Assembly (NCBI RefSeq): GCF_030028105.1
Contig: NC_092396.1
Coordinates: 31,499,474-31,563,473 of the forward strand
Length of the DNA stretch: 64,000 bases
Direction: 5' to 3'
DNA from: Mobula birostris
Taxonomy: Eukaryota
Part shown: positions 1-64,000 of the stretch, in pieces
Layout of the letters: every line of letters begins with the position of its first letter
Position numbering within the stretch: position 1 is the first letter of the stretch
Notes under the pieces: model-generated
Database searches by the model: none
Told to the model about the DNA's origin: nothing
The model's input: only the letters and a program-made list of their open reading frames with translations
Made by a program: the position numbers and the translations under genes

Positions 1-34
1 CCAGAGCAACACACACAAAATGTTGGAGGAATTC

Positions 35-1524
35 TATGGATTGAGTTAAGAAATCACAAGGGATGTGGATTACAAATTACAGCAGGAGATAGAAAAGGCG
101 TATCAGAAGGGCAATGTCATGATAATTGTTGGGGATTTTAACATGAAAGTGGATTGGGAAAACCAGACCAGTGCTGGACCTCAAGAGAGAGAATTTGTAG
201 AATGTCTAAGAGATGGCTTTTTAGAACAGCTTGTTGTTGAGCCCACTAGGGGATTGACTGTTCTGGACTGGATGTTGTGCAATAATCTGGAGGTGATAAG
301 AGAGCTTAAGTTTAAGGAACCCTTAGGGAACAGTGATCACAATATGATCAAGTTCACTTTGAAATTTCAGAAGGAGAAACTAAATTCCAATTTGTCAGTA
401 TTTCAGTGGAATAAAGGAAATTATAATATCATTAGAAGGGAACTGGCCAAGGTTGACTGGAAAGAGACACTACCAAGAAGGACAGCAGAGCAGCAACGGC
501 TCGAGTTTCTGCGAAAAATGAGGGAGGTGCAAGACAGATATATTCCAAATAAGAAGAAATTTTCGAATAGAAGAAGGACACTACTGTGGCTGACAAGTGA
601 AGTCAGAGCCAATGTGAAAGCAAAAGAGAGGGCATACAAGGAAGCCAAAACAAGTGGGAAGATAGAGGATTGGGAATCTTATAAAAACTTGCAGAAGGAA
701 ACTAAGAAGATCATTAGGAAGAAAAAGATGAATTATGAAAGGAAGCTGGTGACTAATATCAAAAAAGATACTAGAAGAATTTTTAAGCATATAAAGGGTA
801 AAAGAGAGTCGCGGGTAGATGTAGGACCAATAAGAAATGATGCTGGAGATATTGTAGTGAGAGACGCAGAGATAGCAGAGGAACTGAATGCGTATTTTCC
901 ATCAGTCTTCACAGTGGAAGATATCTGCAGTATACTGGACATTCAAGAGTGTCAGGGAAGTGAAGTATGTGCAGTGAACATTACAACCGAGAAGTTGCTC
1001 AGGAAGCTTAATAGTCTGAGGGTGGATAAATCTCCTGGACCTGATAAAATGCACCCTTGGGTTCTGAAGGAAGTAGCTAGAGAGATTCTGGCATTGTACT
1101 GGATGACTGTACAATGTCTTTATTCTTTGGAGCTTAGAAGGTTGAGGGGGGCTTGATAGAGGTGTTTAAAATTATGAGGGGGGTTGATAGAGTTGACGTG
1201 GATAGGCTTTTTCCATTGAGAATGGGGGAAATTCAAACAAGAGGACATGAGTTGAGAGTTAAAGGGCAAAAGTTTAGGGGTAACATGAGGGGGAGCTTCT
1301 TTACTCAGAGAGTGGTAGCTGTGTGGAATGAGCTTCCAGCAGAAGTGGTTGAAGCAGGTTCGATGTTGTCATTTAAGGTTAAATTGGATAGATACATGGA
1401 CAGGAAAGGAATGGAGGGTTATGGGCTGAGTGCAGGTCAGTGGGACTAGGCGAGAGTAAGAGTTCAGCACGGACTAGAAGGGCCGAGATGGCCTGTTTCC
1501 GTGCTGTAATTGTTATATGGTTAT
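35..1524 (+). mobile_element. CR1 LINE fragment (APE C-terminus + linker, then 3' end; RT core absent)
   Basis: ORF 65-1156 has VGDFN, LDWML, GNSDHN, ELNAYF, KSPGPD. ORF 1153-1449 has the CR1 C-terminus (LIEVFKIMRG, FFTQRVV..WN.LP). Confidence 0.92.
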
Positions 1525-3320
1525 AATTTAGCAGGTCAGGCAGCATCTATGGAAATGAATTATCAGTCAACATTTCAGACCAAGACTCTTCTTTGAGACT
1601 GAGAAGGAAAAGGGAAGACAGCAAAATAAAAAAGGTGAGGGGAGGGGAAGAAGAACTTGCTAGATGATGATAGGCGAAGCCAGGTGGGTGAGAAGGGTAA
1701 AGGGCTGGAGAAGAGGGAATCTGAGAGGGGAAGAGAGTGGACAGTGGGAGAAAGGGAAGAAGGAGGGGCACCCGGGGGAAGTGATAGGCAATTGAGGAGA
1801 AGAGACGAGGCCAGAGCGGGGATAAGAAGAAGAGGGAAGGGCGGAGTGAAAAAAATGACCAGAAGTTTAAATCAACGTTCATGTCACCAGGTAGAAGGCT
1901 ACCTGGACGGGATAAGGGGTTTTTCCCCTCTACCCAAGAGCGGCTTCAGTATGGCAAAAGAGAATGGGGATAGGAATCAAAATGGAAAGCTACCCCTCCA
2001 ACTTACATCATCGCTCTCACCAATGCAGAGAAGGCTGCATCAGCAGCACTGGATACAAAAGACAGCTCCAACAGATTCACAGCTGACGTCAGCATTGGAC
2101 TGGTTGGGGCCCTGAAAGGGGGTAAGGGAGGAGGTGAATGGGCAGGTGTAGCATTTCTGTTGCTTGCAGGGAGGGACAAACAGACAATGGAGTCCCTGCA
2201 GAAAGTGGAGCATGGGAGAAGGTAGAGATGTGTTTAGTGGTAGGATCCCATTGAAGATGGAGGTTGTGTAGAATGAAATGTTGGATGAGAAGGCCCATGG
2301 AGTGGTCTGTGAGGACAAATGGAACTCTATCCCTATTGTCGCCAGGAAGATGGGCTGAGTGTAGATGTCTGGAAAGTTGAGGAGATGGGTGAGGGCAACA
2401 TCAGTTGTGGAGGAAGATGAAGGACATCTCTTATGTCCAAGAAGGGAAAACCTCACCCTGGCAACAGAAGCAGCAGAGACAAAGGAACTGAGAAAAGGGA
2501 ACAGAATTTTTACAGGAGACTGGGTGGGAAGGGATATAGTCAAAATAGCCGTGGGAATAGGTAGGTTTATAAAAGATGCCATTAGGCAGTTTGTCTTCAG
2601 GGAGATTGAGAAAGGGGAGAGATATGTCAGAAATGGACTAAATGAATGCAAGGGTAGGGTGGATGTTGGAGGCAAAGTTGCAGAAATTGAGGAGCTCAGC
2701 ATGGGTGCATGAAGCAGCACCAATGCAGTCGTCAATGTAGTGCAGGAGGAGTTGAGGTGCATTACCGGGGAAGGCTTGGAACATGGACTGTTCTACATAG
2801 CCAACAAAAAGGCAGGCATAGCTGGGGTGTATGTGGGTGCCAATGACTACCCTTTGGGTTTGGAGAAAGTGGGAGGTACTGAAGGAGGAATTATTGAGGG
2901 TGATGACCAGTTCTTTCAGACGGAAGAGGGTGGTGGTGGAGGAGGAATGGTTGGAAAAGAAGTGGAGAGCTGTGAGGCCTTCTTAAAGGGGGATAGAAGT
3001 GTATAGGGACTGGACATCTATGGCAAAAATAAAGCAGTCAGGGCCAGGGGATTAAAAATTGCCGAGGAGATCGAGAGCAAATGAAATGTGGTGGATGTAG
3101 GTGGGAAGGGACTGAACCAAGGGGGATAGAATGGAGTCATGGTACACAGACAGTGGAGCAGGAGTAGACAGAAACAATGGACAGTCAGGTAGGAGGTAGA
3201 AATGAGCAGCATAGGGGAGGGGAACTGAGTTGGTGCCAATAAATGGGAGTTCTCCAGAGCTGCTAAGGTCAGTGATGGTGTCGGAGACAATTTTCTGATG
3301 GGCTGGTGTGGGGTCCAAAG
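1525..3320 (-). mobile_element. Degenerate Penelope-like element (RT, GIY-YIG, pLTR); its tail continues at 1-34 beyond the CR1 insertion
   Basis: Minus strand reads FYKPTYSHGYFDYIPSHPVSCKNSVPFSQFL-like (PLE RT C-terminus) and CESVGAVFCIQC (GIY-YIG start), followed by a pyrimidine-rich pLTR ending gatgctgcctgacctgct. Confidence 0.88.
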
Positions 3321-4043
3321 GGAAACTAGTCTACTTTGTCAATTTGATTTTGTTCTTCATGAGCTGTCCCAATTAACCAATGGCCCAATTAACCGGAATC
3401 TACTGTACCTCCACTAGAGGGAATATCTTCTCAATAATCTCTGTGCTTCATTATCATCTCTCATTCATTTGAATTCTGGTAAGTCCAAACTGCTCGATCT
3501 TTCTTCATATTATCAGTCCTGTAACCCAGGATCAACCTGGATAAATTTGTCTGTGCTGCCACCAATACAAATGGATCTTTCCTTAATTATAGACATCAAT
3601 ACTTTCACAGTTCGTCACAGACAGAATTAATAGTGGTCTACACGTTTACGAGATTATTTTCCTACTTTTACATGCCACAAAAGCCAACATTCTCAATAAC
3701 CTGCTGTACCTGCATCCAGCCCTTTATACATCATGTACTGGAACCCCCAGATCCTTTGTACTGCAGCATTTTATGGTTTTACCTCATAATTTGCTTTTAT
3801 ATCTTTCCTCCCAAGATGAATAACTTCTCATTTTGTCACAATGTCCTGTCTATCAAGTGTCTTCCCACTCACATAACCCTTTGTCCCTTTGCTGACTCTT
3901 GAGCCCATCTCACAGTCCGCTAATTCAGCAGTACAATCCTTTGTCCAAGTCAGCCGTGTAAGTTGTAAATAGTTATGGACACAGCATTGAGCATTGTGGC
4001 ACCCCACTAATTTAATGATTGCCAATCCGAATATGAAGCATCA

Positions 4044-4235
4044 ACAACACACAGAAAATGCTGGAGGAATGCAGCAGGCCAGGCAGCACCAATGGAAAAA
4101 AGTATAGTCTACGTTTCCGGCTGAAACCCCATGTAGACAGTACTGTTTTCCATAGATGCTGCCTGGCCTGCTGAGTTCCTCCAGCATTTTGTGTGTGTTG
4201 CTCGGATTTCTAGCATCTGCAAGTTATCCTTTGTT
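4044..4235. mobile_element. Short fold-back PLE-pLTR insertion with 12-bp TSD
   Basis: Inverted pLTR tails; TATGAAGCATCA at 4032-4043 and 4236-4247. Confidence 0.88.
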
Positions 4236-4289
4236 TATGAAGCATCAGCATGTGCCATCCATGTGCATTATGGGCAACATAGTGCAGCC

Positions 4290-4465
4290 ATTTGATCTTC
4301 CAACTTACACACCTTTGGGACGTGGGAGGAATCCAGAGCACCCAGAGGAAAGCAATGGGTCACAGGGAGAACGTACAAACTCCCTGCAGGCAGCACCAGA
4401 GGTCAGGATTGAACCCAGATTTTTAGATCTGTAGAGCTACCGGCTGCACCACTGTGCCACCCTGA
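4290..4465 (-). mobile_element. V-type (HE1-like) tRNA-derived SINE
   Basis: Reverse complement of the ...ttcctctgggtgctctggattcctcccacgtcccaaag core. Related copies near 5100-5250, 8930-9105, 11330-11510, 16680-16900, 18080-18300 and 52765-53045. Confidence 0.7.
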
Positions 4466-4740
4466 GAAATCATGAGTTTGAAGCCCGAAGGATATTTCTG
4501 TTCACTGGTGCATGGCAGCTTGGGCATTACTGAGAACTTTAACTCTGAAATCCAAAGGCAATTATCCTAGTTCAGTATCACGTTTATCTTCTCAGCCTTT
4601 TGGACAGCCTCTGAAAGGGCTTTTCCCAAACAGTGCCCACTTGCCTCTCTTTCAGTGGTTGACCGCCACCTCTGTGCTCTATCTTCTCTTTATCTACCAT
4701 GAGACTGCTTAAAATGTGTCCCCTTATGTCTGCGTTTCAG

Positions 4741-4893
4741 ATTAAGATGTTGGACAAGGCAGTGGCTGCAGCTCACACTTTCTACGTGATGAACCCAGAT
4801 CACCTGGAGATGCGTCAAAATCTGGAGTATTACAAGATGATGGCTGGTGTGAAGGATACTGATTTTAAGGATCTTGAAGCCAAACCCCATATG
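4741..4893 (+). CDS. P3H1: P3H1 exon 2 (153 nt)
   Basis: tttcag|ATT...ATG|gtaatg; IKMLDKAVAAAHTFYVMNPDHLEMRQNLEYYKMMAGVKDTDFKDLEAKPHM. Confidence 0.96.
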
Positions 4894-7800
4894 GTAATGA
4901 CACACTACTGTTCTACTGAACTAACAGGTCTAATAATGCAAGATTCTGACTGTTAGCTATATCCCAGGAAGGGAGCAGCAATATAGCAGCACTGATATGA
5001 TGGCTGACAGCAGTATATTTGGCAGAATAGTTTTTTCTTGGCCCCAGTGATCACCCCCCTCCTCCCGTTCTGTCTGCGTGGCACTTACACATGTTCCTCC
5101 TGGCTGAGTGGGATTTCCCTGAGGTGCTCCGGTTTTCTTGCTGACCCTTAGAGAAATTCCATCTCAAACCTTCCCCCACTCATTTCCACAAAAGACTAGT
5201 TAGGTTAAATGCCACTGTAAATTACCCTTAGTGGAGATGGACAGTGGGAAAAGAGGGTGAAGATATTGGGCATGTGAGAGAGAATAGGTTACAAGGTTCA
5301 AGGTACATTTAGTATCAAAGTATACATCTCTGAGATTTGTCTTCTCCAGACAGCCATGAAACGAAGAAAACCATGGAAGCGGGTTTCTGTACCTTCTCTC
5401 TGACAGTACCTCCTCTCTTCACCTCCTCCCACGTGCAAAATAAACAAATCGCACAAACAGCAACAGATACATCAACACCCCACCCCTCAACCCATAGAAA
5501 AATCATGCAAAGGGCAACAAGAACATCATCTCCCCTCACCCTACCATGCGCAGAATACAGGGAGGTAAGTAAGTGAATCGTTTCAATGAGGTTGCTCTGA
5601 GAGCCAGCAGAGACAGGATGGGCCAAATGGCTTTGTTCTACATGCCAAGAAAATAGGAAGTTTCTGTGAGGACTTGGCAGGGTTAATGCTGAGAGACTCA
5701 CGAGATGGTAGACGCTGAGATCTGGAAAAACATACAAAAAGGTGGAGGAATTAAGCAGGTTAGGCAGCATCTATGAAGGGAAATGGACAGCTGGCATTTC
5801 AGATCGAGACCCTTCATCTGGACTGAAACATAGAGGGGAGATAGCCAGTGTAAAAAGGTGAGGGAAAGCGTGAAGCAATAGCTGGCAGGTGATAGGTGGA
5901 TCCAGGTGAGGAGGGGTGATAGGTAGATGGAGGAGGAATAGTGACAGAAGGTGGGAGGTGATGGGTGGAGGCTACAAAGGGTTGACGAAGAATGAGGAGT
6001 AATGACGCAGTGTTCATGGGCAGAAACGGTTCCAGAGAAGAAACGGCAAAGGCGGGTTACTGGCGCCTTAAAACCAGTCACTTTGGGCAGATGGGGGCTT
6101 GTCAGCCATTCTTGGCTGTTCATCTAGGGGAAGGAGAACTCTGATCTCAAGCCTCTGCTGCCTTGTGGCTATACCCACCCATGTGTAAGGTTTCGAGAGG
6201 GAACTCCAAGGAAAAATCCAGAGCTGGAGTCCCTAAGGCAGACCTATATTGGGTTCAACGCTGACTGGAAACTCCCTCAACACTGCCGATGCCAAACTGT
6301 ATCAGTCCCCTCTGCTCCTTTGGATCCATCAGCTGCGTGGAGAGGGGGAGCTTGCTGCGTGGGCAACAGCTTGCTCTCATCTTGTACTGCCCGAGCTTGC
6401 AAGACAGTGCTAACATAGAGAGCAAGAACACAACATCCATGGTTGACCCCGACCGGCAGAGGGCCTCAATCAGTTCATGGGTTCATAGACCACTCATAAA
6501 TCTGAAGGCAGAGGGGAAGAAGCTGTTCCTGAATCATTATTGAGTGTGAGTCATCGGGTTCCTGTACTTCCTCCCTGACGGTAGTAATGAGAAGAGGGAA
6601 TGTCCTGGATGGTGAGGGTCATTAATGACAGATTCCACCTGCTTAAGACACTGGCTTTCGAAGACGTCCTTCCTTGCTGGTGGGGAAACTTGTGCCTGTG
6701 ACGCAGCTGGTTGGGTCTACAATCTTCTGCAGACTCTTGCAATCCTGTGTATTGCAACCTCCATACTGGGTTGTGATGCAACAGGTCAAAATGCTATAGA
6801 GATCTGCAGGAGTCTTTGGTGACATACCAAATCACCTCAAACTCCTAACAAAGTAGAGCTACGGGTTTGCCTTCTTCATGATTGCATAAATGTGTTGGAC
6901 CAAGGACGACTCTCCAAGAGGTTGACACCCAGTAACTTGAAGCTGCTCATCCTTTCCACCACCAACCGACCCCTCAAGGAGAATGGTGTGTGTTCTCACA
7001 ACATCCCCTTCTGGAGGTTCACAATTGATTCCTTGGTCTTGCTGACTTGGAGTACAAGCTTGTTGTTGCAACACCACTAAGCCAATTCATGACACTCCTC
7101 CATGCCTCCTCGTTGCCATCTGAGATTTTACCAACAATGATATCACCTGCAGACTCGTGGATGGCTTTTCAATCGTGCTCAGCCAGGTTTAGAAGCTTGA
7201 TGGTTAAAACCAAGGGGAAGATATTGTTGAACACTGAGCTGCCATCGACACACAGCAGCCTGGTGTTTTTGTTTTCCTGTTGTCCAGGTGTTCCAAAGCA
7301 GAGTGGAGAGTCAGTGAGATTGTATCTGCTGTAGCCCTGTTGTGGCAGTGGGTGATTTAAGATGGCAGCAGACCATCTGATAAATTTGGGATGTGGACTC
7401 TGGGGATAGATATTTAGCATTTAGATTCAATGTGATTTGGAAACTCCTGTCACTGACCACACTTGATGCTCTGAGTTCTACCCTGGGATGTACAAGTTAA
7501 AGTCAAAGTCAAGTTTATTATCACACACACAAGTACATAGAAACACAGAAAACATACAGCACAATACAGGCCCTTCGGCCCACAAAGCTGTGCCCTAGAA
7601 ATTACCTAGGCTTTACCCATAGTCCTCTATTTTTCTAAGCTCCATGTAGCCATCCAGGAGTCTCTTAAAGACTCTATCGTTTCTGCCTCCACCACTGTCA
7701 CCGGCAGCCCATTCCACGCACTCACCACACTCTGCGTAAAAAACTTAACCCTGACATCTCCTCTGTACCTACTTCCAAGCACTTTAAAACTATGCCCTCT

Positions 7801-10800
7801 CGTGCTAGCCACTTCAGCCCTGGTGAAAAGCCTCTGACTATTCACAGTACATATATGCACAGGAGCAATGGAAAACTTACTCACAGGCACATACAGTATC
7901 ATCATATAAGCAGTATTCACAAGAAAAATGTAAATTAAACATAAATTATACACAATTTTTTAACTAATTGTACGAAAACTAAGTCCATTTTACTGCAAAG
8001 TGATGGAGGTGGCCACAGTGTTGCTAAACTGTAGTGATTAGGGTTGTGCCATAGTTCAAGAACTGAAAGGTGAAAGGCTTGCAGCTGTTCTTATACCTGG
8101 TGGTGAAGGACTTAAGGCTTCTGTACCTCTTGCCTGATAGTAGTTGTGAGAAGGTAGTGGGGGCATAAACACAGATCGCTGAACGAGGTATTTAAGGCAG
8201 GTGTGTATTGTGTGTAGTTGACAATGTGGAGAAATTATATGATCACATTTCTGTTTTCTTGTTCTTCAGGAAGCTTTCCGTAAAGGAGTTCGGCTTTATA
8301 CAGACGAGCAGTTTAAGCATTCAATCAGTTTTTTGGAAAATGCATTGGTGGAGTACTTCAAAGCGGATGCTGAGTGCCGAGCCCTTTGTGAGGGCCCATA
8401 CAACTTTGATGGGTATAATTACATGGAGTACAATGCAGACCTCTACCAGGCTATTACAGGTACCTCCATTCTTCTTGTCTCCTTTTCTTCCTAAATCCAA
8501 CGTGCTCCAGGGATCCTTCCTTAGCCTTCGTTGTCGGCTCCAATGAAACACCACTGTGGGAATGCTTCCGTGACCGCAGTGGCATTTTTCAGACAAGATA
8601 GCAGGTCATTAATGTAGATTCCCTCAAGAGAACCAACAACCTCCCCTGGCGTCATCCTGAAAATACTACCCAAAGGGTCCTGACCAGTACTTATCCTTCA
8701 ACCACCATTACAAAGCACAGGTTGTCCACCCGTTCTCACATTGCTCTTTGTGGGATCCAGCTGTGCATGCATTGGTTCCGTGTTTCCTACTTTATAATAA
8801 TTGTACCTCAAAGTTAGATTTATAAGATCAGCTTTATTTGTCACATGTACATCGAAACACACAGTGAGATGCGCCCTCTGCGTCAGTGAGGATTGAGCTG
8901 GGCAGCCCTCATGTATCGCCATGCTTTCTGCACCAACAGCTCACTAACCCTAACCATACGTCTTTGGATTGTGGGAGGAAACTGGAGCACTCGGAGGGAA
9001 CCCATGCGGTCACCGGGAGGAAGTGCAAACTCCTTACAGGCCCCAGTGGGAATTGAGCCCCCAATATTACAGCTGAGGCTGTGGTAGCGTTACGCTACTG
9101 TGCTGCTCAACGGGATCTTCCTCTGCTGATGGGAGAGGGGCAAAGAGCGAACGTCCGAGGTGGGGTTTTGATTTTGCTGGCTGTTTTACTGAGGCAGTGA
9201 GAAGTAAAGACGGAGTCCATAGGGGATGGGGGAGGGCCTGGTTTCTGTGATTGAGTACATTGCCGATTGTCTTGCCGATGTGGAAGCTACTCCACAAATA
9301 CATGACTTTACGGTCATCCTGGAGTCTCAGGGGCTGCTGTTCCTGCTGCCTTTCTCTGAATGAAAGGGAGACGATGAGAAGCTGTCACATGGAATCTGTA
9401 GTGGAAGTGGCTTTGCTGTTGGCTTATTACTGCAGCGTGTACCAAGACACAGTGAAACGCTTGTCGTTCATACCTTTCCCACAAACCAAATCGTTACACA
9501 GAGCATTGAGGTAGTACAAGGTAAAACAATAATGGAGTGCAGAATGAAGTGAGAAAATGCAGTGCAGTTAAACAAAGTGCAAGATCATGACAAGGTCAAT
9601 TGTGAGGTCAAGAGTCCATCTTCCCATAGTTCAACAGTCTTATTACAGCAGGGTAGAAGTTATCCTTGAGCCTGCTATTAGGTTTTTATGTCTTTTGCCT
9701 GATGGGAGAGGGGAAAAGAGAGCAAGTCTGGCAATGGGTCTTGATTATGCTAGATGTTTTACTGAGGCAGTGAGAAGTGTAGACAGAGTCCATCGAGGGA
9801 GGGGAGAATGGTTGCCGTGATGTGTTGCAATGAGTTGCCCTAGCGTGACCGTTTGCCTGGGGCTAAGACGCTCAATGTCTCATTACCGAGCATTCTGCCA
9901 TCAGCTTTGTCCTGGCTCAGTGACTGCCCACCCAGCAAACACCATGCACAAGATGGGAAACTGTCCCTTTCTGCTCAATGTTCAGCTCTGTTGTGAAATA
10001 ATGAAAAATCTCTGTGCTTTGGACTTGATAAGTTGGATGCCTCTTTTGTTATCTTCATCGGAGCTCTCTATCCCGGCCAAACGAACCACTGAGCAGCCCC
10101 AGATACCCACTCCCACAGCCACTTTAAAAAGAGAGGGAGAGTGATTTCTACAGAATTAGTGCAGATATTCCCAACTCTTGCTGTACAGTTAGTACAATGT
10201 GGCCTAACATAGACTCTCATTCAGCAGGAATTTCTTTAGCCAGAGGGTGGCAAATCTGTGGAATTCATTGCCACTCACGGCTGTGGAGACCAGGTCACTA
10301 TATTTAAAGCAGAGGAGCAGAGGTCGATAGGTTCATTAATTAGTAAGGGCATTAAAGGCTACGGGGAGAAGGCAGGAAAATGGGGTTGAGAGGGATAGTA
10401 ATCAGCCATGGTGAAATGATGGATCAGGCTTGATGGGCCAAATGGCCTAATTCTGCTCCTATGTATATGGCCTTGTGGAATATCTCTCCTGGCATGGCTG
10501 GAACACTGGAACTCACTGCCCCTGCCGGGGACATCATGCAGTGTTAGCACCAATCATCAGGGATTTGGCCACGGATCCTTGCATAAACTTTACCAAATCT
10601 CACTGGAGATCTACAGAATTGTACAAACATCTCCAAAGCAGGTAAGTTTTTTACATTGGTATGACATAGATCGGATGTGTAATTGAGCATTGAATTCCAC
10701 CTTCTGCTGTCTGTCTTCAGATCACTATATTCAAGTGCTGAACTGCAAACAGAACTGTGTGACTGAGCTGGCCACCCGGCCTGACAGGGAAGCACCCGTC

Positions 10801-13800
10801 GAAGACTTCCTCCCCACCCATTTCGACTACCTTCAATTCGCTTATTACAACTGTAAGTGCTTTGGGGTGTCTGTGACGACCTCACCTCACTTTCTCATTT
10901 TGCTCAGGTGCTGAGAATGGTTCGCTTCTTCAGTGAATGACATCGTGGTGACAGATCCCGTAAAGGTGTACTCTTAGTTGTTTCCTTCTCTTCCCTCAGT
11001 TCGCACTGAGAAAGAGTTCCACGGTTACTGAGACCCAAAGTGTGAGCAGGAATTTGGAGGGGCATGCAGACAGGTCCTGAATATCAGGGGGCAAATTTTT
11101 GTTAGCACGTTCCCAACATCACTTTATATTTCAATGACACATATCCTTTGGGTCCATGCTGGAGTACTAGCCCCATGGACTCATAGAGAGGTAGGCCCTT
11201 TGGCTCACTGAGTGTGAGCCGATTAACAGCCACCCATTTATTCAGACTCCACTTAAAAAGAAATTTCCCCACATTTCCATCAACTCTCCCCAGATTCTAC
11301 CAGTTGTCTACCCTCCAGGGACGGTATACAGTGGTTAATTAACCCACTGAGCAGCATACCTCTGGGATGTGAGAGGAATCTCGAGCACCCGGACTAAAAA
11401 CCCATTGTAGTCATAGGGGAAAGGAGCAAACTTCAAACGGACAACAGGAGTAAACTGGGGTCTCTGGAGTTGTGAGATAGCAGTTTTACAGCTGCGCTAC
11501 TGCGCCACAAACTTTAAAGTATTTATTATGTGTTTGTGGGTAAGGGTTGTTGAGGCTTGGCCCTTGTGCACACCCCTGCCTTACCACACATGTGACCTGG
11601 AGTGTGAATCTCGTCAGCATATCTAGTTGTTCTGGTACTTCATGGCTGTGTCGTCCCTCGAGCAGCATTGTGAAATGGACAAAGCAGGGTGGTGGTTATG
11701 CTCCCATCCATCACCTTCAGCCATTAATTCAGATGACTGAATTAAGCCGCTCTTTGGTGAAGCAAGAGGATCCATTTTCAAATGTTTTCTAAAGACATAC
11801 ACGTGGTTTGCACTGTTTACTGGATATCGAGGTATATTTGTAAAAGGAGCATATCTAGGGCTATGACAAAAGAGTACGAGCGTGGGACTAATTAGATCAC
11901 AATTCACAAAGACTAGTACAACCACAAGGGGCTGAATGCCCTTCTGTGAAATATGATTAAATGATTAGCACAGATTTGAAAATACTGTAATAAATGTTAT
12001 GATGTGTTTCTGGTCCCTGGTTGCTCCCTTTTTGTTGCAATTTTGGGTGACTTTGAATCGGGGTGGCCCGTAGGTAATGAACACTGAGCTGAACTGAATA
12101 TGCCTAGACTCTTTCGACTTTGTGCTTTATGTTCTAGGTTTTTGTTTTGGTTTTCGTTTGCACAATTTGTGTTTTTTATCGCATGTGGCAGGGTGGGGGA
12201 GGGGGGCTGATTATTTTTCTTTGAACAGGTTCTGTGGTTTTCTTAGTTTCATGGTTGTTTGTGACAAGACAAATCTCAGGGTTGTATATTGCATCCATGC
12301 TTTGATAATAAATCTTCCTTGAACCTTCAATTTTTGAATCTTTCAGTTAAACACTGGTGCATTTTGAATAATATTTGCCGTAATCATCTATGGGAGGGAA
12401 AAAATGATAAAACTGATCTTTCCTGCTCTCAGTTGGACTATTAAGTTAAAAAAAGGCTTCTGTTTTGTAAAAGTGCTTATCCACATTCTGTGAACTCACT
12501 GTTAATTACTTCTCTCGTTTCTCATTTCAGCTGAGAATTATTCCCAGGCCATTGAGTGTGCCAAGACCTATCTGCTTTTCTATCCAAATGATGAAGTGAT
12601 GAATCAGAACCTTCAGTATTACCAGGCAGTGCTGGGAGAAGATTTGTCCGAAGATCTCACGCACAGAGAGGTAGATAGAGTCCAAATATAGTGCTGCTCG
12701 TCTAGCTCATCTAACCCTTAATAACGAAGGGTTATAATAATTCAGAGGATCAATTTTGCAGACACTCCTCCACTTCCTTACGATTATGCCGGAGGGTGTC
12801 AGCCCCAGGATGAAGTTGAGGAGATCATGAGTGGTGTCAGCCCCAGGATGAAGTTGAGGAGATCATGAGTAACATGTATTCCTCCTTTGTTGTAAGACCT
12901 GGTGGCTTACCCTCTTGCTCTGAGCATAATGTAGAACACAGGAAGCCAGTCAGAGTAAAAATCATCCGAAAACAGATCCCCCCCAGTCGCTTTGACAATG
13001 TTCTGCCCTATATCACCAAAGAGCAGATTAAGTGGTTGCCAATACTTAGGGCTATTTCGGTTCCCAATTTTGGCTGCTGAGCTTGGTAAAGAAATTTGAA
13101 GCTCTCAGAGATGTTTCTGAACAATATGACAGGTTTCTGAAGAAACAGAAGGATTGTAGTTTCTTTCTGTCGTTCAGATTCAAAGGCTGTTACACAATAT
13201 CTTAAAAACCACTAAAAATGTCTTCTTCTATCCAATTGGAAATATTCCTCCTCCACCACTAAGCACATCTTTCCCTCTCCACCCCTCTCCGCTTTCCGCA
13301 GGGATCGGTTCCTCCTCAACTCCCTTATCCACACGTCCATCCCCACTGATCTCCCAGCCGGCCTGTTCCTACACCTCATCTCTTGCAACCAGTCAGGGCC
13401 CCAAACAGTCCTTCCAGGTGAGACAACACTTCACTTGTGAGTCTGTTGGGGTCATCTATTGCATCCGGTGCTCCTGGTGCGGCCTCCTCTACATCGGTGA
13501 AACCCGACGCAGATTGGGGGACTGCTTCGTCGAGCACCTCCACTCTGTCCGCCACAACAGACAGGATCTCCCAGTAGCCACCCACTTCAACTCTGCTTCC
13601 CATTCCCATTCAGATATGTCCATACATGGCCTCCTCTACTGCCATGATGAGGCTGAACTCAGGTTGGAGGAGCAACACCTCATATACCGTCTGGGTAGTC
13701 TCCAGCCCCTTGGTATGAACATTGAATTCTCCAGCTTCCGGTAATTCCCTCCACCTCCTTTCCTCTATCCCTATTTCACTCTACCCCCTCCCCCAGCTCC

Positions 13801-16800
13801 CTCATGGTTCTGCCTCCTTCTTCTACCACCCATTGTTTTCAGGGCTATGACGTCAATGCTTCCCCTCCCCCACCCCTTTGTCTTTCAAATTACTGGTCTT
13901 TCAACTGAAGCTACAAGCATTCTTCAAGTCCTTCCCCATCTTTCATTCTTCAGTCCTGACGAAGGGTTCCGGCCCAAAACGTCGACTCATCGTTTCTGAC
14001 TGATGCTGCCCGACCTGCTGAGTTCATCCAGCGTACTGAAAGTGTTGCTTTGCTCTTCCTTCCTCCTCCATCCCTTGTGGATTTTCATCACAACCATTTA
14101 GTAATAAATTTTGCGATTGATAAGATTAAGTGCTTTTTAACATTTTAACTAATCTGCCTGTCACCAAGAAAGCTGGCATTGCCCAGTTACTGTAGTGGTG
14201 CCCCTTCTCTTGACCCAGCCAGCTTCACCTTAGGATCAGGGTGGCCGTGATCACAAAGGGTCCCTTGTATCCACTGTGTAGTGAGTTACTTCATGTTCCT
14301 GCATGAATACTACAGGTTATTGTGGTTTACTCACCTGCAATAATTCCCAATCACTTCCCACAGTATATTCAGACCTACATCAACAACTCACTGCTGGAGA
14401 AAGAGCTGCTGTACTTTGCCAATGAAGTCTTTGGAGTCACTTTTATCGACCCGGTGAGTGTCCATTCCATATTGCTTGCACATCACCAAGGTTTGCTTCA
14501 CAAATAGTCCTCCTTTTGTTTTGAATATTTGCACTGATAAATGAGACACACGATTTTTGTTGTGCTCGTGGGTTCTTTAGCTTTGCAATTTGGAAAGGCA
14601 AGTGACAGAGGTGAAGCAATCTCAGATACCCTCCATCAAAAGCAAGAAACTCACACCGCATGGTGCACTTAGTTATTACAGATGCACTTGCACAGAACAC
14701 TGTGCTGCTTCTCTGCTGCAAAAGGTAATAAACCCACACAAACCATGAACCCTTTGGGCCCTCCGTTGGTTGGGGTCAACCATGGATGTCGCATCCCAGA
14801 TGTCTACCTGATCTGCAAGCCAGGGTGTTGCCCATGCAGCAGGCTCCCCCTCTCCATGCAGCTGATGAATCCAAAAGAATGGCAGAGACCGATACTGTTT
14901 GGCACTGGCAGCACCGCAGGAGTTGCCCGTCAACGTTGAACTCTATCTAGGACTGCCTTAGGGGCTCCAGCTCTGGGTTTATCTTCAGGCTTTATTCCTG
15001 AAGCCTTCCTGAAAAGTTGGTATAGCTGTTAGGCAGTGAAGGTTTGAGATCAGAGTTCTCCTTCTCCTAATGAGCTGCCAGCCACTGTCAGATTAGCAGC
15101 CAAGCCACAAGTAAAGGGCCAGGATTTGGACTTGGTTGTCAGAGGCTATTTGAGGTGCCCGCCATTGGGAGCATTTAATAGGTATTGGGAGCTCACCAGC
15201 CCTGGCTATAACAACCTTAAATGAAGTATTTATGTACATATAATTATCTAATCAGTTGAATATGTGAAATAATACAATCAAGTGGTTATCATATAAACAT
15301 TGTAGGGCACTTCCATTTTTAGCAGCAGAACGCTGCGTACCATCTCACATTTCTTTACCACACATTTTGTTATCATCGACACCATTCTAAGGTGGACTCT
15401 GAGCTTGTGGATCTCATAACCTGCTGTTCAGGCTGGACACGTAACTAAATACAAAAAGCCATTTCCCCTCCCCTATTGTAACTGCCTCCTACCTGTATCT
15501 AGCCATGAAGGAAGCAGCAAAGGCAAGAAAGATAAATAGAAGAGATAGAAGCATGGATCCCATTGAAGCTTTCCTGTGGAATCCTTCATATAAAAGTCAA
15601 AGTGGCTTTTGAGCAAGGTTGCAATTAATGGATACCCTGGCCATCTGAACCTACTAGCGTTCCTTTGTGACTGGTCACAAGAACTGACTGTGAGGTTGGG
15701 AGGTGCTGGTCATAAGCTGATCATTGTGTGAGCTGGGGACAATATTCTGCAAGTACTTAAAAGAAAATCAGTTGTGGTGGGGTGGGGTGGGGTGGAAAGG
15801 CTTCAGCCAATCCAGTGAAAAGTGTGAAACTGATCTGGCTATTTGTTAAAATCAACCGACCACAAAATGGAAGACAAAAACAGAACATGGTGGAAACACT
15901 CAGCAGATCTGTCAGCATCTATGAAGAAGGAAACAGAGTTAACAGTCTGTTTTCAGCATTTTCTTTTTGTTTCTGATTTCAAGCATTTGCAGTTTCTTTT
16001 TTAAAAATTTTATTTATTGAAATTGGGAGAGATCTTTGTCTTTTTTCAACTATCTCACAAGACCATAATGACACCAAGGTCTCCAGTAAAGAATTATTAA
16101 TTTTTTTCCTGCATTTTTAGGACAAGTGGACTCCAGAGAATGTGATACCAGTTAAACTCAAAGAAAAACAAAAGTAAGATTCAAAACCTCACTATGTTTC
16201 CATAACCTGCTTACCTTTTAACCCAGACCCCAACACTGAGTCTGATCATGACAATTGCAGTTAACACATGGTAAACTTGGTCCTGTTTTGACAGTCTGTC
16301 CTGATCCACTTGTGTCCCTCCACAACCAACCTGGAGTGAGAGCTCAGTGGCCTTTTCTGCTCATTGCTGGCAGATTGATGGGCAGTGACATCTTGAAAGA
16401 TTTAGATTTACTTGGCTGATAACAGAAGGATTGAAGGCTCCCAAACGGAGTGCGGACTCCATTGAAACACTCTATTATTATTATTATTATTATTATCGTG
16501 CACTCTGCAGAATGGCATGTTGTGCTGCTCACTTACTTGTGGAGATAGACTCAGAGGGCATTACAATATTTTACATAGAGCATTGTAGAGCACAGAAACA
16601 GGCCTCTCAATCCATTATATCCGTGCTGAACACAACACCAAATTAAACTAACTCTCTTTAAAATTGAAGTACCACGTTCCCACTGCTGTCTGTAAGGAGA
16701 TTGTATGTTCTCCCTGTGACCGCGGGGGTTCCTACTGAGAGCTCCACTTTCCTCTTACAGTCCAAAGACAAATCGGTTGATAGATTAATCGGTCATTGTA

Positions 16801-19800
16801 AATTATCCTGTGATTAGACTCGGGTTAAATTGGGGGATTGCTGGGTGGAACAGCTCAAAGAGCCAGAAAGGTCTGCTTTGTGCTGTATAACAATAAATCA
16901 ATAAATAATATCTTATGTTTCTATCCTGGGAAAAAGATTCTGACCATCTACCTTATTTATGCCTCATAACCGTATAAACTTCGATCAGATTTTCCGCCAG
17001 CTGCTGATACTCCAGCAAAACAACCTCCTCTTATAGTTTATTCTCTATAAGCCAAGCAGCACATTTCTGAACCTCTTCTGAACCCTTTCCAAAGTTTCCA
17101 CATCCCTCTTGCACTGGGGCTGCCCAAGCTGCACACAGTACTCCAGTGCAGTCTAACCAAAGTTTCATGGAAGTTATGGAAAAAACTTAACTGAATCTTG
17201 TAACAGGGCAGAAAGGGAAACTGCTGCCCGGATCTCCGAAGAAATTGGGAACTTGATGAAAGAGATTGAGAACTTGGTGGATGAGAAAACCAAGGAATCA
17301 TCTGAGCTTGTGAAGATGGTGAGAGAGGGTGAGCATCTGTCATCTGTAATGTCCGGTTACTTGCTGATCTTGGGTGGGAGTGAATGGGGAGTCATACTAA
17401 ATTTGCTTAATTGTGTAACATGGGTGTTATTGACCTATCTACCCTTGAATAAACTGTTTCACTGCTTTCCTTCAAATGATCTCAATCCATTTTCATGTCC
17501 ACATGCAGGTAACATCTGTAGTAAAAGAAGCAGAATTAATGCCTCAAGTTGAAGTTGCTTTGATCGAAGCCATTAACTCTGTTCTTTTCCCTCTCCAGAT
17601 GTTGGTTATTTCCAGCATTTTCTGTTTTTATCTCTTATTTTCAGTTTCTGTAGACTCCTATTTTTTGTCAATGATCTTTTTAAAGATATTATGCACACTG
17701 AAGCTTTTTCCTGCCTTTGAAACCATCTTCTGCTGCTTGCTACCCATGGTCTATATCTCAGTTGCTTCAGCATGTTTAAACTTAGTTTTTCTTCCCCACA
17801 TTCTCTATTTCATGGCTACAGAATTCATCTTGCAGATGGCTGCTATAACACAAACTCACCTATCAACAAACCTCCTCCCACACCTCCACGTGATATGCTG
17901 CCTAACTATTCCCAAACTCCTGTGCTCCTGCTCTAGGGGGTCCATTGTTGTATGACAATGTCCAGGTTGTCATGAACGCACGGCTGTTGAATGGAACTCA
18001 GAGGGTGTTGCTCGATGGTGTGATCACGGACAAGGAGTGTGAGGAGATGCGCTTCCTCTCCAATGTGAGTATCTCCATCTACTGCGGCGCAACTCGCAGA
18101 TCCGGCGACCCAGGTTTGATGCCGACCTCCGGTGTTGACTGCGTTCAATTCAGATGTTCTTTCTGTGACCATGTGGATTTTTGGTGATGCTCCCATTTCT
18201 TCCTACATCCCAAAGACAGGAAGGTTGGCAGGTTAATTTGACCAGCATAAGTTACCTATAATGTGCAGGTGGATGGCAAAGTCTGAAGGGGATTGATGAG
18301 AACGTGGAAGGAATAAGTAGGGACTAGCATAGCGTTTGTGTAAATGGACCAAAGAGCAAGTTTCCATGCTGTAGAGTCCAGTGACTATATATGTGAGCAA
18401 GTACACAAAGGTATGTGGGAGATTGAAAGGCTAATTAATGTTGGTTTAGACCTTATCACCTACAAACCTTCAATAGTTGAATAAAAAAGATTGCATTGTT
18501 AAATGCCATATAACATTTCATACTTTAAGATTACTGGTTGCAATGGAGTTAAAGAAGTTAAAGAAGAATATTCAAATGGTTGAATATTTAAGTATGCACA
18601 CCATCAGGATCTAACAGTGACTGCACTAACTGCAAGGTTCTGATGTAGACCATCTGAAGGCAGACACAGGAAGGGATCACCTTGAGGGCATGGCCTCCCA
18701 AACGCCTCACTGCCTGCATGCACTGTGAACTCTGTTCTCCAGGGCTTGTTCCAATTCCTGGCTGGGGATGAGATGAAATCATTGGACAGAAGGTACCCAG
18801 CACAGGAAAGAGTTCAAAGGAGGTTCACAAAGGTGATTCTGGGATTGAAAGACTTATCATACGAGGAGCTCTGGCCTTGTACTCACTGGAATTCAGAAGA
18901 ATGGGCGGGGGATCTCATTGAAACGTATTGAATGTTGAAAGGCCATGATAGTGTGGATGTAGAGAGGATGTTTCCTATGGTGGGGGAGTCTAAGACCAGA
19001 GAACGCAGCCTCAGAATAGAGGGACGTCCATTTAGAATAGAGATGAGGAAGAATTTCTTTAGCCAGAAAGTGGTGAATCATTGGAATTTGTTGCCACATG
19101 TGGCTGTGGAGGCCAAGTCATTGGGTATTTTTAAGGAACCCACACAAAATGCCAGAGCAACTCAGCAGGGCTGGTAGCATCAATGGAAGAGAGTACAGCT
19201 GATGATTTGGGCCGAGACCCTTCGCAGAGGTTGATAGGTTCTTGATCAGTAAGGGCACGGGGTGGGGGTGGGGGGCGGGGGGGCGGGGCGGGAGACGGAG
19301 AAGGAGAAGGGAGGAGATTGGGGCTGAGAGGGAAATGGATCAGCTATGGTGAAATTGTGGAGCAGACTTTATGAGCCAAGTAGCCTATTTCTGCTCCTAT
19401 ACCTTATGGTCTTATGGTCTTATTTCCCAGAACATCAGTATGCGGTGTCTGCGTCTATTTTTATACGCCTTTCTGCTGGTTTTCCGGGTGTTGAGTGGTG
19501 TTGGAGAGCTTATACATTGTGAAGTATGAGAATCACAGTCTATTACTCTCCACCAATGACTCGATATTTGCAATGCTCAGCTCAGCAATTGAATGGATTT
19601 CTTAAACAGTAGAGGAGCACTATCAAAAGCTTTCAGCCAAGTGACAGGGATTCCACTGATTGAAGGAGCTAAGGTCAAGGGCAGTTTAATACATTAGGAT
19701 GATCATGATATGATAGCCTACTGAACAGAGAAGTGTAACATTTCTTCTAACAATGTTTAAACCCTTCATTTCCTCATGCTGGACGCTAGGCTGCAGCTTC

Positions 19801-22800
19801 AATGGGCGATGGCTACTATGGGAAGCCTTCTCCTCACACACCCAATGAGCGATTCCAGGGAGTGACAGTACTCAAAGCATTAAAGGTGAGTGAGTCTGCA
19901 CTGTTAGAGACGAAGTCTATAGATCATAGAACATAGAACAGTATGGCACAGGAACAGACACTCCTGTCCATGTTGCCTGTGCTAAACACAAGGTAAAATG
20001 AAATGAAATCTTCTCTGCTTGCAAATGGTGGATATCCTTCCATTCCCTGCATATTCATGTGCCTACCCAGCAGCTTCTTAATTTCTACCATTGTATCTGC
20101 TTCCACCATTACCGCTGGCTGCCCAATCCTAGTATCTACTACTTTCTGTAAACACTTGCGCACCCATCTCCCTTAAACTATCTCTCTCTCACCTTAAATG
20201 ATTGTCCTTTAGTATCTGATGTTTTGACCCTGGGACTCCCCCTAGTCCCCAAAATCTGGTGCTGATGCCATTACACCACTGGCCGGCAGCTTTCTCTGTG
20301 CTGAGCACTTTGTTCACTTCCAACGTTTTAGTTCAGACACTGAGCGACCAGCAGCAGCTCTGTCCTTGTGCAATTATGAATGGTAAAATGTCCTTAAAGC
20401 AGAATTTTTCATTTTATCACACTCTCAGGCACTGAAATTTCACATCCACTGTCCTTTCCATGCCAAGCTAAAAGTAAACACCTAATCAGCTGTTTCATTC
20501 TGACTGAAGCGGAAAATCAAATTAATTTAGAAGAACAATAATTAAACCGAAGTAAAACAGATAACTGAATAACCAGTTGTGCCTTATGAACAGTAAATGC
20601 TCGAAAAATTTAGTGAATCAGTTAGCATTTGTGGAATGAGAAAGAGTCCAATGTTTCAAGGCTGAGGCCCTTAGAACTGAAAGACCAATTGTACATGTCT
20701 GGTCATTAGCCTGATCTTGTTAACTTTGATTTTCTCTCCAAGGATGCTGCCTGTCCTGCTGATTATTTCCAGTATTTTTCATTATTATTTGGTTTAAAAT
20801 TACTGCATTTTGTTTTGATTTTCAACTAGTCATACAATATTTATCTTGCATCGATACTTAAGCTGGAGCAACGCCATGTAATGCCTAAAATTATATTGAT
20901 TTTCCCTAGTTTCCACTTATTGCCTGATTAACACCTGGCAGACATTAAAGTCCACCTTTCATTTTTACATCCATGACCTTCCGAACGGGAATTGGGAAAA
21001 TCCAACACACTATTGCAGTCTGACACATCCTTCCTTAAGTGTTTTTCTGGTTTCAGAACACTCCAGATCAAACTAAGTAAACTATCAGAACATTAACTCA
21101 GTAGTTTTGGAAGAAGAGAAGCAAGTATTAGAAATGATAAAGTCTTGAATAGTTGAAGGAATAAACTTCAGCTAACAAATTTAAGCCCTTTATCAAATAC
21201 ATTTTTGTAACTTCAGCCATTGCAAGCTTTTTACTCTTTCAGTTTCCGACACTTTAAGTCACTGCATTATTTATTTGTTGTAAGTAATTCATGAGGTTTG
21301 TGTTCTTGTTCTGAATGAATCGAAGGGTGATGATTTCGCTTTTCTGGTTTTCTCTAACATGTACAAATCTGCCTTTCTGGCAGCTTAGTCAGGAGGGTAG
21401 GATCCCACTTAAAACATCCAAGCTGTTTTATGACATCAGTGAGAAAGTTCGAAGGATCATCGAGTCTTACTTCCGGCTGGAAAACCCACTCTACTTTGCC
21501 TACTCGCATCTTGTCTGTCGGACTGCGGTGGAAGGTAACAACCTTTGACTTAACTCTAGAGTTACTAGACTGAGTGGTAACAGCTGTCCCCGTTTGCTGT
21601 TAGTTCATTATGTTTCATACCACGTGTCAGTCAATGCTGAACTCTCTACTGTGCAAGTCCCTTCACCTGAAGGGCTGAAGTTGATGGAGAAAGTGGCGCA
21701 ACACCAGCTTCCCAAGGACAGTTAGGTACGGGCAATAATGCTGGACTTGCCAACAATGCCCACATCCTGGTAAATAAAATAAAAGGAGCACATATACAGG
21801 AACTACTTGCTAATGTTTACACTGTGTGCACCACGGCCTCTAGCAGAACAATGAAAGAGGGATTTAATCTGCATAATCGGAATCGGGTTTACTGACACTG
21901 ACATATATTGTGAAATTTGTTCTCTTGTGCCAGCAATACAGTGCAAGATGTAAAAAAATGACTACAAGTTACAATAAAAATTAATAAATAGTGCAAAAGA
22001 GTTATAGCAAGGTGGTATTCATGGGTTCACGGGCCATTCGAAAAATTAGGGCTGAGGGGGACATGCTGTTCCTAAAACAGTGAGTGTGGGTCTTCAGGCT
22101 CCTGTACCTTTTCCCCGATGGTAGTAACAAGAAGACAACATGTTCCAGGTGTTGAGGGTCCTCAATGATGGGTGCTACCTTCTTGAGGGTGAAGGAATAC
22201 TAAGTCATTTTGACTTTCCTGCTTCCCTCTATCTTCAGCATAAATGGACACCATTTTAGCCCAGTGTGTCCCTGCTGGCCTAATGGCCAGTGGCCAGTGA
22301 AGAGCTGGATACACAGGAGAGTGTTTGCATTATATCACCCAGGACATAGAACAGTACAGCATGGGATTGGCCAATCAGCCCACAATGTTGTGCTCATCCT
22401 GATGCTAATTTGTACTAAATGTCCTCCCCCTATATATCATTCAAATGCCTCCATTCCTTTCATATTCATGTGAGTATGTAAAAGCATCTTAAACTCAGCC
22501 AGACTGCTAGCTTCCCATGCTGTCTCAGTGATCCATTCCATGCACTATACTCACAAAATGCTGGAGGAATTTAGCAAGTCAGACAGCGTCTGAGGAAAGC
22601 AATAAACAGTCACCATTTCAGGCTGAGAGCTTTTATCAGATAGAACATAGAACACAGAATATTGCAGCATGGAACGGCCTTTGACCTCGTGTTGATCTTT
22701 TAACTTACTCCAAGATCAATCTAACCCTTCTCTTCCACATAGCCCTTCATTTTTCTTTAATCCACATGCCTATCGAAGTCATTTGAATATCCCTAATGTA

Positions 22801-25800
22801 TCTAGCTCTACCACTGCCCCGAGCAGTTTGTTGCCTGCACAAAGCACTCTATGTGAAAAAACACCTCTGACATCCCCCCTTTAATTTCCTCCAATCACAT
22901 TAAAAGTAAGTCTTCTCGTATTGTCATTGCTACCTGGGAAAAAGGCTCTGGCTCTCCACTCTGTCTATGCTTCATATTATCTATACGCCTCCCTCAAGTC
23001 AATTCTCATCCTCCTTCACTCTGAAGAGAAAAGCACTAACTTGCTTAACCTATCCTCATAAGGCACGCTCTCTAATCCAGGCAGCATCCTGGTAAATCTC
23101 CTCTGCACCCTCTCTAAAGCTTCTACGTCCTTCTTATAATGAGGCGACCAAAGCTGAACACAAAACTTCCAAGTGTAGCCTAACCAGTGTTTTAGAGCTG
23201 CAACATTATCTCACAGTTCTAATGTAAGACTCTTCTTCCCATTGTGCTGCTGGCATTTAGGCCTCCATCTCTGGCTGCCTTCAACAGTATGACTCACTGG
23301 TTTACAATTCCCAGGGTTTTCCTAATTATCTTTCTTGAACAAAGGCATAACATTTGCCACCATCCAATTTTCTGGTACTTCACCGGTGGCCAGTTCTTCC
23401 AGCATTGTGTGTTGTTCAAAACTTCAGCATCAGTAGGATCTCCTGGTCCACACACAATGTTAAAGATAGGAATACTGAGGGAAATCTACCCACAGCAGAG
23501 GATAACTTGATGTCTCTGTTGCTCAACATTGTACACTGCTAAGGTACCAAAGGATTACAGGGAACTCACCAGCCAACCTCCAGCTCTCTATGGATGCATC
23601 TAGTTGGATTGTGTTCACTATAGATTTGTGTTGGTTGATCACACCCACTTCTGCACTCTTCTGTTTGCTTTCCTCACATTTCCTTTGACTTGTTTCTCAG
23701 ATAAGCTTCAGAAACACAGGCCAGGTTCAGAAACACCGGCCAGGTTCAGAAACACTGGTCACGTTCAGAAACACTGGCCAGGTTCTAGCAATGCACACAC
23801 CTGGCCAGCTGCAGCATACTGTTGTTGAATTCTTTGGTCTGCTTCCCTGTATTAGGAACACAGGAGAACAGAGAAGACCTGAGCCACTCCGTTCATGTGG
23901 ACAACTGCATTTTAAACTCAGAAGCTCTGGAGTGTCGAAAGGAGCATCCAGCTTACACCGAGCGAGATTACAGGTAAAAGTGAACCTTCGTTATCAGTGT
24001 GTAAAGAAATCTTCACATAATGTCTTTCACAGCCAAAGTATTCAGAGATAACAACATATTTTTCAGCTTTTCCAACTGCTGTAGTGTGCACAGAAAGCTC
24101 CCACAAATATTGACATGGTAATAAATAGAATTTGGCTTCATTAGTTATTGAGTAGCAAGTGATTCAGGTTTCCAAGGTAAGCTCAATGCTCAAATTCATC
24201 AAAGTCAGAACCTTAATATCAGTGTAAAGGCAACGTCTTTGACTGTGTTACATTCCTTACTAATTCAACGAATGTTATCTAAGTTTTTATGTCACTACTC
24301 TGTGGTGGGACTTAAACCCAAAGTGTCCTAGCTCAGAGGCAAAAGCCTTTGTAACTGAGCAGATTATACCTTGACCTACTTATGTATGGAATGATGCGTC
24401 AGATGATAAGTAAACAAAATCTTTTCACTGATTCTTGGTGAAAATCATAAACCAATTCCCCAGTTAGTGGAGAATAGAATTGAGACTGGTATAGATAAGT
24501 CACAATCATATTAAAAGACAGGCCAGGCTTGAGGATCTAGGAAACCTCTCCTGCTCCTGTTCTCATGTATTCTCATGATGATTTGCTGTCTTAAAAATAC
24601 TACAGGAAAGGAAGTTGTTCTGGATTAAATTTCCTGTCCTGTCCCAGATGTGCTGAAAATAAGACTCCACTATTCCCTGAGAATAACTCTGACTCATTAA
24701 CCATCATCAATTAACTCTACACAGCTTGATCATTTTGGATGCTCCAGCATTAAATTCACAATGTGATATTGCGAGAACAGTTCAGTAATAAATCCATTAT
24801 GTGGCATCACTGAGTGATTCTATAGTAAGTCCAATGTGTGGTATCCCGACATAATAACCCCCCTTGTGTAAACTTGCCAAGTGCCAACCCTCCACGTTCG
24901 CTGGTCTCTAGTGGTGAGGCTCATGAAGACTAAGGATCTGGGCATTGTTTTTTCCTGAGTTAGCTGCCCTCAGAAACGTTCAATATATGGTTTCAACACC
25001 TTAGGAGTGATGTCTGACTTGACACTTCCATCATTGACCTTTACAGGAACCAATGGAAGACTGTCACCTTTTGTCTGAAAATTCTATGTAGTTTATTACA
25101 GATTATCAATAATCATAATTGCATTTTATTCTAGTGCAATCCTTTACTTAAACCATGATTTTGAAGGTGGAAACTTCATATTCACGGAAATTGATGCAAA
25201 AGTTATTACAGTAAGTTTCTAAGACTTATTTTTCTCTTGTTTTTGGTCATCAAGAGTAGAGTATTAACTCTGGAGATGAAACTTATATTTCTTCTGTCAT
25301 TATCAAGGTCATGATTACCCTGTGATTAAATCGTCTGTCTCAGATCTACATCAAACCATTTCCCCTTATGATTTTTCATTTCCAGTCAATTTATCCAAAC
25401 CCTTCTCTCTGATTGATATGGTAATTCAATGTCTTGTAGGAGGCCCATACCATGTCATTTCAAGTGGAGGAGAGAGGGCAAGACACAAAAGTAAACATCT
25501 AACCCCTTGGGCCAGCTAGTCCCCAACTAGTTTATTTATGCAAGAATTTATGAATTGTGTGCTTTGTATAATCAGCAGGACGATCTCTAATCTCAGGTAG
25601 GTGGAAGTGAAACTGGAAAAAGGTTTGGGATCTTGGAGGATCCAGTTTCACAGGCTTCCCATCTCACATTCAGTCAAGAAACATTCCTAGTGAATTTCTG
25701 GGAGCAGTTCCAATTCCCTTTTCTTTCCATGCAGGTTCCTGGTGTACATACTGCATGCAAGTAGGAGTTTTGTTGTGGCTCAAGGCAGGGGGATCTCTTC

Positions 25801-28800
25801 CTTTAAAATATTGGCTTCAGCTGTTTATTCTTCACTCACTTTGCTCTTCAACCTACAACCTTCTAATTCTACAATGAGATTTGAACAGTGTTGTGAGACA
25901 TGCACCTTTTACACATATGGTAATATGTTTGGTATCTACTCTGAATATTCCACTGAAGCCATTTTGGATCAATGTCCAGCAATATTGACTGGGCTGGCAG
26001 AGTTTCATCATCTGGAACTATCAAAGGAATTAAAATTAAATTCAATATGATGACATCTGTTGAGGAGCAGAGGGATCTTAAAGTCTAAGTTCGTAAGAGG
26101 CTACAGAGGTTGACAGGGTGATTTAAAGGCATATTCCATGCTTGCTTTTATTAGTGGTTGCCTGGAATATGCTGCCTGGGGTAGTGGTAGAGGCAGATAC
26201 ATTAGAGACTTTTAGATAGGCACAAGATTTTGAGAAAAAAAAGAAAATAGACATTGTGTGAGCAGAGGGGAATGACTTAGTTGGCCACTTGATTACCAAT
26301 TTATTTGGCTCAGAACAATATTGCGGGCCGAAGGGCCTGTGCTGTGCTGTACTGTTCCAGTTCTACTGGGTGTTTTATGTTTATCCACATGAGGCAATGA
26401 AGTCATGGTAATTAGGTTCTCGTTATTTCATCTGGTCCAAGCTGGAATTCTCACACCCTCTCCATTATTAACTCTGCCTCTTTCCTAATATATATCTTCC
26501 ACTAACTCTTAATTCTTAGCAAAGATCAACCGTTGTGAGTGTCTCTAGCAGGACACCATGAATAACTCTTTTACCTTTGACTCCTGGCAATGTTCCCTTT
26601 AGATTATTGCTTTTTAATTGCAAATTTTTGCATGCTACCTTGGACATTACAGCTTTCACTTCCTTTGCACAATCTTTTAACTTTTTAAGTTTCAGTTTAT
26701 TATCATAGGCATGTGTGTTCAGGGTCTAAATGGCATGAAAGTTGTCTTTTTATATAGCAGTAGCACATTACAATACACCTTGAAAGGAAGGTTTGGTGAA
26801 CTGTCTCCCTTCTGTCTGAGGATGAATAGTTCTTTCCCCTTACAGTTGGCTGATTTTGGAAAACATTTGGTGGTAACTATTAATACTAATTAATTTAGTT
26901 TTGATTTGGAACTGCACACTGTGATTCCTGACCTTTCATCTTAATGGAAGCATGTTATTGAAACAGTTTCTAACGATCTCTCTTTGTCCAGGCAACGGTG
27001 CAGCCGAAGTGTGGCCGTGTGGTGGGCTTCTCCTCGGGAGCAGAGAACCCTCATGGAGTCCAGGCCGTGACCAAAGGACAGAGGTGCGGAGTGGCACTCT
27101 GGTTCACGCTGGATCCCCGGCAGAAGGAACGGGTATGGCTCAGCGAATGAGAATACTGTCAAATTCCGGCAGGCTAACCTGCAGGAATGGAGCTGGTGGA
27201 GAGAGCGGGAGTGGGGGTGTGGTGTGGGAGAGCAATAATGGGGCGTGACAGTGCGGTACAATGTAGTGGAAGGGGTTTTGGTTCAGGGAAGATGATGTGG
27301 TGCATGGTATGTATTAGAGAATATGGTGTGTTGTAGAGAATATGGTGCGTGGTAGAGGATCTAGTTTGCAGTAGAGGGTCTGGTTTGCAGTAGAGTGTCT
27401 GGTTTGCAGTAGAGGGTCTGGTTTGCAGTAGAGGATCTGGTTCGCAGTAGAAGGTCTGGTTTGCAGTAGCAGGTCTGGTTTGCAGTAGGGGGTCTGGTTC
27501 GCAGTAGAAGGTCTGGTTCGCAGTAGAAGGTCTGGTGTGCAGTAAAGGGTCTGGTTTGTAGTAGAAGGTCTGGTTTGCAGTAGAGGGTCTGTTTTACAGT
27601 AGAGGGTCTGGTTTGCAGTAGAGGGTCTGGTTTGCAGTAGAGGAACTGGTTTGCAGTTGAGGATCTGGTTTGCAGTAGAAGGTCTGTTTTACAGTAGAGG
27701 GTCTGGTTTGCAGTAGAGGGTCTGGTTTGCAGTAGAGGATCTGGTTTGCAGTTGAGGATCTGGTTTGCAGTAGAAGGTCTGGTTTGCAGTAGAAGGTCTG
27801 GTTTTCAGTAGAAGGTCTGGTTTTCAGTAGAAGGTCTGGTTTACAGTAGAAGGTCTGGTTTGCAGTAGAGGGTCTGGTTTGCAGTAGAGGGTCTGGTTTA
27901 CAGTAGAAGGTCTGGTTTGCAGTAGAGGATCTGGTTTGCAGTAGAGGATCTGGTTTGCAGTTGAGGATCTGGTTTGCAGTAGAGGTTCTGGTTTGCAGTA
28001 GAGGTTCTGGTTTGCAGTAAGGGTTCTGGTTTGCAGTAGAAGGTCTTGTTTGCAGTAGAAGGTCTGGTTTGCAGTAGAGGGTCTGGATTGCAATAGAAGG
28101 TCTGGTTTGCAGTAGGGTGCAAAACAGTGCAATGTTGAAGGTTGTTCTGGAAAATATGATGATCACATCCAACCTCTGCTTCAATCCTCAGCACTGTTGT
28201 TTAAATAAAGTTACCATCTTAAACATCCTGATGTGCCTCGCACTAATGACTTTAAGTGGTAGCAATCTGATAGAGTATGAAGTAACCCTCCCAATTCCAG
28301 GCTCAAATATCTGTTCTTCTGCCCAACCCTTTCGTCAAGTCCTTGATATTTTTGCTTTCCAGTGGTCAGTGATGATGGGCTGCTATTTGGTCTTGGCGGG
28401 ACCAGATCTGTTGCTGGGACCTTCCATTATGGCTGATTTATTAACTATTTTTACCCCATTCTCCTGCCTTCTCCTCATAACTTTTGACACCCTGACTGAT
28501 CAAGAAACTAGCAACTTCCGCTCTAAATATACTTGATGATTTGGCCTCCACAGCTGCATGTGGCTATGAATCCCACAGATTCACTCCCTTCTAGCTAAAG
28601 AAATTCCTCTTCACCTCTGTTCTAAATGAACTTCTCTGTACTCTGAAGCTATTCCCTCCGGTCCTAGACTCCCCCACTATAGGAAACATCCACTCTATTC
28701 AGACTTTTCAGTATTCGATAGGTTTAAATGAGATCCCTTTCTCATTCGTATGAACTTCAGTAAGTACAGTTCCAGAGCATCAAATGTTCTCTTTTATTCC

Positions 28801-31296
28801 TGGAATCATTCTGCTGAATCTCCTCTGGACACTGAAAATTCCAACATATTTTTTCTTCGATAAGGGGCCCAAAACTGCTCACAATACTCCAAGTGCAATG
28901 CCTGATAAAACCTCAGCATCAAATCCTTGATTTTATATTCTCAAAATCGGTGCTAATATTGATTGCATTTGCCTTCCTTAACACCAACTCAACTTGCAAG
29001 TTATGCAAGTCCCTTTGCACCTCTGATTTTTGAATTTTCTCCCTGCTTAGAAAATAATCTATGACATTATTCCTTCTACCAAAGTGCATGACCATACATT
29101 GTGTACACTATATTCTATCTGCCACTTCTTTGCCCATTCTCCCAATCTATCTAAGACTTTATACAGACTTCCTGCTTCCTCAACATTACCAGCCCTTCAA
29201 CCTATCTTTGTATCATCCACAAGCTTGGCAACAAAGCCATCAATTCTGTCATCCAAATCATTGACATATAGTGTGAAAAGAAACGGTCCCAGCATGGACC
29301 CCGGCAGGACACCACTAACCACTGGCGGCCAACTAGAAAAGGCTCCCTTTATTCTCACTCTGCCTCCTGCCAGTCAGCCAATCTTCTTTCCATGCTAGTA
29401 TCTTTCATGTAATACTATGGGCTCTTATCTTGTTTAGCAGCCTCATGTGCAGCACCTGGCCAAAGGCCTTCTGAAAATCCAAATATACAACATTCACTAA
29501 CACTCCTTTGTCTGTCTTGTTGTTATCTCCTCAAAGAATTCCAATAGATTTGTCAGACAAAATTTCTCCTTAATGAGACCATGCTGATTTTAGCCTTTTT
29601 TTTATCATGTACCTCCAAGTATCCTGAAACTTCATCCTTAATAATGGCCTCCAACACCTTGCCAACCACTTAAGTCATGCTAACTGGCCTATAACTTATT
29701 TTCTTCTATCTCCCTTCCTTACCTTAAAGATTGGAGTGGCATTTGCAATGTTCTAGTCCTCCAGAAAGATTCCAGACTCTAGTGATTTATGAAGTATTAT
29801 TACTAATGCCTCCACAATCTCTTCAGCTGTCTCTTTCTGAGCCCTGGGCTGTAGACCATCTGGTCCAGGTGACCTACCTGCCTTCTATTTAACTTCAGAC
29901 CTTTCAGCTTACCAAGCACCTTCTTAGTATTAGCAACCACACTCACTTCTGCCCCCTGAAACCATTGAATTTCTAGCATGCTGCTAGCATCTTCCACAGT
30001 GGAGACTGATGCAAAATACTTATTGACTTCGTCTGCCATTTCATTGTCCCCCATTACTATCTCTCCAACCGTCTGATATCTACTCTTGCCTTTTACTTTG
30101 TTTAGCTGAAAAACTTTTGGTATCTTCTTTGATATTATTGGCTAGCACCTTCATATTTCATCCTTGCTCTCCTTATGGCTTTTTTTTTGTTGTTCTCCAA
30201 CAGCATCAGAACCTCTTGACCATGTCTGCATGCTTTTATGCATTGAGTTGCTTCACATGATTGGCTGATTAGATATTTGCATTAACAAGCGGGTGTCTAG
30301 GTGTATCTAATAAAGTGGCCACTGTGTGCAAGTGTTGTAAAAGAAATATTATATCCCCAGTGAGGTTTGTGGATTGGATTCTATAGTTCATGTCATGATT
30401 TGTTTCTGGTTTCCGGTCACTCCTTTTTAATGCTATTTTGTGCGAGTTTTGATCAGGACAGGCTAGCTCTGCGGTCTGAAGTTAACGGACAACACAGCGC
30501 TAGACTGAACTGAACTGAATATGGCTGGACCATTACAATGTTTTGTGGTTTGGTGTTTTATGCTCTGTGTTTTATCACTCAATTTTTTGTGCGATTTGTT
30601 CTTTTTTCGTGCATGGGGGTTTAATGTTTTTCTTTGAACAGGTTTTCTTCCTTTGTTTTGAGGCAGTCTGTGGGAAGACAAATCTCAGGGTTGTATACTA
30701 CATTTATAGTTTGATAATAAATGTACTTTGAATCTTCATAAGCTGCCCTGTCTATTGACTGAATGTGACCAAGAGAAAGCCAATAGTCAGAGAAAGGTTG
30801 AGATTAAGCTGTCAGCACGGGAAAGGCAGGAACAGACACTTGGGAAAAGCAGTAATGACGCTACTGTGATGTGGCAGACATGCTGAGACTCGTGCTTTTC
30901 GCACCTGCTGAGCGTTTGATGTGCTAATTGCTCTGTGGCTCTCCCTGCCCTCAGGAGAGGATCGAGGCCGACGAGTTGGTGAAGTTGCTGTTTGGGATGG
31001 AGGAGGAGCTGCAGCAGGACGAGGGCGAGGTCAAGGAACCTGAGCCCGATGACCACCAGCCAACTGGGGCCCCAGCCGCCGTGCCCACCAGCAGGCCGCA
31101 CGCTCAGGACGAAGTGAAGCCCGACGAGCTCGCTCCAGGGAAACAGCCCAAGGTGGAAGAGCCAAAGGCAGAAAGCAATGGAGACCCTGAGCCTACAGTA
31201 AAAACAATGGACTCCCGTCAGGAGCCAGCACCTGCTGCTTCAGATCAGAAAGCCACACCATCTCTGAATATGCCATCTACAAAGCAGGAACTGTAA
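4741..31296 (+). CDS. P3H1: Prolyl 3-hydroxylase 1 (leprecan), spliced gene, exons 2-15; 5'-partial (1932 coding nt = 643 aa + stop in window)
   Basis: 14 exons join in frame with GT-AG sites. The peptide matches P3H1 (ECRALCEGPY, DHYIQVLNCKQNCVTELA, HVDNCILN, ENPHGV, ALWFTLDP) and ends in an ER-retention-type KQEL. Confidence 0.97.
5700..5990 (-). mobile_element. PLE pLTR fragment
   Basis: Minus strand cagtccagatgaagggtctcgatctgaaatgcc...gatgctgcctaacctgct, plus a purine-rich + strand tract. Confidence 0.75.
6055..6468 (+). repeat. Interspersed repeat, possibly RTE-5'UTR-derived and non-autonomous; an inverted copy lies at ~14755-15215
   Basis: Shared blocks gaaggagaactctgatctcaa, agagctggagtccctaaggcag and catccatggttgacccc recur reverse-complemented at 14755-15070. 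Confidence 0.65.
6469..7345 (-). mobile_element. Rex1/Babar LINE 3' fragment
   Basis: Minus-strand peptides SILTCCITTQYGGC..QDCKSLQKIV and RT remnants; same family as 51200-52160. Confidence 0.8.
8270..8459 (+). CDS. P3H1: P3H1 exon 3 (190 nt)
   Basis: cttcag|GAA...ACAG|gtacct; EAFRKGVRLYTDEQF...ECRALCEGPYNFDGYNYMEYNADLYQAIT. Confidence 0.96.
10721..10852 (+). CDS. P3H1: P3H1 exon 4 (132 nt)
   Basis: cttcag|ATCAC...AACT|gtaagt; HYIQVLNCKQNCVTELATRPDREAPVEDFLPTHFDYLQFAYYN. Confidence 0.96.
12531..12670 (+). CDS. P3H1: P3H1 exon 5 (140 nt)
   Basis: tttcag|CTGAG...AGAGAG|gtagat; ENYSQAIECAKTYLLFYPNDEVMNQNLQYYQAVLGE. Confidence 0.96.
12795..12870 (+). repeat. Perfect 38-bp tandem duplication
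   Basis: GGTGTCAGCCCCAGGATGAAGTTGAGGAGATCATGAGT x2 (12795-12832, 12833-12870). Confidence 0.95.
13256..14059 (+). mobile_element. 5'-truncated Penelope-like element with an open GIY-YIG frame and pLTR
   Basis: ORF 13418-13744 reads FTCESVGVIYCIRCSWCGLLYIGETRRRLGDCFVEHL...GMNIEF; 11-bp TSD TTCCTCCTCCA at 13245-13255 and 14060-14070. Confidence 0.93.
13951..13987 (+). ncRNA. Minimal type-I hammerhead ribozyme motif in pLTR (GAAA mutated to AAAA)
   Basis: cagtc-CTGACGA-a-GGG-ttccgg-CCC-aAAA-c-GTC-gact; stem I agtc/gact. Confidence 0.7.
14364..14453 (+). CDS. P3H1: P3H1 exon 6 (90 nt)
   Basis: ccacag|TAT...CCG|gtgagt; YIQTYINNSLLEKELLYFANEVFGVTFIDP. Confidence 0.95.
16121..16173 (+). CDS. P3H1: P3H1 exon 7 (53 nt)
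   Basis: ttttag|GAC...CAAAA|gtaaga; DKWTPENVIPVKLKEKQK. Confidence 0.95.
16473..16496. repeat. (TAT)8 microsatellite
   Basis: Read directly; another TAT tract lies near 56055-56080. Confidence 0.9.
16915..17170 (-). mobile_element. CR1 3' fragment just upstream of the exon 8 acceptor
   Basis: Minus strand ETLVRLH/LEYCVQLG..., typical of the CR1 ORF2 C-terminus. Confidence 0.75.
17207..17328 (+). CDS. P3H1: P3H1 exon 8 (122 nt)
   Basis: taacag|GGCA...GAGG|gtgagc; AERETAARISEEIGNLMKEIENLVDEKTKESSELVKMVRE. Confidence 0.95.
17937..18064 (+). CDS. P3H1: P3H1 exon 9 (128 nt)
   Basis: ctctag|GGGGT...AAT|gtgagt; GPLLYDNVQVVMNARLLNGTQRVLLDGVITDKECEEMRFLSN. Confidence 0.95.
18790..19420 (+). mobile_element. 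CR1 3' fragment interrupted by a PLE pLTR piece (~19137-19223)
   Basis: ERVQRRFTKVI, DLIETY, NFFSQKVVNHWNLLP; tail ttatggtcttatggtctt. Confidence 0.85.
19790..19885 (+). CDS. P3H1: P3H1 exon 10 (96 nt)
   Basis: cgctag|GCT...AAG|gtgagt; AAASMGDGYYGKPSPHTPNERFQGVTVLKALK. Confidence 0.95.
21384..21534 (+). CDS. P3H1: P3H1 exon 11 (151 nt)
   Basis: tggcag|CTT...GAAG|gtaaca; LSQEGRIPLKTSKLFYDISEKVRRIIESYFRLENPLYFAYSHLVCRTAVE. Confidence 0.96.
22640..23220 (-). mobile_element. CR1 3' fragment
   Basis: Reverse complement of the CR1 C-terminal region (gcagcatcctggtaaatctcctctgcaccctctc); tail atagaacatagaac. Confidence 0.8.
23706..23785 (+). repeat. 19-bp minisatellite, ~4.3 copies, ~70 nt upstream of exon 12
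   Basis: GTTCAGAAACACnGGCCAG units. Confidence 0.9.
23856..23973 (+). CDS. P3H1: P3H1 exon 12 (118 nt), carries the Fe(II)-binding HxD motif
   Basis: tattag|GAACA...ACAG|gtaaaa; TQENREDLSHSVHVDNCILNSEALECRKEHPAYTERDY. Confidence 0.96.
25135..25210 (+). CDS. P3H1: P3H1 exon 13 (76 nt)
   Basis: ttctag|TGCA...ACA|gtaagt; AILYLNHDFEGGNFIFTEIDAKVIT. Confidence 0.96.
26992..27132 (+). CDS. P3H1: P3H1 exon 14 (141 nt), distal His and 2-oxoglutarate-binding Arg
   Basis: gtccag|GCA...CGG|gtatgg; ATVQPKCGRVVGFSSGAENPHGVQAVTKGQRCGVALWFTLDPRQKER. Confidence 0.96.
27305..28116 (+). repeat. 19-bp minisatellite, ~40 copies, P3H1 intron 14
   Basis: Unit TGGTTTGCAGTAGA(G/A)G(G/A)TC; explains the repetitive minus-strand ORFs at 27594-28194. 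Confidence 0.97.
28400..30200 (-). mobile_element. Degenerate CR1 LINE (RT to 3' end)
   Basis: Minus strand MGDNEMADEVNKYFASV, VYLDFQKAF, GVLPGSMLGP, LVDDTKIG. Confidence 0.88.
30955..31296 (+). CDS. P3H1: P3H1 exon 15 coding part (113 aa + TAA), ends KQEL
   Basis: cctcag|GAG; ERIEADELVKLLFGMEEE...PSTKQEL*; start aligns with mammalian DRVQADDLVKMLF. Confidence 0.94.
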   Translation, partial: ERIEADELVKLLFGMEEELQQDEGEVKEPEPDDHQPTGAPAAVPTSRPHAQDEVKPDELAPGKQPKVEEPKAESNGDPEPTVKTMDSRQEPAPAASDQKATPSLNMPSTKQEL

Positions 31297-32651
31297 TTCT
31301 GTGTACAGCTACTCACAATAGGGCCACTTGGTGCTTTGCAACCTGACACAAGAGCTGTTGGTTTTGATGTTTAATCATTCCTGGTAATTGTCTCCCAAAT
31401 TAGGAGCTCAAAAGTGTGGATCTCCATTTCCCCCTTGGCTGATATCCCCATCCGGTTTGATGGTATTGATAGCCCAGGCCGAGCATCTTATTCACCATAT
31501 TCCCTGAACTTCTCCCATAATCTGTTGCCTCTGGTAATATTCATCCAGCACATGACCCGAACCCCTATACCTGGGTCATCAGTAGCGTGCAGAGTTTCCC
31601 CCGAGCACGTTAGCTCTCGCAGAGGATGGGACGGTCAGACGCAAGTAGTCAGAGCTACCGGTCGCTGGTGTGCAACCTTGTCCAGCACCAAAGCCCCAGT
31701 TCCCCCTTGGCAGATGCTGGAACAGTTCCAGATCACTTCCATCTACATGGATTGGGACCTCAGTCATTTGAAATGAAGGTGGAGTTTCTGTCAATATTTG
31801 CAGCCAGTATCTTTAAAGGAGGGTTAAACTCCTGCTGTATTGACCCATCCTTGTCTGGTACACTCCTGATTCCTGGTCAGTGTCTCGCAGACACTTTCTT
31901 GTCCATTTCTTTGCTCCATTGTTCCCTAATCCTCCACAGAAGCCTACAAATTCCAGCATCTGTAGTCTTTTGAGTCCCTATCCTTGTTCTTTGCTTGCAA
32001 CTCTCTGTATGGTGATGTGTTATATTGTGTGTGTGTGCGCGCGCGGTGGGGAGGGGGTACTTCAAAACCCTCAAAATGCTGCCTTTATCTGATTTTTGAC
32101 ACGGGGGGAGGGTCACGGTGACAGTCAAGTAATAGCTCTGAAGTTCCGCAAACACGACAACTGTAGCAATTAGGATCTTCGCTGGTCTTTTGAGGTGCTA
32201 TACAGTGCAGCCACTAATGGAGGCCTAGTAAGGGCAAAGAAGGATAGAGTCTTTAAACATTTGCTTACTTCTTATCTAAGATATAAACAGAAGATACTGG
32301 ACATCATCTGCAAATCAGGCGGCTCCAAAACTTACTGCCCGTATTTCTGATGTGCAACTTCCACAAGTGTCGATATCTTTAAATGAGAGGTTGTGTTTGC
32401 GTGTATGGAGACGGATTATCCCAGAGAGGCCAGCGTATTGCAGCTTGCCAGCACGTTGCTATTGATGCATACCCATCTGTGTTTACATTCCCTAAAACCT
32501 CCTGCACTTCATCAGTTGTGGTGACGTTACCCACATCCCATCCAACCCTTTTTAAATGTATGTGCACTCAACTCTTTAAGTTCTTAAAGAACTTAATTAT
32601 TTCTTTATCTATCTTTCCTCTCCTTCCCTCTCTCCGCTTCTCCTTCTTCCC

Positions 32652-32802
32652 NNNNNNNNNNNNNNNNNNNNNNNNNNNNNNNNNNNNNNNNNNNNNNNNN
32701 NNNNNNNNNNNNNNNNNNNNNNNNNNNNNNNNNNNNNNNNNNNNNNNNNNNNNNNNNNNNNNNNNNNNNNNNNNNNNNNNNNNNNNNNNNNNNNNNNNNN
32801 NN
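32652..32802. other. Assembly gap (151 N)
   Basis: N run flanked by pyrimidine-rich low-complexity sequence. Confidence 0.99.
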
Positions 32803-32864
32803 TCCCTCCCCACACACACAGATAGTCGGTCATACATGCACAATCCTTCATTACAGCAGTGTCT

Positions 32865-33300
32865 ATAGTAAGTCAGTCTGTCAGTGGGTGCCGTCCTGAA
32901 TCTGGGGTTGGCGGCTATGCACCTCCATCTTCTTCGATCTTGCGACAGCGCCGGGTACAGCCTCTCCTCCAGTTTGTTCTCGCTGGCCGCCTTGGCACTG
33001 CCAGCTGCCGCCCCCCGCCAAACTCCAGCCCGATGCCGTGTCGGCCTCCAGCCACGGCCGTTTCTTCGAACTCGGCCCTTCCTTAGGTGGAGGCCCTGGG
33101 CAGGTCCAGACACACGGTGCAGCGCCCAAGTTCATCATGTCTCTTCTAACTAGGTGCATAGCTTACGATTCGTAGATATATGGTGAGGCTTTAATCTCTT
33201 CCACGGAAGATGGCCGTTGGCTCACAAGGAGTTCATCCACCCTTTGTCAGGTCCTTATTTTTTTTTAGTCCTACTGGGTGTCCTCACACCCTCCTCACCA
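32865..33300 (-). mobile_element. Probable RTE-clade LINE 3' remnant, CpG-rich
   Basis: Minus-strand peptides HLVRR..., GRVRRNGRGWRP and ALSQDRRRWRCIAANPRFRTAP resemble an RTE ORF2 end; short (GACT/GACA)n tail. Confidence 0.55.
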
Positions 33301-33360
33301 GACTAAGTCAGGTGGGGGAGCCGGCCCAAGTCGCCGACCACTCGACCACGGCCCCCGGCC

Positions 33361-33550
33361 GAGCACCGGGCACCCGCCCCCCAGCGAATCTCTCCGAGCG
33401 CCGGGCGCCCGCCCCCCACTGAATCTCTCCGAGCGCCGGGCACCCGCCCCCCACTAAATCTCTCCAAGCGCCGGGCGCCCACCCCCCACTGAATCTCTCC
33501 GAGCGCTGGGCGCCCGCCCCCCACTGAATCTCTTCGAGCGCCTGGTGCCC
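33361..33550 (+). repeat. GC-rich 35-bp minisatellite, ~5.4 copies
   Basis: GAGCGCCGGGCGCCCGCCCCCCACTGAATCTCTCC starting at 33361, 33396, 33431, 33466, 33501, 33536. Confidence 0.95.
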
Positions 33551-34424
33551 AACTGAAAAACTATAATAAGTACCTATTCTTTTAAATGCTTTACAGTGCC
33601 CATAGGTTGTGAACCTCATTATATAATTCTTTCTTTAATTTCTCTTACTTCTACATATTACATACATAGTCATTGTCTGACTCATATGAACCTGAATGTA
33701 TGCACACACTTACATGCAAACACAATTGCACAATCCTTTCCAGTAGGAATTGCTCAGTAGTGGTCAGCAAGGAGAAACCAGAATAAGTCCAACTTTCCTG
33801 GAGAGATTGGCTAACTGGACAAGTCACAACGACTGAGCATTGGCCTCAGGAATTGTTTCCGCCCCCCACTTGCGCCAGTGGAAAATGGATACCATGACAC
33901 CAAGAAGATCTGATACAAACCCTACTTCCACTTATTTGTATAAATTCATTTCAACTACTGACAGACCTTTAAGGTAGAAATTACCCACTAATATAAAAGC
34001 AATGTTAAATTCAGCCTTTTCCAAGTGTTCATGCCCGTATCATGCAAATAGACCAACTGGTGAATAAGGACTCCCAATCCAAAGTGGGCCGAGATGCCTG
34101 GCTTCTGAGTGCCAAAGTACTTGAGACTTTGGAGCTTCTGAGCTGTGTGCTGAAGTTCTGTCCTCCCCCAGGTTAATGAGTTCTGCAGCCTGCGGTTATT
34201 TGCTTGTTGTCTTAAACCCAGCACCCAGTCAGGGTGTGTCACGCAGGTGAATCCTGTCAGTTTTGTTTTGCCTCGCCTTGTTCTGACATGTTGTTTTGGT
34301 GTCTGCCGTTCGTCAATTGCCCACAATCTCATCACCAACTGATGCCTGACTGTGAGATACAAAGGTGTGTCTTTCCTCACACTTGTTTACATACATCTCA
34401 ATAATCAGGCAGCAAGACAGAGGG

Positions 34425-34620
34425 CGGGGCTGGCCGGTGGTGTAGTGGCATCAGCACTGGACTTCGAGGCAAATGGTCCCGAGTTCGAATCCGGCTGGCT
34501 CTTTGCAAGCTTCCCACCTGCATTTGGTTGAACATCAAGCTAGCAACTCAGCCTCGCAAAAAAAACAGTCAAATGCAACTATGCTGCCCAATGCATCACA
34601 AAGTGCAAAAAGGACCAACT
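34425..34620 (+). mobile_element. tRNA-derived SINE
   Basis: A box TGGTGTAGTGG, B box GAGTTCGAATCC, then the ctagcaactcagcctcg..aaaa block shared with 60190-60407. Confidence 0.8.
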
Positions 34621-35694
34621 AAGTAGAGAGTTATGGACTGTCAGGATGTATATTGTATACATTTTTCTGAAAATAGATGTATCTATTGAACCTATTGTAT
34701 AGGAGGGAGGGGTTTATGTAGGTCAGCACAACATTGAGGGCTGAAGGGTCTGTACTGTTCAAAAGTATTACCCACAGTGGCACTGAACCACAAAGACTGG
34801 CAAATTATTTTGTGTGGCTACTGCTTGTTGCTATGTGAATTGGTCTCTTTCTTCCCCTCCCTCAGTTTTGCTGTTCTCTGTGCCCAGAGTCCTCTAAGAC
34901 AAGCAAACTGCAGTGGCTCATAATTTCAGATGTTGTGGAAGAAGAAATAAGGCCTCCTGAGGCTTTTGCTCCTGATCACTATCTAGTATCTGGGCTTCAC
35001 GTGAGGGTTTGGATGCAGCAGCGTAAAGCCTTGCAGAGATGAGAAGGAAAAGCTTGATATGTTATTTTTACTCATTAGTTTTACTCATTCTTAATTTTAA
35101 ACTCAACCAACAAAGTTCCAAGTCAAATCCAATCTGACAGGATGCCCTTTCTGCAGAGCTATCAGGCTTTGAAACATTAAGTAACTGGGAATATACATCA
35201 CGCTCACTGTCTCAGGAGAATGCAGTTACAGAGATACCTTTACTTGACCACGTCTGCCTTGTTTCCCCTTGATGGGCCAGGAATTTGTGATTTATGCATT
35301 GTACTATTTTCAGTAACACAACTACTGTATTACAGTCCAGCAGAAGCCTGACCGTGGTTTGTCTAAATGCCCAAATGTGTTCAGGGGTGTAATTTGTCAA
35401 TGTTTCTGTATTGAGCTCTTGTGGAGTTTTATTCACAAATAAATGGTACTTTTTTTGCTGTTTTTATCAGTATGATTCCTGCTGCTTTCCTTCTCAGGCA
35501 GTCCCTCAGGGTGTGAGATTACTTGCCTCCATTCTGAGGTCTGAGGTGTCCGGGTTATATCACTGTGGAGGTCAGAGCTTCCTCCACAGATGGGGCGGTG
35601 GGTGGACATCTTGTGAGGTAGGACACTCCTCCTACTGCTCACGTAGGACATGGGAGTGTAGTGGGCAGCAAGAAAGACTATTAAAGCTTTCAGT

Positions 35695-36550
35695 GAGATC
35701 TGGATAATCTGGAAAAATGAGCTAAAATGGCAGATGGAATTTCATGCAGTGTGAGTTGTTGCACTTTGGGAGGGCAAACCTGGGTAGGACTTACACAGTG
35801 AGTGGTAGGGCACTGAAGAGTGCGGTAGAACAGAGGGATCTGGGAATACAGGTCTCCATAATTCCTTGAAAGTGGCATCACAGATAGATAGGGTCGTAAA
35901 AAAAAATGCTTTTGGCACTTTGGCCTGCATAAATCAATGTATTGAGTACAGGAGTTGGGATGTTATGTTGAAATTGTATAAGACATTGTTGAAGCCCAGC
36001 TTAGAGCATTGTGTGCAGTTTTGGTCACCTACCTACAGGAAAGATATCAATAAGATTGAAAAGGCACAGGAAAACATTAAAAGGATGTTGTCAGGACTTG
36101 AGGACCTGAGTTATAGGGAAAGGTTGATTGAATACACTAGGATTTTATTCCCTAGAGCACAGAGGAATGAGAGGAGATTTGATAGAGGTATGCAAAATTA
36201 TGAAGGGTATAGATGGAGTAATTGCAAGCAAGTTTTTTCCACTAAGGTTGGGTGAGACTAGAACTGAAGGTCATGGGTTATGGATGAAAGGTGAATTGTT
36301 TAAGGGGAATATGAGGGGGAATTTCTTCACTCAAGAGGGCAGTGAGCGTTGGGAATGAGCTGCGAGCGGAAGTGGTGGATGTGGGTTCAGTTTCAACACT
36401 TAAGAGAAATTTGGATAGGTACATGGATGGGAGGGGTACGGAGGGCTAAGGTCCGGGCGCAGGTCAATGCGTCTAGGCAGATTAATAGTTTGGCATTGAT
36501 TAGATAGGACAAAGGGTCAGTTTCTGTGCCGTACTGTATGACTATGACTT
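35695..36550 (+). mobile_element. CR1 3' fragment
   Basis: WAKMADG.F, IEYRSWDVMLKLYKTL..PSLEHCVQFWSP, RGDLIEVCKIMKG; tail tatgactatgact. Confidence 0.9.
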
Positions 36551-38069
36551 CTGTGCTCTCAACGCACAGCCTCAAAATTCCCAATGAATGATCCTTCTTG
36601 AGTTTGAGTAGTCATGGGCAGGGTTCCTAAGAGTTAGTAGAGACTCTGCATTTCATTAAAGGAAGGTTTGAACACATCCTTGAACCTTGGACCTCTCATG
36701 CACTAAAACATGAACTCTTAATCTCCCAATCTACTTCTTTGTGACCCTTACACTTTACTTGTCTGCCTGCATTGCCATTCATCTGTAACTCTAACTCTAT
36801 ATTCTCCATTCCAATTTCCTTTTTACTACCTCAGTGTATGGAATGACCTGTCTGGATGGAATCTTCTCACTGTGTGTGCCTTGGTACAAATGAAAATAAT
36901 AAACTGAAGAAGATAGCCCCAGCAAACAATGCGACCAACAGTGACATCCTTCAGACAGTTCACAAAACTACTTCCTTTACCTCTTCTTTCAAATATGATT
37001 CTACTGTGATTGGAAGTTGTGATTTACATTTTGTCGGTGTGTCGATTGAGCGATCAGGCATTTTGTTGTCTCCGAGGGAACTCGGTGAGGTTTGGAATGG
37101 AGCCCGTGGCCTGAAGGCCAAAGAACCTGGAGACGGGGTGCGAGCCCATGATCGACTAAATTTCTTGCTGATCTCGCTGAGCAAGATTGAAATCAATGAG
37201 GACAAGAGCAGAAGGTGAGCCGGTGTTACCGTCTGCCTGTGTTCGATCAGTCTCTTGCTTCCCCTTGGCAGAGGATGGTGCTGGAGTCTTGGAACCCAGG
37301 CAGGGTTTAATTGACATGGTTATGGCTTGGACTCTGCAGTCCATTTACATGTGTTTCTGGTTTCTGATTACTCCTTTCTTATTGCTATTTTGTGCAATTT
37401 TGATCGGGACAGACTTGCTCTGCTGTCACGAAAAATGGAACGGAGCTAAATTGACCATACCTAGACTCTTTCAAAGAGTCTGTGTTTTGATGCTGTACGA
37501 TCTGTGCCTTTTTCGCTCATTTTTTGTCACTTGCATGGCTTCTTCTTTTTTCTATGTGTGTTTGAATTTTTTCTTTGAACGTTTTCCATGGTGTTTCTTT
37601 GTTTTGTGGCTGCCTGTGGGAAGAAGAACCTCAGGGTTGTATACTGCATAAATACTTCTATAATAAATGTACATTGAAATCTGAACTCCAATTCCATTTC
37701 CTATCTTCACCTGTGAATCTCTTCCTATCACAAATCTCAGAATAGAGGTTCTGTTTGGGACAAGGATACAAGTGGCATAGTCAGCCCAATGAAGCTGACG
37801 GAGGGTAACTATGAACCCCGTGCTAGAAAGGTTGGTCAGAGGGAGCCAATGATTTTGGTGCACCAAGCCTTCCTGCTGGTATGGTGAATTTTGCAGTGAC
37901 AGATATTTCCTGTTCCTCTATATGCTTAATGTAAGTGATCCAGGTCTTGGAAGCAAAAAGGATCACTGTTACTCATTAGGCCAGGACTGAGGGAATCATC
38001 TCTACAAAATCTTTTTCTCAATCAGCCAAAGGCTATCTTGGGGCATAGAAGGAAATGGCAAATTTCATA

Positions 38070-38190
38070 AACTCAAGAAATTCGTAGATGCTGGAAATCT
38101 GGAGCAACTTGGAGGAACTCAGCAAGTCAGGCAGCATCTATGGAGGGGAGTGAACTGTCGACATTTCAGGCCGAGACCCTTCATCAGATT
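38070..38190 (-). mobile_element. PLE pLTR tail beginning at a hammerhead core
   Basis: Minus strand CTGATGA-a-ggg-tctcgg-cct-GAAA-t-GTC-gacag...gatgctgcctgacttgctgagttcctcca. Confidence 0.8.
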
Positions 38191-39176
38191 TCATCACTGG
38201 TGGCTGCCTTGCCAAAAGCTGGCTCCTAACATATGGGAGGTGGTTCACATTTTCCAAACTCTCACCAGTGTGGCCCAGATTACCAGAGGGCTTTAGTCTG
38301 CAGATGTTCTGTGCAAAGCCCTTCCTCTCAACTGCCTCATTGAAAGTCTCAACCATGGCCTAGAGCACAAGCAAACACAGGCCTTGTCCATAGGCTGGAG
38401 TTCAGGTGATTTTGGTTCTGGAGTTTAGTCAAGATTGGTTGAATAGTTTCCCATTAGTTCTGAAAATTAGCACCACTTCCCCAGGAAGTTTGTTGGAGAT
38501 GAGTTATAATATTTTGGTGAGTAAGACAGAGAGATATGTTGCGGGCAAGAAACAGCCTTATTTGACTCTGGTCTTCACTGAGAATGGATCTGTTTACACC
38601 TACTTCCTTAGTATCATGATTAGCAAAGTGTTGAAAGCCCTGCACAAAACATTAGTTATGCTTATTATATGTTGTTCCGATCACCAGACCACAGGAAGGA
38701 TGTGCAAGCTTTAGAAAGGGTGAAAAGCAATTCAAATGTATGTGTTGTCGCTTTGGAGTGTATCAGCTATAAGGATAGGTTGGACTAACTTTTCTCTGGT
38801 GTATCAGAGGGGCAGACTGATAGACCATAAGACATAGGAGCAGAATTAGGCTATTCAGCCCACCGAGTTTGCTCCATCAATAGAAGTATACAGTATTGTA
38901 AGAGGGATATCATCAGAAGAAGGATCCTGTTGAAGTTTGTCTTCCTTACTCTTCTCTTGCCAATTACACCTTGGAAGAAGATTATGTCCATTCACATCAT
39001 GGTGCTGATATCATTCAGGAGGTTCCATTCTGTTAAGGCGTATCGATTATCATTTTCCTTTAAACTGGACATCGTGCCTCCCTCATTACAAATGATGGCA
39101 ATACTCACATTACCAAACTAGGAGAGCCGACATGCTGTTGGGACTGCCCGTAAGATTCCTGACATTGTTGGTCCAA

Positions 39177-39395
39177 GCAACACTCACGACACGCTGGAGG
39201 AACTCAGCAGGTCGGGCAGCATCCGTGGAAAAGATCGGTCGACGTTTCGGGCCAGAACCCTTCGTCAGGGCTCCGAAGGGTTCCGGCCCGAAGCGTCGAC
39301 CAATCTTTTCCACGGATGCTGCCTGACCTGCTGAGTTCCTCCAGCGTGTTGTGAGTGTTGCTTTGACCCCAGCATCTGCAGATTATTTTGTGTTT
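39177..39395. mobile_element. Young fold-back PLE-pLTR insertion: 90-bp inverted arms, 9-nt loop, 13-bp TSD
   Basis: Arms 39175-39264 and 39274-39363; ATTGTTGGTCCAA at 39164-39176 and 39396-39408; CpGs retained. Confidence 0.95.
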
Positions 39396-41154
39396 ATTGT
39401 TGGTCCAAAACTTCATGTTATGCAGCGGAGGAATGGAAAACAAGAAAAAAAAACTGCAGATGCTGAAAACCTGACATATAAACAGAAGATGCTAAAAACA
39501 GTCAGTGGGACAGGCAGCATCTGAGGTAAAGAGAAAAAGTTAACATTTCGGGTCTGGGACCTTTCATTTAGAACATTTGATGGTGAATGTCCCTTCAACA
39601 GTGTTATGTTTTGCAACTTCAAAACATTAACCTAATTCAAGTGAAGATGGGAGTCCGGGAATGCAGGTCTAGTTCATTCCCTACTTCAAGCGAAGTGCAC
39701 ATATAACACATGGTAGCATGATCACGTATGTAATTAATGTATTTTTACATATCACGTGTAATTAATTATTTAAATGAACAAGAATGCTCAATCAAGCAAT
39801 AAATATCCAAGATCTCTCAAATATTACTGAAATTTTAAATACACAAGTAGCTAGCAACAAATAGATGTAGAGAAGGTAAGAGGCCAGGGAGAGGGGTCCA
39901 GATGGGTTGGGAATCATTGAGGTGGGAGAAAAAGTCCACATTTTGGGCTGAAGATTCCTGGTCACAGTAGGCATGGAAGCAGAGGCAGTAGGAGAGGAGT
40001 TCTATTTCATGTCAAGTCAGAATTCATTAAGATGGGGATGTAGATGATAGAAGATAACATTTCTGTTGAGGACTGATTGTTCAACATCAGATAGAAGATG
40101 GTGAAAACACAGAAAACGGGTGGAACTGAGAGAGGCGGGGTCAGGAGAAACGGCAGAGGGAGAAAGGTTAGAAGGATTATTGGAATCCAAGATCTATTGA
40201 CATTTGTGATCTTAGATGTCAAAAAGGAAGAGGAAATATGTCTGTGGTAGCACCAAGTATGCGGAGATTAAAGTAGGACTGCAGATCATAATAGCTTGGA
40301 GACAGAGCGAGCCAGTGCTGTTGAAGACAGACATGAGGAGCATGCATGTGCTACAGAATGTGATAAGAACACAGCCTCAAGAAATGCTCGGTAGTTGATA
40401 ATTGGTAATAGGCTTATTTTTCTTCTAAGTACTGAGAAACAGAGAAAAACTTCGTTTTGCAAGCTATCCATACATATCATTTGGAAACACAAGTACATTG
40501 AGGTTGCACAACTGAAAGGTCGATAACAGAACGTAGCACATAATGTTACAGGTACATAGAAAATGCAGTACAGGTAGACCATAAAGTGCAAGGACCACAA
40601 CGAGGTAGATAGAGGAATCAAGAGTTCAGCTTTACCATACAAGAAATACGTTCAAGAGTCTTATAACTGCAGGGTAGAAGCTGTGTTTCAGCTTTGTGTT
40701 ACGCGTTTGAGATCTTGGGTTTTCCAAATGTGTGGGTGAACTGTCAGTAGAAAGGGACACGTGCTGAGTTAGAGTTAAGGACATTTGCTGAGGAGGGAGA
40801 TGTGTCTGTGGAAGTGAGTCTTGGTCTACACCTTGTTGTAGACCAGAAGTGAAAGGGAAAGCACTGAGGGTGAACAAGGCATAAGGGACAGACAGGAGTC
40901 TCCCCAGCGGTAGGGGTGCTTTGGATGGACCAACAAGGTGAATGTACAAAGGTGCCAAGTCCCCATTTGTAAAGGAAAATAGTCTCCAAGTGTCTTGGCC
41001 AATATACCCTCTTCAATCTATAGTACTGATTGGCTAATCGTGTTAACATTTGCTATTTCTGGGATTTATTGCCCACAGATTGATTGCTGTATTGGTCTAT
41101 ATTACAACAGCAAATGTGAGCCAGAGGTATCACGAGATAATACTTGAATAGGAG

Positions 41155-41616
41155 ACTCATGCAAAATTCTGGTGGAACTCAATAAGTCAGTCAGCATTTA
41201 TGGAGGGAAATAAACAGTCGGTGTTTCTTCAGGATTGGAAAGTGAGGGATTGGATGCCAGAATAAGAAGGTGGGAGGACAGGAAGGAGTATAAGCTGGCA
41301 GATTAGATAAAAGGGAAAGTGGGTGGGTGGGGAAGTGGGTGAAGTAGAAAGCTGGGAGGGGGTAGGTGGAAGAGATGAAGGGCTGAAGAAGAAGGAATCT
41401 AATAGGAGAGACAGTGGACAATAGAAGAAATAGAAGGAGGAGAGGAATGTTCTTGTTCTGGCCTATGACGACTCATTTCCAGTCCTAATGAATGGTCTCA
41501 GCCCAAACTGCTAATTGTTTATTCCCATCCATAGCTGCTGCCTGACTTGCTGAATTCCTCCAGCATTTTGTGTGTTTTGCTCAAGGTTTCCAGCATCTGC
41601 AGAATCTCTTGTGTTC
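41155..41616. mobile_element. Longer fold-back PLE-pLTR insertion
   Basis: Inverted pLTR followed by a sense pLTR tail; degenerate 16-bp TSD aatacttgaataggag (41139-41154) / aacatttgaatgggag (41617-41632). Confidence 0.8.
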
Positions 41617-42012
41617 AACATTTGAATGGGAGTTCTTTCAAGCTATTCTGTCAGATGCTTGAACTAAATTCTTGCCATGTCTACACAGTGAATCATAGGT
41701 GGTGTCTGTGAATCTGAGGCCACCTTCTGGACTGGAAGAGAAGCACCCAGAAATCATTGGCCTTGGGCAGGGAGGACTGTGTGTATCGTGCCGGCAACTC
41801 ACCAAAGGCTGTAAAGCCCTTGAATAATTCCACAGTGCACAGAACCAAAGGCAGAAGCTGCTGAGGTGATACCTAGTTGGACAGGGTACGGTGGGGAAGA
41901 GGATGAGGGATGGCTGTCAATGGCCGCTGTTAATTTGTTGGGGTTGTGATGGGGACCTGGGTTACAAGTACATTTTGTAGTGGAGGGAAGGGACAGGATG
42001 GGGATTGGGAGT

Positions 42013-42231
42013 CACACATACAAAATGCTGCGGAAACTCAAAATGTCGGGCAGCATCATTGGAAAGAAGTAAACAGTTGCTATTCCGGTTTGAGACAACA
42101 CATCAGGTCTCAGCTCACAACCTTGACTGCTTATTCTTTACCATCGATGCTGTTTGACCTGCTGAATTCCTCCAGCGTTTTGTGTCCGTTACTCTGGAAT
42201 TCCAGCATCTGAAGAATCTTTTGTGTTTAGT
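42013..42231. mobile_element. Older fold-back PLE-pLTR insertion
   Basis: Inverted tails; TTGGGAGT at 42005-42012 and 42232-42239. Confidence 0.8.
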
Positions 42232-43028
42232 TTGGGAGTTAAGTTGGGGAGGAAGGAACGACCTACAGGTCAGACTGAACTGGACATACTTTCATCATAG
42301 AGTGCCCAACAGTAGCGGGTTCCCTGTGCAGAACACCACAGCCCGGAGCCTGGTCCGGTTGGTCCACTATAGCTATTGACGAAGCAGGTCTCTCATTGTT
42401 GCTTAATGCTCTGCCATCTACAAGCACAGGGATGTGAATACAGTTTGCAGAAGTGGTATCCGGATGTTGTCAGGTGTGTGGGAATAACATGGCAATTACT
42501 GGAGCAGCACTGGTCCAGAAATGGAAGCAGAGATCCACCATGACAGCAGGGAAAGCTAAATTCAAGGCAATGAAAAAGATATGGAATTCACTGGTACTGG
42601 TATTGGTTTCTAACAAGTAATTGCATTGTTATACAAACTCATCCTGTTCACTAATATTATTCAAGGAAGGAAACTGTCACACTTCCTCGTCCTTCACCAT
42701 ACAACGTGTCTTCAGCCATCTCTCTCAGCCTTACTGCATTTATTTATCGACTCTTTCCTTGATCTCTGCCTGTTCCCATGGTGCTTTACACAACATCTGG
42801 TTATGTTTCCTTTGCTTGGTATGAATGTTGCACTTTTGAAGCAGGCAAGAATCTCCGACTGGCGCAGTGAGAGACTGAAGATGTCCTTGAACACTTCCAC
42901 CAGTTGGTAGGAACAGGATCTCAGTGCCCTACCAGAGTCATCATCAGAGCCTAATGCCTTGCAAGACTTCACTGTCTTGAAAGATGTTCTGATGTTCGCC
43001 TCCAATACAGAGATCAGAGGGTCACCAG

Positions 43029-46000
43029 TATAGTGTATTCAATATTTCAGTAATATTTAAGTAATATTGTAAACCTACTGTTTGATCAAACATTCTTTGT
43101 TTGTTTACATAATTCCTTATGGGTTATATGTAAGAAGTATGTGAATGGCATGCGTCATTACGCCGCCAAGTCATATGTGAACACTTCACCAAAAAAATGG
43201 AAAACTAAGCAGGCAAGTCTCCCGGCTCCTGTATTTTTCTTTCAATTAGTTTGCAGAGTTACGAAACAGAACAGCGGCAACAAGGAAGCTTTGAAATGCA
43301 CCCAAGATGACTACCAACCTGTTGAAGAGGAGTATGTTTTCTTTGGAAGGGGAGAGAAATGTTCGAAATTAAAAAAGCCAGAAAAAGGACCAAATTAACA
43401 AGCAATGAGTACAACCAAGGATTCATAAACAGTGAGTACTGGGTGATAAGAACAAAAAATCTTAAAAAGCAGAAATGGCAGGCTACATTGGAAAGATAGA
43501 CATGTTCAATTTCACAACCAATACCTGGATGATGTATACTGAACAAATTGAAAAGTACTTTGAAACAAATGAAATAGCCAATGGAAAACAAGTGCCAGTG
43601 TTGCTGAGTGGAATAGATGAAAAAGCATACGGTATGCTTTGACGCTTGTCTGCTCCAACCAAACCAGCCGAAATGAGCTTTTCTGCTATCATGATCATAA
43701 TGCAGGAACATTTAGAACTGATACCATTGTTGATTGCAGAACACTTGGGGTTCATAAGTGGAATCCAAAGGAAAGGGAGTAAATTTCAGCGTATGTGGCT
43801 GAATTGAAGAAATTGTCCAAGCATTATGAGTTCAGTGATTGGCTTAATGAGGCACTGAGAGATTGTTTAGTTTGTGGAATCTTACAAGAAAACATTCAAA
43901 AACTGCTCCTAACTAATGCACAACTCACATATAAAGGAGCAGTTGAAATTGCCATATCAATGGAAACAGCAGCCAGAGACACAATTGAACTGCAGTCAGG
44001 AATAAAAGTGAATGTGAACAAAATTGCAACATCTAAACAGAAACCTACCAGGCAGAACAAATTGTGTTACCATTGTTGCAGGGGCTCACATACACTAGAT
44101 CAATGCAGGTTTAAAGGCGAAACTTGCAGAAAATGCCGCAAAGTAGGTCACATACAAAGTGTACGTCATGCAGGCAAAAATAAACAGCACAAGAAAGAGA
44201 AAAGGATAAAAATCCAAGTTGCAGTTTGAAAAAGAGCATGCTGTTGATGAAAAATATGATAATGATGAGAGTGATGCAGAACTTGCTACCCTTGAGATTT
44301 ACAATGTGAAAGCTATCAAGAGACAAGCAATACGGCTTACACCAGAAGTGAATAGCAAGTTAATTAAAATGGAATTGGAGACTGGCTCAGCTGTTCCAGT
44401 CATTCCACAAAATGAGTTTGAAAGACATTTCAAAGATGCTGAACTGAAGCCTGCAGATATCCAACTAAGAACTTAAGCTGGAAAAAGAATAATTCCTGTG
44501 GGAAAGACATTTGTAACAAAGAAATACAACAACCAACAAGCCACATTGGGCTTGTATGTGGAAAAAAACAGTAAGGCCAGCATTGAGGGGTGTGGTTGGT
44601 TGAGGCAATCACAACTTGATTCGCATGCAGTACCTCCTACAAGAGAACCAACTGAACGTGAATTAAGATGTTGGCACAGCAGTGTTCAAAGATGGCATTG
44701 AAAAACTCAAACATATCAAGGGTAAAATAGTGTTAAATGAAAATGCCATAGCCACATTTTACAAAGCCTGTCCGGTTCCTTATACTACTTGTGATGAAGT
44801 AAAAAGTAAGCTAGCTCGGAATTCTTTCCGAGGTTGAGTGGAGCCCATGGGCAATAGCTGTTGTCTCAGTAACCAAGATGGATGAGTCTGTCAGGATCTG
44901 TGGTGATTTTAAGGTCATTATCAACCCAGCACTGAAAGTAGATCAATACCCTCTGCCCAGAATAGAGGATATATTTGCAAATTTTTCTGAGAGAAACGCT
45001 ACAGCAAAATAGACATACTTAAGGCCTATCTACATTGAGGTGAAAGAAGAATGCAAAATGTTTCTCACCATAAACACTATCAAGAGCTTTACAGCTATAA
45101 TAGGCTTATTTTTGGAGTAGTGCTCTAGCAGACAGCTATGCACCAGGTGCTGTAAGACAGCCTAGGGACTCAGTGTTACCTGGATGACATCATTGTTACC
45201 AGAGTGCATGACAAGTAACATTGCCAATATCTCAAGACAGTGTTAAAAAGATAAGAAGATTATGGGCTCAGAACATGACACTACAGATGTTAATTCTTTA
45301 AACCAAGGATCACCTACTGTGGTCACACCATTGACGCTCAAGAATTTTCACAAGAGTGCTGAGAAAATTCAAGCAGTAGTGGATGCCCGAAGGCCAAAGG
45401 ATGTGTAACAGTTGCAGTCCTTTTAGGATTTGTTGATTACTATCACAAGTTCCTGCCAAACCTGGCTACTGCACTCCAGCCCTTGAACTAATTACAAATC
45501 AGTAAGAAGTGGCAATAGACAAAGCAGTGTGAGGTGGTTTTCAAAAAGACTAAAGAAATAGTGACATCATGCATTATGATTCATATCATCCATTGAAACT
45601 TGTCTGTGATGCCTTGCCATACAGTATATGTGCAGTCATGTCACATGTTATGAGTGATAGGAGTGAATACTTCATAGCCTTTGCATCTAGTTTTCTTACA
45701 GCTGTAGAAAAGAATTATGCACAGATTGACAGAGGGGACTTTAGTGTAGTTTGAGGTGTAAAACATTTCAATCAGTATCTGTACTGGAGAGAGTTTACTG
45801 TCATTACTGATCATCAACCACTGGTGTCCATTTGCAATCCACAGAATGATGTTCCACTAACAGCAACAGCACAAATGCAGAGATGGACTATTTTTCTTGG
45901 AGGACACAATTATAAGGTCAAATTCAAGAGGACAACTAATCATGGAAATGCTGATGTATTGTCCCATTTACCCTTGCGAAAGGAAATACCTGAAAAATTT

Positions 46001-48265
46001 ACAAAAGTGAACACTCCTCTGGAAATATTCCCCCAATTCACGTTGAAAGTCTCCTTATTACTCAGACACGATCCAAACGGAAACTAGAAATGACCCCATG
46101 CTGTATCAGGTCTACATGGCAACCCAAAATGGCTGGAATGTGTAGCAGAAATTCCAGTACTTCCTTTTTCACCAGTCCTGGAATGAACTTGCCCTTGACA
46201 GGGGTTGCCTTATGTGGGGATTGAGAGTTGCTGTACCATCCAAGCTGAGATCTAAAGTGTTTGAGGAGCTACATGCTGGTCATATAGACATGGTCAAAAT
46301 GAAAGCATTGGCTCAGAGCTTGGTCTAGTAGCTTGGGATAGGTCAGCAGACCCAGCAGCTTGCCATGCACTGTTCAGGATGGCAACACATCCTGGAGATG
46401 CCAAGAGTAGCACCTCTCCACCGGGGAATGGCCTGCATCCCCACTTGGGAATCCCTAGCAGAAGTTTCATGTCAATTTTGTCAGACCATTCATGAGCACA
46501 AAATTCCTGGTAGTAGAGTCTCCAGCTACAAAGTGGCCAGAAGTGTTAACAACAGTCTTCTCTACATCCCTGCACACTGTTGATGAGTTGAGAAGCGTCT
46601 TCTCAAGGACTACTGTTCCAGAGCACTTAGTCCATGACAATGGACCACAGTTGTTGTGGAACAGTTTCAGTCATTCCCAAAAATGAATGGAATGAGACAT
46701 ATTACAGCTGCACGGTACCACCCAGCTATAAATAACTTGGCAGAAAGGTTTGTCCAGAGTTTGAAGAATGCACTGCAAGCAATGACAGCAGAACATACTA
46801 CATTAACACTGGATCAGAAGCTCGCCAATCTCCACCTTAAATATTGCAATGCAGCACACTCCACAACCAACAACTCACCAACTATGCTGTTCCTGGATCG
46901 TCCCTTGCATTCACGCTTGGATCTCCTCAAGCCCAGTCTCAGAAGGAGTATGCAGGACAAATGGCTGAGACAAATTGAAGGCTCCTCAAACAAGGAGGTT
47001 CGATATTTCACTTCTGGACATGCAGTCCTGGCAAGAGACTGCCTAGGTAGCTAAGAGTCGATATTTGGAAAGATTAAGGACAGAACTGGACCACTCTCCT
47101 ACACGGTGGAGATTGTGTCTGATACCATCTGGAGATGACACAGCGATCAGCTGAGGAGAGCAGAGTCAATTGCTAGAGAAGAAAGGTGTCCAGAGCTGTC
47201 AGAACCACTTCCTGCCATCTTAGAGTTGACTCCTACTACCACCACAGAGGTGGCCAATGAACCTGAGATTGTTTCACAGCCACAAGTCTCACCTGCCAAG
47301 CAGAGGAAAGGCATCAGGAAAGGCGTTATCCCAGAAAAAGAAAGGAGGACAAAGCTGTCAGTAATATGAAGAGAAGGCAATACGTTACATATCTGAGTTG
47401 AGATGCATTGTATTTTTTTACTAATTTTTTATTGCAACACCAACAAATTACATTCAATACAACCAATTGCCAGTTACATTTTGACTGTTTAACCCAGCCA
47501 CCCCCCCAACCTTCATCACCATCCCCCCTCCACCCCTCTCTCCCCCCATCCCTCTCCCCTCCATCAACCAACTGAATAGTAGTGCATACACAGGCAAAGC
47601 ATTCCTATTTTAACAAAAGATCTTTTAAGTTAGATATCAAATTTGTCCACATTAAGATTGTATTTGGTCGTGCATCATTTACTCTAGCTGATGAAACTTC
47701 CAGGTAAGAAATGTCCAAAAAGCTCTGAAGCCAGTGAGTATTTGAAATATCATGGAGAGGTTTCCAACACTGGACTACAATCGTCTTAGCTGAAGTCAGG
47801 CCTGCCAGCCAGACTTTGCATGTTTTTTTCCGTAAGGTAAAGGTGGGAGTCATCATTTTGAAGATGTACAGTGGGGTCCATTGGTAATTGTACCCCCGTT
47901 AGTTCTGTAAGAGTACTGATAACCTTCCCCCACAAACCAAAAACCCCTGGACATTCCCATACAATATTTATAAAGATGCATTCTATATTGAGTTGGAGGT
48001 TATAGCTAAGCAGGAAGTTTGTTGTGTATTTAATATTTCAGTAATATTTAATATTGTAAAGATATTGTTTGATTAAGCATACTTTGTTTGTTTATATATT
48101 TCATTATGGGTTATATGTAAGAAGTAGGTAAATGGCATACGGCATTATACCACCACATCTCATGTGAGCACCACACCAAAAAAAAAAAGAAAAGAAAACT
48201 AAGCTGGCAAGTCTCCTGGCTCCTGCGTTTTGCTATCAATTAGTTTCTGGAGTTAAGACATAACA
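43029..48265 (+). mobile_element. Full-length degenerate Gypsy (Mag-like) LTR retrotransposon
   Basis: LTRs 43029-43273 and 48020-48265; PBS-like cggcaacaagga; gag ATG 43475 with two CCHC-like knuckles; protease MELETGSA; RT YLDD at 45177; RNase H CDA; integrase DNGPQ/AERFVQ; many stops and frameshifts; TSD accag/agcag. Confidence 0.93.
47414..47973 (-). mobile_element. L1/Tx1-type 3' fragment inserted in the Gypsy 3' region
   Basis: T-rich tail at 47414-47430; minus-strand IVWECPGV..LWGKV and LAGLTSAKTIVVQCWK; TSD agatgcattgtat (47401-47413) / agatgcattctat (47974-47986). Confidence 0.8.
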
Positions 48266-49093
48266 AGCAGATGTTGCAGGGATTCACACAGATGTACTTT
48301 TATTCTCCTTTTCAAATTGAGCATGAGAGCCGTTGAGCTTGTCTGCGCTCAACGTCAATGCTACTAAGGCATCAGTCTAGGAGGAATAAGTGAATGGATT
48401 TCCTTGCATTGGAAAGAGCATGTTCACATCCGGCTTGCTTCAGTGAGCTGCTTTATGAGAAGTGGTGCCCTAACTCAGAAAATGACAAGGATCTTGCAGT
48501 TCTTCGGACTGCAGTTGGTTAGATCCTCATCATTGGCATGGAAGGAACTGATGATATTGGTTAGCTTTTTCCACCACTGGACCTGAAAGAATTGTGAAAC
48601 TTGTGAATTGTGATATTGGCAAACTCATTTATAATGTTTTGGTTCAAAAAAGGAATAGGACGAGCTTCCTTATAAACTAGCAAAAGTAGCGCAGTGCCTT
48701 TAAAGACAATGTCTAAATCTATGAAGCAATTATAAACAGAAAAAAAATGATGAAGTAATACTTACAAAACTGGTGATCGGTGAACACTGATCAGTGACCA
48801 TCAATGAATCAGTGAACACGTCCAGAAAAGTGTCACAAACAGACCAGTAACATCAAGATCAAGAAGGACCCAGCCACCCTGCTCATGGACTGTTTGTTAT
48901 CCTATCTGAGAGGAGGCTATGTATCATCCACACCAGGACCACTAGGCTCAAAAACAGTTACTTCCCTCAAGCACTAAGGCTGGTCAACACCTCCATTCAC
49001 TATCACTCCCCTCCACACACCCACTAGCACTACTTTATCATTTCCTGTCAGAGTCACCTTATGTACAGACACTTTTGTGCCTAGCATCACTTT

Positions 49094-49775
49094 AGATTAG
49101 ATTATGAGAACACTCAGTCCTCTTTTATGGTCATTTAGAAATGCATACATGCATTAAGAAATGATACAATGTTTCTCCGGAGTGATATCACAGAAAACAA
49201 GACAGACCAAAGACTAACGCTGACAGAACCACATAATTATAACATACAGTTACAGCAATGCAAAGCAATACCATAATTTGATGAAGAACAGACCATGGGC
49301 ACAGTAAAAAAAGTCTCAAAGTCCCGAGTCGATCGACTCCCGAGTCCCTGATAGCAGGGGGCAAAAGGGAGAAACTCCCTGCCATAAACCTCCAGGCACT
49401 GTCAACTTGCCGATACCTTAGAAGCAGCCGACCCCAGCTGACCCTGAGTCCATCCGTCCGAAAACTCCGAGCTTCTGAGCAGCCTCTCCGATACAGCCTC
49501 CCGGGCGCCATCCTCTGCCGAGCGCCTTCGACCTCTCCCCGGCCGCTGAAACACGCAAAGCCAAGGATCTCGGGGTCTTCAGGTCCGGAGGTTCCAGTTA
49601 CCACACAGTAGCAGCGGCAGCAAAGCGGGCATTTCAGAAGTTTTCCAGATGTTCCGCTGTGCTTTCATGTCTGTCTCCATCAAATCAGGATTGTGCACGG
49701 TCCCCCACTTGACAGATAACAGATATTCATCACCGAAGTGGCTGCGCATGTTGTCGTCGCGCCACCATCTTCTCC
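49094..49775 (-). mobile_element. CpG-rich non-autonomous LINE-associated element inserted in a Rex 3' UTR
   Basis: Minus strand starts ggagaagatggtggcgcg and ends in an (ATCTA)n tail; no credible ORF; Rex 3' sequence on both sides. Confidence 0.6.
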
Positions 49776-51199
49776 CCCCTCCCGGGAGGGCACACAATCA
49801 ACCTATGTATATAAGCTATGTATTTGTATTGATTGTATTTTTTTATTATTGTGTTCTTTATCTTATTTGTTTCGTTTTGGTGCTGCATTGGATCTGGAGT
49901 AACAATTTTTTATTGTTCTCCTTTAGACTTGTGTGCAGGAAGGATATCAAACAATCTTGATTCTTGAATAAGTATGGCGGCTGAGAGCTGATTATACATA
50001 GAAAATCTTCTACTTGGTAAACCTACAGATGAAAGGTCCCGTTAGCAGTTACCATAGTGATATGCTCAGCATGACCTTACACTTACCCAAGGATTACATG
50101 GTTCCCAGCAGGCCTCAGATTTCTTTAATATGGAATGCAGAACACAAGGACAGACTATACTTGGGATCTGTGGTGTTTAAAAGGGACTACTTGACAGTTT
50201 GCAGCGAAGTGCCTACAGTTCGCAATTTCTGGCATTCATGATAAAGGAGGCTAACTCTGCAATAGATTTAATCAGTTTTATCAGTCTGGAAGTGATGCAA
50301 TTGTTTCCCCTCTTACTTTATACTTACTCAGTATTATACTAGTATAGTGTGCTAGTATTACTTTGTGACTATATGTGCTATCATAACTACATGTGCTGCG
50401 TGCTGTGTATGGTTGTATGTACTGTGGTTTACACTTCGCTCCCTGAGGAACACTGGCTTGTAAATTTGTATATATGTGTATGGTTGAATGGCAATTAAAC
50501 TTGAATTTCAACTTGAATAGTTTTGGTTCGGCACAGACTAGATGGGTCAAAGGCTTGTTTCTGTGTTGTACTTTTCTATGACTCTATGACTTTATATTAT
50601 CTCTTTGATCAAAGCTTTTGTTTTCCTGTTTCACCTTCATAAAGTATTCTCTTTCTCCTACTTCTCCATTTTCAGAACTCCCTTTCTTTTTGTGATTTAC
50701 TTTGTAATTTTATTCATTTTGTTATTAACCCTTTCCTTTCCTGTGCTGAATGTATCGGTGCAGTGTGAAATACAGGCAGCTTAGTCTCTCTCTCTGGGTA
50801 TCCTGAGACAATGGATATCTAGAGAGTGGGCACACAGCACTCAATGTTCTATCACTTGTATTGTAGGAAATCAAAACTGATATACAGAAAAATGCAGTTC
50901 TCAAAATTTGATCATTTAATCTTGCCACCTTTCACATTTCCTCTGCATTTTAATGTTTGCTTTACCTCTAAATTTTTTGTGTCTTTCGCTTTCACTGATG
51001 CTGTCCGACCCACCCAGGACATCCAATACATTCCATTTTATTTTGTGAAAACACAAAATGGATTTTGAGCACATTATTGAGGGATGACAGCCCAGATTTA
51101 TGTTACGTTATGAGCTGGAAAAGATGATGCATGATGTATTACTGGTTCATTTTCTTTTACTTTGACGAAAAACAAATATTTTGGTTTGAAAGGAATGAA

Positions 51200-52160
51200 A
51201 ACATTTTGCAGAAGCAGAATCAGATTTAATGTCACTGGCATATGCTGTGAGGTTTGTTGTTTTGCGGCAGCAGTACATTGCAATACAGAATAATAAAAAC
51301 TGCAAATTACAGTAAGAAGTATATATATTTAAAAAGTTAAATTAAATAAGTACTGCAAAAAGAGAAAACAAAAGTTTTCAACGTCCATTCAGAAAGCGGA
51401 TGGCAGAGGGGAAGAAACTGTTCCCGAATCGCTGACTGTGTGCCTTCGGGTTCCTGTATCTCCTCCCTGATAGTAGCAATGAGAAGAGGGTACGTCCTGG
51501 ATGATGGGGGTCCTTAATGATAGACATCACCTTTTTGAGGCACTGCTCCTTGATAGTGTCCTGGCTGCTGGGGTGGCAAGTGCACATGAGGGAGGTGACA
51601 GAGTTTACAACTTCCTACAGATGATTTTGATCCAGTGCAGTGCCTCCCCTCCCATACCAGACAATCATGCAGCCAGTTAGAATGCTCTCCATGGAATATT
51701 TGCAGAAATTTGTGAGTGTCTCTGGTGACATACTGAATCTCCTCAAACTCCTCATGAGATCTAGCCACTGTCATGCCTTCCTCGTAACTGCATCGATATG
51801 TTGGGCCCAGGATAGATCCTCAGAGGTAGTGATACCCAGGAACTTGCAATTGCTCACCCTTTCCACGTCTGATCCCTCGGTGAGGGCTGGTAGGTGTTTC
51901 CTCGCCTTACCCTTTCTGAAGTCCACAAACCATTCATTGGTCTTACTGATGCTGAGTGCAAGGTTGTTGCTGTGACACCACTCAACCAGCTGATCTGTCT
52001 TGCTCCTGTACGCCCTCTCATCACCATCTGAAATTCTGACAATGAAAGTTCTGCCATCAGTAAATTTATAAATGACACTTGGGCTGTGCCTAGCCACACA
52101 TTCATGGGTGTAGTGAGAGTAGAGCTGTGGGCTAAGCACGCATCCTTGAGGTGTGCCAGT
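51200..52160 (-). mobile_element. Rex1/Babar LINE RT C-terminus and 3' UTR
   Basis: LSPQLYSHYTHEC, LVEWCHSNNLALSISKT, KFLGIT, IIKDPHHPG..LFSLL.SGRRYR, SFFPSAIRFLN. Confidence 0.9.
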
Positions 52161-52764
52161 GTTGATAATAAGTATATAGGATCTGTAAGGTCTTCACAAA
52201 GATTTGGAATAGTAAGGTGCTCAATGAATGTAAATAATCTTATTCTCAGAAAAATTAAATTGGGCCAATTGTCTTCACTGGGCACCTAAATTCAAACTCT
52301 TCCTGTTAATTTGAAGAATAAATCTTGAAACAACTTGCATCCATACTTTGATAATAAATATACTTTGAATCTTTTGACCTGCCCATACCATGATCTTCTG
52401 TAACGCAAGCCTGCATCATTTGCACATGCATGAAGCAGCACCACTTGGAACTTTGTGTTTATTTACCTTATTTCACATAACTTCCACGAGAGTGAAACTT
52501 ACGCTGCACTACAAATTGTTGGCACCAGAATCTGTGTTGGCATGTATGGGATGTCCCCAGTGCAACATCCATGGGTATGCTGGTTGTTTATGTAAAATGA
52601 TACATTTCACTGTATGGGATAAACAACTCTGAATCTCGGGTAGTGATTTGTAAATTCTGTAAAGGCAAATTTCTATTACCTAATCAGCTGTAACACAAGA
52701 TTCTTCTACACTTATGTTTAAATTTTGATTCACAAGGGGAGATGGGCTGATCTTTTATTAGTTG

Positions 52765-53045
52765 GGCTCGGTAGCATAGTGGTTAGTGTGACGCTATTAC
52801 ATCGCGGGGTGTTCTGGGGATCAGAGTTCAATTCTGGTACCATTCTGTAAGTAGTCCATACATCCTCCCCATGGAATGCATGGGCTTTCCCCCGATGCTC
52901 CCTCCTACAATCCAAAGACATACTGGATAGGTTAATTGTCCTGTTATTGGGTTAGGGTTAATCATGTTTGTTGGGGGTTGCTGGGCTGGGGTGGTGTGGC
53001 TTGAAGGACTGCAAGAGCCTACTCTGCACTGTATCACTAAATAAA
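52765..53045 (+). mobile_element. V-type tRNA-derived SINE, near full length
   Basis: ggtagcatagtggttag (A box), gagttcaattc (B box), core gatgctccc..cctacaatccaaagac, A-rich tail. Confidence 0.75.
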
Positions 53046-54294
53046 CAAATGTTGCCACGGATTTAAGCAAATCACTGGGTTCTTACAGGGTATCTTCAAC
53101 CAACAGTCCAGAGAGGGATTACTTCTGTGAAGATGTGTCGGGTAAATATCCCTGCCAACAAAATAAACATGTTGAGCTGCAAAGTTTGAGGAGATAAGTA
53201 TTCACAACCAATTAAGTACTTGTGAGGTAGATGTGGGAGACAAGACAGGAACTTACACGCTGCTTCCAATCAGTTCTAAGAGTTGATAGAAAATAAATAT
53301 TAGCAAAGTAACTCTGCACTCTTCTCTGAAACAAGATCCATTTTTTTTCTGCTTGCAAGGGTGGATTGTACCTCAGTTTGTCCAAAAGAAAACACCTCCA
53401 GTAGTGTAGCATGACTCACCTAAATGTCAGCCTGGAGAATATGCTCATCCGTCCAAGGCCATACGAATCGTCAAGGCTCAGGAACTTGAAGACTCGTACG
53501 GCCAGATTTGGGAACGGCTTCTTTCCAACTGTGATAAGATTGCTGAACGGATCCTGACCTGGATCTGGGCCGTACCCTCCAAATATCCGGACCTGCCTCT
53601 CGGTTTTTTTGCACTACCTTACTTTCCATTTTTCTATTTTCTATTTATGATTTCTAATTTAAATTTTTAATATTTATTAATCTTTACTATTCTTAATATT
53701 CTTAATATTTAATATTTGTAATTCAGGGAGTGGGAAGTGCAGAATCAAATATCGCTGTGATGATTGTACGTTCTAGTATCAATTGTTTGGCGACAATTAA
53801 GTAAAGTAAAGGGTGAACACTAAGATTCTTCGAGGCCTTGGCTGGATAGAAATTGTGGGATTTCTTTCTACCTTGGTTTTGGAGTCTATATGACTTGGAA
53901 GTTAGTGTCTAGGGATAGGGGCAGTTAGGAATAAGATGAAGAGAAATTTCTTTGTCCTTCGGGTTGTTAATCTTTGCAGTTCTTCACTCAGAGGACCGTG
54001 GAAGCTCAGTCAATGGGTAAATATCCTCAAACCTGAGATCGATAGTTTTCAGTCTCTGTAAATCAGGCGGTAATAGATTGAGAGTGTGGATCTGCAACAG
54101 AAAATCAACAATGACCTTTTGAAAATCAAAAATCTGCAGATGTTGGAAACCTGAGATAAAAATAGAAAATGTTGGAAACAGTCAGCAGATCAGTTAGCAT
54201 AGGTGAAAAGAAACAAAAGAAAAACAACAATGTAAAAGACCTTGCTTTGGAAAAATACTTGAAATACCTGAAACATTCACTCCATCTGCCACAA

Positions 54295-55430
54295 AAGGCA
54301 GAATTTCCTAGTGGCCACCCATTTTAATTCTGCTTCCCATTCCCACATCGACATGTCAGTGTAACGTGAAAGACCAGAAGCGGTCGAAAGCTGCTTCTAC
54401 CAAGCTGGTCATCGATTGGCCTGTTTGAAGGATGCAGCAGCTCTTTCCCGTTGGCTGCCATGTGTGCCATGACACCGTTGTCCAGTTTTAGGCACCTCAG
54501 GGGCTTTCCCTTATCACCAGGCACTCATCTTCACATTGAGGTCACAACCTGTGTTGAAGAACCATTGGGAAAGTGTACTGCAGATATAGGAGAGCCCACA
54601 CACACTTTTAGCTAAGTATCTGTTTATTGAATGTTTAGTTTTGTAGCTGTATAACTTGGGGGGAATTAATGAGATAACTGTTGAGTCTGGAGTGTTACTG
54701 AATGTTTAGTATTGTAGTTTGTTTAATTTAGAATGGCTTAGATGTTTGATCAAATGTTTTACCGTTTGTCTGTCAATAAATTATTGATTTGCTTGTTTGT
54801 AATCATTGTCTTCTGTCTCACTTACCAAACCTGTGAATCTGCTTCCTCGTAACAGTTGGACTGACCTCCTCTACGGTCACAATGAGGCCACGTTCAGGTT
54901 GGAGGAGCAACACCACACATTCTGTCTGGGTAGCCTCCAACCTGATAGTACGAACTTTGATTTCTCTAACTTCTGTAATCTTCCCCCTTCTCTCTTTCTG
55001 CATCACTATTTTGGCTCCCCTCTTGCCCCTTCTCTTCTCTTCACCTGCCCATCATCTTCCTCTGATGCTCCCTCTGCTTCCCATTCACCCATGGTCCACC
55101 GTTCTCTCTTATCGGATTCCATCTTCTTTAGCTCTTACTTCTTCAACTTAAAACCTCCCAGCTTCTAACATTATCCCCGCTCCCTCACCCATCCCCCTTC
55201 CCTCTCACCTGGTTTCACCTATCACCTCCCAGCTTGTACTCCTTCCCTTCCCTCACCCAACTTCTTATTCTGGCTTCTTCCCCTTTGTTTTCAGTCCCGA
55301 TGAATGGCCTCAGCCTGAAATGCCAACTATTTATTCCTCTCTGTAGAGATTGGCTGACTTGCTGAGTTCCTGCAACATTTTAAGAGAGTTGCTCTGGATT
55401 TCCAACATCTTCAGAATCTCTTGTGATTAT
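54295..55430 (+). mobile_element. PLE 3' fragment (GIY-YIG end + pLTR) interrupted by a solo LTR
   Basis: gtggccacccattttaattc...gacatgtc resumes at 54860 as EATFRLEEQH...LGSLQPD; pLTR tail runs to ~55430. Confidence 0.85.
54360..54854 (+). mobile_element. Solo LTR (495 bp)
   Basis: TGTAACG...CGTAACA termini; AATAAA at 54775; flanks gtcag/gttgg; precisely interrupts a PLE. Confidence 0.85.
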
Positions 55431-55699
55431 GAACCTGAAACATTGGCTTTGTTTCTCTTTCCACAGCTGCTACCTGATCTGCTGAGTGTTCCAATACTTT
55501 TCATAATCTGTTGAATAACAATGTGGATTTAAGTGAGTAAGGCATCATAACGTCCTTATGTTCTAATTTATAAACTTAATTGTGGAAGTAATGAGTCTTC
55601 ACCGAGCTACATCAGGCATGGTTTGCATGCTGAAAATTGTCCATTATGCACCTCTGTGAGCAGAAGCTCGAATGGAAGATTCAGCCCAAAGGACAAGCC

Positions 55700-56290
55700 T
55701 AAAATGCTTACAAAAAGTAATGGACACAGCCCAGCCCAGCCCAACACGGGTAAAGCCCCCCTTACCATTGGGTACATCTACATAAAGTGCTGTCCCAGGA
55801 AAGCAACATCCATCATCAAGTCCCCCCAGCATCCAGGCCATGTTCTCTTCTCACTGCTGACATCAGGAAGGAAGTGCAGAAGCCTCAGGACCCACATCAC
55901 CAGGTTCAGGAACAGCTATTATCCCTCAACCATCAAGCTCTTGAACCAAATGGAATAACTTCACTCAACTTCACTCACCCCAACACTAATCTGTTTCAAG
56001 AAACTATGGACATGTTCTAGAACTCTTCATCTTAAGCTCTCAATATTTATTGTCTATTTATTATTATTATTATTATTATTTTGTTTGTTTTTTTTGAATT
56101 GGCACAGTTTGTTGTCTATTGCACATTGGTTGTTTGTCCGTCTTATTGTGTGCATATTTCCCAAAAATTCTATTGTGTTTCTATTTGAATGCCCACAAGA
56201 AAATGAATCTTGGGGTAGTATATGGTGACTTACAGTATGCATATATACTTGAAAATAGTTTGATATTAAATATCCTTTGAACTTTGAAGC
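55700..56290 (+). mobile_element. Rex1/Babar 3' fragment
   Basis: KATSIIKSPQHPGHVLFSLLTSGRK.RSLRTHITRFRNSYYPSTIKLLN; tail ctttgaactttgaa. Confidence 0.85.
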
Positions 56291-57679
56291 CTTTATACAA
56301 TCCATTAACGATAATCACCTACTTCTGCAGTGCTAACATTAGTAAGTAAGGCTCTGAAAGATTAACACCATCAAATCATAATTTATATCACTTCAGGCCA
56401 CTTCCTCTGGACATAGTGGTCTTTAAGACATAAATATTAATTTCCTGACTAGACAGGCTATACTTTATCAGGATATATCTGTCATAAATTAGGTGGTGTT
56501 GCAAGGCTCTGAGTTCAGTTGTTCTGACCTGTTTAATATTTAGTCCAAGGTGACAGGATTAGCTTTTAAACTATTCCATTGTACCATGCACAACCTGGCC
56601 TCTCCTCAGGATTATGACAAACAACCGAAGTCAACATGTCAACTGCAACACAAGTGAGTTTATTCAAGAACCCAGCAGTCACAAGAGACCTACTCTCCAC
56701 ACTCAGTCAGTTCCTGCTGAAATAGCTTCTTAGAATCAGAATGAGATTTGTTATCACTGATATGTCATGAAATCTGTTGTTTTGTGGCAGCAGTACAGAG
56801 CAAGACATAAAAAATACCATACAACAGCACCTCTAGCAGAATAGTGGACAGGAGATTTAATCATCAAAATCAGATTTTAATTTCATTGGCATATGTCGTG
56901 AGATTTATCATTTTGTGGTAGAAGTATGTTGCAAGACATACAAAATAGTATCAGTTACAATTATAAATAAATAAATAAAGAGTACAAAAGATGAATGGTG
57001 AGCTCGTGTTCGTGGGTTCATGGACTTTTCAGAAATCTGATGACAGAGGGGAAGAAGCTGCTCCAAAACTATTAAGTGTGGTTCTTCGAGCTCCTGTACC
57101 TCCTCCCTGACAGTGAGGGTCCTTAGTAACGGATGCTGCCTTCTTCAGGTACTTTCTCTTGAAATGTCCTTGATGGTGGAGAAGGTTATGCCTGTGACAC
57201 AGAACAGTACAGCACAGCAACAGGCCCTGCAGAATAAAGATGTAGACCACTTTCTAAATGGGGAGCAAATTCAGAAATCAAAGGTGCAAAGGGGCTTGGG
57301 AGTCCTAGTGCAGGATTCTCCAAAGGTGAACTTGCAGGTTGAGTCAATGGTAAGGAAGGCAAATGCAATGTTAGCATTCAATTAGAGGGAACTAGAATTC
57401 AAAAGCAAGGATGTAATGCTGAGGCTTTATAAAGCATTGGTAAGACCACATTTTGAATATGCAGAAGAGTTTGGGCCCTTTATCTAAGAAAGGATGTGGT
57501 GACATTGGAGAAGTTCCAGAGAAGGTTCATGAGAATGATTCCAGGAATGAAAGAGCCTCAGATATTGCTACTTCTACCACCAGCTGTGGCAGCACCTCCT
57601 ATGTAACTGCCAGTCTCTGTGTAAAACGCCTGTCTGTCACATCTCCTTTAAACCTTGCCCCATCACCTTCAGGAGACCA

Positions 57680-58870
57680 GAAATGCACACAATACTTATA
57701 AAGTTACACCATGACCTTCATGCTCTGCTGTTCTGTGCTCCAATTAATGAAGGCCGGTATCCCATTTACCTTCTTTTCCACCTTGTCTACCTGTGCCACA
57801 TTTAGGGATCTCTAGATTTGCACACCAAGGTACCTCTGTTTCTCAATACTGCCCAGGGCCCTGCCAGTCACAATGCACGTCCCACCCTTATTGGACCTCC
57901 CAAGCTGGAATATCCTGCTTTTATCGAGATTAAGTTTCTTCTATCTTGGTCTCCTAACCCGTAAGTTTATTAATATTGTTTGGTTACATGAGACCATCAT
58001 CTTTAATTTCAACATCACCACAAATTTTCATGTCATCTGTAAACCTAGTAATCAAACAGTACCTCCTACATTCATATTTAAATTGTTATTGTGGAATGAC
58101 AAACAAGAAATGTTCCAGTACCAATCCCTGTGGTGCCCCTCTGGTCACAGGCTTCCAATCACAGAAGCAACTCTCCACCATCACCTTCTGTCTTCTATTA
58201 CCAAACCAGCCTTAGGTTCATTTTTCCAACTTGCAGTGCAACCTCTGGGCTCTGACCTTTTGGACCTGCTTTCCACAGGGGACCCTAGTCAAAGACCTTA
58301 CTGAAGTTCATGTGGATTAATCAAACATGCTGCCCTCATTACATTACATTATTCAATCACATTATTCACAAAGGATCTCTTAGCAACAAAGCCAGGCTGA
58401 CAGCCCCTAATCAATCCTTGCCTTTAGTGTAGATTTATCCTGTCCCTGAGAACCTTTTCTAGCAAATTCCTTACGCTGATGTTAGACTTGCAGGCCGAGA
58501 GTCACCTGACTTATTCTTTTTGCCCTTTTTGAGCAACGGATCCACCTTTCCTGACCTTCAGTCCCCATTCATCTTTCAACCTCCTTCCTTACCTCCCATA
58601 GGCAGTCTGGAATACATCTCAATCAGCTCTGTGGATTTATCAACCCTTATGCTTATTAAGGCATTTACTATATGTCATCTGTAAACTTAGTAATCGTACA
58701 GTTCCTCCAACATTCATACTTAAATTGGTAATGTAGAATGACAAACAAGAAGTGTCCCAGTGCTAATCCCTGTGGTACGTTACTGGTCACAGGCTTCCAA
58801 TCACAAAAGCAACTCTCCACCATCAACTCTTATTACTAAACCAACCTTGGATCAACTGTACCAACTTACC
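57680..58870 (-). mobile_element. Old CR1 RT remnant with an internal ~200-bp duplication
   Basis: 58031-58230 is repeated at ~58673-58870 (WKPVT.G.PQG...FTDD segment). Confidence 0.7.
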
Positions 58871-60154
58871 AATGTTCCAGAATATCCCTGTCCTCTTCCT
58901 TAAAATCTCCGACGACAATGTCCTTCTCTTTAGTGAGCAGAGCTGAGAGAGGGTGATTATTTGATTGCACTGGTGTTGCAATCGAACAGAAATATCACAA
59001 CAATCTGTTCAAGAGGGACGATATTCTGTACTGAAGCGCTTTTGCTGGTCCCAACAGCAAATTAACTGATGTACGTGCAAGCTTAGTGCACAGTTCATTT
59101 TACCAAAAACACTCAGACTTTACAGACGACATTGAGCAATTAATGCTGAGGGCTCTGTAGTTCATTAAACTGGATGTTTCCTTGGTATTAGGATTAAACA
59201 ACCAAAGTAAACAAAGCCACAGCTGATGTTAAATCCCAAGAAAATCTCATTTCAGGAAGAAATTGCATTTCTCACACGCTGCTGGAGATCCTGGTGCTAT
59301 GTGCTCCATGTGGGAATGACTCAAGACCTCAGTTACCTTTTTCTGAAGCAAGATGTTGGGGTCAAGGATGACTTATTTACACTCCATTTAAGATATGCAT
59401 GAGCCATGGTGGGGCCCAGGTGATCAGCTGGACAGGCGGTGTACTCCTGCCATTCTTGCTGGGCTTCAGTGGTTACTTACTGGGGTTACTTATGAGTAGG
59501 TGAGGAGAGGACAAAATAATTACCTCACTGTGAAACAACTCCAATGAAGTGAAGACTATGGCATGGTAATTTTACCTTCATTTGTGGGAGAGGAGAATGT
59601 GTACAAGACTAATATTTTAATCTTAAATAAGACAACTATGAGATATGAAAGGAAACAGCCATAGTGAACTGGCAGATTAGGTTAAATGATCAGATATTCA
59701 AAGCACTGTGGCAGACGCTTAAGAGGATTTTTTGGAATACCCAGGATAAATAACTGCCAACAGAAGTAAAAATCCAAGCAAAAAATAATCTACTGAAAGA
59801 ACTCAGTGCATCAAACGGCATCTGTAGAAGCAAAAGGATTTATGAGTCAGGAGAATTTCCAAGGTTGGGAAGAAAAGAAGCAGGAAATGTCATGCTTGGT
59901 AGCTTAATATCTGCTGTAGGGAAAATGCTGGAAGACATTGTGGCTGGACCCTTAAAAAAAATCCAAGCAAATAAGACAAAGGTCACATGGTTGAGTGAAA
60001 GGGAAATCACATTTGCTAATTTTATAGGGTTTTTGAAGAAGTAGTACTTGTCATTGTCAAACTGGAGGTGGTGGATGTAATAAACATAGATTTCCAGAAG
60101 GCACTTGATAAGGTGCCTCAACAAAGTATATCACAGTAAATGAAAGGTTATGGA

Positions 60155-61023
60155 GTGGGATGGTGAAACTATGGCACATGTGCCTAAGGAAAAAGGAAAT
60201 TGTCTTTTAAACTCATGAGAGAGCATAGTCCATCAACTTTTTGCTGTTGATGTTTCTGTAGCGGGCAATTTCTTTTTTACGAGGTCGAGTTGCTAGCTGG
60301 ACGCTCAACCCCGCATGGATGGAAAGCGTGCAAGGGAGCTGGCTGGATTTGAACTCAGGAACCTTCGCTCTGAAGGCTGGCGCTGATGCCACTATGCCAC
60401 CAGCCGGCATGTGCCCAAGGTGGCACGTTCGGAAGTTTTGATAGCATGCGGCAGTACTCGTCCCACGTCCCCACTCTTTCACCCAACCCATTATAAAAAA
60501 ATGCATAATGTTTATCTTTACTGACAAATGAAGCAGCAGATGTGTTTTTACAACCCAAGAGCAGTGAGAAATATTCACAGGAAACATCTCACACCAGCTT
60601 GATACCAGCTAGACGGTTTTGCGAACACTTGACATTGGATGAAATGTTTTAAAATCATCGCACACTTGAAGTACAGTACAAATCAGTATTTGGATAGTAA
60701 ATGGTTGCAATAATAATATTATTTAGAAATTTTGTTATTTTCAATTTGTCTTTTTAAATGATTAATATTAATTTTTGAACAGATTTTATAAAATGCTTCA
60801 TTTATTATAATATGTCTGTTATAATTAAATGAATAGTAAAACAATGAATATATGTAAATAAGCAGCAGGGCTAATTCTTTCTCCTTAAAAAAGCTCATAA
60901 TTATTGATACTATTTTATTAATCAGCGATAATCTCTGCTCAAACTTATCACGGCTTGCAAGAGAATTTTTAGAAGATAACTGCCAATTTGGGGACACATT
61001 CTCAAAAGGGTTCGCCACCTCTG
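60155..61023. mobile_element. hAT (Charlie/Buster-type) DNA transposon deletion derivative inside a CR1
   Basis: Left end gatggtgaaactatggcacatgtgcc..ggtggcacg; right end aagggttcgccacctctg (imperfect TIR); CR1 RT sequence is contiguous across it; 8-bp TSD not resolved. Confidence 0.55.
60190..60407 (-). mobile_element. tRNA-derived SINE with 13-bp TSD
   Basis: Minus strand tggcatagtgg (A box) and gagttcaaatcc (B box); TSD catgtgcctaagg (60177-60189) / catgtgcccaagg (60408-60420). Confidence 0.85.
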
Positions 61024-61875
61024 GTGTATGAGGGAACATATAGCATAGATTGATGATTGGTTGGTTAACAGGGAACAGTATGGGTATAATAGGTTATTTG
61101 CTGGTTTGCAAAATGTAAATGCATGATGTGCTGCTGAGGCCTTAACTTTTTGCAAAGGCAGATGCAGACTCCAATGGTAAAGTTCGTTAGGGATTATTAT
61201 GGATTGATGAAATAATGGATAGCATTATTGTGCATTAATTAAAATGAGAACCAGTCTTCAGAAAATAAATCCTGTTCACAATTTAACATTCAGGCTATTG
61301 AAACCAATCATTGGCTTGGGGGCTTACATAATCCAAAGCCCAATTGGGATTGTTCCACTCCTTTTCTATAGCTAACCTCTACCTGATGATAATATAATCA
61401 AAATCTCCTTAATATATCCCTATCTACTAAAACTTGCACACCCAACCCCATTCACTACAAACAGAGCATTCAGGTTCCATAACTGGATATGGTGAGAAGG
61501 CAGGTGTATGGGGTTGAGTGGGATCCTAGATCAGCCATGGGCTTGAGGGGCTGAATGGCCTTAATACTGCTCCCTATGTCTTATGGTCTTATGGGAATTC
61601 ATAGTCCTCAAGAAGTTAAATTTTCTCTACCTTTAAAATGTAGAGCATAGAAGAATACAACACAAGAATAAGCCCCTCAGCCCACAATATTGTGCCGAAC
61701 CAGCTAAAAAGTTAATTAAAATAAAACCCAAACTAATTTCTCCTATCTACTCAATGTCCATATCTGTCCATCTTCCTCATATTCATGTGCCATCTTTTAA
61801 AGGCCTCTAATGTATTTGCCCCTACCATCATACCGGGCAGCACATTCCAGGCATTCACCGCACTCTGAGTAAAAC

Positions 61876-62850
61876 CGCCAATGGGATCCCACCACTAAGC
61901 ACATCTTTCCCTCCCCACCTCTCTCTGCTTTCAGCAGGGATCGCTCCCTACGTGACTCCCTTGTCCATTCGTTCCCCCCCCACCATCCCTCCCCACTGAT
62001 CTCCCCGCTGGCACTTATCCTTGTAAGCGGAACATGTGCTACACATTCCCTCACACTTCCTCCCTTACCACCATTCAGGGCCCCAGACAGTCCTTCCAGA
62101 TGAGGCGATACTTCACCTGTGAGTCGGCTGGGGTGATATACTGAGTCCGGTGTTCCCGATGTGGCCTTCTATATATTGGCGAGACCCGACGCAGACTGGG
62201 AGATCGTTTCGCTGAACACCTATGCTCTGTCTGTCAGAGAAAGCAGGATCTCCCAGTGGCCACACATTTTAATTCCACGTCCCATTTCCATTCTGATATG
62301 TCTATCCATGGCCTCATGAAGCCACACTCAGGTTGGAGGAACAACACCTTATATTCCATCTGGGTAGCCTCCAATCTGGTGGCATGAACATTGACTTCTC
62401 AAACTTCCGCTAATGCCCCACCTCTCCCTCGTACCCCATCCGTTATTAATTTTCATACACACATTCTTTCTCTCCCTCTCCTTTTTCTCCCTCTGTTCCT
62501 CTCACTATCCCCCTTGCCATCCTCTGGGTTTTCCCCCCTTCCCCCTTTTCTTTCTCCCTGGGCCTCCTGTCCCATGATCCTCTCATATCCCTTTTGCCAA
62601 TCAACTGTCCAGCTCTTGACTCCATCCCTCCCCCTCCTGTCTTCTCCTATCATTTTGGATGTCCCCCTCCCCCTCCCACTTTCAAATCTCTTACTAGCTC
62701 TTCTTTCAGTTAGTCCTGACGAAAGGTCTCAGTCTGAAACATCGATTGTACCTCTTCCTAGAGATGCTGCCTGGCCTGCTGTATTCACCAGCAACTTTCA
62801 TGTGTGTTGCTTGAATTTCCAGCATCTGCAGAATTCCTCATGTTTGCTAT
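61876..62850 (+). mobile_element. Penelope-like element 3' portion (GIY-YIG + pLTR)
   Basis: FTCESAGVIY*VRCSRCGLLYIGETRRRLGDRFAEHL; pLTR tail gatgctgcctggcctgct...ccagcatctgcagaa. Confidence 0.92.
62711..62748 (+). ncRNA. Minimal hammerhead ribozyme motif in pLTR, core intact (AUC triplet)
   Basis: tagtc-CTGACGA-a-agg-tctcag-tct-GAAA-c-ATC-gattg; stem I pairs fully when G-U is allowed. Confidence 0.7.
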
Positions 62851-64000
62851 GAGGTGTTATGTAGTTAAACCATTTTTTCCAGTATGAATAAAATTGTTCC
62901 AACTTATGATTAACAGATGCTGTTATCTTCTCCATTTTGTAAATGTCCATTGTAATCCATAAGCCTTCTTAACCACTTTATCGACCTTTAGCTTTGCCTT
63001 ACCTGTTGCACCTTCACCTGTTAATACAGGCAGGAGATTTAACAGAAGTTTAAGGAACCTAATAATATGTCTTTGTAATAAGGAACCAGGTGGGGGTGGG
63101 GGGAGAGAGAGAGACTGCACTCAAATAAAAATGACTTGCAGAAGGCCGAAAGATCATATTTATTTCTAAAATGATAGTAATTACAGTACTCAATTATGAA
63201 TCGTCAACTGTTTGTTCATTTCCATAGATGTTGGCTGACCTGGATTTCCAGCAAACAGATAATAAAGAAATTTGTGAAATATTTTGTGAATGAGTTTCCA
63301 GGACCAAATATAATGATACACTCATCTGTCAACAACATGTTCTGGGGAGGATGAATGCATAATCCTTATGGAATAGGTACATGGAGCTCAGAAAAATAGA
63401 GGGCTATGGGTAACCTTAGGTAATGTCTAAGTAAGTACATGTTCGGCACAGCATTGCAGGCCAAAGGGCCTGTATTGTGCTGTAGGTTTTCTATGTTTCT
63501 ATAATCATGCCCAGTTCTGTCCAAATGAGGAAAATGAAGGAGCTAACTTTTGAAAAGGCTTCAATCCTTCAGTCTATGAACAACCTGTCAGTACCAGGCA
63601 AATTAATGAGCAGGGTGATTTGTTTCCATGACATTAGGCTCAATATGACTCAGTGATATTAACTGCTGGATACTGAATATGCTTTCACAAATAATTTTGC
63701 TTGTCACTAACTAACCCATTTTTAAGAGCAGAAGAAGTAATGAAAGGCAGAGTTCCGATATCCCAGTGGGAAGCCAGACGTGGAGGGAAACAGCGGCTTA
63801 TGGAGCTTTCGTTACCCAGCTTGTGCTCCCTCAGTATCTCATCGTATGGAGCACACAATCACAATTAATTCTTTTTGATACATAAAGGTGCTAGTTCACT
63901 GATATGACAGTTACATGCTGATAGCCTTGCTCATATGCTGCATTATAGAGTGATGGAATCAAAGAGCAAATGCAGCTCAGGAACAGACCCTTCAGCCCAT

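Follow-up and report, generated by a model that had tools for sequence, protein, structure and literature searches.

The 64,000-nucleotide stretch of the Mobula birostris genome analyzed here (hereafter, the window) carries 3'-end copies of a Penelope-like element (PLE) of the GIY-YIG type. Four insertions, called e1 to e4, each consist of an inverted 3' end that lacks the terminal tail and a tail-bearing 3' end, joined head-to-head. An original prediction based on the sequence placed such insertions at 4044-4235, 39177-39395, 41155-41616 and 42013-42231, and all four are present there (Table 1).

Fold-back insertions in the window

Arms were placed on a pLTR profile built from the window's own copies. 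On this profile, hammerhead helix I starts at 97, the core is at 102, the predicted cut follows 129, the tail-less end is at about 197, and the tail end is at about 232. In e1 to e4, tail-less arms end at about 194-198 and tail-bearing arms at about 231-233, so a tail of 30 to 40 nucleotides is found on one side only. The inverted arm had been described as slightly shorter than its partner. It does lack the tail (the last ~35 nucleotides), but it is not always the shorter arm, being 295 nucleotides long in e3 versus about 168 for the sense arm. In all six fold-backs of the window (e1 to e4 and the older e5 and e6), the tail-less arm extends further 5' and owns the loop.

Inverted, 5'-truncated copies beside a main copy are a feature of PLE insertions, and seven head-to-head pairs at most 60 nucleotides apart occur among 27 arms, whereas 20,000 random placements gave 0.73 on average and never more than 5. 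In one of the seven, 54130-54219 paired with 54273-55428, both arms carry tail sequence; this pair looks like chance neighbors from two subfamilies. Overall, the window spans a continuum of solo, tandem, short two-armed and long two-armed copies.

Table 1. PLE-derived features of the window, with positions on the pLTR profile
Feature	Coordinates	Strand	Description
e1 inverted tail-less arm	4044..4130	-	Profile about 109-197; covers helix II of the hammerhead and the region of the cut site
e1 sense arm with tail	4131..4235	+	Profile about 125-232
e1 TSD	4032-4043 / 4236-4247		12 bp, exact; matched in length by 0 of 1442 null pairs
e2 inverted tail-less arm	39177..39272	-	Profile 98-197
e2 sense arm with tail	39274..39395	+	Profile 106-232; 94% identical to partner arm
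e2 TSD	39164-39176 / 39396-39408		13 bp, exact; matched in length by 0 of 1442 null pairs
e3 inverted tail-less arm	41155..41449	-	Long; runs up the 3' UTR for about 240 nt
e3 sense arm with tail	41450..41617	+	Starts at profile 67; hammerhead core mutated
e3 TSD	41144-41154 / 41622-41632		11 bp, one mismatch; p 0.0014
e4 inverted tail-less arm	42013..42110	-	Profile 98-about 197; decayed
e4 sense arm with tail	42106..42231	+	Profile 111-232; overlaps inverted arm by 5 nt
e4 TSD	42005-42012 / 42232-42239		8 bp, exact; p 0.0055
e5, older fold-back	20590..20819		Absent from the original prediction; inverted arm 20590-20682, to profile 94; sense arm from about 20701
e6, older fold-back	15872..16000		Inverted arm reaches about profile 126; sense arm begins outside the hammerhead, at about 174
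Solo tail-bearing copy	38069..38187	-	Profile 102-232; 7-bp TSD, exact (38062-38068 / 38188-38194), p 0.015
Solo tail-less copy	19134..19223	-	Profile 107-198; inside another repeat; TSD absent
Long 5'-truncated PLE copy	13197..14052	+	GIY-YIG end and pLTR, tail-less; e2 subfamily
Long 5'-truncated PLE copy	61876..62847	+	GIY-YIG end, pLTR and tail; 2-nt deletion of e1
Longest PLE remnant	1524..3021	-	RT C-terminal half, linker, endonuclease and pLTR; pLTR end resumes at 2-34, past an inserted LINE-like piece
Long PLE copy with tail	54273..55428	+	About 500 nt of foreign sequence inside; short tandem piece follows at 55434-55489

Identity of the element and its subfamilies

Long window copies link these arms to an ORF encoding an RT with a C-terminal GIY-YIG endonuclease, the end of which was found by tblastn upstream of the same pLTR. 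The endonuclease end is 76-87% identical to ray PLE proteins (five of eight matches). Related PLE proteins carry RT motifs and GIY-YIG, the latter scoring just below the Pfam cutoff in three of four scanned ray PLE proteins (19.6-20.9 versus 22.6). Pfam returned no family for the window's own endonuclease ORF, and the three of nine ORFs that matched something matched no PLE family. A Cys-x4-Cys-x2-Cys motif is present within the linker joining RT to endonuclease in P0003, P0004 and the window ORF at 2040-2792; a zinc-finger-like Cys motif at this position is given for Neptune and also for Nematis (PMC8557442), so the motif agrees with the Neptune clade and is shared with Nematis. The earlier reading of e1 to e4 as PLE pLTR ends of the partially inverted kind typical of PLE insertions is right.

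Diagnostic indels assign the arms of e1 to e4 to at least three subfamilies. In e1 and e2, the two arms have subfamily marks in common, and the best match of each arm is its partner; the e1 arms are 86% identical, and a 2-nucleotide deletion is common to both and to the long copy at 61876. Neither of the two diagnostic deletions occurs in e3 or e4, whose arms are only 70% and 61% identical, respectively. Because these arms are no closer to each other than to other copies, layout and TSD are what support their common origin. In a tree of 18 arms, the e2 arms and the long endonuclease copy at 13197 form a clade (99/96), which is the only starred branch among 15 inner branches, the other 14 being unstarred.

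The family is huge, with 35,104 to 65,534 contigs aligned to one 601-nucleotide stretch in each of four sequencing runs. Motif scans found no loci in viral contigs and none in metagenome contigs, and a scan of prokaryote genomes gave one locus, a chance match within a bacterial coding region.

Target-site duplications

About 1,440 random site pairs served as the null for an automatic boundary search. A TSD beyond chance surrounds the whole unit in all four named elements, and the same search found none above chance for e5 or e6. For e3, alternatives to the tabulated TSD are 6 bp (exact, p 0.044) and 13 bp (two mismatches). Flanking repeats no commoner than chance would have counted against the original prediction, and all four exceed the null. 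The predicted lengths of 8-16 bp stand in part: the observed lengths are 8-13 bp, and the search of e1 to e4 gave no 16-bp TSD at up to two mismatches. One run, X5, which is from another organism, carries both flank-to-element joins of e2. No empty e2 site was found in the sequencing runs, among which X9 and X10 lack cover on the left flank.

Hammerhead motif and positions of arm ends

Arm alignments and loose ends of contigs contain a minimal hammerhead motif that fits a published description (PMC4209133). The motif is decayed in most arms. Among e1 to e4, the sole intact core is in the e2 inverted arm (about 39237-39272), where helix I is weakened; the e3 inverted arm has a 15-nucleotide deletion in the hammerhead. 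Scanned in full against Rfam at E<=1, the window gave no matches, hammerheads included. None of the six hammerhead and tail pieces that were folded surpassed shuffled sequences (z -1.19 to +0.89), so claims about structure rest on the motif match.

The profile positions of the arm 5' ends (inverted/sense: 109/125 in e1, 98/106 in e2, 98/111 in e4) bear out the prediction that these three short copies turn around inside the hammerhead. The e3 sense arm likewise restarts just before the hammerhead, as proposed, at 30 nucleotides before helix I. A test of breakpoint clustering at the hammerhead, which the original prediction had called for across the genome, was made within the window and placed eight of nine fixed arm ends in its 5' half (p about 0.02-0.03). 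None of the nine lies at the cut site (profile 128-132): eight extend 4-31 nucleotides upstream of the cut, and one extends further. Because all nine are upstream, the template was uncut there. In vitro, hammerhead mutants of an anole element do not alter insertion, and no anole RNA-seq reads are reported to end at the cut (PMC11167929). Of the proposal that cleavage or structure sets the switch point, the cleavage part is therefore not supported, and the enrichment of pivots in the hammerhead region stands. The pile-up at the 5' edge likely reflects local structure or an RNA end there, not self-cleavage.

Junctions between arms

Junctions that are shared between insertions would indicate a replicating family, and unique junctions would indicate by-products of individual insertions. 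The junctions differ in all six window fold-backs. At least six further distinct junctions, read in contigs among 12 listed entries of 225, have tail-less/tail ends at 163/166, 143/152, 123/162, 93/207, 100/195 and 100/190. Within the window and these contigs, the comparison thus favors per-insertion by-products. Consistent microhomology at the pivot was also considered and rejected, being clear in one of four elements.

In the sequencing runs, the pivot of e2 alone was assayed. Summed contig depths at 39264 (inside the hammerhead) and 39274 (the e2 pivot) were 364,615/311.6, 582,552/686.9, 290,631/51.7 and 255,559/28 in the four runs, where contig depth is not copy number, palindromes break contigs, and none of the pieces listed spans e2. 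Depth along the arm is not a truncation profile either, because mismatches in e2 clip alignments. Contigs crossing the e2 pivot with tiny indels number eight in run X1 and seven in X5, in three forms of near-identical spacing, and none in X9 or X10; one X5 contig crosses it ungapped, with 11 differences in 97 nucleotides. A small subfamily that shares a junction around the e2 pivot may therefore exist.

The suggestion of a MITE-like or retrozyme-like family mobilized in trans is not supported, given the unique junctions, the presence of at least three subfamilies, and an e2 pivot that is not amplified in four runs; the first and last of these also led us to reject a single MITE family. MITEs have terminal inverted repeats that reach both ends and a fixed TSD length. 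Here, a 35-nucleotide unpaired tail is present at one end, and the TSDs measure 8, 11, 12 and 13 bp.

Possible origins of the hairpins

We consider it probable that e1 to e4 derive from an abundant GIY-YIG PLE as strongly 5'-truncated insertions that arose one by one: in each, reverse transcription was primed from both ends of a staggered cut, and the two short cDNAs became joined head-to-head. Once the PLE enzyme had made the staggered cut, the DNA ends would each prime reverse transcription, using a pair of adjacent internal start sites that probably lay on one RNA. The tail-bearing primer would trail, because the tail-less arm reaches further 5' in every window fold-back. End-joining of the truncated cDNAs would close the center, and a stagger of 8-13 nucleotides would give rise to the TSD. 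The resulting hairpins are likely dead on arrival. In vitro, the enzyme of the anole element cuts both strands and extends them, and its start points are a pair of neighboring internal sites whose distance apart equals the tail (PMC11167929), these data being from a Poseidon element of a lizard. We found no demonstration of the joining step for any PLE in the portions of the literature examined, and completion of PLE integration has been called not yet validated (PMC11167929).

A pyrimidine tract followed by YAG, resembling a splice acceptor, lies exactly at the hammerhead 5' edge in all five long copies. In Drosophila Penelope, an intron ends at helix I. We tentatively entertain the possibility, to which we give only a minor share of our confidence, that the arm ends piled up at the 5' edge reflect a genuine end of the RNA, or a processing site, distinct from the cut; the enzyme would start nearby and run off this end, with both DNA ends priming on a single RNA. 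Starts at the initiation motif would then be only 100-135 nucleotides from the RNA end, with the tail-bearing primer trailing. If so, thousands of stubs across the genome would preserve a fossil record of two unsolved steps in Penelope integration, those of the second strand and of joining.

It is unlikely that the hairpins instead arise by copy-back, in which one cDNA (or antisense RNA) folds at the self-complementary hammerhead region in each insertion and primes itself. Palindromes at inverted PLE junctions have been read as self-priming (Arkhipova 2013, PMC3846280), at 13948-13990 in a long copy the hammerhead region forms a single long hairpin (z only -1.19), the e4 arms overlap, and the e1 pivot is at the near-palindromic helix II. 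However, in six of six cases the loop is part of the tail-less arm, and a copy of a tail-less cDNA gains no tail without a further switch. Moreover, e2 shows a single added base without overlap, and overlap is lacking in e3 as well. If snap-back followed copying of the entire hairpin, the restart should fall near profile 135, which none of the four elements exhibits.

Several small families of replicating non-autonomous hairpins, moved in trans by the PLE enzyme, are more doubtful still. Both e2 and e4 are 219 nucleotides long with the same inverted-arm end (98), contigs cross the e2 pivot in two runs, and rotifer pLTR sequences suffice for trans mobilization (PMC3846280). Against this, no two window junctions are alike, e2 clusters with a copy that carries the endonuclease and not with the other short elements, depth at its pivot is about a thousandth or less of that at the hammerhead in all four runs, and head-to-tail hammerhead repeats like those of non-LTR retrozymes are absent; also, a palindromic template recopied from internal starts would not obviously regenerate both ends. 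Self-cleavage that creates an RNA 5' end, at which cDNAs run off and the pivot is fixed, is very improbable despite the three short-copy pivots within the motif and the cleavage of the anole hammerhead when protein is present (PMC11167929), given the arm ends upstream of the cut and the neutral mutants noted above.

Comparison with known systems

The hairpin layout is an already published PLE insertion pattern, of which e1 to e4 are the shortest form. The endonuclease-positive units described by Arkhipova, Yushenova and Rodriguez (2013, PMC3846280) and Craig et al. (2021, PMC8557442) are likewise 5'-truncated with an adjacent inverted copy and have a hammerhead in the pLTR, a tail at one end (31 bp in the former, 30-40 bp in the latter) and a TSD of about 8-10 bp around the unit. 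Those units are longer, whereas both arms here are reduced to 90-300 nucleotides, leaving a bare hairpin. The portions of these papers considered here give neither a breakpoint table nor which arm reaches further 5'.

As things stand, our observations therefore have little significance beyond a described pattern. Their modest value is as a natural data set, from a huge family, that bears on how PLEs finish integration. Two regularities, namely arms ending at the hammerhead 5' edge and a tail-less arm reaching further, are useful as cheap genome-wide tests. Such hairpins are also easily mistaken for MITEs or RNA genes in shark and ray genome annotation.

The PAc element, a Poseidon of Anolis carolinensis (Frangieh et al. 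2024, PMC11167929), resembles the Mobula PLE in having a hammerhead followed by about 70-105 nucleotides to two ends spaced by the tail, and in its AT-rich target starts. It is of the Poseidon clade and its ORF starts at helix II, whereas the Mobula PLE has the linker motif given for Neptune and Nematis; head-to-head joining is not part of the in vitro results considered here. Metazoan PLE minimal hammerheads (Cervera and De la Pena 2014, PMC4209133) share the core, the extra base before helix II, the G-C first pair of helix II and the palindromic two-base helix III. Their helix II has 7-8 bp versus 3-4 bp in the window, where most copies are decayed and activity is putative. In Schistosoma, paired minimal hammerheads, lying on opposite strands at distances of 100-700 bp, were ascribed to truncated PLEs (PMC4209133).

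Non-LTR retrozymes, reported in the one cartilaginous fish sampled (bioRxiv 10.64898/2026.07.22.740005), are also non-coding, pLTR-derived and hammerhead-bearing. We rejected this class for e1 to e4, because it requires head-to-tail units that each have a hammerhead, complete and of type I in two or more consecutive ones, whereas each of these elements is one head-to-head pair in which no more than one core is intact. Circular RNA and self-cleavage also mark the class, and a search for RNA data sets with the sequence listed none above a share of 0.05. Searches by title and abstract, with most subscription journals outside their scope, gave nothing relevant on a palindromic non-autonomous Penelope family in sharks or rays or on twin priming in PLEs. 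In L1 twin priming, both nicks prime on the RNA, producing an inversion inside one TSD-bounded insertion whose pieces have no sequence overlap. In contrast, both arms of e1 to e4 copy the same 3' segment.

Fold-back insertions and their source element

The four predicted fold-back insertions (e1 to e4), in which an inverted tail-less arm is joined head-to-head to a sense tail-bearing arm, are real, lie where the original prediction placed them, and are a further, ordinary example of an insertion pattern that is already known. The window was searched with a 236-position profile of the pLTR (Penelope-like element, or PLE, terminal repeat) end, made from 14 window copies; an extended version was also made. 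On this profile, helix I of the minimal hammerhead starts at position 97, its core at 102, and the predicted cut falls after 129. Tail-less arms end at about 197 and tail-bearing arms at about 232. Apart from the copies tabulated here, the window holds one tandem piece and five long copies. Four of these long copies extend as far as the coding region.

Fold-backs and solo short copies of the pLTR end in the window. Arm 5' ends are profile positions (tail-less/tail-bearing); target-site duplications (TSDs) were compared with random site pairs.
Feature	Position	Arm 5' ends	TSD
e1	4044-4235	109/125	12 bp, exact; 0 of 1,442 null pairs equally long
e2	39177-39395	98/106	13 bp, exact; 0 of 1,442 null pairs equally long
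e3	41155-41617	about 240 nt upstream of profile start/67	11 bp, one mismatch; p = 0.0014
e4	42013-42231	98/111	8 bp, exact; p = 0.0055
e5, older fold-back, from profile search, not in original prediction	20590-20819	94/about 111	none above chance
e6, older fold-back, from profile search, not in original prediction	15872-16000	about 126/174	none above chance
Solo short copy	38069-38187		7 bp
Solo short copy, nested in another repeat	19134-19223		none above chance

TSDs up to 6 nt from the element boundaries were searched for automatically, and about 1,440 random pairs of sites served as the null. A TSD around each of e1 to e4 was recovered beyond this null (p = 0.0055 or lower). Head-to-head neighbours number 7 among 27 window arms, versus 0.73 expected and a maximum of 5 in 20,000 random placements; in one of the seven pairs both arms carry tail sequence, and its two members are probably unrelated.

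An endonuclease domain lies at the end of the reading frame 13160-13744. Comparison with longer proteins gave 8 matches among 52 candidates, five of them 76-87% identical across the whole query and belonging to Hypanus and Mobula rays. The ray proteins bear RT motifs, a Cys-x4-Cys-x2-Cys linker and GIY-YIG, the last detected in three of four proteins scanned, at scores slightly below the Pfam cut-off. In four window copies, tblastn places the same ORF immediately ahead of the pLTR; we conclude that the arms represent the pLTR end of an endonuclease-positive PLE. Its linker sequence suggests a Neptune-like element, an assignment that follows PMC8557442. The PLE endonuclease end also occurs within ray gene models P0001, P0002 and P0008 (annotated as kinase-domain protein, mucin-2 and lysosomal glycoprotein), so the element is being pulled into host gene annotations.

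Several further arrangements were observed. An inverted arm (to profile position 98-102 or so) and a sense tail piece (170-227) at 22549-23445 are separated by 750 nt with another repeat intervening, and are possibly a fold-back split by later insertion. A very old, weak fold-back candidate of a different subfamily lies at 17500-17674, where the inverted arm scores only 25. A LINE-like piece (35-1524; endonuclease-RT ORF at 50-1156, with a Pfam Exo_endo_phos_2 match) is inserted in the longest PLE copy, whose pLTR it breaks at about profile position 169-174. After the tail, ATGA or TATGA follows at four of seven ends (4235, 38069, 55428 and 62847). In two of these ends the motif belongs to the TSD and is therefore target sequence. 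It resembles the element's own hammerhead core, and may reflect endonuclease target preference.

Insertion mechanism

Each fold-back has two arms, one tail, one TSD and its own junction. The tail-less arm extends further 5' in all six window fold-backs (p = 0.016 by sign test), two of which align poorly. For a related anole element, PMC11167929 describes an enzyme that cuts and extends both strands, and two adjacent internal start sites that bound the tail. On analysis of this layout, two-ended priming at both sites, with early stops and an end-joined centre, is the probable origin of the fold-backs. After a staggered cut, each 3' end would prime at one of the two start sites; on one RNA, the downstream primer would trail the upstream primer, both reverse-transcription strands would halt early, and end-joining would close the centre. 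The junctions show a 5-nt overlap in e4, one extra base in e2 and zero overlap in e3. Copy-back is an unlikely explanation.

PMC3846280 reports an inverted pLTR adjoining the unit, a one-sided 31-bp tail and 8-10 bp TSDs. It further describes trans-mobilisation and inverted junctions with palindromes. PMC8557442 and PMC8969392 outline a general insertion scheme in which the tail is 30-40 bp long, and PMC4209133 describes minimal hammerheads in close pairs on opposite strands. Non-LTR retrozymes, by contrast, are head-to-tail repeats (bioRxiv 10.64898/2026.07.22.740005); this identity was rejected because the window elements are not so arranged. Our literature search found no paper that treats the present ray family or clustered breakpoints. 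The family may well already have a name in Dfam or Repbase, which lay outside that search.

Junctions and source subfamilies

The original prediction allowed for a replicating non-autonomous family, against which differing junctions, at least three source subfamilies and a collapse of depth at the e2 pivot (the junction between its arms) all speak. Each arm of e1 and of e2 has its partner as best match (86% and 94%, respectively). The e1 pair has its own 2-nt deletion after the hammerhead and the e2 pair a 4-nt one; e3 and e4 have neither. In a tree, the e2 arms cluster with the long copy at 13197 that carries the endonuclease (support 99/96; the sole starred branch among 15). The distinct deletions and this grouping imply that no fewer than three source subfamilies gave rise to the layout.

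Contigs from four public sequencing runs, on four organisms, were aligned to 39000-39600 at 82% likeness, giving 54,211, at least 65,534, 35,104 and 39,941 records; such numbers indicate a very large PLE family. A replicating element carrying the e2 junction would be expected to hold depth through its centre. However, summed contig depth, which is not copy number, at 39264 (hammerhead, inverted arm) and 39274 (first base beyond the pivot) was 364,615 and 311.6, 582,552 and 686.9, 290,631 and 51.7, and 255,559 and 28 in the four runs. Single-copy flank depth was 5 in run X1 and 12.2 in run X5. The pivot is crossed by 8 X1 contigs and 7 X5 contigs, with a 2-nt loss or 1-nt gain, in three forms, and one X5 contig spans it without gaps (11 differences in 97 nt). 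These contigs either belong to a small subfamily or arose independently at a preferred site. Small replicating families are an improbable explanation of the fold-backs. The X5 organism also has e2 itself, joined to its flank on each side (with 5 differences over 200 nt and 4 over 228 nt), which makes this insertion old.

Among the 12 listed of 225 rows with in-between sequence, seven cross the centre, all unlike one another: six parsed by script (163/166, 143/152, 123/162, 93/207, 100/195 and 100/190) and one judged by eye, whose arms meet near 125. This sample is small, support-selected (15 of 349 joints listed) and skewed, since most of the family resembles the inverted arm of e2 more closely than the sense arm. 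In contigs joining 39343 to 39307 and 39394 to 39307, the segment after the hammerhead is repeated head-to-tail over a short length, so tandem stubs exist alongside inverted ones.

Hammerhead and pivot position

Nine arm ends are fixed by a partner arm, TSD or host repeat; this count leaves out e5 and e6, which align poorly, and long arms, which end far upstream. Eight lie within profile positions 93-134 and one in the preceding 42 nt (p = 0.02, one-sided; p = 0.03 under exponential truncation), so real enrichment in the hammerhead region is weakly supported. Pivots fall outside the motif in e6 and most contig junctions. Of the proposal that ribozyme cleavage or structure sets the pivot, the cleavage run-off part is very improbable: none of the nine ends lies at the predicted cut (128-132), and arms extend past it, so the RNA template was uncut there. 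This agrees with the anole element, for which PMC11167929 reports normal insertion by hammerhead mutants and no RNA reads ending at the cut. Folding gave no significant structure.

Ends cluster at the hammerhead 5' edge (98, 98, 102, 106, 107, 109 and 111; contigs 93, 100 and 100), exactly where all five long copies carry a pyrimidine tract plus YAG. In Drosophila virilis, PMC4209133 places the 3' limit of the Penelope intron at the 5' end of helix I, and the start site lies 46 nt upstream of a 75-nt intron (PMC2377424). Splicing is a mere lead, because no constant upstream exon was seen in the window's short arms and two arms retain the tract. If the pile-up truly marks an RNA end, it would raise the weight of an otherwise ordinary finding.

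Other features of the window

Exon-like frames at 17157-17330 (coiled-coil-like) and 30928-31296 (acidic; no Pfam match) suggest that the region lies within or near a host gene. Broken LTR-retroelement-like remnants at 43783-47054 include a gag-like frame and an integrase-core match under the Pfam cut-off. A 19-nt repeat array (27174-28187) has at least 40 overlapping registers, and a GC-rich 35-nt tandem repeat (33324-33550) adjoins a GC-rich stretch and assembly gap near 32650-32800.

Follow-up and report, generated by a model that had tools for sequence, protein, structure and literature searches.

A body-less hairpin in the Mobula birostris genome as a probable Penelope-like element insertion

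A short hairpin-bearing insert in the DNA of Mobula birostris is very probably one insertion of a Penelope-like element (PLE). It lies in the 64,000-nucleotide stretch of contig NC_092396.1 that was analysed here (hereafter, the window). The structure as a whole is probably explained by two truncated PLE 3' ends that were co-inserted head to head, with both nicked target strands priming cDNA; two-ended priming, taken by itself as the route of insertion, is a reading we favor a little more guardedly. The architecture is known for PLEs while the locus is new, and the insert represents an established type of PLE insertion in minimal form.

The palindrome is centered at position 39269. Its left arm (39177-39264, minus strand) is an inverted, tail-less PLE 3' end, i.e., a piece of the pLTR, and its right arm (39274-39361, plus strand) is a PLE 3' end that begins in the middle of a hammerhead core, at C7. 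The arms are 88 bp each and fail to pair at five positions, all of them transitions; pairing extends to 95 nt (94%) when the adjoining bases of the left duplication are counted, which adds a sixth mismatch. The 9-nt loop, TCAGGGCTC (39265-39273, minus strand), is not shared evenly between the arms: 39265-39272 extend the left arm and correspond to the 5' strand of hammerhead stem I plus CUGA, with one change relative to the family copy at 13952, and 39273 belongs to neither arm. A 13-bp direct repeat, ATTGTTGGTCCAA, is present in exact copies at 39164-39176 and 39396-39408, and we infer that it is a target-site duplication. The left arm directly abuts its copy of the repeat. The right arm alone carries an extension, a 34-nt PLE tail (39362-39395, plus strand), and homologous tails are found on other family copies in the window. 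An earlier, sequence-only reading of the locus was correct about the 9-nt loop, the five mismatches, and the perfection of the 13-bp repeat; its 90-bp arms measure 88 bp, its 190-bp hairpin measures 185 bp (219 bp separate the two duplications), and the repeat does not flank the right arm immediately, because the tail lies between. That reading named neither the element class nor the tail, and the two combined account for the structure as a known PLE product.

RNA transcribed from the plus strand of the hairpin is predicted to fold with an energy of -201.6 kcal/mol (z -26.4), and minus-strand RNA with -190.4 kcal/mol (z -24.0); on neither strand did any of 200 shuffled sequences fold equally well. 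Exact 13-mer repeats with the spacing seen at the hairpin occur at 458 of 63,500 window positions, all of which fall either in a tandem array (27371-27893) or at the hairpin locus itself, and the composition-based chance estimate for such an exact repeat is 3.5e-5. The fold scores, the shuffles, and the rarity of a 13-mer repeat at this spacing thus imply that the hairpin and its duplication did not arise by chance. The array, in its full extent (27174-28187), consists of short degenerate units, and its minus-strand frames stay open. The predicted folds also back the earlier expectation that the insert, given transcription, would fold back into long dsRNA. No RNA run was listed as containing the sequence, which is uninformative about expression. 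A cruciform, which had likewise been envisaged, is not supported for relaxed DNA: the duplex is favored over two DNA hairpins by ~60 kcal/mol, and extrusion would therefore need strong negative supercoiling. Formation of a single-strand DNA hairpin during replication, with a modeled energy of -110 kcal/mol, is plausible.

The reality and the age of the insert were evaluated with contigs from four sequencing runs, aligned to 1.3 kb around the locus (58,344-78,824 contigs in the four runs, depth being concentrated on the arms and on other repeats). Contigs of run X1, possibly the assembly's own source, cover 38839-39201 and 39373-39628 with no differences. Contigs of run X7, which comes from another study and bears another species label, cover 38833-39199 with 8 differences in 367 letters and 39373-39629 with 4 in 257, so that the X7 species diverges at 12 of 624 aligned letters, or about 2%. 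The junction contigs of both runs enter the element by 23-25 nt, which is less than the 31-letter bridging rule demands, and an empty allele would differ within these letters. Because both junctions are filled in the X7 species, the insertion cannot postdate the species split, and the hairpin is no assembly artefact. An empty site with a single 13-mer was absent from the joints listed for the four runs. In X14 and X15 the flanks are incompletely covered and no joint is listed at the site, so these two runs carry no weight for or against an empty allele. The proposed check for empty alleles confirmed both junctions in the X7 species and yielded no empty allele among the joints listed.

The five differences between the arms support the same conclusion. 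Four of them are at CG/TG or CG/CA positions (4 of 40 CpG sites versus 1 of 136 other sites, Fisher p 0.01), a bias that fits methyl-CpG decay of once-identical arms and is unlike what an artefact would leave. The direction of these changes is only inferred, since older copies read TG at two of the four CpG differences. A chimeric fold-back produced during assembly or amplification is hence extremely improbable: while the window does contain an N gap (32652-32802 region) and no contig among those listed for the four runs crosses the loop, the mostly CpG transitions, the duplication with its one-sided tail, and the occurrence of the two junctions in the X7 data, which come from a separate study and another species, all speak against it. 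A GC-rich short tandem repeat (33340-33550) lies near the gap. At sites other than CpG, one change between the arms is observed versus 1.3 expected for an insertion dating from the split of the two species. The insert is thus young among its neighbors and not younger than the split, and "recent", the word used for it earlier, holds relative to neighboring copies only.

The assignment to PLEs is based on a family of related ends. A profile built from eight window copies matches 26 family ends in the 64-kb window, those eight being counted among the 26. The copy closest to the arms (13952-14052) is 85% identical to them over 93-99 nt, and is the tail-less end of a PLE 3' fragment (13160-14052, plus strand) that also comprises a GIY-YIG-like frame (13160-13744) and a pyrimidine-rich stretch. 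The best homologues of this frame are ray proteins with 84-85% identity, which match GIY-YIG, mostly below the cut-off. Since the arms are homologous to an end located downstream of the GIY-YIG frame, they are PLE 3' ends. Two cysteines are found inside the GIY-YIG core, and according to PMC8557442 such a pair characterizes canonical PLE endonucleases, while a CX2-5CxxC linker marks Neptune and Nematis. The linker is present upstream of GIY-YIG in proteins P0001 and P0005 and in the window frame 2040-2792, which are relatives of the parent element; judged from this motif, the clade is likely Neptune, although the motif is also common to Nematis. P0001 and P0005 further contain an upstream YVDN/YIDD region, recognized by eye and without a Pfam reverse transcriptase match. 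In the hairpin insert itself, an inverted 5'-truncated copy adjoins the 5' end, and a hammerhead, read by eye, is present in the terminal repeat. A pattern scan for sibling or parent copies found none in metagenome contigs, viral contigs, or prokaryote genomes, as expected for vertebrate DNA. Five ray gene models named as host genes (P0001, P0002, P0008, P0017, and P0018) contain PLE endonuclease sequence; these are either annotation artefacts or exonized PLE pieces.

Other family ends surround the insert. An older tailed end (39448-39568, minus strand), also found in runs X7 and X14, lies 40 bp to the right, tail to tail with the insert. A solo tailed copy (38067-38191, minus strand) is flanked by a 7-bp repeat, ATGAAAT, and its 5' end coincides exactly with hammerhead position C3. 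The flanks of tailed ends tend to start with AT (39396, 4236-4237, 38069 on the minus strand, and 55429), which reflects either a target preference or a template-encoded sequence.

The hammerhead in the left arm was identified by eye against the minimal type described in PMC4209133. Its minimal type I core occupies 39241-39268 on the minus strand (C3 at 39268, G12 at 39248, C17 at 39241) and reads CUGACGA from 39268 and GAAACGUC at 39248-39241. Stem II consists of three Watson-Crick pairs, the loop of stem III is absent, and stem I is broken, with pairing at two of its first four positions; the core contains an extra base after position 9 and a palindromic ACGU. The earlier description of an intact minus-strand core with an imperfect stem I is therefore borne out, and so is the statement that the right arm starts mid-core: the plus-strand arm has core position 7 (39274) as its first base, is missing CUGA, and reads GAAGC instead of GAAAC owing to a G at 39293. 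This position reads A in paralogous contigs; A-to-I editing as the origin of the change was dropped, as a single transition is uninformative.

As in the minimal type I hammerheads of metazoan PLEs described in PMC4209133, the core is conserved, an extra base stands between positions 9 and 10.1, a G10.1-C11.1 pair is present, palindromic ACGU replaces stem III, and an opposite-strand partner lies nearby. Unlike those motifs, stem II has only 3 bp, stem I is interrupted at the junction, and an 88-bp stem encloses the core, which on the minus strand could be freed at a computed cost of 31 kcal/mol. The same source reports no cleavage by a single minimal motif and little by dimers. Given the two of four stem I pairs, the cost of freeing the core, and the lack of CUGA together with GAAGC in the plus-strand arm, the ribozyme is predicted to be inactive, and neither strand of the hairpin should cleave. 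A search of Rfam gave no match at gathering score in the whole window, and no hammerhead model was among the 12 matches at E<=10 in 36000-43000. The best match there, mir-1791, reached 39.7 bits versus a cut-off of 75; a microRNA identity was rejected, as the sub-threshold microRNA matches mirror the stem only.

A splice-acceptor-like pyrimidine tract ending in CAG stands just 5' of hammerhead stem I at 13935-13955, and similarly at copies 1525, 5696, and 55293. The end of the Drosophila Penelope intron maps to the same spot, just before hammerhead stem I (PMC4209133). A spliced leader could be the source of the extra bases in the loop.

The hairpin is not the only structure of its kind in the window. 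Among 11 candidate head-to-head pairs, two have exact duplications, two have decayed ones, and seven are unconvincing. The second exact case (4032-4247) is a body-less fold-back of the same PLE family with a 12-bp duplication, a 34-nt tail, a junction inside the hammerhead, and arms alike at 54 of 60 positions. An older body-less fold-back (42002-42239) has arms alike at 50 of 70 positions and a duplication, picked by eye, that matches at 9 of 11. The fourth pair (41144-41632) retains an inverted body of ~250 bp, with a 10/11 duplication and arms alike at 45 of 55 positions; a doubtful alignment gap in this pair makes its tail length uncertain and its target-template overlap either 0 or 3 (counted as 0). 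The tail of the hairpin is 34 nt long, and two of the other pairs have tails of 34 and 38 nt. The less exact the duplication, the less alike the arms are across the four (13/13 and 94%, 12/12 and 90%, 10/11 and 82%, 9/11 and 71%). In all four duplication-bounded pairs, one arm is tailed and the other tail-less, and it is the tail-less arm that extends further 5'; the join is within the hammerhead in all three body-less pairs. An old head-to-head pair with a spacer of ~60 nt (20595-20774) has no duplication that we could find.

These pairs bear on how many events produced the insert. Family ends are dense enough around the hairpin (four start within 38067-39568) for two copies to have landed back to back independently, or for one copy to have been rearranged later. 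Yet the pair as a whole is enclosed by a single exact 13-bp repeat, with none between the arms, the arms are 94% alike compared to 85% for the best other copy in the window, and 4032-4247 repeats the layout with a duplication of its own. This alternative is thus very unlikely, and the earlier reading of one integration event, which one exact duplication around both arms and the matching layout of 4032-4247 uphold, is the likely one.

A single event could also have copied the hairpin whole from a donor hairpin, i.e., from a non-autonomous fold-back family with a MITE-like shape mobilized by PLE enzymes. PLE terminal repeats can mobilize intervening sequence in trans (PMC3846280), and body-less hairpins are common, with three carrying duplications in 64 kb. 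Against this, the three window hairpins have three different centers, left-arm-to-right-arm contigs with other break points are present in all four sequencing runs, and, among the pieces listed, paralogues either end at 39269-39272 or begin at 39274-39307, with none crossing the loop. Copying from a donor hairpin is accordingly quite improbable. MITEs resemble the insert in being short, hairpin-forming, and flanked by target-site duplications; a MITE or foldback DNA transposon was rejected on the grounds that the inverted repeats do not extend to both termini (the 34-nt tail is one-sided) and duplication lengths vary (13, 12, and about 11 bp). Centers also differ between copies in the window and among the contigs listed.

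The co-insertion of two PLE ends has precedents. PLE insertions frequently carry, at the 5' end, a 5'-truncated copy in inverted orientation, along with a tail of 30-40 bp on one side (PMC8557442). Rotifer cases include inverted pLTRs, a 31-bp tail, 8-10-bp target-site duplications, and junction palindromes (PMC3846280), and a 2014 study drew attention to minimal hammerheads that lie 100-700 bp from each other on opposite strands (PMC4209133). The hairpin shares with the complex insertions of endonuclease-bearing (EN+) PLEs in PMC3846280 and PMC8557442 the head-to-head inverted terminal copies, the 30-40-nt tail at one end only, the junction palindrome, the hammerhead in the terminal repeat, and a flanking repeat that we take as a target-site duplication (8-10 bp in rotifers, 13 bp here). 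It differs in having neither ORF nor body, in that both copies are cut inside the hammerhead, and in that the insert is only the 185-bp hairpin plus tail; the cases in these two sources mostly flank an ORF or kilobase bodies. Non-LTR retrozymes are hammerhead-bearing PLE derivatives (bioRxiv 10.64898/2026.07.22.740005). A non-LTR retrozyme was rejected, as the copies here are head-to-head rather than in head-to-tail tandem and one core is incomplete. In a search that left aside most subscription journals, we found no paper on body-less PLE hairpins in rays, and none that ties both-strand extension to PLE inversions.

The following scheme would account for the structure. The GIY-YIG domain would make staggered nicks 13 bp apart, from which the duplication would arise. 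The bottom-strand end would prime at an outer start site and yield the tailed right arm (122 nt), while the top-strand end would prime at an inner site 34 nt upstream, perhaps aided by a 6/7-base match between target and tail, and yield the tail-less left arm (96 nt with the loop). Both cDNAs would halt inside the hammerhead, where their ends would be joined. The arms would have been identical or nearly so at the start and would have drifted later, mostly at CpG sites. The product was likely dead on arrival, since it has no element ORF and the stem is predicted to trap its ribozyme core.

In L1 twin priming, both target strands prime cDNA, which results in an inversion inside one target-site duplication, often with short homologies. 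The inverted part of L1 is upstream, non-overlapping sequence of one RNA, unlike in the hairpin, where both cDNAs copy the same 88 nt and two RNAs or two pLTR copies are therefore needed. The term "twin priming" was absent from those papers listed that mention pLTR.

Biochemical work on a PLE protein is consistent with priming from both ends. The purified protein nicks and extends both strands, prefers 5'-ATT-3', and is predicted to be a dimer, and it initiates reverse transcription at two positions, one on each side of the tail (PMC11167929). The element used, Poseidon PAc of the green anole, resembles the hairpin in having two end positions a tail-length apart and a duplication that starts with ATT, as the hairpin duplication does; its both-strand activity would yield a head-to-head product. 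Unlike Poseidon, the hairpin's family has the Neptune/Nematis linker motif CX3-4CxxC. The main text of PMC11167929 does not tie both-strand extension to inverted insertions and reports no target-template homology; the initiation site there is without homology to the cut DNA, which counts against a required priming match.

At the hairpin, the end of the left duplication (39170-39176, plus strand) is complementary at six of seven positions to the start of the tail (39362-39368) and is a possible priming match; the chance of this is 0.0016 at a fixed position, the position having been chosen after the fact. Exact target-template overlaps in the four duplication-bounded pairs are 2, 1, 0, and 4 nt, and their sum of 7 has a probability of 0.004 under a geometric null, a figure to be taken as a lead only, since boundaries were set post hoc and two of the four duplications are decayed. 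A test for upstream homology at all 26 family ends yielded little information, given the divergence and the high pyrimidine content of the reference stretches.

An alternative keeps the PLE identity and attributes the inversion to self-priming on an antisense template or to a folded-back intermediate; the tail would then be a remnant of resolution by the endonuclease. Head-to-head palindromes are read as self-priming on an antisense template in PMC3846280, and the tail is ascribed to resolution of the intermediate in PMC8557442. The arms appear to have been identical at the outset, and a small CTTC/GAAG inverted repeat of the family (in the copy at 13952) surrounds the same nine positions as the loop. 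However, the loop extends the tail-less arm whereas the tail belongs to the opposite arm, so that snap-back of either single cDNA, including a simple snap-back of sense-templated cDNA, cannot build the structure. The loop is also 2 nt longer than a CTTC/GAAG snap-back would leave, and the later in vitro work (PMC11167929) links the tail to two start sites with both strands extended. We therefore consider this route unlikely. Two-ended priming has difficulties of its own. A clean join at the family GAAG overlap would likewise be shorter by 2 nt than the join observed, and the extra bases, 39270 and 39273, are unexplained by two-ended priming, as the sequence of the parent subfamily was not retrieved; a further point against it is that seven of 11 candidate pairs in the window lack a convincing duplication.

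A P3H1-like gene ends upstream of the hairpin, its presumed stop codon lying ~7.9 kb away. An exon at 12533-12670 (plus strand) is P3H1 (leprecan)-like and matches residues 316-358 of human P3H1 (E 1e-19). We take 17157-17552 and 30928-31296 (plus strand) to be further P3H1-like exons, the last of which ends in KQEL. The frame 30928-31293 had no match in PDB and is presumed to be the last P3H1 exon based on the upstream exon match and the KQEL ending. Among the 168 stop-to-stop frames of at least 62 aa past 31300, 148 were compared with Pfam; this returned only retroelement domains and one sub-threshold match, and thus no host exon near the hairpin, although short exons would be missed. Broken remains of an LTR retrotransposon, with RNase H-like and integrase-like matches, are present at 43783-47054 (plus strand), and fragments of LINE-type endonuclease and reverse transcriptase at 50-1156 (plus strand) and 51771-52193 (minus strand).

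As a locus, the hairpin is of little importance, being one dead PLE fragment among many in the genome. Taken as a specimen, the structure is unusually clean and speaks to the way in which PLEs make inverted structures, a question listed as open in PMC8557442. A genome-wide count of tail and loop polarity can tell the inversion models apart; together with short target-template matches (n=4), this polarity could serve as a test of the PLE inversion route. Inside a transcribed intron, a hairpin of this kind would give long dsRNA, and there is a risk of taking such hairpins for MITEs, microRNA precursors, or assembly errors. We tentatively suggest, as a possibility that is still doubtful, that a PLE dimer priming from both ends yields body-less hairpins as its minimal product, with start sites split between the strands, the tail-less end set by short target-RNA pairing, and the cDNAs stopped and joined in the hammerhead. 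If true, the many such loci in rays would be a natural data set for deciding between this mode of PLE inverted-repeat formation and the antisense self-priming model.
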